In this document: piece after piece, positions 1-64,000 of the stretch
How the letters are laid out: every line of letters begins with the position of its first letter
Numbering within the stretch: position 1 is the first letter of the stretch
Source of the DNA: Cyanidioschyzon merolae
Taxonomy: Eukaryota
Assembly (NCBI GenBank): GCA_000091205.1
Contig: AP006502.2
Direction: 5' to 3' (one strand)
Length of the DNA: 64,000 nucleotides
Made by a program: the position numbers and the translations under genes
The notes under the pieces: model-generated
Databases searched by the model: none
What the model was told of the DNA's origin: nothing
The model's input: only the letters and a program-made list of their open reading frames with translations

Positions 1-1
1 G

Positions 2-409
2 GACGAGAAACCGCCAACCAGGGCAGAGCTCGGTCGAGCGGGATGGACGCTTCTTCACTCGATAGCGGCAAACTATCCAGAGGTGGCCACACCAGAGATG
101 CAAACCCATGCTCGTCAATTCATTGCATCTTTTGCCGCGCTTTACCCGTGTCCGACCTGTCGAGAGCATTTCCAGGGATACGTGCGAACCCATCCACCTG
201 CATTAGAATCCCGAGAGCAATTCGTGAAATGGTGCTGTCGTGCACATAACGCGGTGAACCTGCGTCTGGGGAAACCCACCATTCCCTGTACAGATTTGCA
301 ACTACTCGACAAACGCTGGCGCGACTGCCACTGCGACGAGCAGGAGCCCCAGAACATGATCCGCGCTGCACGGCGCCTGATCGAAAGCCGCCGCCCAAAC
401 GCCGGTTAG
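2..409 (+). CDS. Erv1/ALR-family FAD-linked sulfhydryl oxidase, 5'-truncated by the window edge
   Basis: Frame 2 reads from position 2 without a stop: ...GRAGWTLLHSIAANYPEVATPEMQTHARQFIASFAALYPCPTCREHF...WCCRAHNAVNLRLGKP. This is the Erv1/ALR core (CxxC next to the FAD-binding HNxVNxxLGK motif). The listed M at position 83 is internal to the domain, so the gene starts left of the window. Confidence 0.7.
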   Translation, partial: DEKPPTRAELGRAGWTLLHSIAANYPEVATPEMQTHARQFIASFAALYPCPTCREHFQGYVRTHPPALESREQFVKWCCRAHNAVNLRLGKPTIPCTDLQLLDKRWRDCHCDEQEPQNMIRAARRLIESRRPNAG

Positions 410-840
410 CGCAAGTGGGTGAACATTTTGTTCGCTTCAGCCATTTTGTGCAAGTCTTGGCGCCGCTTCCAAGCAACACCCTGCTGCCGATGGATATCCA
501 CGAGCTCGGCTGCCAGCCGTGCCGCTGCTCCGCGCTCTCGTCGCTCGGAGCGAACGGCATCCCGGATGGCCCGCAGCGCCAATGCCGTCGCTCGATGTGG
601 CATAAGTGGACTTGGAACCTGTAGATTGCGACCGCTGAGCCGGTAGCGCGTCAGCTCAACGACTGGCTTTGCCTGCTCGATCGCCTCTTTCGCGTAACTT
701 GCCGGATCTGGCACCTGATACTCCCGTTTCAAAATCCAAAAAGCCTCATCGACGATGCGTTGCGCAGTGCTTTTCTTCCCGTCCCGCATGAGTATGTTCA
801 CCAGCTTGGACAACACAGAATCGGCTGTGTAAAGAGACAT
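406..840 (-). CDS. rps7: Ribosomal protein uS7 (bacterial/organellar type), nucleus-encoded
   Basis: The 144-aa ORF (...LVNILMRDGKKSTAQRIVDEAFWIL...AIEQAKPVVELTRYRLSGRNLQVPSPLMPHRATALALRAIRDA...) matches the uS7 pattern (MxxGKKxxAxxI... VEVxxRRVGGxxYQVP... LAxRW). It converges on the Erv1 gene, and their stop codons overlap. Confidence 0.7.
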   Translation of the reverse strand: MSLYTADSVLSKLVNILMRDGKKSTAQRIVDEAFWILKREYQVPDPASYAKEAIEQAKPVVELTRYRLSGRNLQVPSPLMPHRATALALRAIRDAVRSERRERGAAARLAAELVDIHRQQGVAWKRRQDLHKMAEANKMFTHLR

Positions 841-1838
841 AGCGGAAGCGTCAGTGCACCGACCGGGCAGGATCGTGCTCGAGGTATGCTCTAGACGGCG
901 CCCGAAAGCGCCCGCAGCCCCTCGAGTCGTACCTAGCTCGTTGACGGTCTAGGGCAACCGTACGTTGTTTGCGAGCCCGATTGTGTTGTTTTCGAGGCGA
1001 TAAACGTTTTCGTGTCTGTCCGGGGTTGCAAAGGTACTCGGAACGGTGGCGGGTACGCTATAGTGGTCGCTCCTTCCTCGACGGCGATAGCCTCGAACCT
1101 CGAAAACAGCCAGCTGACCAAAGAGCTGGGCAGCTTGAGAATCAGCAATGACCCGTCCAAGTAAACACACAACCTCGTCTTCTCCTAGTGTCTCGTCGCG
1201 GGCACAAAGCCCAGACTCGAACGCTTCCCAGTAACAACGACACGAGCCCGTCCAGAACGAGTGCAGCCATGGCGTCGCGCGAGCATGTCGCTCGGGCATT
1301 CGCCTCGCAACGCCGGTGTGCCCATTATCGAGTCGTGCGCTCTGCGTTCAGTACTACGCGGCGGCGGCGGCGGCAATGTACTGCGGATTCGAAACTCGCT
1401 GTTCGATGGCGACAGGTGTCTACCTGTTGATGCGTCTGTTCGAGTCGGTGCTCCCGAAAAGTGTCGGGAGCATGATGGAGGTCGCTCCTCTGCTTACCGA
1501 CAGGCATCTGGCATCCAGGCAGATTCTGGTACGACGCATCGACTTTCAGGCATAGAGACGCCGCAGTACCGCACTCGACACAGTCCTATCGAAGCACACA
1601 GAAAGCGCTCGAAGCGTCGATGCTCCAGCGACGAACTCGAAATGTCGGATGTTTACCATCTCGGGTGGTGGACTCGCATCCGGCGATTCGCGGGTTGCCC
1701 GCGGAGAGAGCCGGGGCACCAACTAAGCTTGTGCTATTTTATCCATGAAAATACATTTATTTACCTAGCCGCTCATCGACGCGTCATGGCGTTCGCGCAC
1801 AGCTCGCTAAGCGCAGCACGTGTGCATCGCTCACCAAC

Positions 1839-2756
1839 GTGCAACCTGGGCGTGTGTGCGCGTGTTTCACGCAAAGGTGTGCGGTGGACGCGAACCCTTC
1901 GATGTGTACAAGGGACACGGCAGCGTTCAGCCAAATGGTAACCTGTTTCGTGGCAGTTTCGGCTCCGGGGCGAGTACGCTCGACCAGCACGCCGCAGAAG
2001 TTGGTGTTAGCGCAGCGTCCGACTGCTCCGCGTCTGGGGGCGTTCGCTCTGCGCGCGAAGCGCCGGGGCCACTCCCGGTTGAGTCGACCAGTTTCGGCTG
2101 GAAGCGACCTACCGCGACGACCTTCACGTGTCGCCGAACAGATTCGACGAGATCTGGCGGAGATCTTTCTGCACGAGCTGGTCACGTTCAAGAAAGTCGG
2201 AAAGGAACTGGTTCCGCCGACGTTCAGAACCAAGGATATTTCAGTCCTAGAAGTGAGCGTCACATCAGACTTACGGACTGCCCAGGTCGAGATAAGCGTC
2301 CTCAGTGCAGAGCCAAGTCCCCGTTCCTGCGTCGAGTGGCTGATGCGAAATCGTTGGGAAATTCGACACGCACTGGCCCAACGGATGCGGCACCAGAAGT
2401 TCGTTCCTGAACTACGCTTCCGCGAGTCTCGCGTGCCACAAGTCATGCGCACGCTGCAGCTTATCGATCGGCTCGCTGCGGAACGCCGGGGTCGTGAATC
2501 AACAGCATCTGAAGACCCAGAAATAATGCAGGCCGCCGCAAGCCCAGCTAGTGACTTTGAAACCGACGATACGATTCGACCAGAGGAACTGTTTTTAAGC
2601 TTACCACCCGCTAAACCTGATGCTGAAGAAACCGACATATTGGGCGATGATGTTGCCAGCATCGGTAGTGACTTTGAAACGGACGATAGAATTCGACCAG
2701 AGGACCTGTTCGTACGCAACCTGCCCGCAGAAACTGATGGTGAAGAAACCGACTGA
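1839..2756 (+). CDS. rbfA: Ribosome-binding factor A (RbfA) with an N-terminal presequence and a duplicated acidic C-terminal tail
   Basis: The core RPSRVAEQIRRDLAEIFLHEL...ISVLEVSVTSDLRTAQVEISVLS...WEIRHALAQRMRHQKFVPELRFRESRV is RbfA-like. About 95 residues precede it and are basic and S/T/R-rich, suggesting a targeting peptide. Which M is the true start is not certain. Confidence 0.65.
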   Translation: MQPGRVCACFTQRCAVDANPSMCTRDTAAFSQMVTCFVAVSAPGRVRSTSTPQKLVLAQRPTAPRLGAFALRAKRRGHSRLSRPVSAGSDLPRRPSRVAEQIRRDLAEIFLHELVTFKKVGKELVPPTFRTKDISVLEVSVTSDLRTAQVEISVLSAEPSPRSCVEWLMRNRWEIRHALAQRMRHQKFVPELRFRESRVPQVMRTLQLIDRLAAERRGRESTASEDPEIMQAAASPASDFETDDTIRPEELFLSLPPAKPDAEETDILGDDVASIGSDFETDDRIRPEDLFVRNLPAETDGEETD

Positions 2757-2757
2757 T
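2548..2757 (+). repeat. In-frame tandem duplication of about 120 bp (two copies) in the RbfA 3' coding end
   Basis: The DNA unit agtgactttgaaac(c/g)gacgata(c/g)(g/a)attcgaccagagga(a/c)ctgtt... occurs twice in tandem. It encodes SDFETDD(T/R)IRPE(E/D)LF...E(E)TD twice. Confidence 0.8.
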
Positions 2758-3590
2758 CGGCTGATATCCTCATCACCTGCGTCGCGACGTTGCAGTCGAC
2801 ATAGACCGGAACGCAGCCCCTGGTCTAGTCGAAGTGTGCGCGCCTTCGAGTGAGCCGCGCACCGCTGCCTGCAGCTCAGACGCGTTTTGGATGCTTCTCT
2901 CGTCGAGCGATATTCAGCACCAGAGGATGCGACGGGTAGCATCATGTGCCTATATCCAAACGGTATTAAACGAGACACGCTTCCATAACGCTTTCGTCGA
3001 ATAAATAGGCAAAACTGCAGCGCTTGTGCGCTCCTAGCTGTTGAAGACGGGCGCGCTGGTGACCGAGCCCCCGAGCACGCCTTGCTGCAGCGCCTCGACA
3101 AGTCCACCAGATGATATTCGTCATCGAGAGGCGATGAACGACAATCCATGGCGAAATGATCTGCGGGAAATCGCAACGCGCTTGACAATATGCTAAGGGT
3201 TTCCAAAGTGCAAGCGTCCTGTGGGCGTTTAGGCGCTCGATCGATGGGCAATCAAGCAATCAAGCAACAAAAATGGCCACAAGTTCGACCTGGCGCCCAC
3301 GATCCAGCACCTACCCACGAGCTCGGCGTTGCGCACAGCGTATGAAAGCGCACACCATGATGTGCGCTTTCATTTGCATACACATGTTCGCAGCGAGGCA
3401 TGCAGCGCAACGACATGAGACCCAGAGGCCAACCCAAAGACATCTTCGAGAGAAGTACAGCGCAGGCGATTTTCAAGGATGTGATACGCTCCTGAATGCA
3501 TGCAATCGCGTCTGGATGACGTCTGAAAAGCTGCATCGAATGCATCTTGGATGCCATTGCACCAGAAGCGGCCTGCGATCAAGACGTGCT

Positions 3591-5693
3591 TCAACGGCTG
3601 CTTGCCGGCCTTCGAGGCCAAAGTCGCTGCAAATGAGCTGCAGTTGTTGCCACTGTGGGAACAATTTGCTCCGGTTGAATCCAATCAATGAAGGCCCGCA
3701 ACTCCGAATACGATGAATGTTCACTGTAGGGAAGTTTGTACAGGATACATGAGTGATTGCTTGGCAACACGAGTCGCTCCAGTAGGGAACACTTGTCTGC
3801 GGGACTGCCATCGAGACGCTGGCAACCTCGTGGTGGCCTCGATGCCTGACACCACCCGGTAGCCATGACGCCGATCACCTGTCGAAATCCGAGCGACTGG
3901 GCTCGCCTCATGAACCGCAGTAAACGCATCGGTTGAACGTCCGCCATCCGCACAAGATGAACACACGAAGCCTCCACCCGCTCTGTAAGGACGTCACTAA
4001 AGCGCCAACTATCCGTTGGCAATGATCGCACACAGTCGAGCAGGACTCGACGCTTGCGTTTCCAGGAGGGATCGATGTAGACATTGGTACCCAGGGCTTT
4101 TGCTAACGACGCCCAAACGCGCTCTTTCCCGATGAAATAGGTACCACAGAGAAACAGACTGGGTGCCCGCGCTGCGTCGCGTTGTGCTGTTTCGACGAGT
4201 GCCCGCAAGACCGCCTCCTGGGGCGGGAAATCATACCGCGGATCGCTGTACGTTGTATCGATATGCAGGTATGCGACTCGTTGCACGTGATCGCCTTCAG
4301 TAGCCGCAAATCTGCGTAGAACGGGATCTCTATTCATACAGATCGGGTTGTACCGCATATCACCACAGTGAATTATAGTTTGGCCGGTTTCGAATACCTG
4401 AAAGATCAATATAACTGCACCGGGACAGTGGTTCGCGTCACAAGCCAAGACGCGAGCAACAGGTTTCGCCCCAGGCGAACCGGGACGATCGACAATGGTA
4501 ATCCCATCGGGATCACCAACTGGTAAGCGCACCAGCACTGCGTCATCGAACTGGTACTCCACTTGGAGAATGCTCACTGTAATCGGACTCGCGTACAGCC
4601 GTCGATCACATCCAGGGCGAAAGTGCGTTCGACGCAGGCCTCCATAGTGATCAGCGTGATAGTGCGTGAGAAAGAAATGATAGTAGCCGTCATTGGCCCG
4701 AATCGGGACCCGAAACGAGTCAACCACACATCCGGGTAGGCCGGCGACATGCTTGCTTGGGTGATGGCGGCTTCGAGTTCCATGCATGTTTGAAAGCTGC
4801 CGTGGGTCTGGAGTCTTTCCCGAGCCCGTCTCTATATTCACACTCCGTCTCAATGTCTTGCCAGACTCAAGGTGAGCTTCATCTGCATGGCTGCCGTCAG
4901 CGAGCCGCAGTGCCAGTGATTCCAAAGGTCGTCCTCCCGTTTCTCCGGATGTGTCCGAGATCGGAACGACGGTCGAGGCCACCATACGGCGACTGACGAG
5001 CGTTCGGGCAACAGGTTCCGCGACTCGTCGTTGAATGCCCCACTCGAAGAGCGTCTGTTGACGAGCGCTGGACGCTTCGTGGCGCACGTTTCCGGCGCTC
5101 GAGTTTTTACGCTTCTGTCCAACGCTAGGCTTTGCCTGTCTTGGAACGCGCTCTGTTCGCTGTTCAGGAGCAGGTGCCGCTGCACTGGTCCGTGAGAGCC
5201 TCTCCATAGCGTGGCTTCCAGTTTCGAGCAAGGCGGAGCCTCTCACAGGATCGTTCGTCAAACTATGACCCACGGTATCAGCGTTCTTCTGGTTATCTAA
5301 TTGTCGCGGTTTGGGACGCGCGGATAGCGCTTTTGCAACTTGCTTCTCGCTGATGTCGATCGAGCCGGCAACCGGCTTCGAGGTCACCGCTCGCTCTTCG
5401 AGAGTCCTGGATATCACCGTCTCCGGTCTGAGACTGGTTGCCAAACCCCCGCTGGTATACTGTTGTGCACTGCGCTCGACTGCTAATGTAAGGCAGCGGC
5501 GCGCTCCAAGTGCCGTTACACCAAGCGCTTGCAGTGCTTCATCGAGGCAGTTTTCCCGCCAAAGTTCGATGAGCGCTGCAAGTCGTACGCCATCGCCCTG
5601 CGAGAAGAGCGGTAAATATACCGATGCCTCGAGACCGGCATCCGCTAACCACTGCGCAGAGAGCTCTTCATCCATCAAGTCTTCGTCATCCAC
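3591..5693 (-). CDS. SNM1/PSO2/Artemis-family DNA cross-link repair nuclease (metallo-beta-lactamase plus DRMBL)
   Basis: The 700-aa ORF contains HFFLTHYHADHYGGL (MBL motif HxHxDH) followed by a DRMBL-like region (...TYFIGKERVWASLAKALGTNVYID...). Confidence 0.75.
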   Translation of the reverse strand: MDDEDLMDEELSAQWLADAGLEASVYLPLFSQGDGVRLAALIELWRENCLDEALQALGVTALGARRCLTLAVERSAQQYTSGGLATSLRPETVISRTLEERAVTSKPVAGSIDISEKQVAKALSARPKPRQLDNQKNADTVGHSLTNDPVRGSALLETGSHAMERLSRTSAAAPAPEQRTERVPRQAKPSVGQKRKNSSAGNVRHEASSARQQTLFEWGIQRRVAEPVARTLVSRRMVASTVVPISDTSGETGGRPLESLALRLADGSHADEAHLESGKTLRRSVNIETGSGKTPDPRQLSNMHGTRSRHHPSKHVAGLPGCVVDSFRVPIRANDGYYHFFLTHYHADHYGGLRRTHFRPGCDRRLYASPITVSILQVEYQFDDAVLVRLPVGDPDGITIVDRPGSPGAKPVARVLACDANHCPGAVILIFQVFETGQTIIHCGDMRYNPICMNRDPVLRRFAATEGDHVQRVAYLHIDTTYSDPRYDFPPQEAVLRALVETAQRDAARAPSLFLCGTYFIGKERVWASLAKALGTNVYIDPSWKRKRRVLLDCVRSLPTDSWRFSDVLTERVEASCVHLVRMADVQPMRLLRFMRRAQSLGFRQVIGVMATGWCQASRPPRGCQRLDGSPADKCSLLERLVLPSNHSCILYKLPYSEHSSYSELRAFIDWIQPEQIVPTVATTAAHLQRLWPRRPASSR

Positions 5694-6449
5694 AGTGTCT
5701 TCGTAGCAGCTGAAGCGAAGCCAACGCGCGGCAACGTTCCGCTAAGAACGCGAAGCGCACCAGCGAGCGAACAGCCGCTTCGGGCTGCGCTTGGCTGCCT
5801 GAATCCCGCCTGCGTTCCTGTACTCGTGATTGTCCGAGAGATATCCGTTTCAGCATGAAACAGAACGGCTCCGCTTAGCGAACACGGCTATGTACGCCAC
5901 ATCGTGGGCCCTTTCTCATTGTAAGCAGCATCAGCCTTTGCGGGCTTGTTCTGTGACCGCTTGCTTTTCTTCTCGAATGAATCCGGCTATCTATATGCAG
6001 TGTTCGCCTTTCCCTCTATCCCGGTTATCAGCAGTCGAGGGATGTTGATGGCAGCGTGTAACTTCCGATGCCAAAGTTCCTGTCTGTCGTCGATACATTT
6101 CATGCACAGACGGGAGTTGCGATTGACGGTTCGCTTGCCAGGTGCACCCTGTTTGGGTCGGACGTTGGTGGACCTGTTGCAGCGGTGACACTCGAGTGTG
6201 GTCAGATGTTCCAGTACGAGTCCGCTGCATCTCGTCCTGCTCGGGGCGCTTCTCTGTCGCGCGTGAGGGCTCGCATCATCGCTCCGTATAAACCGTTCAG
6301 GGGTACAGGGAGTTTGCCTCGCTCCCGCATTTCATTACCGCACCCAGTGGCGTACCCTATGATCACCAGGTTTCTTTCGGCATTTCCTGTCGGCGAGTAC
6401 TGCATCTGCTGGGCACGGACGTGCACGCTGTACCATGCGAAAGGGGATT

Positions 6450-7050
6450 TGCGGAACGCGTGCCAGCCCATGATGAAACCAATACCGGAAGGAAAATCCG
6501 TGATGGTGAACAAGTCGGAAAGGTCGGTGCTTCTACGCTTCCCTCGCACACAGCGGTAGCATACGCTCTGCTGGAAGCGATCGCTGCAGTGGTTGCAGTC
6601 CGACTCCAACACCCTCTTCCATGCAATCAGAAGAGACAGGGGCATCTGCGAGTATATCCAGTGATCGGCGTCATACTGTCATCGAAAGCACTTTCGTCGA
6701 CAGTCACGAATAGAATGGGGTATGTCTTTTCTACGGAATGGACCATTCGGCATGACGCGTTCCTTGAATTTGCGGTTTGAGCTTGAGAAGACATCGTCCA
6801 GGAACAAGGGCGAATATTTCTCCTCATTGATGCATCCGCGCGCCTTGCTGCGACCTCGATTTGCCTTGAAACGAAAAGATCGACAACTTGAAGAATGCGT
6901 GATTTGGACACGCTACACCTAACCAGAAGGAGAATATTGGAGGCTTCTTCGTATGCATCCGCGAATGATAAGGGTTATTTAGTGTGCACGTGTTCGAGAG
7001 CTTCGCGTATTATCTTGATTCCGGTGCGAAAACAAATTCCAGCGGCAAAA
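6450..7050 (+). repeat. Dispersed repeat family R, copy 1 (boundaries approximate)
   Basis: Shares blocks with the copies at 11.3, 48.3 and 58.6 kb. One block is ...tcatactgtcatcgaaagcactttcgtcgacagtcacgaatagaatgg..., similar to 59566-59612. Another is gccttgaaa(c/t)(g/a)aa(a/g)agatcga ... cgtatgcatccgc. No strand or frame is conserved as an ORF between copies. Confidence 0.55.
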
Positions 7051-8524
7051 CGTCGAAGGGCCCGCTTCGAGTAGGCGACTGAGAATCCTCGAACGACGTG
7101 TGGAAACCCAATGCCTTATTGCTGCACATGGAATGCCCACGTCGCACATCGGAAAAAAAGTTCAGAAAAAAGCACAAGGCAGGAATGGCACAAGCAGCTT
7201 AGTGTTCCATTTTTTATCCCATACGTGTGCAGACAGATCCACAACTGGTGTTTCGGTGGCTGCTTCGGTACTTTGAACGAACGAAGCGGTGAAACCGACC
7301 TGCTGCAGACCACCTAGATGCATACGGAGAACGCTCCGGAGGCACGAAAGCATCGCATATGTATATGTATATAGTGCATCAACGAGTCAGGCGTGGTCAT
7401 TGCGTAAACTTGGTTGCATGGATTCCTCGTTGCTGGATGCGCTTCCCGGACGGGTCCGCACAGCGCGTTGCATCTGTACTTGCATAGGGTCGCGTTGCGT
7501 CCTGGCGACCGTGTGGTGCTTGTAGTTGCAGCTTGCTACCGGTTCCGCAATAGGTCTGCAACACCTGGAAAGCCCATATCGCTAACCTGAGGGTCTGGAA
7601 GGTGTAACCGTTGTCCACCAAGCTCCGTTGCTCCGTCTGCCAGCATCAGCTTCACGGAACCGGTGAGAATTCGAAGAAAATGAGACTTGATTTCCGACGC
7701 TTTCATGCTCTCCCTTATAAGGAACTCTTGTAGCGAGGAGCGCTTTCGAACCACTGGTCCGAGAATCGCACGAGTTGCGAAAGTGTTCATCATTAAGAGA
7801 AACAAACTGCAGCGTCGTCGCGAAAACGAGCTGCATATCGGAAGAAATGCCATGATAGGATTGACCAAGGATTGTTGCTAGCTGGACGCCGGGAAGACGG
7901 TACGGGCGAGTGGAAATTCTTCTCCTCGAACAAAACGATGCGCACCTTCGAGTTCGTTCATTTTGAGACTTGTGCCCTGCATCCCAGGACTGTTCCTGCG
8001 AACACATTAGGTCAGTGATGGATGTTTAATAGCGCCAGTGGATATTCTGACCGCGCATGGAAACAAGTATGTATAGAATGCTGCGAGTAATCACCTGTGC
8101 GTCAAGGAAAATAATGATGGTGCCGTGATTTCTCGTGTTCGAATCATCATCATCAGCAGCAGCAGTAGCAGCAGCACTACTTATAGATGCACGCTCATGA
8201 ACGATTACCTGAGCATCATGGAAAACAGCATTGGTCCACGTTGCCCTGCATTGGAAGCATCATCAGTCGATGCGCTGCGAATAGACGCACGATCACCAGC
8301 AGCGTAATCAAAGCAGGCTGCTCCATCACCGAAAAGAAAGTGCGCTCGCTTCAGCGGTCGCGAGGCGAATCGCAGCTGCGTGACGATATCCGCGTTGCCC
8401 GACTTGCTAACCATTATGGATTTGAACATTTGCACCTCACACTGCAGAAACGCTCGGCGCTCCATTTGAACCTTTTTTGGCAACGAGATAATCGCCATGG
8501 AGTGCGAGCTTCTGTCGACCTAGT

Positions 8525-10885
8525 TCATGGTGAAGCGCCTGCAATCTGTGCGAGATTCGCATGACAGTCACGCTCAGAAGGGAGTGCATCACGCTCAGAG
8601 GCAGCTGTTGCTACCTTTGACGTCAACGCATCAATCTGCCGAAACTGCCACGGCCAGCGAATATTATATAGAAAAGGCCGCAGGTCAAAGCGATTGTCTT
8701 CGGGGCTGTAATTCTCACAGTGTACACTTGGCGTAAGCACCGTCATCTTATGGCGATTCACTGAATACATTCGAAAGAAGAACTTCACCTTCTCCGCAAC
8801 TTGCGACGGCGATAAATGCGCCTTCCACAAACGACTTAGCCTTTCGTACATGGAGACGGGTCCACAGCGCCCAATTTTCCGCAAACGCCCGTATACGGTG
8901 AGTTCCGCATAGGTCATGCCCATATCGGCCTCATCCGTCTGGACATATTCGCCAGTGATGGGTTCGAGTTCGGCGGTTGGCGGCGCCTCCACGACCTGCT
9001 GGAGGGTCTCGAAACCCAGCTCGTGCACCGCCCAGAGGAGGAAACGACGTAGGTCGTGCTTGGAGATGCCTCCAATAGGATTGATATCCGCAGAACTGGC
9101 ATCGTACTTGGTGAGATATCCACGCAGGGCCTCGTCGACGTTGGCGGATCCGAGCACCAGCAGCGTTCGCTGGCCATGGCCGCGAGCCCACGGCAGCAGC
9201 TGAGCAAAGAGATAGCTTAGCACCATTCGTATCCGCGCCTGAATATTCTGGAGTGCAGCATTTTCTACCGCGCTCCCGCCTTGGACTCGAAAACGCGGTC
9301 TCTCACCCGCAACCAGCGTAAAGACGCTGAGCACTGCAGCAACGACCGCATCGATCGGCAAATCCAGATGATATGCTCCAATTTCTTTCGCCAGTTGAGC
9401 TGCGCGTTCCCGTGTGGCTCGGCTCGAGTTCTCGCTCCGCATGTAAGCTGTATGGAGAATTCGAGACGCAAACTCATGAGCGTCCCGAGGAATGTACGCA
9501 TCTGCTGCGTTCTCCGTCAATTCAGCATCCGTACCTAATCCGAGAATGCGACGCGCCTCCCTGATGACGTGATCATTCCGCTGTTGGGCCTCGACTGCTA
9601 CCAGGCGACACATGGACGCCACAATCGTTGCCGTCGCTGAGCTATCTGCACCGCCACTCAACGGGAGAAAGAAACCGCTCGCGCCACTTCTCCGCAAATA
9701 GTCCCAAAGCCAACACGCCGGTCCATACGCGATCTCCTCCTCGGCAGAGAGCAACCGTACCGGCACTGGTTGACTCGGCATGTACTGCAGCTGCTCACCG
9801 TCAGAGAGAACAAGCCGGAACGACCTCTCCGATGGGTCAACAGAAGCCGGAACAGCTCGTTGCGAAGCGTCGCCAATGAATGCTGGACTGAATGCGCATC
9901 CCGTTGGCATCCCATCGATCCGTCCAGCGATATCCTCATGCCGCAACGATACGCTACGGCCTGCAGCATCGATGCGCGGCACGGGCGCCGTCGACGCTGC
10001 CTGAACGCCACGGCTGGCGATCGCGATGCGGTACGCAGTGATCTCGTCGAGATCGATGGTTGCGGTAATCACTTCAACTTCATCAGCGATTGAGAACTGT
10101 GACGCTTGGGCAACAATCTCACCGTTGATACATATAAGTGCACATCCATCGTAGTAGAGCCGTCCACCATCGCAACCCTGCTGGTTGGCGTAGAGGTAGG
10201 CACCGCCGCCTTTAGCCGTTGCACTTCGCAACAGATCGATACGTTGGTTTAGTTTCCGCAGGTTGTGATGCGACCCACTCCCATTACCGATGATATCACA
10301 GCCATTGAGGCTGTAGCGTATATGAGGAGCGTCCGGGGTGAAGAGCTCTTCACAGGTCTCGCTGGCGACAACCACGCCGCCGATATCGAGCAACGCTTCG
10401 CCGAAGAGCGTTTCCGCTTGCGCACCAGCTGCGACTTGACGAACACAGTCTGGGAGCGGGTACTTTTCAAGTGCTCGTCTACCATTGGCCGGCCATGCTG
10501 TAAACCAGCGAGACTCTCGATAGTTCCCGTCGTCTGCTAGAGCGAGCTTGGGTCGAATCAGAAGGATCCTGCGGTTCAGGAGCAGCACACGACAGTTGTA
10601 GGCTACGTGTCGGTGGAGAACAGGTGCACCCAGGTCGACCAGGATGTCATCTGTGTAGCCTCTCGCGATGATCTCCGCAATAACCTCCCAGCTATGGACG
10701 AAAGTGTCCGGCTCCAGAAAGTGATCCTCGCACCCGTAGCCACTGACTTCTAGTTCTGGACCGAGACGGTAGCGTGCTCCAGCCTCTCTGGCCCGAGCAA
10801 TCGAGCAGCATATTCGCTCCAGGTTACCAGCAAAATCCAGTGACCACTGGTTCAGGTTACAAGTCGCCACCCGAACAAGTCGCAT
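8525..10885 (-). CDS. Glutamine-dependent NAD+ synthetase (N-terminal nitrilase/CN-hydrolase domain plus C-terminal NAD synthase domain)
   Basis: The 786-aa ORF starts MRLVRVATCNLNQWSLDFAGNLERI (CN-hydrolase). The P-loop SGGADSS is later in the same ORF, and WPWQFRQIDAL lies near the C-terminus. This is the typical eukaryotic Qns1/NADSYN1 architecture. Confidence 0.85.
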   Translation of the reverse strand: MRLVRVATCNLNQWSLDFAGNLERICCSIARAREAGARYRLGPELEVSGYGCEDHFLEPDTFVHSWEVIAEIIARGYTDDILVDLGAPVLHRHVAYNCRVLLLNRRILLIRPKLALADDGNYRESRWFTAWPANGRRALEKYPLPDCVRQVAAGAQAETLFGEALLDIGGVVVASETCEELFTPDAPHIRYSLNGCDIIGNGSGSHHNLRKLNQRIDLLRSATAKGGGAYLYANQQGCDGGRLYYDGCALICINGEIVAQASQFSIADEVEVITATIDLDEITAYRIAIASRGVQAASTAPVPRIDAAGRSVSLRHEDIAGRIDGMPTGCAFSPAFIGDASQRAVPASVDPSERSFRLVLSDGEQLQYMPSQPVPVRLLSAEEEIAYGPACWLWDYLRRSGASGFFLPLSGGADSSATATIVASMCRLVAVEAQQRNDHVIREARRILGLGTDAELTENAADAYIPRDAHEFASRILHTAYMRSENSSRATRERAAQLAKEIGAYHLDLPIDAVVAAVLSVFTLVAGERPRFRVQGGSAVENAALQNIQARIRMVLSYLFAQLLPWARGHGQRTLLVLGSANVDEALRGYLTKYDASSADINPIGGISKHDLRRFLLWAVHELGFETLQQVVEAPPTAELEPITGEYVQTDEADMGMTYAELTVYGRLRKIGRCGPVSMYERLSRLWKAHLSPSQVAEKVKFFFRMYSVNRHKMTVLTPSVHCENYSPEDNRFDLRPFLYNIRWPWQFRQIDALTSKVATAASERDALPSERDCHANLAQIAGASP

Positions 10886-11279
10886 CTTCCGTGCAGCGCT
10901 CGCTCTGGAGCACCGGACGTCCAGTAGCGAGGGTCGTCGCCTTGAACTGCACGCCGTTCCGTTCCTCTGCCGGACGGGCGAGCGTCACCGAGCACACCAG
11001 AGCAGACCTAGAATGCTGGACTACACGAATAGAACAAGAGATTCCTGGCGATATCGTCGGTTTGCAGCACAACAGCAGTATTGGCAACTGCGCAGCAAGT
11101 CAGTATGGTGTACGCGCACGAAAACGAGCGAGCGTCCCCGGGAACGTAAACTTGTCGTCCATCACCAGGGTAGAGACGAGCTGTGTTTACTTGGTATATG
11201 TTTATGTGACGCCGTCAATCATGTCCATAAAATGCTTATCTGGGGCGTAGCTTCGGGTCTGTATGTCTAGAGGCATGCG

Positions 11280-12050
11280 GTCACGGGAGCGAAAACGTTT
11301 CGCGACCATGTAGGGTGCATGAATAGCTATCCGCAGACGCTTTTCAGCGTTTTTTGACCGGCCCGCAGCTATCCGCTTCAGCTTCTACTTGTGTTCTTTG
11401 AACCTGAGAGGCTACCCCACGAAGTGAGATTGCGTCAGCTCCACGGGTCTCGTCTTCAGCATCGCGTATCCTATGATATTGATGGCGGTGTTGAAGCCTC
11501 TGTTCACGAACTCAATGCGTTTATTGCCTCTCGTCACAGCTTGTATTGTGTCGAATATTCAATTCGAAAGACGAATGAGCCTCTCTTTGTGGTCATCAAC
11601 GAAACTGCATTCCGTAGCAGCATGATACCGCTGACGGGATTTGCCACAGTACGCTCCCGTCTTTTCTGTTTCCAGCGATAAGAGCCTGGAACTTGAGTCA
11701 TCGCAGCGATCGCTTTTGCCGGGGCATGCGTCACCGCTTGGAACAAGGCGAGCGTAGACGGATCGATATTTTTCGATCTCTTCTCCAATCTGGATTTCCT
11801 TTCCGCACTTGTTTCATCACGCACAACATCGCGTTCCATAACACCCCTATCGAATGGAACAGCGTGGGCTTGCCCAGCGCGAACAGGCAAGCGTTCACGC
11901 GCCACAGAGCAACCGTCTGAGGAGCTATGGTGAACACGTACCAAGACCTGACCTCACTCAAGTAGCAATGATGCGAATGGTGCACCGATGCTGTATAGCA
12001 AGAAGATGAAAATGACGAGCAGAGCGTAGATCGCAACCTCTCGCCCGTGG
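11280..12050 (-). repeat. Dispersed repeat family R, copy 2, inverted relative to the other copies (boundaries approximate)
   Basis: The reverse complement of 11820-11865 (gggtgttatggaacgcgatgttgtgcgtgatgaaacaagtgcgg) matches 59345-59390 (cttgtggaacgcaatgttgtccttgatgaaacaagtaccg). Neighbouring blocks are also collinear with the 59 kb copy. Confidence 0.55.
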
Positions 12051-12547
12051 TTGAAATGCATTGACAACAGTTGGACGCGTCGAAATCGGGTCTTGAACGC
12101 GGCCATCAACATCAAGCGGCTGCTGAACATGGAGTTGGATAGAAACGAGCGACTGGCGTATTTAAAGCTGGGTGTAAGAGAGAGGAAAAGGAAACGATTG
12201 CAGTAAGAACCCGCAGAGGCTGCTGTTGATGACCATGGAAAGAGATCCAAAGTCTAAAGTGTCCGCCCGTGTTGGAAAGCCCGTTCCATTTTATTCTGAC
12301 GTGCGTATAGCGTTATATCCTGCGCGAATGCAGGTCTCGTGCGACGCTCCACAACAAGTTATGGAAACCCGTCGGCATATGGTAGGCAGAGCCAAGTTCC
12401 ATGCCGTGCCTCAACATCATTCGAAAACTTGATCCCAGTGTCTTCGCGTCTGCACGCTGGTGGCGAGTCGCTTGTTGCTGACGACCTCTTCAGATCGTGT
12501 ATGCCATCAAATGCTGCTGCTGCTGCTGCTGCTTGCCTGAGCGCAGC

Positions 12548-14842
12548 TCAATAACCTTGCGGACAGGTCGCTACGAGTTCCCCAGTAAGACTGTACGCTC
12601 GTGCTTGCGTAATGCGAACATTGGCCATGCGACCTCGCCAGCGCTGGATTCCTCCAGGAGCCTCGAAGAATACTTTCTTATTCGTTCGCGTGCGTCCACA
12701 GACGCCCAATTCCGGGGATTTGGGGTTCACCTCCTCAACCAGTACCTCTTCAATCCGGCCTAAATAACGCTGACTACGAGCATCGACAATACGCATGTTC
12801 AGCTCATTGATCCGGTGCAGACGTTCCATTTTCACCGCTTCCGGCACCTGATTTTCCCAGGAGGCAGCGGGAGTAAAAGGCCGCGGTGAGTACGCTGCCG
12901 TGTTGACATTATCTAACTGTAATGCTTCCATGAGTTCAAGCGTGCGTTGAAATTGCTCCTCAGTTTCTCCGGGAAAGCCAACAATCGCATCGGCGGTGAT
13001 CGCTGCATCGGGGAGGTATTCGCGGATCATTTCGATGATCCGCCGATACCGTTTCGCAGTGTAGCCCCGTCCCATAGCCTTGAGGACCTCATCATCACCA
13101 GCCTGGAACGGAATATGGAAGTAGGGCATGATATTTGGGAGCTCTGCAGTCGCTTGGATGACGCGCGGTGACCAGTACCGCGGATGTGCAGTAATTGCAC
13201 GAATGCGATCGATGCCTGTTGCAGAGACATGACGTAAGAGCTGCGCGAAGGTGACTCGTGGGCGCATGTCCCGGCCGTAGGCATCTATATTTTGACCGAG
13301 AAGCGTCACTTCGCGATAGCCTTCATTTTTCAGCTGGACGACTTCGTTGACGATGGATTCGACGCTGCGTGATTGCTCCAGACCCCGTGTGTACGGCACG
13401 ACGCAGTACGTGCAGCGTTCATTGCAACCATAGGAGATATTTACCCAGGCACAAACCTGGGACTGCCGTCTCGGCTTGGAAATATCCTCCATGATGTGAA
13501 TCGGTTCCGTTGCGACCACTTGATTACCATTTTCAACGTCTTCGAGGAGATCAGCCAGACGGTTGGCATACTGGGGCCCCATCACCAAGTCCAGAGCGGG
13601 AATGCGGCGCAGCATCTTCACGCCTTCCTGCTGTGCAACGCAACCTGCGACGATCAATTTGAGACCTGGATTACTCTTCTCCTTCATTCGAACAAACGGT
13701 CCAAGAAAGCTGTAGACTTTTTGTTCCGCGTGATCGCGGATGGAGCAAGTATTCAGGAGTATGAGATCTGCTTCGTACGGATCTGGTGTGTGCCGGTAAC
13801 CGCATCTTTCGAGCTCGCCAGCCATTCGCTCCGAGTCCGCCAAGTTCATCTGGCAACCAAAAGTCTGCACGTTGTAGAGGCGACGCCTCGTCCTACTGTT
13901 GGGGTTCTCTCGAGCGTACAGCTGCGGCACCAGTTCCCCGCTTCGAATATACCGGGACTTGGTCGCCGTCGGCACGAGTTTGTATTCTGCGTCTTCCACT
14001 CGTACAATGTGGAAGCCGCGTTGCGTCTGCAATTTGAACACCACCCGCGGAGCACTATTGAAGCAGTAGAACTCAAGTTCGGCATCCAGCGAGCCACGAG
14101 CGTGCCAGCCGAGGTCACCTCCGTTGGCTCGCGAGCTCTCGTCCAATGAAAGCGTCCGAGCGAGTGCGTCCATGCTTGCTGCATCGGCGCTGAGTTGCTG
14201 CAGCACCAGGTCGGCCATCTGCTCCGTTGCAAGTAGAATGTGACGGACCCGAACACGATCTACAACCTCTTCCCCTACCGGAAATGCGACATTTGGATTC
14301 GGATTAATCAATGTGGAGCTTGCAAGTGTCTCGGGTGTCGCGTCCAACGCGGTGGTCGCAGGGCCAGTACCGCTGGCGTGCGGTGCCGCTGACATCCCCC
14401 AAGTACGAAACGCGCAACCTTGAGAGCGTCGCTCACAGCGTGCCCTGCGTGCGAGCACTTTTCGCGTTTCGACTGTTGCGCCGCACCAGCCGCTAGACTG
14501 GTTCAAGTGGAGCCCGCATGTGGCGCCGAACCGCGGGTTCACCGGAGAGGTAACCACCGACCACGCAATACAACGCGTCTTGTGCGGTAAGCGCATCGTT
14601 TCTGAGGGAAACCGGTGCGCTCTCCGTTGTGTCCTCTGTGCTGGGTTGTCCGTTGCGCTTCTGACGAGCATCCTTGCGACTGCAGCGCTCTTATCGGTTC
14701 GTCCGGCAAGTGCAAAACACTTGTTTCCCTGCGCTGACGCTGAATAGGTGCAGCCAGGTATCGCTCCGAGAATGATAACGATCATCTTGGGATAATCATG
14801 GCTAAAATGGTCGACACTATGGATGGCGCGCTGGGCAGCCAC
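12548..14842 (-). CDS. miaB: MiaB/CDK5RAP1-like radical-SAM tRNA methylthiotransferase with an N-terminal parvulin (PpiC) rotamase-like domain in the same ORF
   Basis: The C-terminal roughly 450 aa contain the MTTase N-domain ([20 protein letters not shown]...[14 protein letters not shown]), the radical-SAM motif [15 protein letters not shown], and a TRAM-like end. Residues about 190-290 read [17 protein letters not shown]...[33 protein letters not shown]...[12 protein letters not shown], matching the parvulin consensus (HILv...A..i...l.....F..LA...S.d.s...GGdLGw...G.m...F..a.f....G.....v.T..G.HiI.v). The true start codon is uncertain; several in-frame Ms lie upstream. Confidence 0.8.
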
Positions 14843-16284
14843 TGCGAAGCGTCAGCGCATCCCAGGTTCTCGGGATGCGAATGCGAATCCGACGAGTTGC
14901 TGGGGCAGGGCTCGTCTGCCGGAGGCAAGCACTGCACGCTCGAAGGCGAAACTTGGAGACAACCTCGGGAGAGATGATTCTGCGGGAAAAATATGGATCG
15001 TGGCTGGTGGTCTCTCCAGGCATCGTGCGGTATGATGGGCACTCTCCCGTCCACGAATCAAATCGAGTGACTAGAGACTCCGGCTCGAGGTAAACGACCC
15101 CTCCAGAAAGAATCCGCAGAAAAGATGAGATTTGAGCATCTGAAACAGGGAGGAAGAGCTTTTGCGAGATATCCGGTCAGCGCAGTCGCTTTAGAATCGC
15201 AGAAAACCCCGAGTGGTGCCTACAATAGTCGCCGCACAACTCGATCTGTATCGAGGACGTTTGTTTATCCCGGGTTCGCCGTCTCAATTCCCTGAGCAAG
15301 CGAACAGGCCACCAGATTCTCCGATGCCCAGCCGTGAAACACAGAGGCCAATTTGTGTGTCTGTCGTCTTGGAATTCGGCAGGAGCTTTCGGTCATCTGG
15401 ACAGAGGTAAGGAATCGAGCGCTGTGGTCAACCGACGGCGAAGCGTCTTGTTTGTGGGAGCACCTCTGACGCTGACCAAGACAGAAACCCGCAATGATCC
15501 GAGAATTTCCGCGACCTGGATTCGAATGCATCTTGTGACCTTCCAATGTTTCAAAGTGTCTCTCAGCACCACTTCGTCATAACCTCTCTCGAAAGAGAAG
15601 ATGTTCGATCCGGAATCCGGTGATATGCGCGGGATTCCATAGCGCTGACGTTGAACAGGGACGGTTCGCGATCGACCCAACAGGAGAGGTCGCTGCTGAA
15701 CACGATCCTACGGGGCAGGTCGCCAGTGTCTATTTGCGAGGCTAGGACCCGCGTAACGGTGGTGGTCCGAACGGTATCGACACAATAGATCTTCGCTCCT
15801 GCAGCTTGTTTCTCGACTTTTCAAGACCAGTTGAATGCGTTTACCCGCCCTGAGACCAAATATGATGCAACAGATGTAGTCGCCGGCGCTTGGATGCGAA
15901 TCGGAGACACCTCTTTCAGTGACGGTACCTGGGGTTTCCGCACCACAGAACTTCGTTCACACATAGCTTGTTTGGAGACGTTTCAAGACTGATTAAATGC
16001 GTTTACCCGCATTCAAATGCAACCGGTGACGTGTGCACTCACGTTGCCGAGACACGTTTGTTCATGAGATAGGTAAAAGTGCCGACAATTCACCGACGGA
16101 TTTCACGAACAGGAGAGCTCTCCACGTACATCTCAAGGCATGCGCAACATTCTCTCCCCAACGCAAAAAAACCCGTTGCGACTATGGACAAATCCGGCCG
16201 ATCTGAGTGCTCATCTGGCTCCGCCCTGGAACTATATCACCTATGGAGATGCAGACTCACACGGCATCTTTGCCCGAGGTGTGC

Positions 16285-16878
16285 CTAGGAGCGCTTCGAG
16301 TCCGTTGTAGCTGCTGTCGGATCGGCGGACTTGAGGCTCTTGAGCTTCATTTCTTCCTTTTGTTTCTCCTCCTTCTCCGCATCTGCTAGGCTCGTCTCAA
16401 GGCCTTCTTTGAACTCCGAGGAGGCCCGCTTCAGGTTGCCTGCGAGCGTTCCCAAGTTCCGCCCAAGCTCGCCAATTCGTGAAGGCCCCCAAATCAGCAG
16501 CCCAACACCCGCAATAACAGCTATCTCCGGCCATCCGAGCCCAAACAAGCCCATTTGCAAAGCGCTAGCTGCACTAGGTCTCGTGCAGTGGCCGGCTCGT
16601 TCGGGGAGCGCGCGCGTCTCCTGAAGCTGCCGTCGCTGCGCCGCCCTGCCACGACGTGACTCGCGAACTAGACTTGCCGCATTTTTCAAGCAAAAAGAAG
16701 AGCAAGAAACACTTTCGTGCAAGTGTTGGTTTGTCTTTGATAGCGACAGCACGAACATTGCCAGTGTGTATGTCCGAGGCACCTCGAACACCAGAGAGCA
16801 ATCCGAAGTACGCTGCGCAATGCGTTTCCAGAGAATCGATGGACGGGTCCAGCGCAGGCGAGGCACGTCCGCCAGCAC
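16285..16878 (-). CDS. tatA: Twin-arginine translocase TatA/Tha4-type subunit precursor (N-terminal extension plus TatA core)
   Basis: The core MGLFGLGWPEIAVIAGVGLLIWGPSRIGELGRNLGTLAGNLKRASSEFKEG (from about 16554) is a TatA/B signature: TM helix, hinge, amphipathic helix, acidic tail. The preceding roughly 108 residues would be a transit peptide if the ORF start at 16878 is used. Confidence 0.7.
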   Translation of the reverse strand: MLADVPRLRWTRPSILWKRIAQRTSDCSLVFEVPRTYTLAMFVLSLSKTNQHLHESVSCSSFCLKNAASLVRESRRGRAAQRRQLQETRALPERAGHCTRPSAASALQMGLFGLGWPEIAVIAGVGLLIWGPSRIGELGRNLGTLAGNLKRASSEFKEGLETSLADAEKEEKQKEEMKLKSLKSADPTAATTDSKRS

Positions 16879-18354
16879 GAAGCACGTGTTCGGAATATAC
16901 AGTTAAGTCAGTAAATGTCCATGCATGCATGCTGTGCAGGCTTGGCATGCCCCGTTCCGTCAACTGCTTCAGCGTTCTGCATAGCCTTCGAACGTGCACT
17001 GTAAACAGCCTTGCTTCCATGCGCGTGCACCATGGGCCTTGATGTCGGTTTCAGCTCCGCGCTGGTGGACGCAGACGCTTCCACCTATCTGATAACCGCG
17101 CTTGCTCGCGCACGGGCTGCCCAGACCAACACGGCGGAAATTCGCCCTATGAGCCACAGCAATGTCGCAGCTGGACGAATTTGAAGTTGGTTTGTGTATC
17201 GAAAACGGCGACGAAATGATCACAATTTTCCTTTCCCATCCGTGAATCGGGATAGCGCAAACGAGTAACCAGGCAGGCCAGCTCTGCCTCCAGTGCTGGA
17301 GGTGTGATGTGCACGCCTTGTCGATGAGTGCGGCAACATCTTCTCTGGCGGGCGACGAAGCCTACCAGTTTATAGCTTGACTCGCACCTGATTCGTGGCG
17401 CCCGTGAGCCTCATCGATGGGATTCCTGTCAAACGACAACCATCTTTTCACGGACATTCTCAATTTGCTAATTCACATGGAAAGGATGAGCGATCCAGGG
17501 TAACATACACCGTTCGTATACCGAGCGTTGTTCTGTGCACAAGTGTCGCGCCTGTCGATACGCAGCTTAATGGAGACCGTTCAACGACTTGCAGCCGTGG
17601 ATGTGTTTCCATGCGTATGCGTGCGCGCTGAATATCCTCTTCTGGATTCGAGCGGACGGACGCGATATCGAGTGGCGCGTGTACCTATTTATCCGAGGCG
17701 TCTTGGATGCTCGCGCTCCAAAGCAATGTGCGCAGCGCCCTTCCAAACAAGACTTGCTTCAGCATAGCGTCTGTCGCAGTCTGAAGTCCGACTCGCGTTT
17801 CCGCCGACCCCGTGCGTCGCCTCGCAAGTCCACACCAGCATCACCAAGAACAACAAAAACAACAACAACAGCAGCAGCAAGTCCCGCAGCTAGCGAAGCA
17901 CGCTGCCCAGCTCGGCATATAAAATGCTAGAGCGGCGTCTGTCTGGCGGCGATGCTGACATTTGCTGGGCTTTTCGTCTCGTCGCCTTGAAGGCGTATTG
18001 AAACCCTGACCGCATCCATGCTTAGCGCCGTGACTCTGGTGCGCAGCCACAGGTATCCCTTCGCCACGCCTGTGAAGCATCTATTTTCTAACGCCGACAG
18101 TGAAACCGGTCTGGCGATCGTAGGACGTGGAAGCATCCACGGGAGCAGAGTTCTCTCTTGGCTGATGCCAGACAACACGGGTGCCCCGGGAGAATCCACC
18201 TGGGATGCATAGATTCTCGCCTTTGGAGGTGCACACGAAATCGCTGGAGCGCGCGTGCGTAGAATCGGGGATCCGCAGGCTCGCTGGAAGCCGTCCTGCG
18301 CTCGCGGGAAACGCATCACTCGCCATTTCGTGCTAACAGGCTCACTCGCTTTTC

Positions 18355-18388
18355 TGCTGGTGCTGGTGCTGGTGCTGGTGCCGGTGCC
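18355..18388. repeat. (CTGGTG)n hexanucleotide microsatellite
   Basis: ctggtgctggtgctggtgctggtgccggtgcc. Confidence 0.85.
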
Positions 18389-18741
18389 TGCGTTAGACGC
18401 CTGCAGCAGCTCCTTGAGCGTCGTAACAAGCGCCCGCGGCACACTCGTTACCCCGGAGGACGCTCTGTTGAACGACCCTGGGCTTCATAGACGAACGCTA
18501 CGCTGAAGCTGCTACGCCAAACTATTTGCGTAGGAGGAAAAGTGGACGCCGCCGCTGCCTATAGGCAGCTTTCGCACACCCGGAAGCGTCAGGTTAGAGG
18601 CCAAACTCCTGCGCCATAGGAAGATCGAGCCAAGTCAGGCTGGTACCCTCTGGTTGCATACAACATCCACTGCATAGCAGCGAAGCATACCATCCATTTT
18701 CCAACACGTGGACGATTTATCTGTGCGAGCTGCGGGCGCCA

Positions 18742-19623
18742 ATGCCAGCGCACCATCTGAGCGCCAAATGGCGCCAAGTGAAGACGAAACGGACTCGGAA
18801 GACCCCCGCCACTGTGGCGCCGAAGAGCGTCGCCTTGCCAGAGACCGTTCGACAACGGCTCGAGCAGGCGCGGCGCGAAGCGATCGACTTTGCCGCGCTC
18901 GAGTACCTGTACGCCAGCGTACCACCTCTACGCTCTGTTATCGACGCACATCCGCCTCCGCACTTTCTTGCATGCGATGTGTTCACGGTGCTCGTCCAGG
19001 CTATTGTCTGGCAGCAGGTGAGTGCACGGGCGGCTGCTAAACTTTGGCCGAGACTCGTCGAGGTTCTCGAAACGCAGGTACCTGGATCAATCCGCCGTTC
19101 GATGCCGCATCTCTACGTGAATCCTGGTCCGTTGGCGAGCATTCCGGATCCTGCGCTTTTGCGCGCTGCCGGCATTCCGCAAAGTCGCTGTGCAGCGATC
19201 GTCGAGGCGGCTCGTGCTTTTCACGCGAAACCGGACCTCTACCATAACTGGAACGACTCCATCGAAGATGACGAAGTCGTTCGGAGACTGTGTTGCCTCC
19301 GAGGTGTTGGTGAATGGACGGCTCACATGGTGCTCATGTTCGCGATGCGTCGGATGAATGTGCTGCCCGTAGGGGATCTTGGCGTGCGACGCGGCTTTGC
19401 AGTGGTTTTCGATCTCAAGCCAGATGCCAGACGGGAACAAGGCGCTGCAGGTCGCCGTTCGGTGTTGCCGTCACCGGATGCGGTAAAGAAATTTGCCTCG
19501 AGTGCGGCATGCGGCAATGGGCGTTTTCTCACAGTTGTTTCCTATTACATGTGGCGGGCTGCGGGTGCTGATGTTCTCGTTCCCGACGGAACGCTCGTAC
19601 CAGACCTCGCTAGCACTGTCTGA
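18742..19623 (+). CDS. HhH-GPD DNA glycosylase (AlkA-like DNA-3-methyladenine glycosylase II)
   Basis: ...LRGVGEWTAHMVLMFAMRRMNVLPVGDLGVRRGF... is the helix-hairpin-helix/Gly-Pro-rich loop plus catalytic Asp region. The upstream ...FTVLVQAIVWQQVSARAAAKLWPRL matches the AlkA N-terminal HhH-GPD part. Confidence 0.7.
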   Translation: MPAHHLSAKWRQVKTKRTRKTPATVAPKSVALPETVRQRLEQARREAIDFAALEYLYASVPPLRSVIDAHPPPHFLACDVFTVLVQAIVWQQVSARAAAKLWPRLVEVLETQVPGSIRRSMPHLYVNPGPLASIPDPALLRAAGIPQSRCAAIVEAARAFHAKPDLYHNWNDSIEDDEVVRRLCCLRGVGEWTAHMVLMFAMRRMNVLPVGDLGVRRGFAVVFDLKPDARREQGAAGRRSVLPSPDAVKKFASSAACGNGRFLTVVSYYMWRAAGADVLVPDGTLVPDLASTV

Positions 19624-19677
19624 GAACGCGACGCCCATGGGTTACCGCTTGCACCCACGGAACGCGGATCCATGTTC

Positions 19678-19706
19678 TGATGATGATGATGATGATGATG
19701 ATGATG
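19678..19706. repeat. (GAT)9 microsatellite
   Basis: tgatgatgatgatgatgatgatgatgacg, just downstream of the glycosylase gene. Confidence 0.9.
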
Positions 19707-20378
19707 ACGAAGCCAAAACGGTGGGTTCGTGCTTTCCGCGGACATCCTGGCCTAACTGCCGACCTTGAGGCAACGAATCTCGGGTGTTGCACGCTGCGTG
19801 CATTGCATTCGGACTCAGGATGGGTGTTTTCACGTCACGTAGCGTCCTGAATCTTATCGGATAAAAACCTGACGAGGCAGTCGGCTAGATGACTGAGATA
19901 ACAATAGCATCCCGCAGATTTTTGTGTATCAGGCCTGGTACAGAGGATTCCCCTGAAAGCTCGATCCTCTGACGAAAATTGCCTTCAGTTGCGAGGTCGC
20001 AAGGCGATCGCAGTGCGTTCGCCTGCCGTCCCAATGACCAGCAGATTCCATAGTGTCGCAGTGAGGCAGCGGAGAGCGTAGCACAGCTGCGAGACGCTCG
20101 CTATGCTGTTTGTGGTCTGCAGTTTTGGAGTTTGTCTGCGATGTGGACAACCCATTTCCGAAGCGGAACGCCCAACCTTATTCGTTGATGAAAAACGGAT
20201 GATTCCGTCCTGCCACCTCATCGGGCGAGATCATGTCCGACCTGCTCAGGCATTGTCGCCGGCGACGGGTTTGCGATACATTCGGATGGTGCGATGGTGA
20301 ACAAGCACCGAGAGACACGGCTTTCTTTGAGAAGCAAAATGCGCTAGGTGCCGTCAGAAAGCGACGCCAGACTAGACG

Positions 20379-22226
20379 TTACCAGTTGTGTTTCAAAAAG
20401 TCGACTGCCCTGGTCCGCCAAGCCAACAAGTTCTGCATCCAATGAGACCAGTTTCCTGACTCTGGGCTCGCACCAGCACTGGAGAAACCATCATTTGTCG
20501 CCACATACCGAGAGTTGTGCCGAGCTGTGGTCTGCGTCCGAGCTTCCGCACGCCCTGGCTTGTCAGCGTCCGTCTTCTTCGGAAAAGTCCGCTCTGGTGT
20601 GCCCTGCGATGCGTTTCGAGGCGCACTGGGAGCCCCCTGCCGGCGATGACGATCAACTGTGGCATGCGGCCCTGCTGGGGGGCGCACCAACGACTCAGAG
20701 TTCTGCGATGTTTCGCGAAAAGTTTCGTTTGCGACTTTTTGCCTCCTTGACGTGGACATCTCCGCAACGTCAGATGCCTTTGCAAACCAGCTGCGGATGG
20801 AAAAAGGCGCAGCAGCAGGGGCAGGCGTCGTCTGTAGCGTACGACCTGCCGTGATAATTACGGACACGCGCACTGTACCCGTGAGCGACTCGTCGAACGC
20901 TGACCCGAAGATGATATTTGCATGGGGCCCAGTGCGATCCCGAATCAGTGAGGCAATCTCGTTGACCTCGTCCAAGAGGAGATCTCGACCGCCTGAAATG
21001 CTGATGAGCGCTCCACGAGCCTGTCCGAGAGAAATTCCGTCCAGCAGGGGATTGTTCAAGGCTAGCTCAATCGCTCGGCGACCCCGGTCGATTCGCGCCT
21101 GTGGCGACGATGCCGTATCCACGGAACGCTGGGGCAGAGAAGCGTTCCCATTTGCCATTGGTGCGGAGCAGCCACTCGCCTCGCCCATGCCAAACACAGC
21201 TCTGCCAGCGTTGCGGGTGATCGCATCTAGATCTGCAAAGTCCAAGTTAATAAACCCGTTGGTATACATGAGGTCGGTTACCGAGCGAATCGTCTTACAG
21301 AGCACGTCATCGGCAAGCTGAAAGGCGCTTTGCAACGTTGTTCGATTTGTTGCGAGTCGGAAAAGATTTTGATTGGGAATCGTGACTATTGTGTCCACCT
21401 GCGGCTCCAGTTCGTCGAGGCCCTGCTCTGCGAGGCGCATACGATGACGTCCTTCGAAAGCGAACGGCGTACTCACGACGGCGATTGTCAGGACACCGGC
21501 TGCTCGGGCGGCCTGGGCAATGACCGGCGCCGCGCCTGTACCGGTACCTCCACCCAGTCCCGCTGTCAAAAACAGAATATGAGCGTTCCGTATTTCTTCC
21601 ATAAGCAGGGGAAGGCAGGCGCGCGCTGCCTCGCGGCCTACGGAGGGGTTTGCGCCCGCCCCGAGCCCAGCCGTCAAGCGTTCCCCCAGGCAGAAGGTTC
21701 GGTCAGCAAGGGAGAACGAAAGCGCCTGGGCGTCGGTATTCGCCGCCAGCAGTCGCAGGCCCTGAAATGGGTCCAGATGAAGCTCTGAATTGCGATCCGC
21801 GCTGCGTTGTTGGTTCTGTTGGCGTAGAGATCGTACCAGGTTGTTAATGGTATTGCCGCCGGCGCCACCGACCCCCAGAGCAACCATACGGGGTCTCGAA
21901 AAAACTCGTAAAGATTGTCCTTCTACAGTGCAGCGTTGCTCGGTTGTTCGTAAATCATTCGCCAACTGGGTCACGGCCGGTTCAGGAGCACGACGCAGGG
22001 CCTCAGTGCACTTTGCGGGAGTGTGCACGGCTCTTATGCAAGAGCTTTCCGCCTGCGACTGCGCTTGCGATAGCATATCGCCATGCCAGCGAAAGCGCTT
22101 CCAGCAAATCAAGACACGAGCTGACCGATCGTCCCAAAGTCCCGCCGGGCACCCGTGTACCCGGGTTCTCCAGTGCTGGAACATGTCACCGCAAGAACGC
22201 GAAGTTACCAGGAACGGAATCCACAC
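20379..22226 (-). CDS. ftsZ: FtsZ (organelle division GTPase), nucleus-encoded with N- and C-terminal extensions
   Basis: MVALGVGGAGGNTINNLV (GGGxGxG start) ... ILFLTAGLGGGTGTGAAPVIAQAARAAGVLTIAVVSTPFAFEGRHRMRLAEQGLDELEPQVDTIVTIPNQNL is the canonical FtsZ tubulin-signature and T7 region. An N-terminal extension of about 115 aa precedes it. A long low-complexity C-terminal tail ends ...AVDFLKHNW. Confidence 0.85.
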   Translation of the reverse strand: MWIPFLVTSRSCGDMFQHWRTRVHGCPAGLWDDRSARVLICWKRFRWHGDMLSQAQSQAESSCIRAVHTPAKCTEALRRAPEPAVTQLANDLRTTEQRCTVEGQSLRVFSRPRMVALGVGGAGGNTINNLVRSLRQQNQQRSADRNSELHLDPFQGLRLLAANTDAQALSFSLADRTFCLGERLTAGLGAGANPSVGREAARACLPLLMEEIRNAHILFLTAGLGGGTGTGAAPVIAQAARAAGVLTIAVVSTPFAFEGRHRMRLAEQGLDELEPQVDTIVTIPNQNLFRLATNRTTLQSAFQLADDVLCKTIRSVTDLMYTNGFINLDFADLDAITRNAGRAVFGMGEASGCSAPMANGNASLPQRSVDTASSPQARIDRGRRAIELALNNPLLDGISLGQARGALISISGGRDLLLDEVNEIASLIRDRTGPHANIIFGSAFDESLTGTVRVSVIITAGRTLQTTPAPAAAPFSIRSWFAKASDVAEMSTSRRQKVANETFRETSQNSESLVRPPAGPHATVDRHRRQGAPSAPRNASQGTPERTFPKKTDADKPGRAEARTQTTARHNSRYVATNDGFSSAGASPESGNWSHWMQNLLAWRTRAVDFLKHNW

Positions 22227-23269
22227 GAAGGCTCAGTTTCCCGCGCATTTTTCGACGCCGCCGCGCACGGTGCTGTCTCGCCGCGGCTGTGCGCGCGGAT
22301 CCGCTGATTCCGGTGGTACGTTCAGCGGTGTGCCTCCGCATGCCCCGCGTGTGTCTCTGGAACACGGCGTTGACACTGACAGGTGATTGCCCAATGCGCA
22401 CTTGATCTCAGTCATCGGGGGAGCGTTTATCGCTCTACTCGCCTTTGAATTCCATTCAGCATACTAATATTTGGACATACTGGATATTTCCCATGGAAAA
22501 CTGCGCACCGTGTCGAGCGTGAGCACCTGCTATAGCGCCTATAGCGTCGGTGCGGTCGCAGCAGGGAGACACAAGGGATTTGCTGTATTACCGGGGAGAG
22601 TCGGCTTGTGGTGTAATTCACCCGATGCGGGTTCTGATCTTGGTATCGATTTGTGTCCGGAACGTCCGACCACATGCCCAACGCCATGCGCAATGTTGCA
22701 TGCGCGCGCGATTCTCCTTTCGCCGAGTGCCCCGCATCGGCTGTCGAGGTCGAAGAGGCAGCGCGTTCATTTCGGGACTATTATGGCGCCTACGCTGCCG
22801 GGGTATCGAGGCGGATGAGCGTCAGGTCCACCATGGACATGGACAAGCAAGGTGCGTCTTGATGCCACAGGAATGATGCGACTGAGCTCGAGCGCGTTGG
22901 TGATGGACGACCCATGCCGAGCGGATTCTTCCGCTGCTCGAGATGCCTGCGCCCGGCAGCCTGTGCGGTCGGAATCGATGGCGAAGCGAACAAGGCAGGC
23001 TGATTCCGCCGCAACTCGACGCGATTGGATGACTCGAATCGAGCACTGCGGGAGCCTGCATTCGAGCCCCGATGACAACGCTCCCCAGCGTATCACAAGA
23101 AGACCTCCCATTTGCTTATAAGATGGTGTACCCATTCGCCTTGATGCACACAGGATGCTGCCGTCCACTTTGCCGAACATGCTGCAAGCATCGATCGGCC
23201 GCAAAGCTCGTTGAGGCGCGCCGATGCTTGCGCTTCGTATCCGCTGGGTGCGGGGGCACGCGGGCCCCA

Positions 23270-23489
23270 CTCGCCAGAAACGCGCGCATACGGCACAAGA
23301 TCGACATCGAATTTGGGATATCATGGTTCTTTACGGACCATATTGGACTATCGGAAAGCCTCAGCTATCTGGCTCTCATTGTCCAGAAACGCGTGCATGC
23401 AGCACAAGATCGACATCGAATTTGGGATATCATGGTTCTTTACGGACCATATTGGACTATCGGAAAGCCTCAGCTATCTGGCTCTCATT
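23270..23489. repeat. Tandem duplication, 2 copies of a unit of about 109 bp (88-bp core plus 21-bp linker), about 75 bp upstream of the TraB gene
   Basis: gcacaagatcgacatcgaatttgggatatcatggttctttacggaccatattggactatcggaaagcctcagctatctggctctcatt occurs at 23293-23380 and again at 23402-23489. The linker (c)cagaaacgcg(c/t)gcat(a/g)c also recurs before copy 1. Confidence 0.85.
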
Positions 23490-23563
23490 CGCATTGATCA
23501 TCAGCGCTGCACGAGCGCTGCAACGGATTCCCGAACGCGCTGCTGTACCGCACACCAGGCAAG

Positions 23564-24727
23564 TTGTGGGCCGCACCAGGCTGGTTCTCTTTGACAGAGA
23601 GACGCTTACGGCGGTGGCGGTGGCGGTGGTGGCGGTGTTGGTCGTCGGACATGTCGACTGTCGCGGTTCGGGCTCGTTGGCTATCCGGGATTTGGCGATG
23701 GCGCGGCTTCCGCCAGTTCGTGCGTAGCGAGCAGTGGTGGCGCCGGGAGCCACGTCCGGCGGCCTACCGCACCCTGGTACCGCAGGCGCAACCTGCTTTT
23801 CGAGTCTGGGTTTCTGGGAGCTTATCGACCTCGGCTGGGAACTCGACCTTCGGGAGCGCTCCCGGGGACGAGACGACCAACAGTACAGGTACGGCTGCTG
23901 CGCTGACTGACGATAATCCACTCCGTCTCGTGAACGGCTCCACCGGGGCTGTCGCACACGTTCTCGGGACCGCGCACATATCAGCGCTCTCCGTTTCGCA
24001 GACTCGGGAGTTGATTCGAAGGGTTCAACCGGATACCGTGGTGGTGGAGCTGGACGACGAACGCGTTCAGACCGTGCGAGAGCGTCTGGACAAGAAAGAC
24101 CCGTCTCAGGACTCGTCGCTCTTCAGCGAGTTGCTGCGCGTCTTTACTGACCCAAGAGGCGGTTCTCTCGGTTCGCGCATGTTCGAAGTGTATTTCAAAC
24201 TCATGTATCGTGCGTTGAGAATGGCAGGGTTTCTCCCGGGTGCCGAGTTTGTTGCGGCGATTGAGGAAGCCGAACGCATCGGTGCGCGAGTCGTCCTCGG
24301 CGATCGAAACATTCACGAGACCATGGAAAGGCTGCGTGCCGCTGTGTTTCATAACTTCTCCGATGTGTTACATGCTCTAGTTTCTCCACCTCCGCCGGAG
24401 CTTGAGAGTCTACTTGACAACTTGAAGGACCAGGCTCGAGGCGGCAACGCGCGAAAGATCAGCACTGATTTTGTTGATGCACTTCTGGACCGCAAGTCTG
24501 TGCGCCTGCTCACGCGTTTTCTGTCGCGCTCCTTGCCGGCCGTCTCCAAGGTCATGCTTGATGAACGCGACGTGATACTTGCGTCGAAAATAGCCACAGC
24601 ACCAGGGCAAAAAATCGTCGCGATTGTGGGAGCAGCGCACCTTGATGGCATTGAGCGCTGGTGGCTGCAAAATATCGAACCAGATCCGATTATCGTATCG
24701 TCGTCACCATTGCCGTCACAATCGTAG
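23564..24727 (+). CDS. TraB/PrgY-family protein (TraB domain-containing, likely membrane/organelle associated)
   Basis: GSTGAVAHVLGTAHISALSVSQTRELIRRVQPDTVVVELDDERV is the TraB-family N-terminal signature (GTAHvS..S...V...i....PD.V.vELc..R). Later ...KIVAIVGAAHLDGIERWW matches the family C-terminal motif (vGa.H..Gi). Confidence 0.65.
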   Translation: MWAAPGWFSLTERRLRRWRWRWWRCWSSDMSTVAVRARWLSGIWRWRGFRQFVRSEQWWRREPRPAAYRTLVPQAQPAFRVWVSGSLSTSAGNSTFGSAPGDETTNSTGTAAALTDDNPLRLVNGSTGAVAHVLGTAHISALSVSQTRELIRRVQPDTVVVELDDERVQTVRERLDKKDPSQDSSLFSELLRVFTDPRGGSLGSRMFEVYFKLMYRALRMAGFLPGAEFVAAIEEAERIGARVVLGDRNIHETMERLRAAVFHNFSDVLHALVSPPPPELESLLDNLKDQARGGNARKISTDFVDALLDRKSVRLLTRFLSRSLPAVSKVMLDERDVILASKIATAPGQKIVAIVGAAHLDGIERWWLQNIEPDPIIVSSSPLPSQS

Positions 24728-26271
24728 CCTTCGTTGCAGTTGCCTTTTCCCTTTGAGCGATGGACGGCGGCGCTCGACCAGGGCGGAACGTGTGCCTCGA
24801 ACGAAACCCGTACCCCACGTGACAGGCTGCTCGCTAGACCGTGTTTCATGCTGCCGCACTCCCGCGATGCCTGAGAGTGTGGTGTGCGCAGACCCGTTGA
24901 GGTCTCGCTGGTACGCACTGCGACACCATTGTATTCGCAGTTGGAGCCGGTTCTGAATGACCCCGGGAAGCTGCGCGTAAGCACAGCGAGACACGCTCAT
25001 GGATGTCGCTTGTGAGCGAAGAGCTCGATACTTGCCCGCCGTCTTGCTCGTGTCCCGCCCAATAGCTCCGTAATCCCTTCGAAGAGCAGCAGTCGAGGTG
25101 TCCCCGTTCAACTCAAGCCGCATTAGCGAGCATCGCAAGCAAGCAAGCAACCGGTCACGATCGCACTTTCCCGTGTCATCGCAATGCGTTTAATTTTCGT
25201 GTCTGATAGCTGCTGAAGAGCTATGCGATTCTTGTTTTTCGTCGATGAACCCTTCGGGTCAACTCATGAGCGCCACGCAGCCGCGAACGATGGACAACAT
25301 GTGGCTCTTTGAGGCAGCGGATGTTGAAAATTTCATCGCCAATCTCGTGATCTGCAGCATTCCGGTGCATCCTTCGTAAATCCTAAAGCGACATCTGGAG
25401 GAACAGCAGCCTCCGATAGCTTGACGGCATCGAAACGCCACGAGCCGAAGTATGTCAACGCACCTAGTACGCTCGGCGTCTCGTGTGGCACTGTGCTCTC
25501 TGCAACTCGACAGGTTCCTGGCTCAGGGGCATCGGCGCAGGTATCTGCTGATCATAGTATTATCTCGTCTGCGGCTCTTGTATCGCTTAAATCTCCTCAA
25601 AATATCCAGATGCAAATGATCGTGTTTGGGTCCAAAACCGCTGCGCGCACAGCGTGCCTGCCATGGATCATGAGAGGCCAAGGCGCCTACAACTTTGGAC
25701 TAGGACCAGGAGGAGCTCTGGATGCGAGCGCTTTCCTGAATAGGGCTTCTCATTTCCGGAGTCAAACTCGTACAACTAGCCGTTATTCAGTTGAAGCCCG
25801 GTCTTGCTAAAGTGTGCAAGTCCCTGCCTTTCACAGAAGCATGACGAACAACGCACTCGTGAACATCATTTCTGTCCACGCTTTTGGGGCGGTTCCAGCG
25901 TATCCTACGCGGATCCGTCCAGGAAAACGGACTCTTGTGCAGCTGCCCTACCTAGATATCATTGGAGTGAACGGGATGATTCCAGTGATGCACGCGGATA
26001 CCAGTATGTAAGACGTTTGCTCTATGTGTCGAGAGGTGGGCATCTGCATTCTGTTATGAAATGCACTTGACAGAAACGTGGCACGAAGCATGCCATGTCG
26101 ACGGGCGCTGATGAACTCTCTGTGTGCTTCTGAGTGTGTCTAGCTGCGCGCCGGCCTCGATCCCAGTAGGATATCGCTCAACAACGCCAACGATTCATCG
26201 TCATCCGCTGGGTTATCTGGGTGCGGCCAACGGAACCTCTATCAAACTTGCGCTGAAGCTCGAGTCCGACT

Positions 26272-26691
26272 TTGCGTTTGTACCTGATGATAGCTAAATC
26301 TGCTTTTGTAGCACAGACAGGCCGCTATGCTCGGCCAGTACTGCGAGGCAATTTAAAGCAGTCAGACTGGGGGCGAAAACTGCGGGTTCAGCGGCACGCG
26401 TCCACAGTAACGCTTCGTACGGGTGAGCCGGAACCACCCTCCGACGCTCAAGACCTCGACCGGAAGTGGCAGGAGTTCAAGAAAAAGCTAGAAGCTCAGA
26501 GACGAACTCCAGACCCGGAGCCTCGAAAGGCACCGAGGTCTACACCACTCTCCGTGCAGGAGATTGATCGAAAGACTGAGCGTTTAACGAACGTATGGAC
26601 GAGCCAGGCCGGGTACCTTTTTGGTGCGGGCTTCATTCTCGCAGTGGCAGCTTTCTACTTGTACGTCATGAAGGAACAGGGCATTTTTTGA
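26272..26691 (+). CDS. Hypothetical small protein with a single C-terminal transmembrane helix (basic N-terminal region)
   Basis: 139 aa. The C-terminus AGYLFGAGFILAVAAFYLYVMKEQGIF is hydrophobic, and the N-terminus is basic and Ser/Arg-rich. No family was recognised. Confidence 0.3.
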   Translation: MRLYLMIAKSAFVAQTGRYARPVLRGNLKQSDWGRKLRVQRHASTVTLRTGEPEPPSDAQDLDRKWQEFKKKLEAQRRTPDPEPRKAPRSTPLSVQEIDRKTERLTNVWTSQAGYLFGAGFILAVAAFYLYVMKEQGIF

Positions 26692-29074
26692 ACAGTTGGC
26701 GTCAAGGAACGGGCAGTGAATCAGTGACGAGGAGCGCTTGTGACATCGTGTCTCGTGCCGGGCCGCTCGTGAGTGTCAGCGCGTAGCTCGAGCCACGTTC
26801 GTTCGATGAGGTAGGTATCAGCGTAGAAAATGGAGCGCGGATGGTATGTTCGCACACTTTAAGTCCTGCACATATAAGTGTTGAGCTGGTGCCCCTGTCG
26901 ATAACGGTGCACGTTCCGCGGATGAAAGACGGGGACGGATGACACATGTGGCCTTTATCGGACTTGCCCATGATGTGAGAGTGCTTTGCAGCGGCAATCG
27001 ATCGATGGGTATTCGGCCGCAAGTACGATGCAGCTGGGCACGGAATACCGATACTGGACACGTCGATAAGTAAGAGCATCCTGTCGGTTCCGTGCCTTGC
27101 ATCAGTGCGGCTCTGTGCACAGAAGTGGAGACGATCTCGTGCGGGAATCATCATGCTTGCGCCTATGAGGAAAGATTGCAACTTGTGCATAACATCGGAC
27201 AGTGCTCTTCCATTTTCAGTATGATGTACGGTTTACAAGACATTGGGATTCGAGTTGCAGAAAGCGAATTCGCCTGGACGTCCGCGGATAATACAGAGAA
27301 GCGAGGCCCGCCCTGTGCATGGCATACACTCCATGTTTACGTAAAGCCAGAAGCCCGTCGTCGTCGAATACGAATTGTGTATTGAGGGATCTTGTTGGCA
27401 TGGACGCCGCATGAGCTCCTACAACGCCGCCTTTGCGTATTGGACGGGCACAACCATTTCCCCACAGCATCGACATGTTGTCCACGTCGCCCTGACTGTA
27501 GCCTGCCGGCGCTCCCAGATACCATGTTGCACCAGTAGTCGTTACGTAAACTCCGGCACGACTCTACCCAATAAAATCTTTATCAGAGCATATCGAAAAT
27601 CCTGCTATAATGTTGTACCGGTTATCCTTGCGTGAACGCTCGCACCAAATCGTTCCATCCGAGAAACTCGTTCCAACCTTCCGCCCACCTTGCCTGCACG
27701 GCAGCAAATCGCTAAACCGACTGCTGATGTTTCAGAGACACACGAACGGCCCTCGGTCGATGCGGTAACGCGGCGGGACTGCGCTAGCACGTATCGCTTC
27801 GGTGAGCAGACACGCAAACGATGAAATGTCACACGGACTGCATGCCAAGGGATTTCGGATCGCAACCGAGGCAGGCAGTTTGGCAGCACTTGGTACCGAT
27901 AGAATGCATCAGGGCGCATGCGTTGACGAGAACGGTCCACCGAAACACGATTCCCGCCTTTCGTGGTCAACAGAACCCTACGTCGTTGCTTCGCCAGGCG
28001 ACATGAGCCTGCTATGCGTCGCTACCCGAACACTGAAGCGCCAGCAGACACAGCAAATGAGCTACGGGTGCTGGACACGAAACCCTGTCTCGGTAGTAGG
28101 AGGCCGCACCAGCGCCAACGATTGGCACGCCGATGAACACGGCGACTCCTGGTGCCGGATGCGCTGTCGCACGCGCGAAAGCATGCACATCCATCAAGAC
28201 GCTACCACAGCTATTGTGGACTGCGAGAACCCGCTGACCCTGTGACTGACTTCGGGCAGCCGTCACCACGGTGCTATTCGCTATCCGGAGCTATTGCGCC
28301 CACTTCCAGATAATCCTGAAAACGCAACACGCGCCACCTGGTGCTGGAATCATTGCACTCAATCACCGTTTTTACAGGCGTTCGAGGAAACGCACGCAAA
28401 GCTCTGCACCACAAAGATCACAGCATGCTTTTTCCGGGTACAGGCGGGTGTCGGATCGTTGACGGCATCGAGGAATCACCATTTACGTGTGAGCAACAAT
28501 TTTTTTACGATCCAGGATCGCTACGTCTAATTAGGGATCCCCCGGACGCACCCCAAGTTTCGAAAACCAGAGCAGCAAACCCCCGTACCGCTCCAGTCCT
28601 GTAGCGTTGCAGGAGCCGCAGAGAAGCTGAAGGACACGCCACTCGAAAAGCACCCTCATGGTCATCCACCGTGTGCCGTATAGGTAATGTAACTTGGGAG
28701 TAGGGGTTTGATGGATACCTCACCGCACACTGAAAAAAAGTAAGAAAAGAAAATGCGCATAATCAGAGAACGCTGGCCAAAGTAAACGTTTTGTCCATGG
28801 CAAAAAATCCACCGTGTGTCGTTCCGGATCATTGCGGCGCGCCGCACTGACGACCGACGTGTTTGAAGGGAATCGTCAGACACTACTGCTGCTACTACTA
28901 CTGCTGCTGCTGCTGGTGGTGACGTTTTCTAGTCCTGAACAGAGGGCGAGTGAAGCGCAGCCTCTTGTCTTCGGACCGGGGAGCTCTTTACGAGGTAACC
29001 TGAAGGGTCTGGTGTAGCTCATCTCAGAGACAAGTAGTGCGTAGCGTGCAACGCTCAGATTCGGAACGGCAGCG

Positions 29075-30805
29075 GTGTGCTACTGTCGACGCACGGCAAC
29101 TGCGACACGAACGCTTGTTTCGGTTTTCGCAGCTGGTCCTTGCATGCCGAAGACCTCGGACGTTTTCCCTATGAACCAGGGTCATACGAAGCAGCGGCGT
29201 GTTTCCCGTGATGACCGTGTTCAAGTGGGCGACTCGATCCAGTCGCAGGTTGAACTTGCCCGCGTTGCGATCACACGCTTCATGAAAGAGCGTCGAGTAG
29301 AGGACGTAGCACCGTTATGCTCCCGAGTTCTGGTGCTTGACGTGCGACTAGCATTGTCCGACGCATTTGGCGCACTATTAGAACAACAGAGCTCAGTTGC
29401 TGTTCTCTGGGATACCGTGAAGCAAAGCCTCGTTGGACTCTTGACTCCAGCCGACCTGGCTGAGATGCTGCTCTTTCTGCGCGAAAGCCTACAACGCGAA
29501 GGAACCCCGACCCCGAACGACGGTAACGAGCAGGGTCACCAAGACTCTGGTGCTGTAGATGACGCCGACTACAATCGGCGCGCTGTGCGGCTCCTCACGA
29601 GTCGCACGCTGGGCACTTGGCTAGAACTGTGCTCGGAGCAGTCGAATCAGTCCAAGCTGCTCTCAAGAGACATTACGGATACTGGGCAAGGACCAGTGCC
29701 AGGAGCAGGAGCCGCTGAGGCCCCACCGGTGACCTTGGCGACCGCAGTTGCTTTCGCTGGGTCCGCACTCGAGAAACACGCTCCGCTACTGGCCAACTCG
29801 CGCCCGCCGCGTCCCAGTGCCCTGCAGCTAATATCCTGTCGAGCGAATGGCTCGCTCTACGAGGCGGCTGTCCTGCTTCGGGATCACGCGATTCACCACG
29901 TTCCGCTTGTCATTGGAGCAGACAGCACCGTGCTTTGTATTCTGACGCATGGACGACTTTTGGCGTACATGAATGAGCAGTTTGGCCTGTATCGACTCGA
30001 GAAACAATGGCAGCAACAGCAGCAACAGCAGCAACAGCAACGTGAGCGACCAGCTCGCCCTCGCACAGACGCGCGCGTTAGCGCACAGGAGCTGCAGACT
30101 GCAGCGTTGGACGCGATGCGTACATCGTGCACCCCTGAAGTCGAGGAGCTTGCTGTTGTCGTAGATCTTTTTTCCGTTCCTATAGAAACGCTCGGAATCG
30201 GAACCTTTCGCAATATATCGCAGGTACACCTGAAAGAGCCGCTGTGGCGAGCCATCGCCAAATTAGTGGACTCCAACGTGCATGCAATTCCTGTCGTTGA
30301 TGACACCGGCGCTCTCCAACAAGTCTACACCCGAGCAGATGCGCTATGGATCATTGCACCTGAGACAGTGACTGTACCCGAAGGCCGCCCAGCTTCTCCC
30401 TGGGGGCGACCTTCGGAAACCAAGTCACCAGGAGGAAACATGGAAAACATCGGTGCGCGTATTGCCAGCGGAGGAGGTCGATATCACATGCTCCGGGACC
30501 ACGTTCTCGTGGAGGATCACTTTCGCATGCTGCGGCGGGAGGGTCGTAACCGACGCTTGCCTGTCACGTGCAGCCCCAGAGACACGCTGCGGACCGTTTT
30601 TGAACGCATGGGTCACGACTTTCGTATACACCAGGTTTTTGTTGTCGATGATCGCCAACACGTTTTGGGAGTCATATCGCTATCGGATATTCTGGAGTTT
30701 TTCATGGATAGCTCCGCGAGTGTGCCGTCGTCTCCGGATCTTCGCCACCACGACTCGCCGTTTTCCCATACGGGCATGGATCTGCCCGTCCGCCCGATCC
30801 TGTAA
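29075..30805 (+). CDS. CBS-domain protein, SNF4/AMPK-gamma-like (four CBS repeats) with an internal poly-Q tract
   Basis: Recurrent CBS-type segments: ...HAIHHVPLVIGADSTVLCILTHGRLLAYM..., ...HAIPVVDDTGALQQVYTRADALWI..., ...IHQVFVVDDRQHVLGVISLSDILEFF.... A Q11 tract is encoded by (CAGCAA)n at about 30010-30045. Confidence 0.65.
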   Translation: MCYCRRTATATRTLVSVFAAGPCMPKTSDVFPMNQGHTKQRRVSRDDRVQVGDSIQSQVELARVAITRFMKERRVEDVAPLCSRVLVLDVRLALSDAFGALLEQQSSVAVLWDTVKQSLVGLLTPADLAEMLLFLRESLQREGTPTPNDGNEQGHQDSGAVDDADYNRRAVRLLTSRTLGTWLELCSEQSNQSKLLSRDITDTGQGPVPGAGAAEAPPVTLATAVAFAGSALEKHAPLLANSRPPRPSALQLISCRANGSLYEAAVLLRDHAIHHVPLVIGADSTVLCILTHGRLLAYMNEQFGLYRLEKQWQQQQQQQQQQRERPARPRTDARVSAQELQTAALDAMRTSCTPEVEELAVVVDLFSVPIETLGIGTFRNISQVHLKEPLWRAIAKLVDSNVHAIPVVDDTGALQQVYTRADALWIIAPETVTVPEGRPASPWGRPSETKSPGGNMENIGARIASGGGRYHMLRDHVLVEDHFRMLRREGRNRRLPVTCSPRDTLRTVFERMGHDFRIHQVFVVDDRQHVLGVISLSDILEFFMDSSASVPSSPDLRHHDSPFSHTGMDLPVRPIL

Positions 30806-32617
30806 GCGTCTAGTGCAACGTTACTTCATCCCAGCGCATGAAGTTTTTGCATAGATGAAGTGAGCGACGGATTCGAGCCTGTCATGCATTGTGTTGGCGC
30901 TCGATGATGACCGACCTGCATTCCGCGACATTGACGCAGCGTCCGAGGTAGGCGACGCCGTTTCCCGCACGACCTGGATGCGCTGGCATCTTTATGAACG
31001 AGGCTGCACAGCGACATTCGGTGCGCACGCCCAAGACCTATCCAAGCGATTGACACAGCGTTCACTGGGGGCGGTTACTATGCGGTTCCTCTGGGTATGG
31101 ATTCAAAACCAGCATATGCGTATGCGTCGTTCCTTTGGATCCATGTGCCTGAAGAGCAGCATGCTTCCCCATGGATGCACCGTGTCCGGAGTGCGCACCA
31201 GGGCTCGAATGATGGCGAGTGCTGACGCGCCAGCTGTGTTGCGGACACTTACCTGGATGGCGACAGCTGCCTCGGAAGCTCCCATGCGGCAACGTGGACG
31301 CAGGTCGCAAAGCGGTACGCGTTTGATGCAGGGACACGGTCCTTCAGGCATATGCAGGCCGCGAGTCCGTATTTTGCGCGATGAAATTCCCGGTTGCGCT
31401 GGAGGAGCCTGCTGGACCTTGCCGGACTAGGTCAGCGGCACGATACGAGAGATGTTTGCTGAAAGGCTTGCGCTCTGAATCTGTCCCAGAGTGCAGGTGT
31501 TTTCGTTGAGGACGGAGCCGTGTCGCATTAGACTCGAAACGCTTGCAATTCCTGCGTCAAGTCAACGTTTTGGGACGAGTTGCGATGCGACCTCACCCAT
31601 GCATCGAACAGCGCTATCCACGTATGCCGCTGAGGGTGCTTCGTGCTTCGCACTGCGTCCACGAGCGCATTCTCGAGACCACAACCGGCACCATTGGGTA
31701 GCCGTGCGAGAGGCCTCAAGGCAAGGTCACTGCGCGTTGCCGTCACGGGCGACAAGGCCAGCCCGCACACCCACACGGCGATCTTTGGGTCGGTACGAAA
31801 GGCCGTGCTCGCGCATCATACGCGCTCGCATACCGTAAAGTGCAAACACTGTACCAGCTGGTATCTCCGGAGCTGTCCCGTCCGTCGCACATGCGCCTGT
31901 CGCAGCATTCGCTCGCCCGAATCGAAAGTTGAAACATGGGAAGCAGTCGCTTTCCTATACTCGCTGCCTTCGTTCAGGCATGCCCACGAGGAACCGATGC
32001 GATTCGTGCAGGATTGCTGGAGTACCGCCCCAGCCGTGCACTGACGCATCATTCCAGATCACGAGGACTCGAGGCTGCGGCCTGTACGCAGACGCTCCGA
32101 GTCGCCGCTGGAAGCGTCGCTTCGCTGGGCGTTGCAGGTGCGTCCACATGCACCCTGGCATGCCGTTTCTCTCTCTGCAACTCGATGGATGCACCGAACA
32201 GTACACGCCAAACACCAATTTTTGCCAGTCATTCGCATTCGTGTATGCGTCCGTCTGCGAAATGCTCGAAAACGATGCATCCGTGCATGCATGGAATTCA
32301 GCGGTGCCTCTGCTGCACCCCTGAACAAGCAGCGTACTGGACCCCGCTGTCTGCAGTGAACGCATCATCGAGCGTTGTCTACCTACGGTAGATGATGGAT
32401 CGATCGAATGAGACGAAATCCAAGTTTTTCATTCGACAGCGAGGTGTAATACACGCATGAAGCGGCAGAAGCAGCTCCACGTTATCGAGCTCTTTCCAGC
32501 ACATCCTCCAAACGGATCCAGAGCCCAACCGCTGTGCACTTCGTCCAGACACTTGACGAACTCTCTCTCTTGGTGCTCCAGATAGCCGAAACACAACCGC
32601 CAATCCAACGAAAAAGA

Positions 32618-32660
32618 ACACATACACACACACACAAACAGAAAGAAAGAGAGAAATCCC
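32618..32660. repeat. (CA)n/(GA)n compound microsatellite in the GPI upstream region
   Basis: acatacacacacacacaaacagaaagaaagagagaaa. Confidence 0.85.
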
Positions 32661-32773
32661 TTTACGCTCCTGAGTGCGCGCTGACTGGCTGTCGCGCTTC
32701 AACGGCGCCCGGCGTCAATGCGTCCAGAGTTACGTACGGCGTTGCGTTGTGTGTACGCTCGAAACAGCAACTG

Positions 32774-34498
32774 ATGGCATCATCTGGTGTTCATATGCAT
32801 CAAGTTTGGCGTAAACTGAAGACCCACGCGAGTGATGTCATTTCAAACCTGCACCTCGCTCAGCTTTTACAAGACGAGCAGCGATGCACCGCATTTCGAG
32901 CGACCCTGAATGATCTGGTGTACGACTACGCGCGTCAGCGGGCAACCCCTGAGACGCTGTCGCTGCTTATCGAGTTCGCTGACGCGTCAGAACTCGGAGC
33001 GAAAATCGATAGAATGTTTCAGGGTGAGAAGATCAACTTGACAGAAGATCGTGCTGTTCTGCACGTCGCTCTGCGGGCGCCACGCGATCCGACAATCTGG
33101 CCTGCTTCCGTGCGTCTACCTGAGCAGGCGGTTTCAGAGGTCCACGATGTACTCGCGCAGATCGAGCGTTTCAGTGAACGCATTCGAAAGGGCCGCGAAT
33201 GGGTTGGAGCAACCGGCAAGCCGTTGACAGACGTTGTCAGTATCGGTATCGGTGGGAGTTATCTGGGTCCAGAGTTTGTCTACGAAGCGCTGAGGACTGA
33301 CCATAAAGCAGCGGAGGCGGCACGCGGCCGACGACTACGATTTCTGGCGAACGTGGACCCGACGGACGTGCACCGAGCACTTGACGGCCTTAACCCGGAA
33401 ACCACGCTCGTCGTTGTGGTGAGCAAAACCTTCACGACCGCGGAGACGATGTTGAATGCGCGCACCCTGAAACGCTGGCTCATGGATGCATTAGGTGAGT
33501 CCGCGGTGGCGAAGCACATGGTTGCCGTCAGCACCAACACCGAGGCGGTGAAGGCGTTTGGTATCGATCCCCAGGAAGGCATGTTTCGATTCTGGGATTG
33601 GGTCGGGGGTCGCTTTTCGGTCTGCAGCGCGGTCGGCCTGGTACCGCTTTCGCTCCAGTACGGTTTCGGCATCATGCGGGAGTTTCTTGCGGGAGCGCAT
33701 GAAATCGATTGGCACTTTGCAACGGAACGGGACTGGCGCAAGAACATTCCGGTTCTCATGGGGCTATTCGGGGTCTGGAATGCGTCTTTCCTTGGATACA
33801 GCACACGTGCGCTGCTCCCATACGCGCAGGCGCTGTTGCGTTTCGCGCCTCACATCCAGCAGGTCGACATGGAAAGCAACGGCAAGGGCGTCGACATCCA
33901 CGGAGAAGCGCTCATCGATCCAACGGCGACCGGCGTAGTGGATTTCGGTGAACCCGGCACAAACGGCCAACATTCTTTCTATCAACTGATGCACCAGGGG
34001 CGAGTCATACCTGCCGATTTTGTTGGCTTTCGACGATCGCAAACACCCATTGTTCTGGAGGGTGAGCCGGTCTCAAATCATGACGAATTGATGAGTAATT
34101 TCTTCGCCCAGCCGGACGCTCTCGCCATAGGCAAGACGCGCGAGGAGCTCGTCGCCGAGGGCGTACCCGAAGCGCTCCTGAATCACAAGATTTTCCCAGG
34201 GAATCGTCCATCGAGCAGCATGCTCTTTGACTGTCTTGATGCGCGAACTGTGGGTCGACTTTTGGCTCTATATGAGCACCGCGCAGCCGTCGAGGGTTTC
34301 CTTTGGAATCTGAATAGCTTCGATCAGTGGGGTGTGGAACTCGGCAAAGTGCTTGCAAAACGCATCCGCAATGAACTGGCGCGGAGACGTCAGGCCGAAG
34401 GAAAGCCAGCTGCCGGACAGGCTGCAACCGATCATCATTGGAACGCCAGCACCCGCTTCCTTTTAGACGCTTATTTCACGCCAAGTACCGGGCAGTGA
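32774..34498 (+). CDS. GPI: Glucose-6-phosphate isomerase (phosphoglucose isomerase)
   Basis: ...[22 protein letters not shown]..., ...[19 protein letters not shown]..., ...[18 protein letters not shown]..., ...[12 protein letters not shown]..., ...[18 protein letters not shown]... are all hallmark PGI motifs. The ATG at 32774 ([15 protein letters not shown]...) is the most likely start. An upstream in-frame ATG at 32534 would add 80 aa encoded partly by the (CA)n tract. Confidence 0.85.
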
Positions 34499-34968
34499 GC
34501 GGCTGTGTGCTCGACGACAGCGCTGAAGGATCGGTTTCGGTTTGAGCTGCCTGCACTCGGCTCCAGCGTTACCACGGCACACGAGCACGTTGATGGTGAC
34601 GAGACTGCGTGTGCGCGTTTACCGAACTGCGACATGCTCTGTGGCGTGTCGCACCAGCCGAGAAAGATCCCCGCTAACCAAAAGGTTGTCGCAGATCGCA
34701 CACACGCTCCGGGACTTGTGCCGTGCGAGCCACATTGAGGCACGACTCTCATCTTCGAGCTGGCATCCAGAGGTGGCAGGCTGCCGGTGGCCGCCCTGAT
34801 GCCGCCGGCATGGCACTCGAGCTGACACCCCTGACCCAGTTCGGTCCAAGGCGGGCATGTCGAGCCTCGCAGTCATCACTGCCCTGATCCACTGCCCCTA
34901 TCGTCCGGTACGAGCTTGTCGACGATGCTACAAACGAGTGCATGTCAACGCTGTGTGCTCTTGTTTGC

Positions 34969-36486
34969 TCACGACTGCGCGTTTTCGGAGGCCGCGATTG
35001 CAATCCGCGAATCGAAATCCATATACTGAATCATTCGCGGCTTCGGCAGCGTGACAATGCGTCGGCAGGGGAAACAGCGCGTCGAGCGGTCTGCTTCCTG
35101 TTCCGTTTCCGAATCCGCCGAAGCGCCCTCGAGTCGGGCTAGGCGCTCGCTGAGAGCCCGTTCTGCCGTTGTATCCTCTGCCAGGTGCGCATGTATCCAG
35201 CGCAACGTCGCCAGCTGGGTATGGCCCTCCGCCCGAACACGACGACAATCTGCGGCAAAGTCCTCCCCAAACCATTCAAATAGCCGAGATAATTGAATTG
35301 ACGATTTGGCCTGTAACGGAATAAAAACCTGGCGGGGATTCAGAAGAAACGACGTCGTCGCTGCATCCAAGTCGCATTCCCAACGCGACAAATGAACGCA
35401 GCGAGGTAACGGACTCGAACGAGCGCCCCAGTGCAAAACGAAATGCACTCGCGGTTCACAGACGGAAACCAGGAGCGGAGCAAAACGTTCCTGGTCCTTG
35501 CCTAGCGATTGCCGGCACCCGAAGCGAATCACCTGGTCCCGCAAATCCTCCAGCGTCATGAGCTCCCCACACAGGACGAAATGCGTACGACGCAGGAGCT
35601 CCATGGCGTCCGGGAAACGAGACGATTTCGCGGTGCCGCGTAGTTTCAGCTCCTGAATGACCGCCTGGATCACCATTCCGTTGAAGATGTTACAGTAAAA
35701 GGCCAGCTTCTGGCCGTCATCGGCGAGCGAGTCATCAGGACGACGGCACCACGCAAGCAGGGAGGCCAATGTGAGCCACTCGGGAAAACATGGGTCCGCG
35801 AACACCGCCTCGTAGCGTAGACCGTAATCCGCGTAGTCTTCGACGGGAAGCGCGACCTGCAGCAGCGCGTCCAGCACACGCTCAGTCTCGAGGGCCAGGG
35901 TGCGTGCGGGATACCGCGCGCTCCGGCGCAGACTCTCCGGAAGTCGCAACAGCGTATTCAACGAACACTCGCTTTCATTCTGCATAAAGTGGACGACGCC
36001 GTAGTCGGGCGCATCTGCAAGGCCTGCCACGCCCGAGGCTGTCGGATGCCCGTTCACACCGGTTTCCGGTGGCGAGCGCAGAGGCGAGGCCACCAGAACC
36101 CCGTACGCCACCAGTCGCTGCAGAACGCGCTCCAGAGCAGCGTTCTTATCTTCAAGCGTGTCAGTTGCCGAAACACTCGCGTCTTTGACAGGTGACGAGA
36201 AAGAAGTTTCTAGCGCGTCTCGGGTCGCACTGTGCTCATCAAGCCAAGTGGTCTCTTCGTGCAACCAGGTCTCGACGTGTGCGCGCGTGATCCAGGTTGG
36301 CCCTTTACGAGACGAAACTGTCACATGACGTGCAAAACTTGGCAACGACTGACGCACCCCACCGATATTCCCGAATAAAAGTCCGAACACGGCAGCGTGT
36401 AGACGAACGAGGCTCTCGGAGAGAATCGAGGCGCTGTTGCTGGTGCTCGGTGGACGCGGCGTTGACACCGGCGGCGTGCGCATCAC
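34969..36486 (-). CDS. DUF547-domain protein (function unknown)
   Basis: ...QKLAFYCNIFNGMVIQAVIQELKLRGTAKS... resembles the DUF547 core (LAFWINvYNALvmHa.i..g). No other recognised domain. The reading frame and boundaries are plausible but unconfirmed. Confidence 0.45.
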   Translation of the reverse strand: MMRTPPVSTPRPPSTSNSASILSESLVRLHAAVFGLLFGNIGGVRQSLPSFARHVTVSSRKGPTWITRAHVETWLHEETTWLDEHSATRDALETSFSSPVKDASVSATDTLEDKNAALERVLQRLVAYGVLVASPLRSPPETGVNGHPTASGVAGLADAPDYGVVHFMQNESECSLNTLLRLPESLRRSARYPARTLALETERVLDALLQVALPVEDYADYGLRYEAVFADPCFPEWLTLASLLAWCRRPDDSLADDGQKLAFYCNIFNGMVIQAVIQELKLRGTAKSSRFPDAMELLRRTHFVLCGELMTLEDLRDQVIRFGCRQSLGKDQERFAPLLVSVCEPRVHFVLHWGARSSPLPRCVHLSRWECDLDAATTSFLLNPRQVFIPLQAKSSIQLSRLFEWFGEDFAADCRRVRAEGHTQLATLRWIHAHLAEDTTAERALSERLARLEGASADSETEQEADRSTRCFPCRRIVTLPKPRMIQYMDFDSRIAIAASENAQS

Positions 36487-38121
36487 AAGTCTACAAGCCT
36501 GGTGTACTGTAGCGATTGCTTGACACTACCAACGCCTCTAAACCGACTGAAAATGTTTCGTAACTACAGAATCGTTTGAAGGCCGCACGTATCTAAACTA
36601 GAAGGGAAAATGAATGTTGACATGCGTGTCGCATTTTCCGTTTCGCGCCGCGACACGCATCTGGGGCACCGACGGATGGACACGTGTCCCCGGCCAGGCG
36701 CTGGATCGCTGGCACCAGGCCTCCGCGGTATATGGCATCGTGGGCTGCCACGCTCTCGTTCGCCGTTTGTTTAGGGAAATAATTTCCGGTATCCATGTAG
36801 GTTGGCTGCGTCTGCATAGATGGATTGGTGCACTGCTTCGTTCCGGGTTCTTGCTTCAATGTGTATTCCCTGTCCTGTGTCTTCTGGGCCCTGATTATTT
36901 TTACATCGAAAGTGTTCAGCGATAGATCACAGCTTACGTTCAGCGTACCGTACGATTCCATGGATATTTCGCTGGACACCGAGGCGCTGGTCGCTTCGGA
37001 CGAACCACACATTACCTGTTATTCATTGAAGTGCTCAAGTCGAGGTAGGGAAAGTGCCTGCGTGCATCGTTGCTTTTGGAATCGCGCGATAGCAAGCTTC
37101 TCACCATCGATTGTCTCGCTAGCGGACGCTCGGTTATACAACCGCACACGAATCTCGTGCTGCTCCACCTCTGTTTTAGGCTCGTATCGTTTACCTACTT
37201 CAGCGCGCGCCTGTGCTCGTGATGTGTGGATGTCGTCCTGGACGCATCGATGGGAATTGTGCAGCTTGGACTCCTGCACTCGTTGAGCGCTTTCATAGCG
37301 GCAGCAGGATTGCGGCCCTTGGAAGCCAAACCACGACTAGCGCCGTAGGCGACAACCAGACCACGTGACATATCGGTTGTTTCGCTTTCCAACTTTACGA
37401 GCAAGTTCAGGAATGCACGCTTCGTACTTCAGTGCAGTTGAAATCGTTACCGACCTCAGCATTGCTTCGTGTACTCCTGTGAAAGATCGTCTGCTTGAGG
37501 CATTTGGAAGGTGATCTGCGCTCTGTATGAAGCGCACAAAAACATTCTCCTGTGCGCGATACGGCGTTGAGCGCATCCAGATGCGTCCGAACGCCGTCGT
37601 TCCTCTTGTTGGCCTCGCTCTTGGCCTCCAGTATACCCAAGTTTGGATCATATCAGTTTAGGAAAAAGTTGATTAGCTTCATCAGCTTTCCTTTTCAGCT
37701 CATTGGTTCCGTCGATTTGATTTAATGCTACGGTGACGGTGACGTCGCATCGAATCTGGGAAGCAGCGAACGTACGCTATCGACAAGATAGCGATGCAAC
37801 GAGGAGCGAGCTCCCCCGGCTTATCACGAGTCCAGCGCCTCTTATTCTCTGCCAGTACCTGCGCATGCCCCGAAGCGTGACGGGAAAGTGTTCGCAGCAA
37901 ACGCTGGTCAATACAGGTCACTCGTCTAAGTGCCACAAGTGTCAGCATTGAGCGATCATCGTCATTGGCACGCGTACGGCGTCAACCAAGTGCACTACGC
38001 AAACGGACCGGTTACGCAGTGACCGCCAGCAGCTGAGCAGTCCCTGAGCCACGCCCATACGTTCTTCGACCTGTCTGCGACGTTTGGCAACCAGCGGGTG
38101 ACGCATCCCGTTGTAGCCTGG

Positions 38122-38700
38122 TTAGGGTTCGCGACCGAGCCATTCCTGCTCATAGGTTTGCAGGGCGGCTCGCTCTACTTCTTCTTGGAATAGGCGACCG
38201 GTGCCTTCACAGTGATTGCACGGGACGTATCCACTGCGTCCACAAAGGCGACAAGGCACGGTGCCGTCCGGGCTTTTCCTATTCGGCAAGGTTCCGAGCG
38301 CTAAACACTGACCGCAGACGAGTTTTCCACGTCCTGAGCAGTATGGACACTGCATGCGCTCTCGCGCCCGCGTCTGTGCCAGCTCCAGGGTGAGCAGTGT
38401 GCCCAACACGCCGATGCTTCCACCAGCAAAAGCTGAGGCCAGCTCCTGGATGCCGATCGCCAGCAGGGCCCTACACAGCAACGCTCCCGACGTCCTGCGT
38501 CGAGTAGAACGCACTTTTCGGCACAATACGAAGCGTTTCGCATGCTCTGTACGGCAGAACGTCCCAGATGCTGCAGCAGAACCGCGGCGGTGTCGGTACC
38601 CCAGCAGTGCAGCAGTCGTTGAAGCTGGCCTCAGTGTCGGGAGTGCCTGACACTGGTATAGGAGAAGCTGCGCACTTTTCGAGCCAGGCGAGCAGGCCAT
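38122..38700 (-). CDS. DnaJ-type zinc-finger (CxxCxGxG repeats) protein with a predicted TM segment; BSD2/LQY1-like class
   Basis: CPYCSGRGKLVCGQCLALG...VPCRLCGRSGYVPCNHCEGTG contains four CxxC(xGxG) units, as in the DnaJ cysteine-rich domain. The preceding LLAIGIQELASAFAGGSIGVLGTLLTL is hydrophobic. Confidence 0.55.
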   Translation of the reverse strand: MACSPGSKSAQLLLYQCQALPTLRPASTTAALLGYRHRRGSAAASGTFCRTEHAKRFVLCRKVRSTRRRTSGALLCRALLAIGIQELASAFAGGSIGVLGTLLTLELAQTRARERMQCPYCSGRGKLVCGQCLALGTLPNRKSPDGTVPCRLCGRSGYVPCNHCEGTGRLFQEEVERAALQTYEQEWLGREP

Positions 38701-38950
38701 TCACGCACAAGTCTAGGCAGCTTCAGACACCTTGGCAACGTCTGAGGCAGGTCTGCAAGCGTACACGACCGGCGACGACAACTCGGCACCAGCAGTGAGC
38801 GCAGTTCTTGCGTTGAACGTTCCGCCGCCATTGCCGGTTTTTTTTGACCAGCACTAGCGCTGGACACAAGTTCGTCGACGACCTGGCGCACTGACACCAT
38901 CAGTTACATCGAAGCGATCGATCCCTTTTTCATTATGTTGTAGAAATCTA

Positions 38951-39415
38951 TTGAAAATTGTCGACTTCATGAGTTCTGGCAATACCTTGGCACCGCGTCT
39001 GTCGAGGAGCACCCCGCCTGTCTGCGAGCCAGGCGACGGGAAAGCGCAGCGCAACTGCGGTGTGCGTTTCTTGCGGCAACTCTGGTATTGTTGCTGCCCA
39101 CCGAACGAGTTTGCTATCGGTCGTGATATTCTGGCGCTAGAGCGCACCTTTTTGGCAACGGTTCGAACGAGCGTAACAGCGTCTTCTCTAGGCGTTGCCG
39201 TAGCCGTGCTCTTATCGTCAAGGATGGCGCGGATCATTGGAACACTCATGGTCGCCCTGAGTCAGTTTATGGTAGTGATTGCGTTATGGAGGTTTACTGT
39301 TCAGAGTGCGTCGTTGGGGCAGCGCTCCTTCTCGCCAGACACCGTTCTGCCCTGGTTCATCGTTGTCTTACTGGGCACTGCACTTGTTCTGTCGATCGTG
39401 GTCGTATTCAGATGA
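38951..39415 (+). CDS. DUF202-family small membrane protein
   Basis: ...NEFAIGRDILALERTFLATVRTSVTASSLGVAVAVLL... matches the DUF202 signature (NERT.LAw.RTsLa...G.ai). It is followed by further TM helices (IIGTLMVALSQFMVVIALW; VLPWFIVVLLGTALVLSIVVVF). Confidence 0.45.
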   Translation: MKIVDFMSSGNTLAPRLSRSTPPVCEPGDGKAQRNCGVRFLRQLWYCCCPPNEFAIGRDILALERTFLATVRTSVTASSLGVAVAVLLSSRMARIIGTLMVALSQFMVVIALWRFTVQSASLGQRSFSPDTVLPWFIVVLLGTALVLSIVVVFR

Positions 39416-40651
39416 GCGCAGTGGGCCAGCATCCTTTGTCTTTCTTATCCTATTTGGACATGATGGATTGCAGAGATTGCATCGGTGCATTGCGAGCTGC
39501 TTTACATTGGATGTTGAGAAAGTGAAACGGGACGAGGTAGGTCGCGGCATTGCAGGTGTCCAAGCTGCTGCATGTGTATATGTGTTGCCATCTAGCCGCA
39601 GGAAGCTCGTCTTCATGCATCCGTCCACGATTGACTTGTAAACAAGACATTCTAGGATCAGTCAGGAGCGCCTGCGAGACGACAAGGCGAATTAAGGTCA
39701 ACAGGAGCGAACTTCGCACTGCATCACCGAAAGTTGCGGCCTGTAGACGCGAGTATCGGGAAATCACGTTGCCGCTGAGGAGGAGCTGCTGCTCAAGCGC
39801 GGACTCGTCCACCGTTTCCGGGAACACGTCCTCAAGGAAAGCTTTTCCCAACCACAATGAAGCTTGTCGTTTCAAATGGCAGCAGGTTCCTGGTTTGGTG
39901 AAGCACACACACCAACGGCGACACTGAGCGACAAGATCGACTAGCACCTGGCCTGCGTTCGTGCTTGTGCAAAGCAGCTAGCGTTCCCCTGATTTCCCTG
40001 GAAGCTCTGCGCATTCCAGTTCGTTTCTAACCTTTCGCGAAGCGGGTTGAGACCTTGAGTTGGGCGCCTATCACACGCGAATTCGGAGTCCGTTGCGTAA
40101 AACTCGATATGTCCCGCGACACTGAGCCTCATTCACAGCACGTCCCGTCGTTGATACTCGTAGCGACGACACTTGGACTTTTATGTTTAGGCTGCGTACA
40201 ATCACGCCTGGAGCCACCTAAAGGCACTGGGCGGATACGCACTGAAAATCGTCTCAAAGTACGCGCTCCCCTGTACCATGTAGACGCCTCCTGCTGTACG
40301 GAGCTTCACACACAAGCGCACCTTCATCGCAGTCGTGACCGTCCTGCTTCCGGAGTTCTACTTGACATCGCCAGTGATTCTCAGTCGACAACCCAGGTTT
40401 TTTTCGCATTCAGAGTCGTACGAGGTTCGAAAGCACCCTGAAGATCCATCCCCCGTCGATGGTATGCCTCTCGCACTTGTGTCGCAGTGTCGCTCTCCCA
40501 GGTAGTACTCGTTCTCGCCCGCGCGTCCTCGAACCCGATTCCATAACTGCTGTTGCTCTGGCGAGCGGCTTTCGCAGTGCCGCTGCTTTCACTCTTTGCG
40601 GAGGTGCAGTTCGTATGACTCTGATAACCGACAGCCTACGTTCCTTTACTG

Positions 40652-42352
40652 ATGAACGAAAGCAGCACGCACGGGGGTCCAGGCAAAACGCAACAGAGCT
40701 CACGACGTGCGCAGGAACCCCGGCAGACTCGTTCGAGACCCAGTGTGGTAGTCTCGGGAGCCGGTTCGAGGGCGTCACGCCCGCTGCTGCGCGGCACAGA
40801 GGAAGCGGAAAAGGTAGACCATGCGCCTTTGGAATCTAGTAGAAATTCTTTGGCTTCGAAACAACCGAATAATCAGACCGCAACGCTGAGTCAAGCCACC
40901 AAGTCGAACTCGATGACCCGAGGAAGCGGGTCCACCCCGGGGCAACGACCTGCCCCGGTACACCAAAGCGCAGCACCGTCCACAGTGGCCGCAGCGGCGA
41001 GCAGTACCCGGGAGTTGTATGCGCTGCGAGCGGAAGTGGCGAAACTTCGGCTGCGCTGCGAGGAACTGGAAAACGAGCTAGCGCTGCTTCGCAAGCAAGT
41101 GAGCACAGTTGCTCTGCCGCCTGTGGCATCATCCGCGTCGACAAACACCAGTAATGCCAAGGAGTTGGCGCAGGCCTCGCAAGCACCCGCTCCAGAAGCC
41201 AGTCAGGTGGCGGCGACTGGAGCCGCTGGAACACCCGCATCTCAAACGACCGCTAGACTTGCGTCTACGTCGCGCTTGCACAACGACATCACTTGGCATA
41301 GCGAAAGCCAAGTGCTCGACTGGGCCGATGAAATGGAAACCATGGAGCTCGAGCGTCGCGGGCGAAACAGCAGCACCGAAAAGTCGGTTGTGAACGTTCC
41401 TCGCCCGACGCCCGGCACCTGGACGAGGAAGCCAGCATCGGCATCGGGTGCCGGGCCTGAAAGGCCGCCCCAGCCGCCTTTACCATCCACGCGAGATACA
41501 GGACAGCAACAACGACAACTGAGTGAAGCGCAATCATTGGAACACCCACAGAGAATCCGGCAACGTGAGCCTCGTCCGCATGGTACAGAGCAAAACCGCG
41601 AAGCGCGTCAACAGCAGCGGCGGCAGCGTCGAGAGCGTCCTTTCCAAGAGCGAACGCTTACCGCAGATGCCAAGACGCAACCACACGCGAGCAGTGCAGC
41701 GAGCAAGTCTGCGGAAGCGCCACCACCAGTCCAGAGACCGCACCGAGAGACCGTAGAGAGACCGCCAGCGTCTGCCTGGCTGTTCGCCGTTCACGCTCGA
41801 GCACAGCCGGACAAGTTGCGTTTCCTGGTATCGAGTCGCGCAGCGGGACCGGAGTCGGCACCTGATCGATTTATTTCGCTTTCGTTTAGTGTATCGCGTT
41901 GGATCAATGACCAAGCCTTTCACAAGACACTGATGCGCATGCTTCTGCAATTGTGGCGGCGTCTTGCGCCACCAGCACTCGATTCTGGAACAACGCAACA
42001 GCAACAGCAACAAATACCGCCACCCTTAGCGGAGCTGCTTCGCCAACCTGAAACGGAAGAGCAGCGCCCGCTGGATCGCCAACAGGTCTGGGCACTATGT
42101 GAGCCGGTGCTGCTCGAGGCGTGCCGCCACCCGACCCTGCTGGTACTTCTCGATTGCCACGGGCTCAACGACAAGACGAAGCAGGCTGTGCGCTTTAATG
42201 TGGCGTACTTTGTGGAGGCAGCTGCAGCTGCTCGAGAGCGCTTTGAAGCGACGTTCGCAATACCACCGCGCCTGGTGCTGGTGCTCGAAAGCTACCCCGT
42301 TCAACGGCGACCGGTTCTCGGGGGCCATCCAGTGTATCCCGTGCAATGCTAA
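40652..42352 (+). CDS. Hypothetical low-complexity (Ser/Ala/Gln/Arg/Pro-rich) protein with a short coiled-coil segment
   Basis: 566-aa ORF. LRAEVAKLRLRCEELENELALLRKQV is coiled-coil-like, and the C-terminal third is not low-complexity. No domain was recognised, so it could be a real lineage-specific gene or a GC-driven ORF. Confidence 0.35.
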   Translation: MNESSTHGGPGKTQQSSRRAQEPRQTRSRPSVVVSGAGSRASRPLLRGTEEAEKVDHAPLESSRNSLASKQPNNQTATLSQATKSNSMTRGSGSTPGQRPAPVHQSAAPSTVAAAASSTRELYALRAEVAKLRLRCEELENELALLRKQVSTVALPPVASSASTNTSNAKELAQASQAPAPEASQVAATGAAGTPASQTTARLASTSRLHNDITWHSESQVLDWADEMETMELERRGRNSSTEKSVVNVPRPTPGTWTRKPASASGAGPERPPQPPLPSTRDTGQQQRQLSEAQSLEHPQRIRQREPRPHGTEQNREARQQQRRQRRERPFQERTLTADAKTQPHASSAASKSAEAPPPVQRPHRETVERPPASAWLFAVHARAQPDKLRFLVSSRAAGPESAPDRFISLSFSVSRWINDQAFHKTLMRMLLQLWRRLAPPALDSGTTQQQQQQIPPPLAELLRQPETEEQRPLDRQQVWALCEPVLLEACRHPTLLVLLDCHGLNDKTKQAVRFNVAYFVEAAAAARERFEATFAIPPRLVLVLESYPVQRRPVLGGHPVYPVQC

Positions 42353-42621
42353 CAGGACGCAAAGCCCAGCGCTGTGTGTCTCTGTCTGTTTTCGGGGCCG
42401 GGTTTCACGTAGAGACGCGGGGCGCCCTGCTCCCGAACAGTTTCGATACGAGCTGCGTACCTGTGTGCATCACGTATACGTAGGTACACACGACCGCTAT
42501 TCTGGTGATTGCGTTCATTTCATTTTCCTCTTTTCGCCGTTCGCTTAAACCTCTGTCTATGCGAGCAAGCGGCCATCATCATAGAAAGCGCTCCCGATAT
42601 ATACCAGAGCGAGGCGTACTC

Positions 42622-42644
42622 ACACACACACACACACACACACA
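42622..42644. repeat. (CA)11 microsatellite
   Basis: cacacacacacacacacacacac. Confidence 0.9.
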
Positions 42645-42944
42645 CTCGGACGCTACTCGGTGTCATGACAGGAAGCACCGGGACTGGACGAACTGGACCT
42701 ATCCCCGGCAGCTGTTGCGATCACGACGATCGCGTACAGCTCCAGCATCAGCGCGACAAGGCCGAAAACGACAACGTCCGACGAGGACGTATCCTGCCAG
42801 CTACGTCTAGACCAGGACGTGACCTGCATTGCCGCTGGAAACGTGGGACCTATTGGATTCGCATTGACAGGAGCACGCTCAAATCAGCGCATTAGAAGCG
42901 GAAAAGGAACGGCAAAGGAGGCAAAGAGCCTCGAGCAACTTTTC

Positions 42945-42975
42945 AGCACAGCACAGCACAGCACAGCACAGCGTT
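42945..42975. repeat. (CACAG)6 pentanucleotide microsatellite
   Basis: cagcacagcacagcacagcacagcacagcg. Confidence 0.9.
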
Positions 42976-43153
42976 TGCGCTTTGTGGACCTGCTCTCCGT
43001 ACGCTTCAGGCATCTTCGCTAGGAGCACGTATACTGAAGCGTCGGCTATCGTACGACGATGAAAATACCCAGCGCGCTAGTCCAGGAGCGTTCCCACGGT
43101 GCATGCCTGGAGCCATGGAGGTGATAGACGTCCTGCAGCGATTCGCTCTTCCA

Positions 43154-45538
43154 TTAGCACTTCCATCGATTTCCACAGTGTGTGCACGTCACAAACGTCG
43201 TCATCGGTTCATCTGCGGAGCGTGTTTGCATTTGGAAATAGGTGCAGGAACGTTGACCGCATTTGCCACAGCGGAACTGATCCGTACTTGCTGCTTGTGG
43301 AATACCCCTTTGTTTGTGGAAGAGCATTCGTTCAGCAATTTCCGCTTCCCGCTCCCGCGCCTGCTCTGTTTTCAACGCTTCAGCGCTCATATCCACGAGC
43401 TCCGCTGGCGACAGCTCTTGTCGCAGTAGACGCCACCGCAGGTCCGCGTTTCGCCGTAGGTTTGCTTTCAGTTCCCGATACTTGGCACTATAGTCCGGGC
43501 GGGCAAAGTCGAAAGAGAACTTTGCATTCAGCGCCCGTTCTAGTTCGATACAAAGGGAACGACACAGATTGATTGTAGCTGCGTTCACGTGCTCTGTAGG
43601 TGTTGCCTCTTCAGTTGCTGCTGCGATGAAAACGTCAGTCAGCGCTCGCACGATATCTCCGCGTTTTCCGGGCGGCAGTGGTAACGCTGACACCATTGGC
43701 TCCGTCTGCATACGGTCTGAATGCTGCTGTTGCTGCTGATCACCGTCTACCTCGGTTGCGTTGGCAGTGTTCCACGCACTCTCCAATGTCGACACAGGTC
43801 CAGCGTCGAAGGAGCCGGTCTCTGTAGCGACCTGCTGCACTGCCGCGAACGCGCCTTCACGGCCAGCCGCATCCGCTACCCCGGCAACAGACCCGTGCAC
43901 GTCCATCCTGGCGTCAGCAGTTGTATGCAGGCTAGGCCCGAGGTCGTCGGGTTGTACACGACCAGCACCATTCAACCCCGATCGCGCGTTTGTCGCATCG
44001 TTTGGAGCGGCGAGCAGTTCGGAACCCGAGCTACTCGGATCGCGCGTTTGAAGCCGCTCGGACTCGCCAGTCGGCAACAGGGACGGCTCCTGCGACTCGC
44101 GCTGTGCCTCCGTAACGATGGCTTTCCATTTGCTGATAATCTCCTCGGCAAGCCGCCCGATCACTGCACTCTTCCCGTGAAGGCTCCTGCCGAGCGTCTT
44201 GATGGGCTTCCCAGCTCGACTCGTTCGAAGAACCTCCAGCGTTACCTGATATCGCAGTAATTCCGCAAGCTGAAGGGCGATTCTTCGCTCCTCGAGCTCA
44301 AAGGCCTCGGCGGCTCGCGCAGCGGCCAGACGGAGATCCTCTAACTGCGCAGCACACTCGCGATATTTGCTGCACCGGTCGCTCCAGGCCTGATGCAGCT
44401 CAGAGAGCATCGCCGAACGCTCTTCCAGGCCGTGCACAACGCGTGTGAGGTCCTCAGCACCAATACTTCGTCGACTCGTGAGGCCTGTTGCACTTGCCCG
44501 AATCGCGTCAAGCGTTAACGGGGTGGGTTCCGGCGGTGCGGGCGGATACTTCTCAAGCTTGCGCTCGAGGAGAGCCAAACGCGCTTTCATCTGTGCGTTC
44601 TGCTGGCGCAGTGCAGCCAGCTGACGACTGTGTTCGGTTCGGCTCGCTCCAGTGCCGTGACTGGAGCTTCCGGCTCCACGACTACGTTCCGCCATGCGCA
44701 CTTGCTGAGCATTCCCGGTACCTAGGGAGCCTGGTGAGGCTCCCGCCGGCCCACTGGCAGTCCCAGAAGAGATGCCGTCGGACAGAGGCGTCCACTCGGT
44801 GCCGGTGGACGACTTGCGTTTGTGTGCCCGTCGCTTGTTCGGGTCGTGAGAGCGATCCAGCGCTCTGCGCTCAGCGGTACTCTCGGATGAGGCTTCGTCG
44901 ATTCGTGCGGGGTACGCGTCACGACACTTGGCACTGCCGTCGTCGCCCTCCGAGAGGTCATGCTCTGGCTCGGATACGGCATACTCGCTGGAACTCGCAG
45001 CAGTCTCGGTTCCATCGGAGTCCTCCGCTGGTATCTTGCGTCTCTGCTTTAGGCGCCTCCGCGTAGCCGTGGCCTCGCTTGGGTCCGAGTCCAGAAACCC
45101 AGCACGCTTGTCACTGGTCGCGTGGTCCGCTGCTGCCGCAGACGCTGTCGAAGCGGGAGCCACACGAGCACCACGCAGCGTCGACGCTGCTTCCGTCAGT
45201 GCAGCATCCGTAGCAGCGGCATCCGTTGTAGCAGCTGTCACGGTTTGCATGGCTGCTGTGCTCAACGCGCCCTCTTCAATTGCCTCGGCTATAGCCTTCC
45301 GCACTGCATCGTAGAAGCGGTGCGTTGGTTTCACGCACTTGTCCATGTTCTCCGCGAACGCGACCAGGTTCTCCCGTGTCACCCAGGCATGCTGACTATC
45401 GTTAAAAAAGTTGACATTAAAGCGATTCCCTTTCCGGTGGTTCCCTTTAGCGTCAGGCGCGATGACACCCGGCCACCAGGGGTACGACGGGAGCTTCGCC
45501 CACACGAACGCGCCGAGGTACGGCTCCCAGTCGGACAT
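43154..45538 (-). CDS. PWWP-domain protein with TFIIS central domain and C-terminal TFIIS-type zinc ribbon (transcription elongation/chromatin factor)
   Basis: N-terminus MSDWEPYLGAFVWAKLPSYPWWPGVIAPD is a literal PWWP motif. In the C-terminal half, ...YRELKANLRRNADLRWRLLRQELSPAELVDMSAEALKTEQ... matches TFIIS domain II. The final CGKCGQRSCTYFQMQTRSADEPMTTFVTCTHCGNRWK is the TFIIS C4 zinc ribbon, including the acidic RSADEP loop. Confidence 0.75.
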   Translation of the reverse strand: MSDWEPYLGAFVWAKLPSYPWWPGVIAPDAKGNHRKGNRFNVNFFNDSQHAWVTRENLVAFAENMDKCVKPTHRFYDAVRKAIAEAIEEGALSTAAMQTVTAATTDAAATDAALTEAASTLRGARVAPASTASAAAADHATSDKRAGFLDSDPSEATATRRRLKQRRKIPAEDSDGTETAASSSEYAVSEPEHDLSEGDDGSAKCRDAYPARIDEASSESTAERRALDRSHDPNKRRAHKRKSSTGTEWTPLSDGISSGTASGPAGASPGSLGTGNAQQVRMAERSRGAGSSSHGTGASRTEHSRQLAALRQQNAQMKARLALLERKLEKYPPAPPEPTPLTLDAIRASATGLTSRRSIGAEDLTRVVHGLEERSAMLSELHQAWSDRCSKYRECAAQLEDLRLAAARAAEAFELEERRIALQLAELLRYQVTLEVLRTSRAGKPIKTLGRSLHGKSAVIGRLAEEIISKWKAIVTEAQRESQEPSLLPTGESERLQTRDPSSSGSELLAAPNDATNARSGLNGAGRVQPDDLGPSLHTTADARMDVHGSVAGVADAAGREGAFAAVQQVATETGSFDAGPVSTLESAWNTANATEVDGDQQQQQHSDRMQTEPMVSALPLPPGKRGDIVRALTDVFIAAATEEATPTEHVNAATINLCRSLCIELERALNAKFSFDFARPDYSAKYRELKANLRRNADLRWRLLRQELSPAELVDMSAEALKTEQAREREAEIAERMLFHKQRGIPQAASTDQFRCGKCGQRSCTYFQMQTRSADEPMTTFVTCTHCGNRWKC

Positions 45539-46037
45539 AGCTCAGTTTCCAACGAGACCGTTCGTGAACCCTGTTGTTATTGATTGAGGAGCACAAGCAC
45601 CGGATCAAAAGGCACAACGGGAAAACGTGCACTTGAAGCAACGCCAGACCCCGGCGCGTACTCGAAGCACCACAGCGGCAGTACAAGTCGAACGCGTTCG
45701 TGCAGGTCGTCGACACAGCGCGCTGCCGTGCCTGGGCGACGTTGCCCTAGCGGCCGTGCGGTATGCCCAGCGTCGCAGGTAACAGCAAGCAAGCACTTGT
45801 TCTTCGCTCTGGGACTGTTAAGACTGCCCTGCTGATCGGAGAGACGGTGTTCAGGGCGCTGCTGGGCTTCGTTCGTGGCCGCAGTGTGACTTGCGTACCG
45901 CACCCGACCAGTGCGCTAGCGCAGGAGGCTGCATCGTTGTTGACTCGCGTGCAGGGCGCACGCTCGACGACCCAGGAGCTACGAAGCGGGACGCTGCTGT
46001 CTAAGCGAAAACGGTCAACGTTTCCGAACGTTCTGCT

Positions 46038-47618
46038 ATGCATATAGATCAGACGGGATCAGCGTACTGTGCGGCAGTTGCAGCTCTGCGGCGGGAGCGC
46101 TTCCGAAACCTCGGGGCAGCGGTGAGCCTCGTTCATGCTGCAGGGGCGCTTCTGGTGGAGGCCTGCGTCCTGCTGCCCCGCCGGACAGCAGGAACAGCAG
46201 CAGCGACGTTCATAAGACTGTTATTTGTGGCGTGTAGCGTGCCCTTTTTTCTCGTCGGCTCGCTGATCGGCAGTGACTGGTATGCAACGGCACGGCGGCC
46301 GGCTCGACGCCGTGTTGCGTTGTCGCTGTTGGTGGCAGCGGGTGCACTTCACCAGGTCGCCATCCTGGGCTCACTGCAGCCGCTGCTTCCATGCTCGGCA
46401 CGAAGCAAGCGCTTGATACCTCTCTCGGATGGATTGATACTCGGTGCCTTGTGTGGATGGTGGTTTTGGCTCGTGTTTGATCGAGCGGAGCGTTTCGCTT
46501 TCGAGCTACCGCTGCTGGCAACGAAGCGAATGACTCGACTCCTGAGCGCACTGCGTTCTCTAAGACACCCGCGCAGTCCTATTCTGGGGCGTAGCTATAT
46601 GCCGAGGATCGTTGCCGGGTTCGGCCTGTTCGTGATAGCGCTTAGAGTGCACCGCAGGGCGTCATTGTGGGCAAATCTGTTCTTCCTATCGACGCTGATG
46701 CTCTCTGCATGCCTCATGGTACTACTGTGGAGCGCACTGCTCCAGCTCGTGCAGGTATGGATGACGAGTCCAGTCACGCTAGGAGGAAATTCATCGCTTG
46801 GGTCGCATCACAGAGGGAAACGAGCTTCAGTGACTGTCGCGAGGTTTGAGCATGCGCTCCGTAATCGAGTCGCTGCGACGCTGTCTCTGTCACCGCAACG
46901 CCAGTCGACACCGAAGCGGACCGCTATCGCCTCGGGCGCTGGTGAAGAGCTCCTCTGTTTGGTGCTGGAACACAGCGTACATTTTGGTCACGTCGACATG
47001 TTTCTGTACGCACTCTATGATTTGGAACGTGTCGCTCTCTTCGTTCCAGAGCGGAGACGACGATTGTTTGCGGATCCTCATGGCCGAGTTCTGCTCGCAT
47101 TGCTTGACATTTGTTTGGCCATTCTTGAACCGGGGGCGCTCGTGGAACGGTACACCGCTCCCAAGGACCAAAAGCAGCAGCGCCTCAGCCGAACGCGGCA
47201 CGTGTATCGACTTTCAAACGCTGGCTTGTTGCACGCCTATCGCATGACGGCTACCTCGCTGGGCGCCTTGATCTTGCACAGCAGTCATGAAGATCCATTC
47301 GGACTCGTCCAGCGTCGCACTGGGCTGACACAACAGCGCTTGGAACAGCTTGCTGCAGCGCTTACCGCGATTCGATCGCGTTGTGGTACGCTGCGACCTC
47401 GACCTGGTCTAGAGCAAGCAGCGTTCAACGCTTTATGCGATACCCTGCAGCGATGTCGAGCTTGGGCAGCTGTCGAGGCAGCACCGACCTGCACAGGGAC
47501 ATTGACGCATTCCTCAACGATGCCACGGGTTTGGCGCGAGTGGCCAACGTCTATCGAGGAGGCTGCTCGGCACCTGGAGCAGGTGCGAGCTTTTCTGACG
47601 CATCACACGCTCAAGTAA
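46038..47618 (+). CDS. Hypothetical multi-pass membrane protein
   Basis: 526-aa ORF with several hydrophobic helices in the first roughly 250 aa (e.g. FIRLLFVACSVPFFLVGSLIG; GLILGALCGWWFWLVF; FGLFVIALRV; LFFLSTLMLSACLMVLLWSALL). No recognised domain. Confidence 0.35.
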   Translation: MHIDQTGSAYCAAVAALRRERFRNLGAAVSLVHAAGALLVEACVLLPRRTAGTAAATFIRLLFVACSVPFFLVGSLIGSDWYATARRPARRRVALSLLVAAGALHQVAILGSLQPLLPCSARSKRLIPLSDGLILGALCGWWFWLVFDRAERFAFELPLLATKRMTRLLSALRSLRHPRSPILGRSYMPRIVAGFGLFVIALRVHRRASLWANLFFLSTLMLSACLMVLLWSALLQLVQVWMTSPVTLGGNSSLGSHHRGKRASVTVARFEHALRNRVAATLSLSPQRQSTPKRTAIASGAGEELLCLVLEHSVHFGHVDMFLYALYDLERVALFVPERRRRLFADPHGRVLLALLDICLAILEPGALVERYTAPKDQKQQRLSRTRHVYRLSNAGLLHAYRMTATSLGALILHSSHEDPFGLVQRRTGLTQQRLEQLAAALTAIRSRCGTLRPRPGLEQAAFNALCDTLQRCRAWAAVEAAPTCTGTLTHSSTMPRVWREWPTSIEEAARHLEQVRAFLTHHTLK

Positions 47619-48299
47619 CAAGTGCAACGTTCGGGCGTTTATCGCTGTGAGTCCGCTGCATTCTGCTGGATGTTCAGACGCTTTTATGGTAAAAAAGTGC
47701 AAATACAGCTGATCAGGTGGGTCCAGTACGCGCCCCAAAGCAGCCTGGTGCCAAGCGCTGCGTCGCCGACGAAAGCGACGCCTGGAAGTAAGTGCAGCGT
47801 TGCTCCGGCGGACGCGTCAGTCGCCTGCTCTGGTTCAGTTCCGCGTCTGGTAGACAGTGCCGTACTGGCGCTGTGGACGAGGCGTGCGGCCTCAAGCGCT
47901 TCGAGGTCAGCGTTGGTATCGCGACAGGAGAGTGCGGGCGAAATGCACTTGTGTTCGTGAAGCACAGACTTGATGCCTACACGCCCGTGTCAGCATCGAA
48001 TGGAGCGGATGCTTTTTAACTCGGGCGTGCTCGTTCATGTTTGGATGTCTTCCAATGGTACTCTGTGTAAGTTTGGGGGGCTTTTCGTAGGCTGCTTCCG
48101 CTCCCTCTTTTTCATCAACGATATTCGAGATGCCGTTCGCTCATGGGCCTCTGGCTCTGATGCCTGCAGTGGCGGTCACCTGGTGGTAGCGTGAACGATC
48201 CGATATCGATGGTTTCCGGCCATTGCAGACACGCTGGATGCATAGGCAAAAGTTACGATCTGCACATTTCCTCGCAAGTTCCGTCGCCTTTACATACAG

Positions 48300-49270
48300 C
48301 CTCGGTGCGCACTTGACAATGGTGACACTCGAATATAAGCTGAGGACTTCCCGTGTGCCTACCAGAACGCATTCTTCACTGAGTTTCATCCCGCGGCAGA
48401 TGACGATCTACTTCATCGCTGGATCCATGCGTTTCATGGGAAACGAGTTTTCCGTCGATGCGCTCCTCGGTTTCAGTGCCCGATGCGGTAGCGTATGATT
48501 ACGCGCTTTTTTTCGGAGGCAATTCGTTCCATGAGTACGCTGTCAGAGGCGCGCGCTGAGGTCCACTGTTCCATTCGATAAAGCAGTCGCGTAACGCGAC
48601 GTTGTCCATACCGAAACAAGCACCGATAGTTGAATCCAGTCTGGAGAAGACCAAAAAATCTGGAGCAGTCTACGCGCCCTTGCTCGAAAGCAGTGGCACA
48701 CGCTGCACTCGAAGCGATCGCTCCAATGACTCAGGTCCGAGTCCAAGATCCTTGTTCATGAAAACCGAAGCAACCGGGAGCCTTTGGATGCATATCTCGT
48801 GAAAGGGACGATGATGTTCTCGAATGCCGTTCCTTGGATGGCCATCAAGAGATATAGAAAATCGCCTTTTGAACGAGATGGATGATTCAACATCATATGC
48901 TCTTTGAATGTTCGGCATGATACCGTGAGCTGGTTGTCAAAGTACGCCGCAGATTGTTTTCCGTCGCTATTCCAGCGACCTCCGTTGCAGCGCCCGCAAC
49001 TTGTCTTGAAGCCGAAAGATAGAAAGACTTTCATGTTCGGTTTGAGCTTGCAGCTTATGAGGAAAGAGGAAGCACGGATGCTTGTATTTATGAATCGAAT
49101 GATGATATCGATTATTTTACGAACGCTTGTTCCGCGGCACTGCGGATCACATCTCGATTCTGGTAACGTAACGAGCTCCAGCAGCAACGTGTTGAACGAG
49201 TATTCCCGAAAAGAAAACGATCGAGCATCGTGAAACTCCACATGCATCCGCACGCCCGTTTCGCTACGCG
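48300..49270 (+). repeat. Dispersed repeat family R, copy 3 (boundaries approximate)
   Basis: 48717-48745 (atcgctccaatgactcaggtccgagtcc) resembles 59478-59508. 49087-49130 (gaatcgaatgatgatatcgattattttacgaacgcttgttccgcggc) resembles 59851-59897. 49246-49262 (cacatgcatccgcacgcc) resembles 59989-60005. Confidence 0.55.
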
Positions 49271-49759
49271 TCGGATATTCAGGCTGAACATGAAAAATAG
49301 TTGGGGCAAACATCTCAAGGCGGGCACAGCGCGAGCAGTCCAGTACTCCATTTTACATGGACCCCGTGAGCAGACGCTCTCCTCAGTGCGGATATCTATC
49401 GAGTTATCGGGGATTACTGGCCACCATCAACGTCCTGTCGATTACAAGAAAAAGCACAACTACGAGCGCTGTTTTTCCTCTGGCACATTCTATTGGTCTA
49501 TCCGTTTTGAGATAAATTCTATTCGACCCGAATACCGGGATAGCTCGCGTCGCTGCTGTTCGTGAACACAGCTTCCGCAGGTCCCTCTACCCATGTATCG
49601 CTCGGGTTACCAGAGCGTACTGCACGCTCCGTAGTGACAACGAAACATATAGACAGGCTTCTGTTTGTAGTTCATCTGGTCTCCTAATCAACAGTCCAAA
49701 CTCCACGGGAACGAAGCGCTTTATCAAGGATACTCGAGAGAGCTGCTGACCACCACCAC

Positions 49760-49790
49760 CACCACCACCACCACCACTGCCGGGACACGA
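49760..49790. repeat. (CCA)n microsatellite
   Basis: accaccaccaccaccaccaccaccaccact. Confidence 0.9.
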
Positions 49791-49832
49791 CTGGTGTCCC
49801 GCTGGCCTGCTCCGCTGCCGCCCGCGGTGGTG

Positions 49833-52001
49833 TCATCGTCGTCCCTGTTGCTGCCGCCAGGGTACTGTCCCGGCCGGTAGGGAGCTCTTTGGCGAGAGCC
49901 GGTCTCCTGGAAGCGGGATGGTGTTGGTCGTCGCCGGGCGCCCCAGTCTACGCAGGACGTCGGCTACGGCTGCATCGAGGTCGGTACGTGTGCTGCGAAC
50001 TGTCTCTGGCACGAGGCGCTCGCGTCGCATCTCCGCTGCCAATACGGCAACATACTTGTCCAGTCCAGTATCGATAATATCGGATAGCGAAAACGTTGGT
50101 TTCGATGGTTTCGTCGACGGTTTCCGGGGGCGTTCGCCCGACCACCAGTTCATGGACGAGCGACTATACGTTCGACGGTTCACGCTCTGAGCGGGTTTCG
50201 GCCGGCTGGCACCCACGAGACTTGTCCACTCGGGAAGATGCGGTACTGCACTCTGGGTACGACGGCCTCGCCAGCGGCGGTTCACTGGGTCCGCCGGCGT
50301 CGTCTGCTCCGTACTGGGTACAGTCGACGTAAATGTCTGATCCGACTGCTCCCCCAGCGTCATTCCCAACAGCTGTGCCGCTACACGTGCCTGTCGGTAG
50401 TGACGCTGGATCGGTCCAGTCGGCAGTGATCGTACCGGAGCCGGTGATCGTGCTTGATCGATGACACCGGGTTCCGTTGGTGCCGCCTCAGCATCGTACA
50501 CTTCGGAGGTGCTTGGCAGAGCGTCAGGTGACGTCGCTGTCGTTGTGCGTTCATCCTGGGATGAAAGCGTCGTGTCCGGTGCGGTGGACATGCTCGTGAT
50601 CGAGTTCGTATCGTCATCATCCGCACCAGGAGCAGCACCTGCAGCGTCAGCTCCCGGATCATCTTCTGAAAGCCGATGCTCGTTCGAATCTCGATCCTCG
50701 ATGAAATCATGGTCATCATGAGGCAACGAGTCCAATGGATGGTCACGCTTCCCAGTGCCGTGCGTCGAGGAGGACGGCTTCGACCCGGACGACAGAACCG
50801 AGGCGTCCAACGCTCGCTTCTCACCAAACCATCCGTCATTGGAACCAGTTCGTATCCGAATGCCTGGCAGGGAAGTGTGTCCATGTTGATGCTGGTACCA
50901 ATCAGGTGGCAAGCCCTTGTCCCAGGACGTCGACGGGTGCGGAACGAGCGCTGCCGTCGCCGCATCCGCCGTATTCGTCTCGACGCTGCGTGGCATGGTA
51001 GCCATCGAAGGTGCTCGAAAGGCTACATCACGCTTCGCGGGAGCACCACGCTTATCAGCTGTACTTTCCCGATACATAAACGCTTCAGCGTCGTCATGAA
51101 GAGCAGACTCGGCTGGGGTCGCAAGCGCCAGCGACGTCCGGTAGCCGATGTCGCGGTCTCTCTCGCCGGTGCCGACCGTACCAGCCACCAGACCATCTCC
51201 GAGATATCCATACCTTGGTCCATCTCTAGCGTCTTGGTCGTGTTCTATCATACTTTCGTGATCATCGCCATCCGAGTTGAAATCTGAGAGATCGCTCTCA
51301 TCCGTAAACGCCTCGGGGGCGCTTCCCGTCACTACACGTTCCTGTGCATGGCTCTGCTGATCAGCAGCGCGCTCCTGCTTGTGGCAATTATCTTCATTGC
51401 GGATTAGAGCGAGTGCTCGCGCTCTATTCGCAGAGGCGCCTGTCGCAGGACTGTTGTCAAACGACTCGTCTGTGCTCGTTGAGGGCGCCCGCAGCGGCCG
51501 TCCCAGGCCGCTCTGGAGAATGCTTTGCGCAACCGGTTGTCGCTTGAACGTTCTGGAACCTTCATTCTGGCGAATCGTCAACGTAAAGCGCAGCAGCGCA
51601 GTAGTATAGCTCTTCTCCAGTGGCAAGTGAGTCGTGTGCGTACCCTCGATGCCCGCATACTGAGCGAGGTCGACCTGCAACTCCCCGATGCACACTGTTT
51701 GGGTGCTTCTCCCAAAAGGTATCGTCCTTTTCACCTTCAAGCTCAGGAAAAAGGGAGCGAGTACAGAATCTTCGCTACCACGAGCCATCAGTGTCGCTTG
51801 AAAGCGCAGGGACTCGTTCCAGACGACGCGGTGGTTCTCCACGGGTCGGTCCGAGGTAAAGCCTCGCCACTGCACGTGCTGACGGAAGAGGCCCGCTCTA
51901 AACGCCTTTAGTTTCACATGGAAGACACCAATGCTATCAGGCACGGCCAGGAGCTCACAAATATCGAGGCGGACCAAGAAAACTCGCTTTTGGCGGTCCA
52001 T
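49833..52001 (-). CDS. Large low-complexity protein with an N-terminal NT-C2 (EEIG1/EHBP1-type C2-like) domain
   Basis: From the ATG at 52001: MDRQKRVFLVRLDICELLAVPDSIGVFHVKLKAFRAGLFRQHVQWRGFTSDRPVENHRVVWNESLRFQATL... matches the NT-C2 pattern (f.f...I.eL..vp.....v.vkwkrg.k..g.T........a.Wne.f.f...l). The remaining roughly 550 aa are Ser/Asp/Ala-rich. The six-frame ORF extends to 52289, but that extra region is a (CAG)n/poly-Ala tract and is more likely 5' UTR. Confidence 0.5.
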   Translation of the reverse strand: MDRQKRVFLVRLDICELLAVPDSIGVFHVKLKAFRAGLFRQHVQWRGFTSDRPVENHRVVWNESLRFQATLMARGSEDSVLAPFFLSLKVKRTIPFGRSTQTVCIGELQVDLAQYAGIEGTHTTHLPLEKSYTTALLRFTLTIRQNEGSRTFKRQPVAQSILQSGLGRPLRAPSTSTDESFDNSPATGASANRARALALIRNEDNCHKQERAADQQSHAQERVVTGSAPEAFTDESDLSDFNSDGDDHESMIEHDQDARDGPRYGYLGDGLVAGTVGTGERDRDIGYRTSLALATPAESALHDDAEAFMYRESTADKRGAPAKRDVAFRAPSMATMPRSVETNTADAATAALVPHPSTSWDKGLPPDWYQHQHGHTSLPGIRIRTGSNDGWFGEKRALDASVLSSGSKPSSSTHGTGKRDHPLDSLPHDDHDFIEDRDSNEHRLSEDDPGADAAGAAPGADDDDTNSITSMSTAPDTTLSSQDERTTTATSPDALPSTSEVYDAEAAPTEPGVIDQARSPAPVRSLPTGPIQRHYRQARVAAQLLGMTLGEQSDQTFTSTVPSTEQTTPADPVNRRWRGRRTQSAVPHLPEWTSLVGASRPKPAQSVNRRTYSRSSMNWWSGERPRKPSTKPSKPTFSLSDIIDTGLDKYVAVLAAEMRRERLVPETVRSTRTDLDAAVADVLRRLGRPATTNTIPLPGDRLSPKSSLPAGTVPWRQQQGRR

Positions 52002-52190
52002 GCGACTCGGAAAGCGAAGCTGTTGCAGCGGCAGAGGCAGTGAGCGCCCACTGGGAGCCGTCCAAACACCCACTGGGAGCTGGCGGATGCTAGGAGCCCA
52101 CGGACTCTCGACTCCTCTCAGAGCGAGTACGCTTTGCAGCAGTTCACAAAGTTGTATGTGTCTGCTACGGCGCTCACAGCCCTCGTTCGT

Positions 52191-52191
<1 letters not shown>

Positions 52192-52226
<35 letters not shown>
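52192..52226. repeat. (CAG)11 microsatellite
   Basis: gcagcagcagcagcagcagcagcagcagcagcagt. Confidence 0.9.
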
Positions 52227-52229
<3 letters not shown>

Positions 52230-52608
52230 AAACGTGAGCTTCGGGTCGACTGCTCCGCGCCGAGCCAGGTGCCAGCTGGTGTAGGGCACTGCACGAGGGT
52301 ACCGTTTCGTAGCGCCGAAGCGTGCCCCAACGCGTTGTCGTTCGTGTCATGGACACTGCTACTGACGAATCAAGCACGGATCGGGCGTCCGTGCGCAAGA
52401 GATAACGATTTCTCATGTGGTATAGCGACTGGCACCGTTTGCTGGCCAGGTGCACCCTGTCGGGGCAACGAGGTGCTTCTGGACCTGGTGTTCGCGGGTT
52501 GCAAGCCCGGTTCACTCGGCGTCACAACGAAGCGAGTTTGTGACTGCACTGCAACACGCAAGTGGTGGGAGTGGAACAGCTTAAAATCAAGCGACGATGT
52601 GCATTCCT

Positions 52609-53955
52609 TTAGTATTCTTCCTCTTCCTCGTTGGTGTCTGCTGCGACTTCGATGTAGTCTTTCTCGAGCGCGGCGAGGTCCTCACGCGCTTCGCTAAACT
52701 CGCCCTCCTCCATTCCTTCACCAACGTACCAGTGCACAAAGGCCCGCTTGGCATACATGAGGTCGAACTTGTGGTCGATGCGCGCGAATACCTCAGCGAT
52801 GGCTGTTGAGTTGCTCACCATGCAAACCGCACGCTGCACCTTGGCGAGGTCACCATTCGGAACGACCGTGGGCGGCTGCGAATTGATACCAACTTTGAAA
52901 CCGGAGGGGCACCAGTCCACAAACTGGATGCTACGCTTGCTCTTGATCGCTTTGACAGCGGAATTAACATCCTTAGGCTGGACATCGCCGCGATACATCA
53001 GACAACAAGCCATGTACTTGCCGTGCCGCGGGTCGCACTTGGCCATCATGTTGGCGGGATCGAAGGCAGCTGAGGTGATTTCGGCGACGCTGCCCTGCTC
53101 GTGGTGAGCTTTTTCGGCGGATATAACTGGCGCATAACTCGACAGCATGAAGTGAATCCGAGGATACGGTACTAAGTTGGTTTGATACTCGGTCAAGTCC
53201 ACGTTGAGCGCGCCGTCGAAACGAAGCGATGCCGTCAGCGAAGAGATAACTTGGGCGATGAGGCGATTCAGATTCCGATACGTTGGCCTCTCGATGTCCA
53301 GGGATCGCCGACAGATATCATAGATAGCCTCGTTATCGAGAAGCACGGCCACATCCGTATGTTCCAGCAGCGCGTGGGTGGACAGCACAGAGTTGTAGGG
53401 CTCCACTACAGCAGTGCTGACTTGTGGCGACGGATACACTGTAAATCCGAGCTTGCTCTTCTTTCCATAGTCCACCGATAAACGCTCCAAAAGGAGCGAG
53501 CCTAGACCGGATCCAGTGCCTCCGCCAACTGAGTTGAAGATCAGAAATCCTTGCAGCGCAGAGCAGTTATCCGCCAGTTTTCGTATGCGATCGAGAGCCG
53601 TGTCTACTATCTCCTTCCCTACAGTGTAGTGGCCCCGAGCGTAGTTATTGGCAGCATCCTCACGCCCGCTCATCAGCTGTTCTGGGTGGTACAGCTGGCG
53701 GTAAGGGCCGGTGCGCACCTCGTCTACAACAGAGGGCTCCAAATCCAGGAACAAGCAACGAGGAACATGTTTTCCAGATGAGGTCTCAGAGAAGAAGGTC
53801 CCGAAGGAAGCGTTATTGGCAGCTGCGATCGCCGAGTCGCGGCTAGCCATCGTGCCGTCGGGAAGGATACCATGCTCTAAACAGAAGAGCTCCCAGCAGG
53901 CGTTCGCCACCTGCACACCAGCTTGTCCTATATGGAGTGATATAACCTCGCGCAT
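52609..53955 (-). CDS. TUBA: Alpha-tubulin (complete, unspliced, 448 aa)
   Basis: [30 protein letters not shown]...GGGTGSG...[107 protein letters not shown]...EEEEEY. Alpha-tubulin is collinear throughout, including the acidic C-terminal tail ending in Y. Confidence 0.95.
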
Positions 53956-54254
53956 GATAGATTGTATTCGTTGTGAAGCTTTTCAGACACTAAACACTCA
54001 CCAGAGGCGACTATTCACCGAACCTCCGTCGAATGGTTAGGCAGCACGAAAACTCCAAACCGGAACGCTGAAAAATGGCGCGGGATATTCGAATAGCAGA
54101 CACCTGACGCGTTTCGCCGTTCAAAAATCGAACGCCGCGGCCCGCGGTGTGCAGGAGTGGCGATCGGCGCGCCCTAGACATAACGCCTCCAACTGATGTG
54201 CAGACGCCTCCCAGCCTTTTGGACCGGCCAGCCACTACTGCTTCCAATCTTGTC

Positions 54255-56530
54255 TCATATAGTTCCACCTTGGGAGATTGTCCAACAAAGTTCCCTCTCA
54301 TATACTCTGGAGGGACTTCTTTCCATTACCGCAGATTTCCGTATCTTGATAGCGGTGTTAAAGTCTCGGTTCACAAACTCCATCCGTTTCTTGCCATCAC
54401 TGGTTGTACATACTAATGCAAGTAGCCCTCGAACTTTCGCCCTCCTTTCCATTGGCTCTTCCTTCAGCGGTCCGTACTTTGTGAAATCCTCAGGGCTCCG
54501 CTTACACTTTTCCATCTCTACGCTCTGAAGTGCGCACCTCAGTTCATGGTGTGTATACGACGCACGGAACTCGTCTATTGGTATCATAACGAAACGCCGT
54601 GCACACTCCTTGTACGTTCTTGTCGACGGAGCTGGCGTAGTTCCTTTTTCGGCGCCCAGCGCCCTGTCCCATAGGCTACAACGAGCGTCTGATTTTCATC
54701 CATCTTCAGGGCGCTCAACTGATGGAAAAAGTTCGCGAATGCACGCTGCTTCCCACAGCATAGATTCATTCGCAAACGAGCCCACCGAGGCTTGGTATAC
54801 TCCTCCTACAGTGCACCCCAATGCGCAATGCGAACTTCCATGAATTTCCGAAAAGCTTCAAAGTCCGCTCCTCGGCTAGTCACCTCGCTCAAAGCTTCCA
54901 GGATCTCTTTCATTCCTGAATTCCAAGTCTCGATTTTCTTCCTTGCATTCATTATACCCGATTCTGGGTAATATCTCGCTCTCCACAACCTCAACAGACG
55001 CATGTCTTTCTGACGTAAATTACCGTCGGTCCCATCTTCCGCACGCTTCGGTGCTGCGATGGTTATGATATTCGTGTTTCCGGGGTCCGCGCCAACGACA
55101 AAGTCGTTCTCATGCACTTTCTGCGCCGCAGGACCCGCCTTCTTGGTTTATTCATGCTTCTCCGCGTCAACGACAAGGTCGTTCTCATGCACTTTCTGCT
55201 CCGCTGGACCCGCCTTCTTGGTTTATTCATGCCCCGCCGCGCCAACGACAAGGTCGTCATCCTGCACCCCCTGCGTCGCAGAATCCTCCTCTTTGTTTTC
55301 TTCATGCTCCGCCGCATCAACGACAAGGCCGTTATCCTCCACCTCCTGCATCGCAGGACCCGCCTCCTTCTCATCTTCATGGTTCGCCGAGGGCGGAACT
55401 GGACGATCTTTCTTCAACCGCCGATAGTGTACACACTTGGCTACTCCATCGGTCTCGATCATCCCAGTGAACAACTTTTGCTTGCTCATTCTCAGACGTT
55501 TGAAATTGAAGATATTCTTCCAGTGCGTCTCCCGGTTTTCGCCGGTGAAGTTCTCCCTGCTAACAGTGAACTTCGGGCTGATCTCCTTCATGATGCCGTA
55601 GAGGACTGTGGAGTCGATAGTCACGATATGTGACTTGATGTTGCACAACGAAATGACGTTGAAGCGCTTCTCCATTAGGAAGGCCTTCCGTCTCTCCCAC
55701 TCTTCATTGTTTTCCTCACTCAGCTTCATCTCCGCATTGCATTCGAGCTCTCGATCCTAAAACACGAAATAGCGCAGGACGAGGCGATAGTATCTTCCCT
55801 TATCTTTTTTCAACTCTGATATCTTGTCTGTTGGATTCGCCAACCCCAAGATCGCGCGGTGCTCTTGCATAGCCGCACGGATTACAGAAGATTCATTCGT
55901 GCTCCTGCGTGACTTCTTCTTGTCGACGAATTCGATCTCATGTTAATGCTTGCGATCCTTCGAGATGCCATTGATAATCGCCCATATTCCTTTGCGAGAG
56001 ATGCCCGGGCAGAGTGCAAATACGGTGCGTATCATGAAACGTTCGAGGTTCATTGTGAAATGGTTCTTCAGGTTCGTGAGGTACTTCATCACTCCGTATA
56101 TGTAAATATCCCAGTAACCCTTGCATCGAGTACTGTTGAAGCTGTAAAAGGGATGATTTTCGTGGAGGCCATGGACTAGCACATTTTCCCGCCGCGCTTC
56201 CTCTGTACCAAGCATCAGCTGACGAATAAAGGTCTTATCGAAAAACTCGTCCGGAATCTCGACCGTTTCCATGTGCATCACATCGCGATACATCTCCCTC
56301 GCCAAATGCATCAGTCCTGACGACGCCTTGACAATACTCTTGGATTACGAGTCGACACGTTTTTCGATAGCGTCTCGCAACTTTTCCTTACACGGATCCT
56401 TGATATGTCCAAGAAGAAAGGTTTTTACCACCTTTTCGTCGTACAGTTGTCGTCCTTGCCGCTTACGACGTAGGGCCTCCCCCTTTGGGTTCTCCTTCTC
56501 TTCCTTTTCTTCTGGACTCAGCACTGTTTT
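54255..56530 (-). mobile_element. Copy A of a TnpB/Fanzor-like (RuvC-fold, OrfB_IS605-type) element; ORF fragmented by frameshifts and carrying an internal 75-bp minisatellite
   Basis: The minus-strand ORF pieces 55943-56311, 55223-55729, 54806-55117, 54584-54775 and 54255-54587 are collinear with the plus-strand ORFs of copy B (62750 onward). They contain ...[21 protein letters not shown] (RuvC-I-like D in a GxDxGxxN context) ... LVVAYGTGRW ... ALVCTTSDGKKRMEFVNRDFNTAIKI. The last segment matches a degenerate zinc finger plus the RuvC-III motif RDxNAAxNI of TnpB/Fanzor. Reading 56312-56530 on the minus strand gives a further coding-like N-terminal stretch that is absent from copy B. Confidence 0.5.
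55085..55390. repeat. 75-bp minisatellite (about 4 tandem units) embedded in copy A of the TnpB/Fanzor-like ORF
   Basis: Unit ...caacgacaa(a/g)gtcgttctcatgcactttctgc(g/t)ccgc(a/t)ggacccgccttcttggtttattcatgc... has a period of 75 bp (the motif caacgacaa recurs at 55094, 55169, 55244 and 55319). It encodes an acidic 25-aa repeat (..[26 protein letters not shown]..) that is absent from copy B at the corresponding position. Confidence 0.8.
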
Positions 56531-58599
56531 TTGTTTTTTTTTCTAGCAGCCGGCGACCCTGGGCCTCCAGGATCGTGGACTTGCTTTTTTCATAACTTTG
56601 TTTTTTTGTTTTTTTTTGAAAAACAACGCTCTTTGAACCCTTCTGTTATATATTTCGAAAAAACACTTGACTAGACTTGTTTGAAGTTCTAAACAAAAAT
56701 CAACTGAAAGACTATACTTGGCTACGACCTGAACGGAAATCTGACGTTTACAGCTGAACAACACGCTGCTGGTCAGGATCGCGTTTAACTTCAACGGCGG
56801 CATCCGCGTCGCGTCTCCTGCCTGGCTGAATCTCCCAGGTGCGCAAATCGACAGCACTATTTAGAACAAAGAAAAGAGATTCACGACCAAAAAGCAAGGA
56901 TATAACGGATTCTTTCGTCCTCTACGATAAACGATAAAACAGGGAAAAGTTTTCCGTACTGTCGCAAGTCCTCCTTCCAGGCGGAAAGTTCCGCGAGCCT
57001 GACGAGTCTCCCAGACTCGTGCTTCGTGCTCCCCCCAATGGCAGGTCTTGAAGCGAGACCTCGGCAACTCGTCTGGAATGCAGTTTATTCCAAGATCGCG
57101 AGTGGCTGGAGTGCGTCTGGTCGTCGCCCTGATCGTCGTTTTCTTCCAGCAAATTGCATGGCTCCGTTGCAGGCAGCAAGTCTGTCTGCGCAGTTGCCAA
57201 ACTCCCAGGAGAATGATGAATCCCAGGCCCCGTGTCGGCTGAACCACACCTCGAGCCGATGCCCCCAGTGATATGACAAAGTTATTCTGTTCCCGTGCTG
57301 AATCCGGACCAGCAGTATAGGCTCTGTTGCTGCAGGCGCTCGGGGCAGGCGCTCGGCACACCATAGAACCTACGAAACGACCATCGCATCCGAGAGAAAG
57401 CATGGATAATGGAGCTTAAAGGTAGGGTGGAACATGATAGACACTCTTTCGATCACCAATATCCATCCCGCAATCTAGGAGCCGTGGTCCATGAAAACAT
57501 TCTGGAAAACACAGCGATCTGTGGATTTGAGATTTGCGCATACACTGCCGCGGATACCTTGACGCGTCGCCACGGCGATCGATCGGAACATAGAAAGCAC
57601 AGGTGCCGAAAAGTATCACAAATTGGAAAGGGAACCATTTTCAATCGTTCAAGATTGACCAAGAGAACGACTTGTTGTCGAGTGTTGTCCTTCTTTTTAG
57701 TGGCTACACAGCTGTCGCGGAACCGATAAATCAAGAGGATGCAGCCAAAACCCTCAACGAACGCAGATGCGGTAGCCCAACTGTCTGAGAGCTCCGAATC
57801 ATCGATAGCCGGGCATGATGGACGGCGTGAGGCGTACGATCGAGTAGGATGGCGAGGTCAGGACCCGTCTCGATGCTTTGGGTTCCTTTCCGATGAATGA
57901 GGACATTTTCTGCGCCTTATTTCGAGCGAATATTAGCGTCCAACTAGCGAAATCGGACAATCTCCGGCTGGAGTGCATGACATCGTGCACGGGACGCCAA
58001 CGGTATCCGCAGTGCAGAGACAACAAGCGTGGATTCAAGTGTCTGCTCAATATGTAGGAAATAGAAATGACGAACATGTCGTGTCGTTTGGTCGAGGCCC
58101 GTGGCTCTGGAGGTGCTGCAACGCGCTGAACCTGCACTTTTGCTCCGTCGACCAGCGCGCACAAAGTGTGCAGGAACTGAATCTTTCCATCTCCCATCGA
58201 TGCAATCCAGACGATTTGAGCGCATCACGAGCACAAGGGCACGTTGAGCGTGCTAGACGACAACAGCAACATCGTGAAGCAATGACGAATGCACCAGATG
58301 ATGGAAAGTTAGTTGACCATCCGTTTATGGCGAGGCAGTCGAGGGCAAGAGACTTGCGATGATATGACTCTCCGCGCAACAGTACGCGCCATGACTCGAT
58401 GCGTCGTGACTGGAAGGCTCCCATCACGAGCGAGGGATGTCTCGTGCTTCCCGGGCGGACGTCCGTCGGCTCGGTATCCAGCGAGCTTTCGCAGGAATCG
58501 TTTCGTACCAAGCGTGTGCGTTGTGCTGCGATGCGGAAGACTTGCGCTCACGAAATCAGTGCCTGGGAGAGGGTCATAGATTCCCGTCTGGCTCAAGGC

Positions 58600-60010
58600 C
58601 CTGGCATGATACGGGGTCACCAATGCGGCAAGGCTGGTGCGTTCTATGCATACATCGGGAACGGTTTCCCCGGTAATCGGTGACCAAGAATGGTGCCATA
58701 TCATTCAGTAGTACTGAATATTGGTATATATAGGCAGAACGTTTCACCGTAAACCTCTGATGGATTCCTAAAGCAACGTCAGACTGAATCGGATCGGGTC
58801 CGTTCAGATAACCCGAGTGTTTACGCTCAACATGAGGGTCTCTTCTCCTTGTCATCAACATGAGCGTTTTGCGCGCTTCCACTGCGAATGCTTCCTTTTT
58901 CTCTCGCTTATATGCGGTTTTCAGTGTGCCGGTCTCTACGATCCCTCCAGCTCCGATGTCAGCTGTTGGGGAGAGTTCATGAGAGCGTGTGAGTCCCGCT
59001 CTCGTCGCTTCCTGCTGTTGTCGACGCATTGCATGCCGAGGCTCAAGTACGATCTACATATCGATTCCCATTTTCACCGTCTTTGTAGATAGCCTTGATG
59101 CGCTCTTCGCAGCGCTGTTCATTCACTGAGCTCAGGTGCTCCCATCTGTCCACCGAGTTTGCTTCTCAGAGCATTGCCAACCTCTATAGTGTTCGAAAGC
59201 TTCGTTCATCTCGTTCGATGCCGTCCTCCGTTTCCGCGCTCGGTGCCGTACCGTACGATCATGAGCAACTTCTGTATGAAAACTACGGCGACTGCGCTGT
59301 CCTCTGCACGTGGGAGCGCGCGCTGTTCCATGAAAGCCCGTACTTGTGGAACGCAATGTTGTCCTTGATGAAACAAGTACCGAGAAGCAAAATCCAGGAT
59401 ACAGAACATGATAACGAATTTCGATGTTCCGGCGCCCCGTTCGAGCTAAGCGATGCTGCACGCTCCACTGGAAACAATCGCTCCGATGAATCTAGTCCGA
59501 GTCCGAGACGCTCTTTTATGCAAAGAGCAGAAATGCGAGCTTCTCGCAACGTATCATAGGAGAAGTATCATGCCGTTGTCGAATGGCGTCTTATCGATGG
59601 GAACAAAGATGGAAAAATCTGATTTTTTGAACGGAACAGATGATTCGACTTGACAAGTTCCGTGAAGTTTCGGCTTATACTTGTGACCGAATCGTTCACG
59701 GACGACCTCGAGTATCTTTCCTCGTCAACCTAGCGGTGCAAAGGGCTGCACCCATGATTTGCCTTGAAATAAAGAGATCGAATCCCTGAAGGATTTGTGA
59801 TATGCGCGTGTCTCACATAAAGAAAAGAGATGGGCGGAGGCTTTGCCTCATGAATTCGATGATGATATCGGTAATTTCACGAACCTTCGTTCGGCGGCGT
59901 CGCCAAACATCCTGAATCCGGTGACGTAACAAAAGCCAACGGCAAAGCGTCGTAGCGGGCACTTCACCACTGAGAACGCTGAGCCTACGTATGCATCCGC
60001 AAGCCCTTCG
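58600..60010 (+). repeat. Dispersed repeat family R, copy 4 (longest copy; left boundary uncertain)
   Basis: See copies 1-3. This copy contains all shared blocks in a single orientation and has an extra roughly 140 bp between the gccttgaaa and cgtatgcatccgc blocks compared with copy 1. No ORF is conserved across copies. Confidence 0.55.
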
Positions 60011-62749
60011 TGCAGCACTCGAAATTACAATTCTATACATGTACATACGGTTCGGAAAAAAATCTCAGGGCATGAACAGTGCGACCAGTTCCATGTTTCA
60101 GTTTACTCTGACACGCGTCCTAGTGCAGGTAGCGGGGTGCGAGCTTCAGCGGCATCGTCCTCGCTTGACCAAGAAGCCTTGTAGTTACAGCGGGCGCGCT
60201 CCGATGCCTGAACGTCATCGCGGGCCCATCGGACAAGTCTCGCACTGAACGCCAATAACGCAACCCTTGTATTCATCTTCTGCGTGTTGTGCAGGGGCCC
60301 GCCCTGGCAGCGGTTTCTGCATAACTCGGCACCGCTCAGAGGACCTGTGGCACATCCACGGGACAAGGACATGATACGCGGGCGGCGGGTACCGGTCCTG
60401 GCCCTGGTTCCGCTGACGACGGCACCTCAGCCATAACTTGCGTACTGCGACGACGAAAGCGACGTGCTTGGTGGCACACGCTGCGCGCCATGGTGTCGCT
60501 CTCGGTTCCAAACAGCTGCCGAGGTATACCATCACGAAGCCATGTTGCAGGACGTTCACAGAATGGGGCAGGTACAGCCTGTGCTTCCCGCTCAGTCCAA
60601 GTCGGGGAACGAGTCAGCACACCAATAGGCCCAGCGAGACGACGTGTCGCAGCCGTCACAGACGCTTGTTCTATATCCTCGACAGGCTCATGCCTGGTGT
60701 TGGTACCGCTCAGCGAACCAACAGTTGACGTACTCGAGGAGCGTGTGCGCACACCAGGTCCGGTGCGCGCATCGCCTCTGTAGTGCCATTTTGTGAGCGC
60801 ATTCTCGTGCATCCTCGAGCGATCTCGGGCCTCGACGTGTACGCCTCTTGGAAGGTGTTTGTGAGTCGATATCGAGAAGCTTTGGGGCGGAACAGTTTGC
60901 GTGAAGCTGAAGGAGCGAGCCCTCTGAAGCTTTGCGCTTTGGGGTTTGACTCTCAAGTCACCCGAGATCGTACGTTCGCGAACGCAGATGCACCAGCACC
61001 GCCTCACGGCTACGTTTTGTATTCCGTTTTCGCTGGGCCGGCACGCAACCTCCTCGCGTCGGTCTGGGACCATTTGCGACGTAGTGGCGTGCGGTATGCG
61101 TGGTATCAGGCAGAGAGCTCCTGTAGAGCGAGCACCGTCAGGTCAACGGTCACCAAAGCACACGTTGTCAGTTCCGGGAAACGCGGCCACATGCGCGGAG
61201 CCAGGGACTCGTACGGAAAATGATGTGCTGCTGACGTTGCGAGGAACCCGAACTAGTATTTTTCTTTCACCCTTTGTCCTAATAGTCTTCCTTTTCTGGC
61301 AAATAGTACGCTTTTTTACGAGGGTATTGCTTTTTCTATTGATCTTCTCGGGTGTGAGCGCCTTCTTATGGGTGCGGCGCAGCAGAATGTGGGTGCTGGA
61401 AGTTCGTGACTGTATCGGGAGAATGGCCACGATGCGTTTCCAGAGGCGTCAAATGAGCGTCGTTCCCGTCAGTATCGTAGTGAAAGCCCGGTGCAGGACG
61501 CAGCAGCACGCGCCACAGCCAGCTACAGCAGCCCAGACGCATGACAGGCGGCGTGCGCAAGGGACACCAGCGCCCGAAGTGCCAGAGTGGAGGGATGATA
61601 TTGATTTTTCTTTGACGCCACAGCCGTCTTGCTGGCTACCGTCGACACTGAGCATCGACTGCTCTTCTCTTTGGGCACTGCTGTGGCGCTTGGGTCCGGG
61701 CGACGATTAGCCCAGTGTACGTTAATCAGCACGAATCGATCCATTCGGTGAGCGTACCGGATCGCCAGCCATTGACATGCTTCGACTTGTGAACAAAAGG
61801 AATTTCGGGGCAGTGTGGATTGGGTGCTTCTCTCTGTGACGGGCGCCAAAGCATCTCATCGTTATGCTGTGAAGAGGGCTGTCTCCGAAGATGACCTTTT
61901 CATCGTGCGCTGTCCAGAGGGTTCTGTAGACAGAGCGAACCATGTCAAAGATGATCTCGCTCGGAAAGCCTGGAGAACATCAAAAAGAATTCATAAAATT
62001 TCGCTGGGAATATTTCAGCCCGTACAGCCGTTCCCAATGCTCTGCAGTAAAAGGTTGCCACTGTTCGAACAAGCGTGCAAGCAACGACCTGGAGCAGCGG
62101 CGAGGCTGCGAGCGTTTCAGAGACCCGGAGGCTTGCAGCGCGGGAGTGTGCCATGCGCTCGCTCTGGCGGCAACGTGAGTACCTGTCGAGGCCGTACCGC
62201 GGTGTCGCTTTCTAATTTGCACCGCGAAACAGGAAACGAATGTCATGGGCTTCACTAGTGCATCTGCAACTGACAGCGATGCCAGGCAGCGAGGCAGCTG
62301 GACGCAATCCGGGGCCTTGTTCGGGCGCTGAATGTTTTGTTCGATGACAAAACGTGTATATGGACCATGGATCCCAGGTTGCGTGATGGATGGGCATTGG
62401 CTTTCTGGAAATCACTCTTTATTTGAAGCTCCAAGTTTTAGTTCGAGTACCCGTACTTCCTCTCGGACTTGGGGGTCGTTCTGTACGTTCCATCGTGCGC
62501 CGAGTGCCTGCAGCGCTGCAGCCCGCAATAGCGCCTAAACCGCTGATGCAGATGCTGCACAGAGAGAGAACGGCTTTGCCATGCCACTGAGGGCGTCATA
62601 TCGCGGAACGCTTCACCAGATACGGAGTCGGAGTACGTAATCATTCTGGGAGCCTAAAAATGGGCAAGCAGACGTCCTCTATGCGGCGGCGCGAATCGAT
62701 ATACCAGGATTACAACCTGAGCAGGGCGATGCCCAGACACAGCGCGTCC

Positions 62750-64000
62750 GCTCCTAGTCCCAGAATACACTCTGACGGGGCGATGAAGTACCTCACGAAC
62801 CTGAAGAACCATTCGACAGTGAGCCTCGAAGGTTTTATGATACGCGCCGTGTTTGCAGCTCACCCGGGCATCTCTGGCAGAGGGATATGGGCGATTATCA
62901 ATGGCATCACGAACGATTGCCGACATGAAGGTCAGATCGAATTTGTCGACAAGAAGAAGTGACACAGGAGCACGAATGAAGCTTTTGTGATCCGTGCGGC
63001 TACACAAGAGCACCGTGCGGTACTGGGGCTGGCGAATCCGGCAGCAAAGATATCAGAGTTGAAGAAAGATAAGGAAAGATACTATCGCCTCGCCCTGCGG
63101 TATTTCGTGTTTCTGGACCAAGAACTCGAACGCAAGGCGGAGATGAAGGTGAGAGGGAAAAAATGAAGAGTGGGAGAGACGGAAGGCTGTCCTAATTGGG
63201 AAGCGCTTCAACGTGGTTCCAATGTGCAACATCAAGTCAGATTTCGTGACTATCGACTCGAGAATCCTTTACGGCATCTTCAAGGAGATCAGTCCGGAGT
63301 TCAATGTACGGAAGACAGAGTTCACCGGCGAAACCCGGGAGGCGTACTGGAGGAATATATTCGATTTCAAACGTCTCAATACGAGCAAGCAGAAGATATT
63401 CACGGGGATGATCGAAACCGGTGTAGTAGGCACGTGTGTCCACTATCGGCGGGTGAAGGCGGATCGCCCTATCGTGCCTTCGGCTTTCCCCGTGACGAAG
63501 CGTGAAGATAAGAAGGAGGTGGGCCCTGGAACGTATAGTCCCCTGGATAACGACTTCGTGGTAAGCATGGACCCAGGGAACACGAATATCATAACCATCG
63601 CAGCACCCAAGCGTGGAAAAAATAGTAACAACGGCAACTTATGCCAGAGAGACATTCGTCTTTTAAAGCTCTCGAGAGCTAGAGACTACCGAGAATCGGG
63701 AATAATGAATGCGAGGAAACAAAGTGAGACCTAGAATTCAGGAGTGAAGGATCACCTGGAAGCTATGAGCGAGGTGACGAGCCGCGGAGCGGACTTTAAA
63801 GCTTTTCGGGAATTCATGAAAATTCGCGTTAGTCATTGGGGGACGCTGTGGAAAGAATATTCAAAGCCCTGGTGGGCTCGTCTGCGTATGAGTCTGTACT
63901 GTGGGAAGCATCGTGCATTCGCGAACTTTTTCAATCAGTTGAGCGCATTGAAGGAGGACGAGAGTCAGAAGCTCGTGGTAGCATACGGAGCAGGGCGCTG
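62750..64000 (+). mobile_element. Copy B of the TnpB/Fanzor-like element (5'-truncated relative to copy A, runs off the window end, in-frame TAG present)
   Basis: ORFs 62660-62962 (...MKYLTNLKNHSTVSLEGFMIRAVFAAHPGISGRGIWAIINGI...) and 63213-63734 (...CNIKSDFVTIDSRILYGIFKEISPEF...[24 protein letters not shown]...), continuing to 64000 (...SHWGTLWKEYSKPWWARLRMSLYCGKHRAFANFFNQLSALKEDESQKLVVAYGAG), are about 70-80% identical in protein to the copy A fragments. The TAG at 63732-63734 aligns with a TGG (Trp) in copy A. Confidence 0.5.

Follow-up and report, generated by a model that had tools for sequence, protein, structure and literature searches.

Family R in the window

The window, a 64-kb stretch of nuclear DNA from Cyanidioschyzon merolae 10D, contains exactly four copies of a repeat family, here called R (Table 1). 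They were retrieved with nhmmer and a profile of 16 R copies that all lie outside the window and derive from hot-spring metagenomes; in this leave-window-out search, the E-values of the four copies span 1e-72 to 1e-250. The dispersed repeat family is genuine: self-blastn of the window returned collinear HSPs (64-84% identity over 53-332 bp, E 1e-5 to 8e-15), and the MAFFT alignment of the four copies is collinear across about 1.4 kb, bearing out the four homologous segments described in an earlier note. The inverted orientation of c2 and the intergenic position of the copies, between annotated genes, were likewise as described there. The 70-80% identity given in that note applies to the best blocks only; global pairwise identity is 51-59%, and identity of the window copies to the consensus is 68-74% (74% for c1). 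The segments are real but longer than had been implied, at about 1.35-1.39 kb each for c1, c3 and c4, whereas c2 lacks the first ~480 bp of the model and has a further internal deletion of ~130-140 bp after position 11873, some 35 nt 3′ of the junction discussed below. Copy c1 is situated 148 bp upstream of a DRMBL-domain gene ending at 5693.

Table 1. Positions of R copies, their parts and reference features (window coordinates unless a locus is named)
Feature	Position	Strand	Basis or remark
R copy c1, full length	5841-7232	-	nhmmer E 1.5e-250; model positions 5-1390 of about 1392
c1 5′ terminal inverted repeat (TIR), CACACGTATGGGATAAAAAATGGAAC (consensus CACCCGTGTCAGATTAAAATGGAAC)	7204-7229	-	mapped from consensus
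c1 remnant, transposase start codon and HTH region	6828-7149	-	mapped from consensus
c1 remnant, DDE_3 catalytic core, first Asp (consensus AIDETAF) to second Asp (consensus FIMDNIAFHKS)	6445-6713	-	consensus Pfam DDE_3 match
c1 probable deletion junction	about 6430-6448	-	junction alignment, consensus mapping
c1 remnant, last ~180 Fanzor1 codons	5897-6448	-	translation, tblastn, consensus TNB match
c1 TNB zinc ribbon and RuvC-III motif (EHLTTLECHRC...LCMKC...HRKLHAAINI)	6029-6211	-	translation
c1 3′ TIR	5842-5866	-	mapped from consensus
R copy c2, 5′-truncated	11545-12310	+	nhmmer 11545-11873 (E 2e-77) and 11887-12310 (E 4e-72)
c2 DDE remnant	11583-11845	+	consensus mapping
c2 Fanzor remnant	11842-12257	+	consensus mapping
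c2 TNB (...NRVLNAAINI)	11942-12125	+	consensus mapping
c2 3′ TIR	12283-12307	+	consensus mapping
R copy c3, full length	47982-49361	-	nhmmer E 3.5e-201
c3 5′ TIR	49345-49369	-	consensus mapping
c3 HTH	48968-49291	-	consensus mapping
c3 DDE	48583-48851	-	consensus mapping
c3 Fanzor remnant	48034-48586	-	consensus mapping
c3 TNB	48164-48350	-	consensus mapping
c3 3′ TIR	47982-48006	-	consensus mapping
R copy c4, full length	58768-60118	-	nhmmer E 4e-241
c4 5′ TIR	60095-60119	-	consensus mapping
c4 HTH	59726-60040	-	consensus mapping
c4 DDE	59340-59610	-	consensus mapping
c4 Fanzor remnant	58826-59343	-	consensus mapping
c4 TNB, RD kept (...RERDSHALMN)	58960-59141	-	consensus mapping
c4 3′ TIR	58771-58795	-	consensus mapping
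Alpha-tubulin gene	52609-53955		BAM83431.1, C. merolae 10D
L066 intact element	5020-8150 of locus L066		contig ENA ERZ25071359 ctg27810; 3131 bp

Of the shared strings quoted previously, the 40-mer was located at 59343-59382 (it is GTCFIKDNIAFHK on the minus strand, inside the DDE remnant of c4), GATGAAACAAG at 11808 (-) and 59367 (+), and atcgctcc..agtccgagtcc at 48717 and 59477. The string cgtatgcatccgc is present at 6950 and 59988, but its two sites are not collinear in the element, which makes it a weak example. A spaced 19-base motif taken from the alignment matches all four window copies and none of 100 shuffles. Stops interrupt every frame of every window copy, and no individual window copy reached the Pfam thresholds. 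At the protein level, tblastn matched the Fanzor1 protein of the element L066 to c1 (residues 599-686 at 6217-5954, E 5.5e-6) and to c4 (59144-59049, E 0.005).

A consensus with two gene fragments

A pattern scan of metagenomes yielded 55 loci, which reduced to 20 distinct R copies, strain orthologues of the four in the window among them; distinct copies on other contigs, with differing flanks, number at least 18-20. Twelve of the 16 added copies were picked up by an exact, junction-spanning 19-base pattern and the other four are bystanders on the same contigs, so conservation and spacing within the 52-nt pattern block are biased by ascertainment; the same spacing of the junction block is found in the four window copies and in three of the four bystanders, which lack the pattern. 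The 20 copies share only about 55% pairwise identity, and their identity to the 1382-bp consensus is 62-77%. The classification of R rests on this consensus, drawn from a MAFFT alignment of sequences at about 55% identity in which the placement of indels is uncertain. The consensus ends in TIRs of ~25 bp (22 of 25 positions matching) flanked by TA. The termini sought in the earlier note are thereby defined; its target-site duplication is seen as a statistical enrichment over ends, with TA exactly at the inferred terminus in 9 of 26 ends and at an offset of 1-2 nt in several more, and is demonstrated at no single locus.

The earlier note had called the family probably non-coding, which holds for the present copies, none of which has an ORF, whereas the 20-copy consensus restores fragments of two genes. 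The 5′ part covers ~235 residues from the N-terminus of an IS630/Tc1-mariner transposase and ends just past the second catalytic Asp. Pfam DDE_3 matches with E 2e-9 to 8e-9 (36-38 bits, cut-off 28.6), reaching profile position 93 of 146 for a query that ends at the junction, or 117 when the frame is read on through it; upstream, HTH_33, HTH_Tnp_Tc3_2 and HTH_32 match weakly. The NCBIfam IS630 transposase (NF033545) matches with E 5e-18 and 65.6 bits over profile positions 20-237 of 299, and the mariner transposase of PUl-1 with a Smith-Waterman score of 93 against 36+/-5 for shuffles (z 11). The database matches to the R transposase were limited to ORF fragments of 132-205 aa.

In another frame, the 3′ part encodes the C-terminal ~180 residues of Fanzor1 (TT-x2-CxxC...CxxC...RD-NAAINI). 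The Pfam Cas12f1-like TNB scored 28.5-32.1 bits (cut-off 26.3), and NCBIfam guided_TnpB matched with the C-terminal end of its profile (E 2.8e-4). Against eight published Fanzor1 C-termini, Smith-Waterman z was 8-22, with higher scores for chlorophyte Fanzor1s (104-136) than for CMe-1 (76, z 8) and a z of 11 for the C-terminus of PUl-1. The full-length relatives found by profile search have 680-800 aa, and their similarity is confined to the ~190 C-terminal residues; P0050 (756 aa, E 4e-70) ranks first.

The two parts meet at ...FIMDNIAFHKS/ILYRMEQRAL..., which 19 of the 20 aligned copies cross without a large gap, although two of these end about 270 nt 3′ of it. The transposase frame stops 33 codons past the junction, and DNA similarity to independent Fanzor1 genes starts some 20-80 nt past it (model positions 804-863). 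The Fanzor1 genes of P0020/L060, P0050, P0051 and L066 have about 530 more residues upstream of the point where R switches to transposase.

Origin and fate of R

L066, on a metagenomic contig, is the complete element nearest to R among those found. Between its TA flanks, it consists of a TIR beginning with CACACC, a DDE_3 gene (310 aa), a Fanzor1 gene (686 aa) and the second TIR and, unlike in R, both ORFs are open and complete. Its TIRs (34 nt, 76% complementary) are weakly similar to those of R (observed score reached by 0-13 of 1000 shuffles), with which they share the terminal CAC(A)CC, the inner AATGRAAC and the TA flanks. The transposase consensus of R aligns from Met1 to about residue 248 of 310 (score 271, z 44), with similarity no longer convincing beyond the DN..HK motif (near residue 225), and the Fanzor consensus aligns to residues 529-686 (score 329, z 59). 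As DNA, L066 is only distantly related to R, the nhmmer match being confined to the 3′ part of Fanzor. L066 has virus-like neighbours (a D5-type primase-helicase, PriCT_2 and Endonuclease_7). Because its proteins are only roughly 35-45% identical to R, L066 is, as judged from sequence, a cousin of R and not its parent. Its intact layout leads us to read R as that layout minus about 1.8 kb.

In our model, which we consider very probably correct, R consists of old, neutrally decaying, non-autonomous IS630/Tc1-mariner copies whose founder arose by one deletion in a transposase-Fanzor1 transposon. The parent would have been a class II (cut-and-paste) transposon of ~3.1-3.2 kb with the layout TA-TIR-transposase (HTH and DDE_3)-Fanzor1-TIR-TA. 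A single internal deletion of about 1.8 kb would have taken from the transposase its final ~85 codons, and with them the third catalytic residue, and from Fanzor1 the initial ~527 codons, among them those of RuvC-I. The founder would have kept the 5′ TIR, transposase codons 1 to ~235 and an out-of-frame junction, followed by the final ~180 codons of Fanzor1, with the RuvC-II strand, the TNB zinc ribbon and RuvC-III, and then by a short 3′ UTR and the 3′ TIR. Since neither protein fragment of R can be active, the copies presumably spread by means of the transposase of a full-length partner, acting in trans on the TIRs that were kept. Thereafter, copies would have become fixed between genes, and C. 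merolae would have lost the autonomous partner; none was seen in the window or among C. merolae-like metagenome contigs. The model is directly supported by the homologies found for the two halves, by the TIRs and the TA enrichment, by the junction common to the copies, by the intact relative and by the absence of constraint on present copies.

It is imaginable that R was instead a small autonomous element that decayed, either with a native transposase-TNB fusion or with two short genes. Consensus frame 1 is open for about 390 codons, and in the metagenomic copy P0016 an ORF crosses the junction in frame. However, the two homologous parts of the consensus lie in different frames, P0016 deviates from it by an indel of 1 nt, the transposase match stops short of the third catalytic residue (at 237 of 299 for IS630 or, with the query cut at the junction, at 93 of 146 for DDE_3), which is therefore missing, the Fanzor part has no RuvC-I, and the independent Fanzor1 genes named above extend far upstream of the switch. 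We therefore regard such an element as very unlikely. A chance or low-complexity similarity, or a local segmental duplication, might be suspected from the low global identity, and deserves next to no credence: it is refuted by the profile built without the window copies, with its E-values down to 1e-250, and by the dispersed copies with their differing flanks, and the copy boundaries are defined by TIRs. The latter, together with the dispersal, also exclude the satellite-like unit considered in the earlier note, among whose options the non-autonomous element was the correct one.

TnpB/Fanzor guide RNAs are encoded at the 3′ end of Fanzor, at the right end of the element. R retains the Fanzor 3′ end and the right TIR, and could have been kept for a non-coding function, as a structured RNA (an omega-RNA-like scaffold) or as a regulatory module, with which the position of c1 upstream of the DRMBL-domain gene would agree. 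Yet Rfam had no match in the window at gathering thresholds, RNAalifold on the 20 copies and both strands gave 0.0 kcal/mol in 40 of 44 alignment windows (best, -2.1 kcal/mol), the copies have diverged to about 55% pairwise identity, and variation between strains amounts to 12.7 variant sites per kb in R, against 9.1 in the remaining non-coding DNA and 5.4 in long ORFs. Hence, the structured RNA proposed earlier is dismissed, and retention for a function is highly improbable. Equally improbable is a derivation of R from the Fanzor1 elements CMe-1A of the window itself (54115-57504 and 62342-64000), even though a CMe-1A-like 3′ fragment (11325-11528, -) adjoins c2 and the Fanzor part of R is distantly homologous to CMe-1p. 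The CMe-1A consensus matched none of the R copies by blastn, and the R profile found nothing in CMe-1A at E<=10 while matching three other Fanzor1 genes with E 1e-10 to 1e-19. Furthermore, R keeps in its consensus a canonical C4 finger, which CMe-1p lacks, scores higher with chlorophyte Fanzor1s than with CMe-1, and has TIRs, which are absent from CMe-1A (PMC3627910). The link to TnpB/Fanzor drawn in the earlier note was right in spirit, with the CMe-1A copies of the window rejected as the source in favor of a different, mariner-borne Fanzor1 transposon.

Comparison with known systems

Among curated transposase families, the bacterial IS630 family scores highest with the R consensus, although below the equivalog cut-off of 100 bits; R differs in being eukaryotic, truncated, linked to Fanzor1 and free of any bacterial context. 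Like MITEs and internally deleted Tc1/mariner elements, R has TIRs, a TA target and no functional transposase, and was presumably mobilized in trans as they are. MITEs are usually smaller than about 800 bp, whereas R measures 1.38 kb and keeps large fragments of two genes. For C. merolae, no MITEs were reported in the P-MITE survey (PMC3964958).

CMe-1 is the only C. merolae Fanzor family in the published survey, and CMe-1A/TE-N2_CMe is, like R, an old family related to Fanzor1 that has left many decayed copies in this genome (PMC3627910); the window has two copies and three older relics. Unlike R, CMe-1A is 3.17 kb long, encodes a complete Fanzor1 of 734 aa with a degenerate zinc finger and has no TIRs (PMC3627910). 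The two share no nucleotide similarity (blastn, R profile), and CMe-1A is the younger, its window copies being 82-87% identical to their own consensus compared to 62-77% for R. The parent layout that we infer for R is shared by the Fanzor1-carrying Tc/mariner transposons of the PUl-1 and PGv-1 type (Bao & Jurka 2013, PMC3627910), which have a TA duplication, TIRs of ~24-33 bp and, on one strand, a mariner-like transposase with Fanzor1 behind it. R differs from these as an internally deleted, non-coding-competent version of 1.38 kb in a red alga, with low sequence identity to PUl-1.

A decayed repeat family between ordinary genes

The dispersed repeat family R appears, from the homology recovered in its consensus, to represent a second, extinct Fanzor1 lineage in C. 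merolae that was carried on a mariner-type transposon. Its copies lie between genes of ordinary eukaryotic type: the long intron-free open reading frames (ORFs) of the window encode a DRMBL protein, an NAD synthase, a radical-SAM/TRAM enzyme, a TFIIS-like factor, PGI and tubulin, and the alpha-tubulin ORF (52609-53955, minus strand) is identical to BAM83431.1/XP_005539467.1. R accounts for the content of several "empty" intergenic regions. When the window was compared with itself, the four regions gave collinear HSPs with 64 to 84% identity over 53 to 332 bp, and the multiple alignment for which the earlier note had called was collinear along ~1.4 kb (MAFFT). All four copies carry a 19-base spaced motif taken from this alignment, which 0 of 100 shuffles gave, and a profile of 16 copies from outside the window matched exactly four places in it. 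As had been noticed from the sequence, copy 2 is inverted: analyses with CMe-1p and the consensus place the sense strand of R on the minus strand in c1, c3, and c4 and on the plus strand in c2. The opposite strand, with DETS read as a DE..TS motif, had been considered as the Fanzor sense strand and was dropped after the same analyses.

The sequence strings quoted in the earlier note are present, but the cgtatgcatccgc pair at 6950 and 59988 occupies non-homologous positions in the element. Its statement that no reading frame is conserved was borne out, with stops in all frames of all copies. Furthermore, tblastx HSPs between copies are found in every frame, which is the pattern given by neutrally decayed DNA, and between strains of C. 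merolae, R has 12.7 variant sites per kb; the values for other non-coding DNA and for long ORFs are 9.1 and 5.4. No ORF that overlaps R is among the NCBI-annotated proteins of C. merolae, and nothing suggests a present-day function. Since the copies are dead, their relevance lies in annotation and in the history of transposable elements (TEs), not in biology in action.

Several further features were seen in the window. A 109-bp unit is duplicated in tandem almost perfectly (97%) at 23274-23489, a diverged 111-bp tandem pair lies at 2538-2765, and a 46-bp repeat pair spaced by 162 bp lies at 15803-16010; CAG/CAA trinucleotide runs of the poly-Gln/Ser type (8142, 17845, 30002, and 52178) are found within or beside ORFs. 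ARAGORN called a tRNA-Ala(CGC) at 11839-11913 (minus strand), within c2 at its internal deletion; as Rfam gave no match at E ≤ 10 between 11750 and 12000, its tRNA model included, the call is probably a false positive.

Coordinates of R copies, of the intact metagenomic relative, and of other Fanzor-related features
Feature	Position	Strand	Remarks
R c1	5841-7232	-	Full length; profile of 16 non-window copies
R c2 (truncated)	11545-11873 + 11887-12310	+	Profile of 16 non-window copies
R c3	47982-49361	-	Full length; profile of 16 non-window copies
R c4	58768-60118	-	Full length; profile of 16 non-window copies
Intact transposon	L066 5020-8150 (3131 bp)		TA-TIR-DDE_3 transposase (310 aa)-Fanzor1 (686 aa)-TIR-TA
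CMe-1A copy	54115-57504	-	Complete, broken reading frame
75-bp × 3.8 tandem array	55087-55369		Inside Fanzor ORF of CMe-1A copy 54115-57504
CMe-1A copy	62342-64000	+	Internal deletion, without consensus positions 423-1398; runs past window end
CMe-1-like relic	36988-37530	-
CMe-1-like relic	57737-58231	+
CMe-1-like relic	11325-11528	-	Longest small blastn fragment outside R (11333-11528)

Scanning of a metagenome collection with the 19-base motif yielded 55 loci, most of them from a few hot-spring metagenomes; several contigs are ~99% identical to the window and are therefore C. merolae strains. The four-copy profile (nhmmer), followed by clustering, gave 20 distinct R copies, including the orthologues of the four in the window; counted over metagenome loci, this sets a lower bound of 18 to 20 on the genome-wide number. 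Two copies within 10 kb are frequent on these contigs. As the exact motif was the means by which 12 of the 16 extra copies were ascertained, there is a bias in the conservation within its 52-nt block. Four further copies are bystanders on the same contigs that lack the motif, and hence, the family is larger than its 14 motif-bearing copies. The copies are 62 to 77% identical to the consensus and ~55% identical to each other, and Pfam found no DDE or TnpB domain in single copies (three sense frames of c1, c2, and c4, one frame of c3). A word-indexed protein search with the 114-aa ORF of c1 gave zero candidates. A consensus of ~20 copies reveals protein homology that is invisible in any one of them.

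Two gene fragments between terminal inverted repeats

The trimmed consensus has a length of 1382 bp. Its 5' half reads, in one frame with one stop, MYSLD...STLCRW...FVAIDETAF...VIAAIASSG...CFIMDNIAFHKS and matches Pfam DDE_3 with 35.9 to 37.7 bits (gathering cut-off, 28.6) in the 20-copy consensus. Weak matches to HTH_33, HTH_Tnp_Tc3_2, and HTH_32 lie upstream, and the NCBIfam IS630 transposase profile is matched at positions 20 to 237 of 299 (E = 5e-18). The consensus therefore has the HTH plus DDE_3-type transposase that defines the IS630/Tc1-mariner superfamily. Homology to the mariner-like transposase of the published Fanzor1-carrying transposon PUl-1 is clear by Smith-Waterman comparison (score, 93; shuffles, 36 ± 5); tblastn of the same protein on the consensus gave no match. 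A weak Mutator-like Pfam match (E = 0.003) in the zinc-finger region of c1 was treated as noise. The DDE_3 match ends at position 93 of 146 if the query is cut at the junction with the Fanzor1 part, or at 117 of 146 if the frame is read through it, and the transposase match stops directly past the second Asp (FIMDNIAFHKS), which makes R a non-autonomous member of the superfamily. A complete DD(E/D) catalytic triad is not found in R, and the PAYSPDFNPIE region of the intact relative on metagenomic contig L066 has no counterpart in it.

The 3' half, in a different frame, reads ILYRMEQRAL...KKPVIVGYGTGRGNGGG...PVKGMYRAMK...EHLTTVKCHRC...RLCMKC...HRDLNAAINILRLL...stop, with HRDLNAAINI in the RuvC-III region after RLCMKC. 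This half scores above the cut-off for the Pfam Cas12f1-like TNB domain (28.5 to 32.1 bits; cut-off, 26.3) and matches the C-terminal end of NCBIfam guided_TnpB (E = 2.8e-4). Among eight published Fanzor1 proteins, whose C-termini it matches with z = 8 to 22, those of Chlamydomonas and Chlorella score highest and CMe-1 of C. merolae lowest. Of the Fanzor/TnpB signature D-X(125,275)-[TS][TS]-X-X-C4 finger-X(5,50)-RD (PMC3627910), the consensus contains the part from [TS][TS] to RD; c1 has kept both CxxC pairs and NAAINI, with RK instead of RD, and c4 has kept RD. R lacks the RuvC-I motif GLDPG that the metagenomic Fanzor1 proteins P0020, P0050, and P0051 have, and the homology starts only at the equivalent of residue ~529 of 686 (L066) or ~548 of 756 (P0050). 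R therefore carries a fragment of a Fanzor1 gene, not a Fanzor gene. An open stretch of ~390 codons in consensus frame 1 was rejected as upstream Fanzor coding sequence, since frame 2 of its upstream part is the one that resembles the transposase, and since R and independent Fanzor1 genes part ways above the junction.

Transposase homology ends at the motif of the second catalytic Asp (DNIAFHKS), and within a few codons of it Fanzor homology begins (LYRMEQRAL) in the other frame. From these end points, R is without the last ~60 to 85 residues of the transposase, including the third catalytic residue, and without the first ~530 residues of Fanzor1, including RuvC-I. The junction is shared: 19 of 20 aligned copies cross it without a large gap (two break off ~270 nt downstream), and the spacing is the same in the four window copies and in three of the four bystanders without the search motif. 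c2 has a secondary deletion of ~130 nt, ~35 nt past the junction. Less decayed, independent Fanzor1 genes (P0020 on locus L060, P0050, P0051, and P0057) are 65 to 76% identical to R just past the junction; upstream of its equivalent, genes of this type have unrelated Fanzor sequence including the GLDPG RuvC-I motif. At the DNA level, the similarity of independent Fanzor1 genes to the R profile starts ~20 to 80 nt past the junction (model positions 804 to 863). In the metagenomic copy P0016, a 1-nt indel fuses the transposase stub and the C-terminal Fanzor fragment into one ORF of 188 aa; this is an accidental chimera and not the ancestral state of R.

The consensus is bounded by terminal inverted repeats (TIRs), as is typical of the IS630/Tc1-mariner superfamily: its 5' end, CACCCGTGTCAGATTAAAATGGAAC, and the reverse complement of its 3' end, TACCCATGTCAGAATAAAATGGAAC, match at 22 of 25 positions. 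The TIRs of c1, c3, and c4 are recognizable in degenerate form, and c2 has such a repeat at its 3' end. TA stands exactly at the inferred terminus in 9 of 26 ends and is offset by 1 to 2 nt in several more, a statistical enrichment across ends.

An intact relative and the origin of R

Profile searches led to full-length proteins of 680 to 800 aa whose similarity to R is confined to the last ~190 residues. One of them, the Fanzor1 protein P0063 (686 aa), is encoded on the 46.5-kb contig L066 (ENA ERZ25071359 ctg27810), where a DDE_3 gene (310 aa) precedes it on the same strand with an 8-nt overlap. Inverted repeats of 34 nt (5013-5046 and 8125-8158) enclose the two genes, with TA on both flanks. 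With the DDE_3 protein, the alignment of the R transposase consensus runs from Met1 to residue ~248 of 310 (score 271, z = 44), with convincing similarity up to the DN..HK motif near residue 225; in Fanzor1, it is residues 529 to 686 that align with the Fanzor consensus of R (score 329, z = 59). The same Fanzor1 protein found c1 (6217-5954, E = 5.5e-6) and c4 (59144-59049, E = 0.005) directly by tblastn on the window. The TIRs of both elements have a terminal CAC(A)CC and an inner AATGRAAC in common, and their similarity scores are matched by 0 to 13 of 1000 shuffles. R thus corresponds to the L066-type architecture minus ~1.83 kb.

The neighbors of the L066 element (PriCT_2, a D5_N/DUF5906 primase-helicase, and Endonuclease_7) form a virus-like context. 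A related Fanzor1 gene (692 aa) on L064 (3330-5408; JGI 3300028368), which has no adjacent transposase, adjoins RNA_ligase, 2H-SAK, and Peptidase_S74 genes and also has a virus-like neighborhood. The setting of L066 is compatible with viruses that carry Fanzor transposons, and intact relatives in such contexts agree with the proposal that Fanzors are spread by viruses.

In our model, one internal deletion in a mariner-type transposon carrying Fanzor1 would have given rise to a non-autonomous founder, which was probably mobilized in trans by a partner's transposase acting on the kept TIRs. The founder would have inserted at TA sites of intergenic DNA and then become fixed. C. merolae has presumably lost the autonomous partner in the meantime: searches for it or for an intact R-type transposase yielded only ORF fragments of 132 to 205 aa. 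The truncated 5' end of c2 borders directly on the relic at 11325-11528, which suggests a nested insertion or a deletion there.

Two other origins had been raised in the earlier note, a structured RNA and a derivative of the TnpB/Fanzor-like copies in the window, and neither stood up. Rfam at gathering thresholds gave 0 matches in the whole window, and RNAalifold on 20 copies and both strands returned an energy of zero for 40 of the 44 windows, essentially without a consensus structure. Nor did it find one in the 3' part of R, although the decay of the copies keeps this from being decisive for an omega RNA. In TnpB/Fanzor systems, the Fanzor 3' end and the right TIR are a module that encodes the guide RNA. 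It is imaginable that a second Fanzor1 lineage invaded Cyanidioschyzon long ago on a virus-borne mariner-type transposon, that the derivative beat its parent by keeping this module, exploiting Fanzor homing or soaking up the parent nuclease, and that a transposase stub still able to bind DNA but without catalytic activity served as a repressor; taken as a whole, we regard this scenario as very improbable.

The in-window Fanzor-like copies belong to CMe-1A, a published Fanzor1 element of 3169 bp with ~150 copies, each ~80% identical to the consensus, and no TIRs (PMC3627910). With the consensus and protein from the supplement of that study, blastn on the window found the two CMe-1A copies and a few small fragments, none inside any R copy, and the R profile found no match in CMe-1A at E ≤ 10. 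CMe-1A was thereby ruled out as the parent of R. The in-window CMe-1A copies are 82 to 87% identical to their own consensus, compared to 62 to 77% for R; together with the lack of a mutual match, this makes R a family separate from CMe-1A and older.

Comparison with described elements

The three CMe-1-like relics are heavily decayed Fanzor1 pseudogene fragments with 27 to 39% amino acid identity to CMe-1p and contain stops. The two CMe-1A copies are mutually inverted and bracket ~5 kb with R c4 and another Fanzor relic, a stretch in which GC falls to 0.49 to 0.52. The genome of C. merolae is usually described as nearly transposon-free and quoted with "very few transposons." Together, the four copies of R, the two of CMe-1A, and the older relics, of which there are at least three, take up ~11 to 12 kb of the 64-kb window, far above that quotation.

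Fanzor1 in Tc/mariner elements and non-autonomous derivatives thereof have already been described, and the same survey lists only one family, CMe-1, for C. merolae (PMC3627910). TEs of C. merolae have been annotated as Mutator, Helitron, CACTA, or unknown (bioRxiv 10.1101/2022.10.24.513474) and, in Ensembl, as DNA, En-Spm, and hAT (PMC11050394); a Tc1/mariner class is in neither annotation. No MITEs are reported for C. merolae in the P-MITE survey (PMC3964958). R may be present in Repbase or Dfam under an uninformative name, and its novelty is judged from the literature searched.

R falls outside the definition of a MITE as a short, non-coding element with TIRs and a target-site duplication. 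MITEs are usually under ~800 bp, whereas R has 1382 bp and consists almost wholly of two gene fragments; it is MITE-like only in being bounded by TIRs and in being non-autonomous.

What the first reader, a model, noticed from the sequence alone, without database searches (positions are those of the whole stretch)
12548..14842. Parvulin (PpiC)-MiaB methylthiotransferase fusion ORF
One continuous 764-aa ORF encodes a parvulin-type peptidyl-prolyl isomerase-like domain (HILLATEQ...[12 protein letters not shown]...GFHIVRVE) directly N-terminal to a complete MiaB/CDK5RAP1-type radical-SAM enzyme (MTTase-[13 protein letters not shown]). This is not the usual MiaB domain architecture. It might be a genuine fusion, or a targeting/regulatory domain for an organellar tRNA-modification enzyme.
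Basis: partly seen in the sequence, partly recalled or inferred. Interest (0 to 1): 0.55.

Follow-up and report, generated by a model that had tools for sequence, protein, structure and literature searches.

The report
Conserved parvulin–MiaB fusion in red-lineage algae
This is a real, already annotated nuclear gene of the red alga Cyanidioschyzon merolae in which a prolyl-isomerase (parvulin) domain is joined to a complete, cyanobacterium-derived tRNA-modifying enzyme (MiaB); red algae and algae with red-type plastids share the fusion, but I found no paper describing it and the role of the extra domain is unknown.

Summary
The ORF at 12548..14842 (-) carries a significant parvulin domain (Pfam Rotamase_3, aa 193-284, E=1.3e-12). 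It sits in front of a complete MiaB: UPF0004, Radical_SAM and TRAM domains, with TIGR01574 at 437 bits against a cutoff of 355.

From Met58 the ORF is 100% identical to C. merolae 10D XP_005539454.1, annotated '2-methylthioadenine synthetase'. The 764-aa length is a table-11 artefact; the real start is probably Met58 or Met83.

The fusion is genuine and old. The same architecture occurs in Cyanidiococcus, Cyanidium, Galdieria, Rhodosorus, Vitrella, brown algae and Chrysoparadoxa, and in MMETSP transcripts. The MiaB half is 59-65% identical to cyanobacterial MiaB. None of 83 cyanobacterial miaB loci has a parvulin gene nearby, so the fusion arose in the eukaryote.

The parvulin domain is the bacterial PrsA/PpiC type (model against 6xd8: TM 0.92). 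It keeps the His/Asp/Thr/His tetrad and is under purifying selection (73% identity within Cyanidiales against 12% for the presequence).

Most likely this is a plastid-targeted MiaB carrying a tethered PPIase/chaperone module. The module's client is inferred, not shown. It is a database-visible variant for which I found no published description, of moderate interest.

The parts
12548..14842 (-). Full open frame (764 codons from a GTG, plus the stop at 12548-12550). An in-frame TGA lies at 14852-14854.
12548..14671 (-). CDS as annotated in C. merolae 10D (XP_005539454.1/BAM83418.1, 707 aa, starting at Met58). Alternative ATGs are Met83 (14594-14596, used by JGI gene calls, 682 aa), Met20 (14783-14785) and Met150 (14393-14395).
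   Evidence: P0130 is 100% identical to ORF aa 58-764.
14303..14671 (-). N-terminal presequence (aa 58-180), a presumed plastid transit peptide. From Met83 it has 12 K/R against 4 D/E and 21 S/T. It is unconserved and predicted to be disordered.
   Evidence: 12% identity among Cyanidiales for aa 150-180; pLDDT 30-43 for aa 150-188.
13955..14302 (-). Mature N-terminal module (aa 181-296). It has three parts: the Cyanidiales-conserved [12 protein letters not shown] motif, the parvulin (PpiC-type PPIase) domain (Pfam Rotamase_3, aa 193-284 = 13991-14266), and a family-conserved C-terminal 'VED....L' extension. The tetrad is H201, D234, T273, H278.
13877..13954 (-). Flexible linker (aa 297-322), variable in length and sequence among orthologues.
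   Evidence: alignment; pLDDT ~54; 43% identity within Cyanidiales, 12% in other lineages.
13577..13873 (-). MTTase N-terminal domain (UPF0004, aa 324-422), with the auxiliary [4Fe-4S] ligands C330, C366 and C401.
12932..13444 (-). Radical SAM core (aa 467-637), with CNERCTYC (C473, C477, C480).
12572..12772 (-). TRAM RNA-binding domain (aa 691-757).

Best explanation
SHOWN
- This is one intron-less nuclear gene of Cyanidioschyzon merolae 10D.
- In order, it encodes a poorly conserved basic presequence, a bacterial-type (PrsA/PpiC-like) parvulin domain with an intact active-site tetrad, a ~25-35 aa flexible linker, and a complete MiaB with all six cluster-ligand cysteines.
- The same architecture is conserved across red algae and algae with red-derived plastids.
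- The MiaB half is cyanobacterial in affinity.
- Cyanobacteria have neither the fusion nor a parvulin gene next to miaB.

INFERRED
- The protein is imported into the plastid, where the MiaB module converts i6A37 to ms2i6A37 on plastid tRNAs that read UNN codons.
- The fusion arose once in the nucleus of an early red alga, after endosymbiotic gene transfer, and spread with secondary red plastids.

MECHANISM I COMMIT TO FOR THE EXTRA DOMAIN (inferred, about 35-40% of the weight)
The parvulin domain acts as a tethered PPIase/holdase working in cis. It assists folding and maturation of the two-cluster radical-SAM module, or of its immediate protein partners, after import. It is not an independent enzyme that merely happens to be attached.
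For: Identity and architecture
- Domain calls are all above the curated cutoffs.
- The window is 100% identical to XP_005539454.1 from Met58.
- The AF2 model has pLDDT 83.6 and pTM 0.79. Its MiaB part matches B. uniformis MiaB 7mjw (TMt 0.93, 38% identity). Its parvulin part matches PrsA 6xd8 (TMt 0.92, rmsd 1.2 A).
- C330/C366/C401 and C473/C477/C480 are invariant in 35 sequences.

Conservation of the fusion
- Fused orthologues occur in Cyanidiococcus, Cyanidium, Galdieria, Rhodosorus, Vitrella, Scytosiphon, Pylaiella, Cladosiphon, Nemacystus and Chrysoparadoxa, and in MMETSP transcripts.
- Identity within Cyanidiales is 73% for the parvulin domain, against 12% for the presequence and 43% for the linker.
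- Across 23 fused proteins the tetrad is conserved as His 21/23, Cys/Asp 23/23, Thr/Ser 23/23 and His 20/23.
- Family-specific invariant positions (W246, D284, L289) set the fused domains apart. They score 97-140 bits against the family profile, whereas free parvulins score 92 or less.

Origin
- The MiaB half is 59-65% identical to cyanobacterial MiaB, and the 80 best bacterial loci are all cyanobacterial or unclassified 'uncultured bacterium' MAGs.
- There is no parvulin domain within 3-5 kb of miaB in 83 cyanobacterial loci.
- Huang & Gogarten (PMC2530860) already assigned one plant-lineage miaB copy to plastid-derived gene transfer.

Single protein
- There is no Met between aa 224 and Met332, and Met332 lies after Cys330.

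Lead for a PPIase link
- E. coli MiaB co-purifies with the PPIase PpiB in a way that depends on PpiB's active site (PMC7353009).
Against: - No localisation, transcript-start or activity data for C. merolae were available here, and no targeting predictor was run.
- Both Galdieria orthologues have lost both tetrad histidines (Q and L), and Chrysoparadoxa has lost the second. Whatever function is universal may therefore not need catalysis.
- Cyanobacterial and other MiaBs work without any parvulin, so a cis-foldase is not intrinsically required.
- The linker is predicted to be flexible, and I could not inspect the model coordinates or PAE for domain docking.
- Distribution in green algae, glaucophytes, cryptophytes, haptophytes and apicomplexans was not determined.
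Confidence: 0.8

Rival explanations
1. The parvulin domain is an independent, trans-acting plastid PPIase with many clients. In this reading the fusion only secures co-expression and co-import with MiaB, and there is no mechanistic coupling.
For: - The active-site tetrad is intact in most lineages.
- The linker is long, variable and predicted to be flexible.
- Stand-alone small parvulins with plastid-like presequences exist in algae (P0274).
- Plants carry another parvulin fusion, parvulin-rhodanese of the AtPin3 type (PMC9797600).
Against: - The fusion has been kept without fission across red algae, ochrophytes and chromerids.
- The fused domains form a distinct, specialised subfamily with their own invariant residues.
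- Galdieria keeps the domain although both histidines are lost.
Confidence: 0.25
2. The parvulin domain is mainly a non-catalytic binding module. It would dock MiaB to the plastid ribosome, to tRNA or rRNA, or to a sulfur/Fe-S donor, by analogy with human Par14/Par17 in pre-rRNA processing.
For: - Loss of the histidines in Galdieria and Chrysoparadoxa, with the fold-defining and family-specific residues retained.
- Brown algae tolerate a ~50-aa insertion inside the domain.
Against: - The tetrad is conserved in 20-23 of 23 sequences.
- The domain is much closer to the bacterial foldases PrsA/SurA/PpiD (E = 5e-8 to 1e-5) than to Par14 (E ~ 1e-3).
- MiaB already has a TRAM RNA-binding domain.
- A specific tie to the parvulin-rhodanese proteins was not reciprocal.
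Confidence: 0.15
3. The fusion is an artefact. It would be two adjacent genes (or an internal start) merged by a chance open frame, or an assembly or annotation error.
For: The frame was called with the bacterial code from a GTG, and the N-terminal ~180 aa are unconserved.
Against: - The same architecture occurs in more than 25 independent sequences from several phyla, including transcripts.
- There is no usable ATG for a separate MiaB.
- The parvulin domain is under clear purifying selection.
- The window is identical to the finished C. merolae 10D sequence.
Confidence: 0.02
4. The protein is mitochondrial or dual-targeted rather than plastid-targeted.
For: A basic, hydroxylated presequence is also compatible with mitochondrial import. 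No predictor or experiment was available.
Against: - The MiaB half has cyanobacterial affinity.
- All named organisms carrying the fusion have red or red-derived plastids.
- Orthologues in complex-plastid algae start with a hydrophobic signal-like segment followed by an aromatic residue. Examples are P0055 ...LCHG/F and P0020 ...AAAAA/Y (read by eye) and P0018 ...HLHA/F.
- Eukaryotes have a separate CDK5RAP1-type copy (PMC2530860).
Confidence: 0.06

Closest known systems
Bacterial/cyanobacterial MiaB (tRNA-i6A37 methylthiotransferase; TIGR01574; structures 7MJV-7MJZ)
   Same: - UPF0004 + Radical_SAM + TRAM architecture.
- All six cluster cysteines.
- 59-65% identity to cyanobacterial MiaB.
- Model TM 0.89-0.93 to B. 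uniformis MiaB.
   Different: - It carries a ~320-aa N-terminal extension (presequence + parvulin + linker) that is absent from the ~450-aa cyanobacterial proteins in the top 120 hits and from the 83 cyanobacterial loci examined.
- It shares a 7-aa loop deletion after 'GRD' and the motif NTCSIRDH instead of NTCTIRDN.
Bacterial parvulins of the PrsA / PpiC(Par10) / SurA / PpiD type
   Same: - Best sequence matches are in this group (6xd8 E=5.5e-8, 1zk6, 4wo7).
- Same fold (TMt 0.92, rmsd 1.2 A).
- GGDLGW and TQxGxHI motifs and an Asp-type tetrad.
   Different: - It has no SurA_N or PrsA chaperone arms. Instead it is fused to a radical-SAM enzyme.
- It has its own conserved 'VED....L' tail.
- It is stromal rather than extracytoplasmic (inferred).
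Pin1/Ess1 and Par14 (eukaryotic parvulins)
   Same: Parvulin fold and the His/Cys-Asp/Thr/His tetrad.
   Different: - The matches are much weaker (E ~ 1e-3).
- There is no WW domain.
- By sequence inspection there is no long basic phosphate-binding loop between beta1 and alpha1. It is therefore not expected to be phospho-Ser/Thr-Pro specific.
NifM (parvulin-like accessory protein needed to mature the [4Fe-4S] nitrogenase Fe protein) - recalled from the literature, not tested here
   Same: It is a parvulin-type module functionally dedicated to one Fe-S enzyme, which is the closest precedent for the cis-chaperone hypothesis.
   Different: NifM is a separate polypeptide with a different client. 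No sequence comparison was made here.
AtPin3-type parvulin-rhodanese proteins of plants and algae (PMC9797600; P0327/P0328)
   Same: This is another parvulin fused to a sulfur-chemistry domain in photosynthetic eukaryotes. These were the best-scoring free parvulins against the fused-family profile (92 bits).
   Different: The relationship is not reciprocal: the P0327 parvulin domain is closer to bacterial parvulins than to any MiaB-fused domain. The domain order and the partner also differ.

Membership tests
MiaB (tRNA (i6A37-C2)-methylthiotransferase) | Scores above the curated cutoff of the MiaB equivalog model and better than the RimO and MtaB models. | tested here: met
   TIGR01574 scores 437.3 bits against a cutoff of 355.3. 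RimO (307 against 357) and MtaB (300 against 357) fall below their cutoffs.
MiaB (tRNA (i6A37-C2)-methylthiotransferase) | Three-domain architecture: UPF0004 (MTTase-N) + Radical_SAM + TRAM. | tested here: met
   The fold matches 7mjw with TMt 0.93.
MiaB (tRNA (i6A37-C2)-methylthiotransferase) | Three Cys for the auxiliary [4Fe-4S] cluster, plus CxxxCxxC for the radical-SAM cluster. | tested here: met
   C330, C366 and C401, and C473, C477 and C480, are invariant in 35 aligned sequences.
MiaB (tRNA (i6A37-C2)-methylthiotransferase) | Forms ms2i6A37 on i6A-bearing tRNAs, with MiaA present in the same compartment. | not testable with these tools
   This needs nucleoside LC-MS of plastid tRNA, or complementation of E. 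coli miaB.
Parvulin (PpiC-type PPIase; PF00639/PF13616) | Profile match above the gathering score. | tested here: met
   Rotamase_3 scores 48.7 bits (GA 22.5) and Rotamase 46.6 bits (GA 21.7).
Parvulin (PpiC-type PPIase; PF00639/PF13616) | Parvulin fold. | tested here: met
   In the AF2 model the domain has pLDDT 80-97. Foldseek matches 6xd8 (TMt 0.92, rmsd 1.2 A over 94 residues) and Par14 3ui4 (TMt 0.72).
Parvulin (PpiC-type PPIase; PF00639/PF13616) | Active-site tetrad His / Cys-or-Asp / Thr-or-Ser / His. | tested here: met
   H201, D234, T273 and H278 are placed by alignment with Par10, PrsA and Pin1. The tetrad is lost in the two Galdieria orthologues.
Parvulin (PpiC-type PPIase; PF00639/PF13616) | Measurable prolyl cis/trans isomerase activity. 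| not testable with these tools
   This needs a protease-coupled or NMR exchange assay on aa 181-296.
Pin1-type phospho-specific parvulins | A WW domain and/or a basic phosphate-binding loop between beta1 and alpha1. | tested here: not met
   No WW hit was found. The beta1-alpha1 connection is short, as in Par10 and PrsA. The Pin1/Ess1 match is only E = 2.6e-3, against 5.5e-8 for PrsA.
Nuclear-encoded plastid-targeted protein of endosymbiotic origin | Cyanobacterial phylogenetic affinity of the catalytic part. | tested here: met
   The best non-algal hits are all cyanobacterial or unclassified 'uncultured bacterium' MAGs, at 59-65% identity. This is consistent with PMC2530860. No formal tree was built.
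Nuclear-encoded plastid-targeted protein of endosymbiotic origin | A cleavable N-terminal transit peptide and plastid localisation. | tested here: inconclusive
   The presequence is basic, rich in S/T/A, unconserved and predicted to be disordered. Orthologues in complex-plastid algae show signal-peptide-like starts (by eye). No predictor and no experiment were available.

The most novel reading that the evidence does not exclude
The parvulin domain may be a dedicated maturation factor for the radical-SAM methylthiotransferase. It could isomerise a specific prolyl bond or hold the apo-enzyme for insertion of its two [4Fe-4S] clusters, as NifM does for NifH. The fusion would then be a 'Rosetta stone' revealing a general PPIase dependence of MiaB-type enzymes. 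In bacteria that dependence would be served in trans, as hinted by the co-purification of E. coli MiaB with PpiB (PMC7353009).
Probability: 0.2. Interest if true: 0.6.

Novelty: new variant of a known kind. Interest (0 to 1): 0.38.

Why it matters
MiaB and parvulins are each well understood, but I found no published link between them. Full-text searches for parvulin + MiaB, parvulin + methylthiotransferase, and methylthiotransferase + peptidyl-prolyl + fusion + plastid gave no paper on this architecture.

A fusion kept across red algae and the lineages that inherited red plastids argues for a real functional coupling. That gives a concrete, testable hypothesis: a PPIase/chaperone helps a two-cluster radical-SAM tRNA-modifying enzyme in plastids.

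It also provides a derived character, together with a loop deletion in the MiaB half, for tracing red-plastid-derived genes. C. merolae is genetically tractable, so deleting the domain is feasible.

The practical impact is modest. The gene is already annotated, and its domain composition is visible in protein databases.

Tried and rejected
1. Word-indexed search with the parvulin domain alone found only two bacterial parvulins and missed even the self hit. It was uninformative.
2. The exhaustive representative search with the same domain was dominated by bacterial proteins with several parvulin domains. Only one of the 150 listed hits (P0190, a fragment of a red-alga-like fusion) also contains MiaB. 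No bacterial fusion was seen, but this is weak evidence because only 150 hits are listed.
3. A profile of 23 fused parvulin domains returned only proteins under 280 aa, and the best were exon or fragment calls of fused genes. It gave no new taxa.
4. I tested whether the domain is specifically related to the plant/algal parvulin-rhodanese (AtPin3-type) proteins. It ranked top among free parvulins (92 bits), but the reverse search was not reciprocal, so I rejected this.
5. I tested whether the fusion descends from a cyanobacterial parvulin-miaB gene pair. There was no parvulin within 3-5 kb of miaB in 83 loci, so I rejected this.
6. A fused-clade-specific invariant proline (P528) looked like a candidate PPIase target. 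It turned out to be part of a 7-aa loop deletion that is also present in one ~450-aa cyanobacterial-type MiaB from the hit list (P0025), so I did not pursue it.
8. The afdb50 fold library, which I wanted for listing the taxa that share the architecture, was unavailable.
9. Cluster look-ups of ten unnamed fused proteins gave no organism names.
Full report
**1. Observation**

The window holds one uninterrupted frame at 12548..14842 on the minus strand. Pfam finds five domain matches:

- Rotamase_3, aa 193-284, E=1.3e-12, 48.7 bits (gathering score 22.5).
- Rotamase, aa 205-284.
- UPF0004, aa 324-422.
- Radical_SAM, aa 467-637.
- TRAM, aa 691-757.

NCBIfam places the C-terminal 440 aa in the MiaB equivalog TIGR01574 (437 bits, cutoff 355). 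RimO and MtaB score below their cutoffs.

The length of 764 aa is an artefact of calling a GTG start with the bacterial code. The in-frame ATGs are Met20, Met58, Met83 and Met150.

**2. Identity of the locus**

From Met58 to the stop, the ORF is 100% identical to Cyanidioschyzon merolae 10D XP_005539454.1/BAM83418.1, annotated '2-methylthioadenine synthetase' (707 aa).

The neighbours are unrelated single genes typical of a compact eukaryotic nuclear genome:

- NAD synthase, 8525-10885 (-).
- A TatA/Hcf106-family protein, 16285-16878 (-).
- An SNM1-like DRMBL protein, 3591-5693 (-).
- An HhH-GPD glycosylase, 18742-19623 (+).
- FtsZ, 20379-22226 (-).

The ORFs on the opposite strand within the gene have no support and are treated as shadows of the coding frame.

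**3. The fusion is genuine and conserved**

A database search with the whole protein returned full-length proteins carrying both PF00639/PF13616 and the MiaB domains. The named sources are:

- Cyanidiophyceae: Cyanidiococcus yangmingshanensis, Cyanidium caldarium, Galdieria partita and G. phlegrea.
- Another red alga: Rhodosorus marinus.
- The chromerid Vitrella brassicaformis.
- Brown algae: Scytosiphon, Pylaiella, Cladosiphon and Nemacystus.
- Chrysoparadoxa.
- Several MMETSP transcripts marked 'complete'.
- Tribonema has a truncated model that still ends with the last parvulin strand.

Within the C. merolae gene there is no Met between aa 224 and Met332. Met332 lies two residues after the auxiliary-cluster ligand Cys330. 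An internally initiated, stand-alone MiaB would therefore be defective and untargeted.

**4. Anatomy**

*Presequence.* An alignment of four Cyanidiales shows that conservation begins abruptly at [12 protein letters not shown] (aa ~180). Everything upstream is unconserved: 12% identity for aa 150-180. From Met83 it is basic (12 K/R against 4 D/E) and rich in S/T/A. AlphaFold2 predicts aa 150-188 to be disordered. This is the signature of a transit peptide, although no predictor was run.

*Parvulin domain.* In the model the domain has pLDDT 80-97. Its structural matches are PrsA 6xd8 (TMt 0.92, rmsd 1.2 A) and Par14 3ui4 (TMt 0.72). By sequence it is closest to the bacterial foldases PrsA, SurA and PpiD (E = 5e-8 to 1e-5), and far from Par14 and Pin1/Ess1 (E ~ 1e-3). 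It lacks the long Pin1 phosphate-binding loop.

*Active site.* Alignment with Par10, PrsA and Pin1 places the tetrad at H201, D234, T273 and H278. Conservation across 23 fused proteins is shown below.

| Tetrad position | Conserved in |
|---|---|
| First His | 21/23 |
| Cys or Asp | 23/23 |
| Thr or Ser | 23/23 |
| Second His | 20/23 |

The two Galdieria proteins have lost both histidines, and Chrysoparadoxa has lost the second.

*Family-specific features.* These are an invariant Trp after GGxxG, an invariant Asp in a 'VED....L' tail, and, in brown algae, a ~50-aa insertion.

*Linker.* The linker (aa ~297-322) varies in length and is modelled with low confidence (pLDDT ~54).

*MiaB half.* It has all six cluster cysteines invariant and superposes on B. 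uniformis MiaB (TMt 0.89-0.93).

**5. Selection**

Identity of C. merolae to the other three Cyanidiales, by region:

| Region | Identity |
|---|---|
| Presequence | 12% |
| Parvulin domain | 73% |
| Linker | 43% |
| MiaB domains | 82-89% |

The parvulin domain is therefore under clear purifying selection, though it evolves faster than MiaB (34% against ~60% identity to the more distant fused orthologues).

**6. Origin**

The MiaB half is 59-65% identical to cyanobacterial MiaB. All 80 best loci among 185,579 prokaryotic species genomes are cyanobacterial or unclassified 'uncultured bacterium' MAGs, and they match only the MiaB part of the query. This agrees with Huang & Gogarten 2008, who assigned one plant-lineage miaB copy to gene transfer from the plastid (PMC2530860).

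A six-frame scan of 83 cyanobacterial miaB loci (3-5 kb flanks) found nothing. The profile used scores free, mostly bacterial, parvulins at 60-90 bits, so it should have detected one. The fusion was therefore not inherited as a gene pair. It arose in the eukaryotic nucleus, presumably once, before red algae diversified, and moved with secondary red plastids.

The donor of the parvulin domain is unresolved. The apparent affinity to AtPin3-type parvulin-rhodanese proteins was not reciprocal.

**7. How it most likely works**

*Shown:* the architecture, the intact catalytic residues in both halves, the conservation, and the cyanobacterial affinity.

*Inferred:* import into the plastid, where the MiaB module methylthiolates i6A37 of plastid tRNAs that read UNN codons. 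This is the established MiaB function, as summarised for the apicoplast enzyme in PMC8844926.

For the parvulin domain I favour a tethered PPIase/holdase that helps the two-cluster radical-SAM module, or its partners, fold and mature after import. Three observations support this:
- Long-term retention without fission.
- A specialised subfamily signature.
- The report that E. coli MiaB co-purifies with PpiB, and less so with a PpiB active-site mutant (PMC7353009).

Three observations count against it:
- Bacterial MiaBs need no such domain.
- The linker looks flexible.
- Galdieria has lost the histidines.

The rivals are an independent trans-acting stromal PPIase (0.25), a non-catalytic docking or RNA-binding module (0.15), mitochondrial targeting (0.06) and an artefact (0.02).

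**8. Comparison with what is known, and novelty**

Each half is a clear member of a known family (see the membership table). The combination is visible in databases: Pfam domain strings show it, and UniRef auto-names several orthologues 'Peptidylprolyl isomerase'. Full-text searches found no paper describing or testing it.

I class it as a new variant of a known kind, of moderate interest. It is a conserved 'Rosetta-stone' link between a PPIase and a radical-SAM tRNA-modifying enzyme, testable in a tractable alga, but not a new kind of system.

**9. Limits**

- The afdb50 library was unavailable.
- Model coordinates and PAE could not be inspected.
- Distribution in green algae, glaucophytes, haptophytes, cryptophytes and apicomplexans remains untested.
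- So do the transcript start, the localisation and both enzymatic activities in C. merolae.

Noticed in passing
window 16285-16878 (-): A 197-codon frame has a TatA/Hcf106-family domain in its C-terminal half (PF02416, aa 114-162, E=1.6e-11), preceded by a long N-terminal extension. It may be a plastid Tha4/TatA homologue with a transit peptide.
   Followed up: partly
window 20379-22226 (-): An FtsZ homologue (Tubulin/FtsZ GTPase domain + FtsZ_C) with a ~110-aa N-terminal extension. It is presumably one of the organelle-division FtsZ genes of C. merolae.
   Followed up: partly
window 54001-58000: Base composition shifts here. GC drops to 0.49-0.51 from ~0.56 elsewhere, with GC skew -0.19 and AT skew -0.15 in 54-56 kb. 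I did not examine this.
   Followed up: no
MiaB half, ORF aa 526-530 (window ~13253-13267) and aa 364-371: All 28 fused algal MiaBs lack a 7-aa loop ('PGxTxxG') that most cyanobacterial MiaBs have after 'GRD'. They also read NTCSIRDH instead of NTCTIRDN next to cluster ligand C366. One ~450-aa cyanobacterial-type protein (P0025) shares the short loop, which may be a marker for the plastid-donor lineage.
   Followed up: partly
Orthologues P0015 and P0019 (Galdieria) and P0055 (Chrysoparadoxa); brown algae P0016, P0017 and P0009: Galdieria parvulin domains have lost both tetrad histidines (Q and L), and Chrysoparadoxa has lost the second. Brown-algal domains carry a ~50-aa low-complexity insertion between the GGxxGW motif and the following helix.
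   Followed up: partly
P0014 (Galdieria phlegrea gene model, 819 aa): This fused protein is additionally listed with a Ribosomal_S7 domain (PF00177). It is probably a gene-model merge with a neighbouring gene rather than a triple fusion.
   Followed up: no
window 8525-10885 (-), 3591-5693 (-), 18742-19623 (+): Ordinary neighbouring genes: a glutamine-dependent NAD synthase (CN_hydrolase + NAD_synthase), an SNM1/DRMBL DNA-repair nuclease and an HhH-GPD glycosylase.
   Followed up: partly

What the first reader, a model, noticed from the sequence alone, without database searches (positions are those of the whole stretch)
54255..64000. Two inverted copies of a eukaryotic TnpB/Fanzor-like RuvC-nuclease element
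Copy A (54.25-56.5 kb, minus strand) and copy B (62.75 kb to past the window end, plus strand) encode homologous proteins. Both carry a RuvC-I-like block ([11 protein letters not shown]). Copy B reads LVVAYGAG where a RuvC-II glutamate would be expected. Copy A additionally shows a degenerate zinc finger followed by VNRDFNTAIKI, which matches the RuvC-III signature (RDxNAAxNI) of IS605 TnpB and its eukaryotic Fanzor relatives. Eukaryotic TnpB homologues are RNA-guided endonucleases, so these would be a defence/selfish nuclease system inside an otherwise compact nuclear genome. Both copies look decayed: A by frameshifts, B by a TAG. Neither has an obvious catalytic Glu at the RuvC-II position.
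Basis: partly seen in the sequence, partly recalled or inferred. Interest (0 to 1): 0.75.

Follow-up and report, generated by a model that had tools for sequence, protein, structure and literature searches.

The report
Two decayed Fanzor1 transposon copies

Summary
The window is Cyanidioschyzon merolae 10D nuclear DNA. It carries two head-to-head copies of one repeat, 80-85% identical, each encoding a broken protein with the quoted motifs.

A profile of intact relatives matches only solved Fanzor1 proteins in the PDB (Parasitella E 4e-17, Spizellomyces 2e-9, Guillardia 2e-4). An AlphaFold model of the closest intact relative hits the same Fanzor1 structures (E 3e-15, TM 0.70). No DDE transposase or other RNase-H-fold protein scores above them.

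The "missing" RuvC-II glutamate is the rearranged Fanzor active site already described. The substitute Glu aligns with SpuFz1 E541 and is present in copy A (IDEFRAS).

Both copies are pseudogenes:
- Copy A (54101-57506, minus) has 6 in-frame stops and 2 frameshifts.
- Copy B (62344 to past 64000, plus) has an internal deletion, 2 stops and 1 frameshift.

The family matches CMe-1A of Bao & Jurka 2013: about 150 copies, about 80% identical, about 3 kb, no TIRs, and a 5' roughly 635-bp part shared with TE-N2_CMe.

Small additions from this work:
- refined element boundaries;
- loss of the C4 zinc finger across this clade;
- a co-varying 3'-terminal hairpin followed by a G/T-rich tail;
- a codon-position signature of past purifying selection.

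Verdict: already known, low interest.

The parts
54101..57506 (-). Copy A, a full-length but decayed CMe-1A-type element of about 3.4 kb. The 5' end is at 57506. The 3' end lies between 54115 and about 54101.
   Evidence: The BLAST homology limit against 80 related loci piles up at 54115 in 32 loci. The 5' limit is about 57504 in the long class. nhmmer places the module at 57506-56837 and the core at 56840-54113. There are no TIRs: score 13 against a shuffle mean of 12.3.
56837..57506 (-). Copy A 5' module, about 660 bp and non-coding. It is probably the TE-N2_CMe-like part of CMe-1A.
   Evidence: Only some copies carry this module. Others start at about 56844 and have different repeated 5' sequences. 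The module also occurs apart from a Fanzor core in L047, L058 and L067/L068, and alone in the window at 22390-22650. This matches the description in PMC3627910.
54166..56524 (-). Copy A Fanzor1 pseudogene, collinear with aa 1-752 of the intact relative P0001.
   Evidence: tblastn of P0001 gives 73-76% identity over aa 1-742 in two frames. HMM pieces cover profile positions 4-591. Stops are at 56345, 55943, 55757, 55223, 55148 and 54806, with frameshifts at about 54635 and about 54300.
55087..55386 (-). 75-bp tandem repeat, about 3.8-4 units (25 aa each), just upstream of RuvC-I. Two of the in-frame stops lie inside it.
   Evidence: TRF gives period 75, 3.8 copies and 82% matches; the repeat finder family D1 agrees. 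The intact relative has the same repeat, and it is modelled as disordered (pLDDT < 50 at aa 374-471). Copy B has one unit.
55055..55087 (-). Copy A RuvC-I motif [11 protein letters not shown]. Its Asp corresponds to SpuFz1 D383.
   Evidence: Coordinates. The Asp is invariant in the 15-protein alignment (D484 of P0001). It aligns to VVVIDPNKRD of 8gkh. D383 is catalytic according to PMC10432273 and PMC11423790.
54662..54685 (-). Copy A LVVAYGTG, the canonical RuvC-II strand with Gly where TnpB has the catalytic Glu.
   Evidence: Coordinates. The family consensus is VxAYGxA. Replacement of the RuvC-II Glu by Gly or Pro is the Fanzor rule (PMC10530073).
54558..54584 (-). Copy A IPIDEFRAS, carrying the relocated catalytic Glu (corresponding to SpuFz1 E541).
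   Evidence: The Glu is invariant in the family (E656 of P0001). It aligns to LLDEYKTS of 8gkh, where the chain offset of 394 makes this E541. E541 is catalytic according to PMC10432273 and PMC11423790.
54342..54374 (-). Copy A RuvC-III motif VNRDFNTAIKI. Its Asp corresponds to SpuFz1 D606.
   Evidence: Coordinates. D725 of P0001 is invariant. It aligns to NRD of the Fanzor1 structures.
54101..54149 (-). Copy A 3' terminus. The inner hairpin is at 54115-54136 (CGTTCGA / TTT / TTGAACG), followed by a short tail.
   Evidence: The hairpin is present in all 29 non-redundant copies examined. The inner arms co-vary: own-pair duplex energy -8.19 against -6.59 kcal/mol for cross pairs, permutation p 1e-4. 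The 14 nt after the hairpin are 76% G+T across copies.
62344..62770 (+). Copy B 5' module, the first roughly 430 bp only.
   Evidence: nhmmer E 1e-88. It aligns with copy A and with L044 and L070 from the 5' terminus onward. BLAST matches about 20 loci.
62775..64000 (+). Copy B Fanzor1 pseudogene fragment, from P0001 aa 140 to aa 626. It is cut by the window end just after LVVAYGAG.
   Evidence: tblastn hits at 62765-63145 and 63153-63998. Stops are TGA at 62960 and TAG at 63732, with a frameshift near 63160. The deletion junction at 62771/62775 is shared with paralogue L070 at 81% identity.

Best explanation
These are two independent, old, inactivated insertions of the CMe-1A Fanzor1 transposon family in the nuclear genome of Cyanidioschyzon merolae. 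Their 5' ends face each other across a 4.8-kb repeat-rich spacer.

An intact element would encode a roughly 750-aa Fanzor1 protein with WED, REC and RuvC domains and a degenerate TNB domain. Its active site would be Asp (DPG), a relocated Glu (DEFRT) and Asp (NRDxNAAxNI).

By homology with SpuFz1, GtFz1 and PpFz1, that protein would bind an omega-RNA transcribed from the 3' end of the element and cut DNA matching the guide next to a TAM. This presumably helps the element persist or home. That step is inferred, not shown.

In this window neither copy can make the protein. Copy A has 6 stops and 2 frameshifts. Copy B lacks the gene start and has 2 stops and 1 frameshift. Both are molecular fossils.
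For: Organism: the alpha-tubulin ORF at 52609-53955 is identical to BAM83431.1 / XP_005539467.1 of C. merolae 10D.

Homology:
- 58 relatives were found, including the intact 752-aa P0001 at 66% identity and 94% coverage.
- The profile search against the PDB hits only Fanzor1.
- The AF2 model (pLDDT 70.6) searched against the PDB returns seven Fanzor1 chains first, best TMt 0.70.
- The catalytic D/E/D residues are invariant in the family and present in copy A.

Family features:
- 366 confirmed matches in hot-spring metagenomes that carry C. merolae-like genomes.
- Copies are about 80% identical.
- Copy A is 3.4 kb with no TIRs.
- The separable 5' module is present.
- All of this matches the CMe-1A description in PMC3627910.

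Independent insertions: A and B are no closer to each other (80-85%) than to unrelated copies. B also carries a deletion that it shares with paralogue L070 but not with A.

Past function: third codon positions vary more than first and second (identity 0.784 against 0.85 and 0.865). In the RuvC half the values are 0.752 against 0.874 and 0.894.
Against: - Pfam gives no significant hit on the repaired proteins, and only sub-threshold TNB hits on relatives.
- The C4 zinc finger, which is part of the 2013 motif definition, is absent.
- No omega-RNA was demonstrated. The last 206 nt of copy A fold no better than shuffles (z 0.21). RNAalifold finds only a weak consensus. The 3' 200 nt are not more conserved than the coding part.
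- I could not compare directly with the Repbase CMe-1A consensus. Identity with that named family rests on matching its published description.
Confidence: 0.95

Rival explanations
1. The proteins belong to another RNase-H-fold family, such as a DDE transposase, and the TnpB-like motifs are coincidental.
For: No CxxC zinc ribbon is present.
Against: The PDB profile search returns only Fanzor1 at E <= 2e-4. Foldseek returns seven Fanzor1 chains, then Fanzor2 and Cas12, and no DDE enzyme. The alignment covers WED, RuvC-I, the relocated Glu and RuvC-III in register with the catalytic residues of SpuFz1.
Confidence: 0.01
2. The locus is a working RNA-guided nuclease or defence system. The apparent stops would lie in introns or be read through.
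For: The catalytic D/E/D residues are still readable in copy A. Bao & Jurka note that some CMe-1A copies remain intact (PMC3627910).
Against: Copy A has six stops and two frameshifts spread along a sequence that is collinear, without gaps, with the intact intron-less relative P0001. Copy B lacks the first roughly 139 codons. Only 1 of 23 non-redundant copies examined has a full ORF. No defence-gene context was seen.
Confidence: 0.02
3. The two copies are arms of a recent inverted segmental duplication, or of a composite transposon that mobilises the 4.8 kb between them.
For: The copies are inverted and head to head, with a spacer of 57507-62343.
Against: The arms are only 80-85% identical, the same as between unrelated family members. 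B has an internal deletion that A lacks, and shares it with paralogue L070 elsewhere. The spacer matches almost nothing in the 80 related loci except short repeats.
Confidence: 0.02

Closest known systems
CMe-1A Fanzor1 element of Cyanidioschyzon merolae (Bao & Jurka 2013, Mob DNA 4:12, PMC3627910)
   Same: Same species. The length is about 3 kb, 3.4 kb here. Copies are about 80% identical. There are no TIRs and the TSD cannot be determined. The 5' part of about 635-660 bp also exists as a separate repeat. Most copies are decayed and a few are intact. It encodes a Fanzor1 protein.
   Different: No difference could be shown. The Repbase consensus was not available, so the identification is by description. 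This work adds boundaries, a deletion-derivative subfamily, alternative 5' regions and the 3' hairpin.
Spizellomyces punctatus Fanzor1 (SpuFz1; PDB 8GKH, 9CEU-9CEZ)
   Same: Same overall fold (Foldseek E 3e-15, TMt 0.70). The profile match has E 2e-9. The same catalytic Asp, relocated Glu and Asp (D383/E541/D606) align.
   Different: Sequence identity is only about 15%. SpuFz1 has a CCCC zinc finger in its NUC/TNB domain (PMC10432273), which the C. merolae clade lacks. SpuFz1 elements have 30-nt inverted repeats, and CMe-1A has none. The C. merolae protein carries a disordered 25-aa tandem-repeat insert before RuvC-I.
Parasitella parasitica Fanzor1 (PpFz1; PDB 9CF0-9CF3) and Guillardia theta Fanzor1 (9CER)
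   Same: PpFz1 is the best sequence-profile hit (E 4e-17). It covers WED/RuvC-I and the C-terminal DEFRTS...NRD block.
   Different: PpFz1 has a cyclophilin-binding FRI insertion (PMC11423790), which is not seen here. It also retains the CxxC pairs.
Bacterial IS200/IS605 TnpB (e.g. ISDra2) and Cas12f
   Same: Same RuvC fold and RDxNAAxNI motif. RNA-guided cutting is the inferred activity. A hairpin lies at the right end of the element.
   Different: In most TnpBs the canonical RuvC-II Glu sits on the strand that reads VVAYG here. They also have a zinc ribbon, are much smaller, and are mobilised by TnpA. No TnpA was found next to these copies. Foldseek places Cas12f far below Fanzor1 (E > 0.1).

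Membership tests
Fanzor1 (eukaryotic TnpB homologue) | Significant sequence similarity to established Fanzor1 proteins | tested here: met
   The profile of 15 relatives against the PDB hits PpFz1 at 4e-17, SpuFz1 at 2e-9 and GtFz1 at 2e-4, with no other significant hit.
Fanzor1 (eukaryotic TnpB homologue) | Fanzor1 three-dimensional architecture (WED-REC-RuvC) | tested here: met
   AF2 model of P0001, the nearest intact relative at 66% identity to repaired copy A: pLDDT 70.6, pTM 0.66. The Foldseek top 7 are all Fanzor1, with a best TMt of 0.70. This was tested on the relative, not on the broken window copies.
Fanzor1 (eukaryotic TnpB homologue) | RuvC-I catalytic Asp | tested here: met
   [11 protein letters not shown] is present in both copies. 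The Asp is invariant and aligned to SpuFz1 D383.
Fanzor1 (eukaryotic TnpB homologue) | Rearranged RuvC-II: an inert residue at the canonical Glu position and a conserved Glu downstream | tested here: met
   VVAYG(T/A)G is present in both copies. IDEFRAS is present in copy A, and its Glu aligns to SpuFz1 E541. The rule comes from PMC10530073. The spacing here is about 33 residues, against about 45 quoted there. In copy B this part lies beyond the window.
Fanzor1 (eukaryotic TnpB homologue) | RuvC-III RDxNAAxNI Asp | tested here: met
   Copy A has VNRDFNTAIKI. The Asp is invariant in the family. Copy B cannot be tested because it runs off the window.
Fanzor1 (eukaryotic TnpB homologue) | C4 zinc finger (OrfB_Zn_ribbon / TNB) between the [TS][TS] motif and RD, as in the 2013 motif definition | tested here: not met
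   Neither copy A nor any of the 15 aligned relatives has a pair of CxxC motifs. 99 of 114 library relatives have 3 or fewer Cys in this segment. Pfam PF07282 is only sub-threshold, best E 4.8e-4 at 20.7 bits against a cut-off of 26.3. The authors who defined the family still list the C. merolae element as Fanzor1. I treat this as a zinc-finger-less subclade, because homology and fold are met.
Fanzor1 (eukaryotic TnpB homologue) | An omega-RNA encoded at the 3' end, with the guide in the flank | tested here: inconclusive
   There is a conserved, co-varying terminal hairpin and a G/T-rich tail. However, there is no overall structural signal, no excess conservation and no Rfam hit. Small-RNA sequencing is needed.
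Fanzor1 (eukaryotic TnpB homologue) | RNA-guided DNA cleavage | not testable with these tools
   This needs biochemistry on an intact family member. Both window copies are pseudogenes.
CMe-1A element (Repbase family of C. merolae) | Host, length, copy divergence, lack of TIRs, and a 5' roughly 635 bp shared with TE-N2_CMe | tested here: met
   Host. Length of 3.4 kb. About 80% identity. No TIR. Separable 660-bp module. All were compared with the text of PMC3627910.
CMe-1A element (Repbase family of C. merolae) | Nucleotide identity to the Repbase consensus | not testable with these tools
   The Repbase consensus is not held in any available collection.

The most novel reading that the evidence does not exclude
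The C. merolae Fanzor1 lineage may be a distinct, still partly active, zinc-finger-less Fanzor1 subclade from a thermo-acidophile. It would use a minimal 3' hairpin plus a G/T-rich tail as its RNA or terminal signal, and it would spread as a modular element with interchangeable 5' regions. Rare intact copies, such as P0001 in hot-spring populations, would then be heat-tolerant RNA-guided nucleases with an unusual TNB domain. Their mode of mobility would also be unclassified: constant 3' end, variable 5' end, no TIRs.
Probability: 0.25. Interest if true: 0.4.

Novelty: already known. Interest (0 to 1): 0.15.

Why it matters
It matters little as a discovery. Fanzor1 elements in C. merolae were catalogued in 2013, Fanzor biochemistry and structures were published in 2023-2024, and the two copies here are dead.

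The side observations could interest people who look for thermostable compact genome editors or who study how Fanzor elements move. These are the loss of the zinc finger across a large clade, the selection signature on the RuvC half, the rare intact copies in hot-spring populations, and the 3' hairpin with modular 5' ends.

Tried and rejected
1. Pfam scan of the conceptually repaired proteins gave no family. Single-sequence phmmer against the PDB gave only noise. A profile of relatives was needed.

2. I first read the variable sequence after the 3' hairpin as the 3' arm of a long, roughly 20-bp co-varying stem. Per-copy folds looked convincing, and the sense strand folded better than the antisense in 29 of 29 copies. 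A direct test failed. Each copy's own outer arms pair no better than arms swapped between copies (-8.50 against -8.50 kcal/mol, p 0.50). The strand asymmetry mostly reflects a G/T-rich tail. Only the inner hairpin co-varies.

3. RNAalifold on 29 3' ends gave a weak consensus (-6.9 kcal/mol, 2 compensatory pairs). The 206-nt 3' region of copy A is not unusually stable (z 0.21). No Rfam family matched.

4. Excess sequence conservation of the 3' end, as expected for an omega-RNA scaffold, was not found.

5. Copy B as a simple 5' truncation was rejected. It keeps the 5' terminus and has an internal deletion.

6. TIRs were not found, and a TSD or TAM could not be determined from the flanks.

7. The composite or segmental-duplication reading of the inverted pair was rejected.
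Full report
**What is in the sequence**

The last 10 kb of the window contain two homologous stretches in opposite orientation. The repeat finder reports three collinear inverted arms, 54657-55111 / 63546-64000, 55386-55717 / 63153-63484 and 55710-56097 / 62775-63162. They are 80-85% complementary.

- [11 protein letters not shown] in both copies
- LVVAYGTG in copy A and LVVAYGAG in copy B
- IPIDEFRAS in copy A
- VNRDFNTAIKI in copy A

**Whose genome**

The intron-less alpha-tubulin ORF next door (52609-53955, minus) is identical to alpha-tubulin of Cyanidioschyzon merolae strain 10D (BAM83431.1 / XP_005539467.1). It sits on a 1.62-Mb record. The window is C. merolae nuclear DNA. This fits its 55% G+C and compact gene layout.

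**What the protein is**

Pfam finds nothing on the conceptually repaired proteins. A single-sequence search of the PDB gives noise.

The large protein database holds 58 relatives. They include an intact 752-aa protein, P0001, at 66% identity and 94% coverage, and a set of 600-700-aa proteins at 26-39% identity. Three of these give sub-threshold hits to PF07282 (Cas12f1-like TNB, formerly OrfB_Zn_ribbon). The best is E 4.8e-4.

A profile built from 15 intact relatives (A1) matches only Fanzor1 among all solved structures:
- Parasitella parasitica Fanzor1, E 4.1e-17
- Spizellomyces punctatus Fanzor1, E 2.2e-9
- Guillardia theta Fanzor1, E 2.3e-4

An AlphaFold2 model of P0001 (pLDDT 70.6, pTM 0.66) searched against the PDB returns seven Fanzor1 chains first (E 3e-15 to 5e-12, best TMt 0.70). 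Fanzor2 and Cas12 variants follow at E > 0.07. No DDE transposase appears.

It is not met, so the Fanzor call stands.

The family is large. The same profile finds 6319 50%-identity clusters at E <= 1e-3 and 834 at E <= 1e-30.

**The active site**

In A1 the invariant acidic residues are D484 (DPG), E579, E656 (DEFRT) and D725 (NRDxNAAxNI), in P0001 numbering.

The HMM alignment to 8GKH puts the DPG Asp on D383 and the DEFRT Glu on E541. The MBP-fusion offset is 394, checked on D383/N385 and E541. The NRD motif aligns with NRD of the structures, which is the position of the third catalytic residue, D606. D383, E541 and D606 are the residues that coordinate the two Mg2+ ions in SpuFz1 (PMC10432273, PMC11423790).

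Jiang et al. (PMC10530073) showed that Fanzors replace the canonical RuvC-II Glu by Gly or Pro. They use a conserved Glu about 45 residues downstream, which is essential for cleavage. Here the strand reads VVAYG(A/T)G and the Glu lies about 33 residues further on.

Copy A still encodes all three residues.

One real departure from the textbook motif is the C4 zinc finger. It is absent from copy A and from all 15 aligned relatives. Of 114 library relatives, 99 have 3 or fewer Cys in that segment. SpuFz1 does have a CCCC finger (PMC10432273). The corresponding part of the model has low confidence.

**State of the two copies**

Copy A is collinear with P0001 from 56524 to about 54166. It carries:
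- in-frame stops at 56345, 55943, 55757, 55223, 55148 and 54806;
- a frameshift at about 54629-54641;
- a 1-nt insertion near 54300 that causes the stop at 54255.

Copy A also contains a 75-bp (25-aa) tandem repeat at 55087-55386 just before RuvC-I. The intact relative has this repeat too, and it is modelled as disordered.

Copy B is collinear with P0001 aa 140-626. It has TGA at 62960, TAG at 63732 and a frameshift near 63160, and it is cut by the window end.

Both copies are pseudogenes.

**Element anatomy, from 80 related loci**

A back-translated pattern scan of metagenome contigs gave 366 confirmed matches. The 80 loci kept are all from hot-spring samples that also carry the C. merolae tubulin locus.

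*3' end.* The BLAST limit of homology to copy A piles up at 54115 in 32 loci.

*5' end.* There are two classes. One stops at about 56844. The other continues to about 57504 through a roughly 660-bp non-coding module at 66-75% identity. That module also occurs away from a Fanzor core in L047, L058 and L067/68, and alone in the window at 22390-22650. Copies of the short class instead carry other 5' sequences that are themselves repeated.

*Copy B.* It is not 5'-truncated. Positions 62344-62770 are the first roughly 430 bp of the same module, from its very terminus. They are fused to the core at 62775, which corresponds to position 56097 in copy A. The same junction is present in paralogue L070 at 81% identity, so this deletion derivative itself spread.

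*Ends.* No terminal inverted repeats were found. No clear TSD or TAM could be determined.

**Comparison with the literature**

Bao & Jurka (2013, PMC3627910) list one Fanzor1 family in C. merolae. They describe it as follows:
- about 150 copies of CMe-1A, each about 80% identical to the consensus;
- a consensus about 3 kb long, with TSDs undetermined and no TIRs;
- a 5' 635 bp that is 95% identical to a separate element, TE-N2_CMe (about 70 copies);
- an old family in which some copies still encode intact Fanzor1.

Everything measured here fits that description. The host matches, copy A is 3.4 kb, copies are about 80% identical, there are no TIRs, the 5' module is separable, and decay is mostly complete. 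Only 1 of 23 non-redundant copies has a full ORF.

I could not align to the Repbase consensus, so the family name rests on the published description. Full-text searches found no other paper that treats a C. merolae Fanzor.

**How it most likely works**

By homology, an intact CMe-1A expresses a Fanzor1 that binds an omega-RNA from the element's 3' end. It then cuts DNA that matches the flanking-derived guide next to a TAM. This is shown for SpuFz1, GtFz1 and PpFz1, and only inferred here.

I looked for the RNA. The signals were:
- All 29 non-redundant 3' ends carry a short hairpin, CGTTCGA-CTT-TCGAACG or the alternative ACGTTTTTC-TTTT-GAAAGACGT.
- The arms of this hairpin co-vary. Own-pair duplex energy is -8.19 against -6.59 kcal/mol for swapped arms, permutation p 1e-4. 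Relatedness of copies inflates this.
- A 14-nt tail that is 76% G+T follows the hairpin.

A longer outer stem that I first believed in failed its test (p 0.50).

There is no broader structural or conservation signal and no Rfam match. An omega-RNA is plausible but not shown. The hairpin could equally be a transposition signal.

The family was under protein-level selection while it diversified. Third codon positions are more variable than first and second, most strongly in the RuvC half (0.752 against 0.874 and 0.894). This supports the 2013 argument that the protein matters to the element.

**The inverted pair**

A and B are no more alike than random family members. B has a deletion that A lacks. 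The 4.8-kb spacer is not repeated with them elsewhere. They are independent insertions in a repeat-rich patch, not a composite element or a recent duplication.

**Verdict**

The "defence" reading is not supported. The feature is already known and non-functional at this locus, so interest is low.

Noticed in passing
window 11333-11549 (-) and 37194-37530 (-): Two further, much more decayed Fanzor1 relics. The first covers the RuvC-III end (tblastn 48% identity, nhmmer E 7e-24). The second covers aa 561-742 (33% identity, HMM E 5e-11, nhmmer E 9e-12).
   Followed up: partly
window 57737-58231 (+): A possible third relic lies between copies A and B. tblastn to P0001 aa 502-665 gives 29% identity and E 8e-9. 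Neither the protein HMM nor nhmmer recovered it.
   Followed up: no
window 22390-22650 (+): A solo fragment of the roughly 660-bp 5' module (TE-N2_CMe-like) with no Fanzor core attached (nhmmer E 4e-24).
   Followed up: no
loci L011, L023, L035, L077, L080, L084; L016, L021, L061; L024, L037, L041, L049, L058, L068 (about 100 nt upstream of the core start, equivalent to window 56844): The Fanzor core is joined to at least four different 5' sequences, each of them repeated. One is an inverted copy of the module terminus (…AAACGTTTTGTCCATGAAAAAAA). The pattern is a constant 3' part with variable 5' parts, as Bao & Jurka describe for MCi-2.
   Followed up: partly
A1/A4 alignments; P0043-P0231: The whole clade nearest to the C. 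merolae protein lacks the C4 zinc finger, which is conserved in SpuFz1 and in TnpB. 99 of 114 relatives have 3 or fewer Cys in that segment. More distant members (for example P0179, P0202) keep 5-7 Cys.
   Followed up: partly
window 55087-55386 (-); P0001 aa ~374-471: A 25-aa tandem repeat (…NDLVVDA.KHEE.K.A.PA.Q.V…) sits immediately before the RuvC-I strand and duplicates the sequence that leads into DPG. Its copy number differs between element copies: about 4 in A, 1 in B and 4 in P0001. It is predicted to be disordered.
   Followed up: partly
window 59625-59955 vs 6727-7058; 59315-59397 vs 11790-11870; 59821-59930 vs 49060-49172; L005 3401-3536 vs window 28678-28806: Other short dispersed repeats (64-85% identity) occur in the spacer between the two copies and elsewhere in the window. 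They are probably other small transposon families.
   Followed up: no
L005/L007 (P0001) versus the family consensus at the position equivalent to window ~54166-54290: The consensus ORF runs about 35 codons past the stop of P0001 (…NFVGQPLKVELYEKKLEAVVGGRSKKTGRRLHVSWRRFV*). The only 'intact' copy found may therefore itself be slightly truncated at its C terminus.
   Followed up: no
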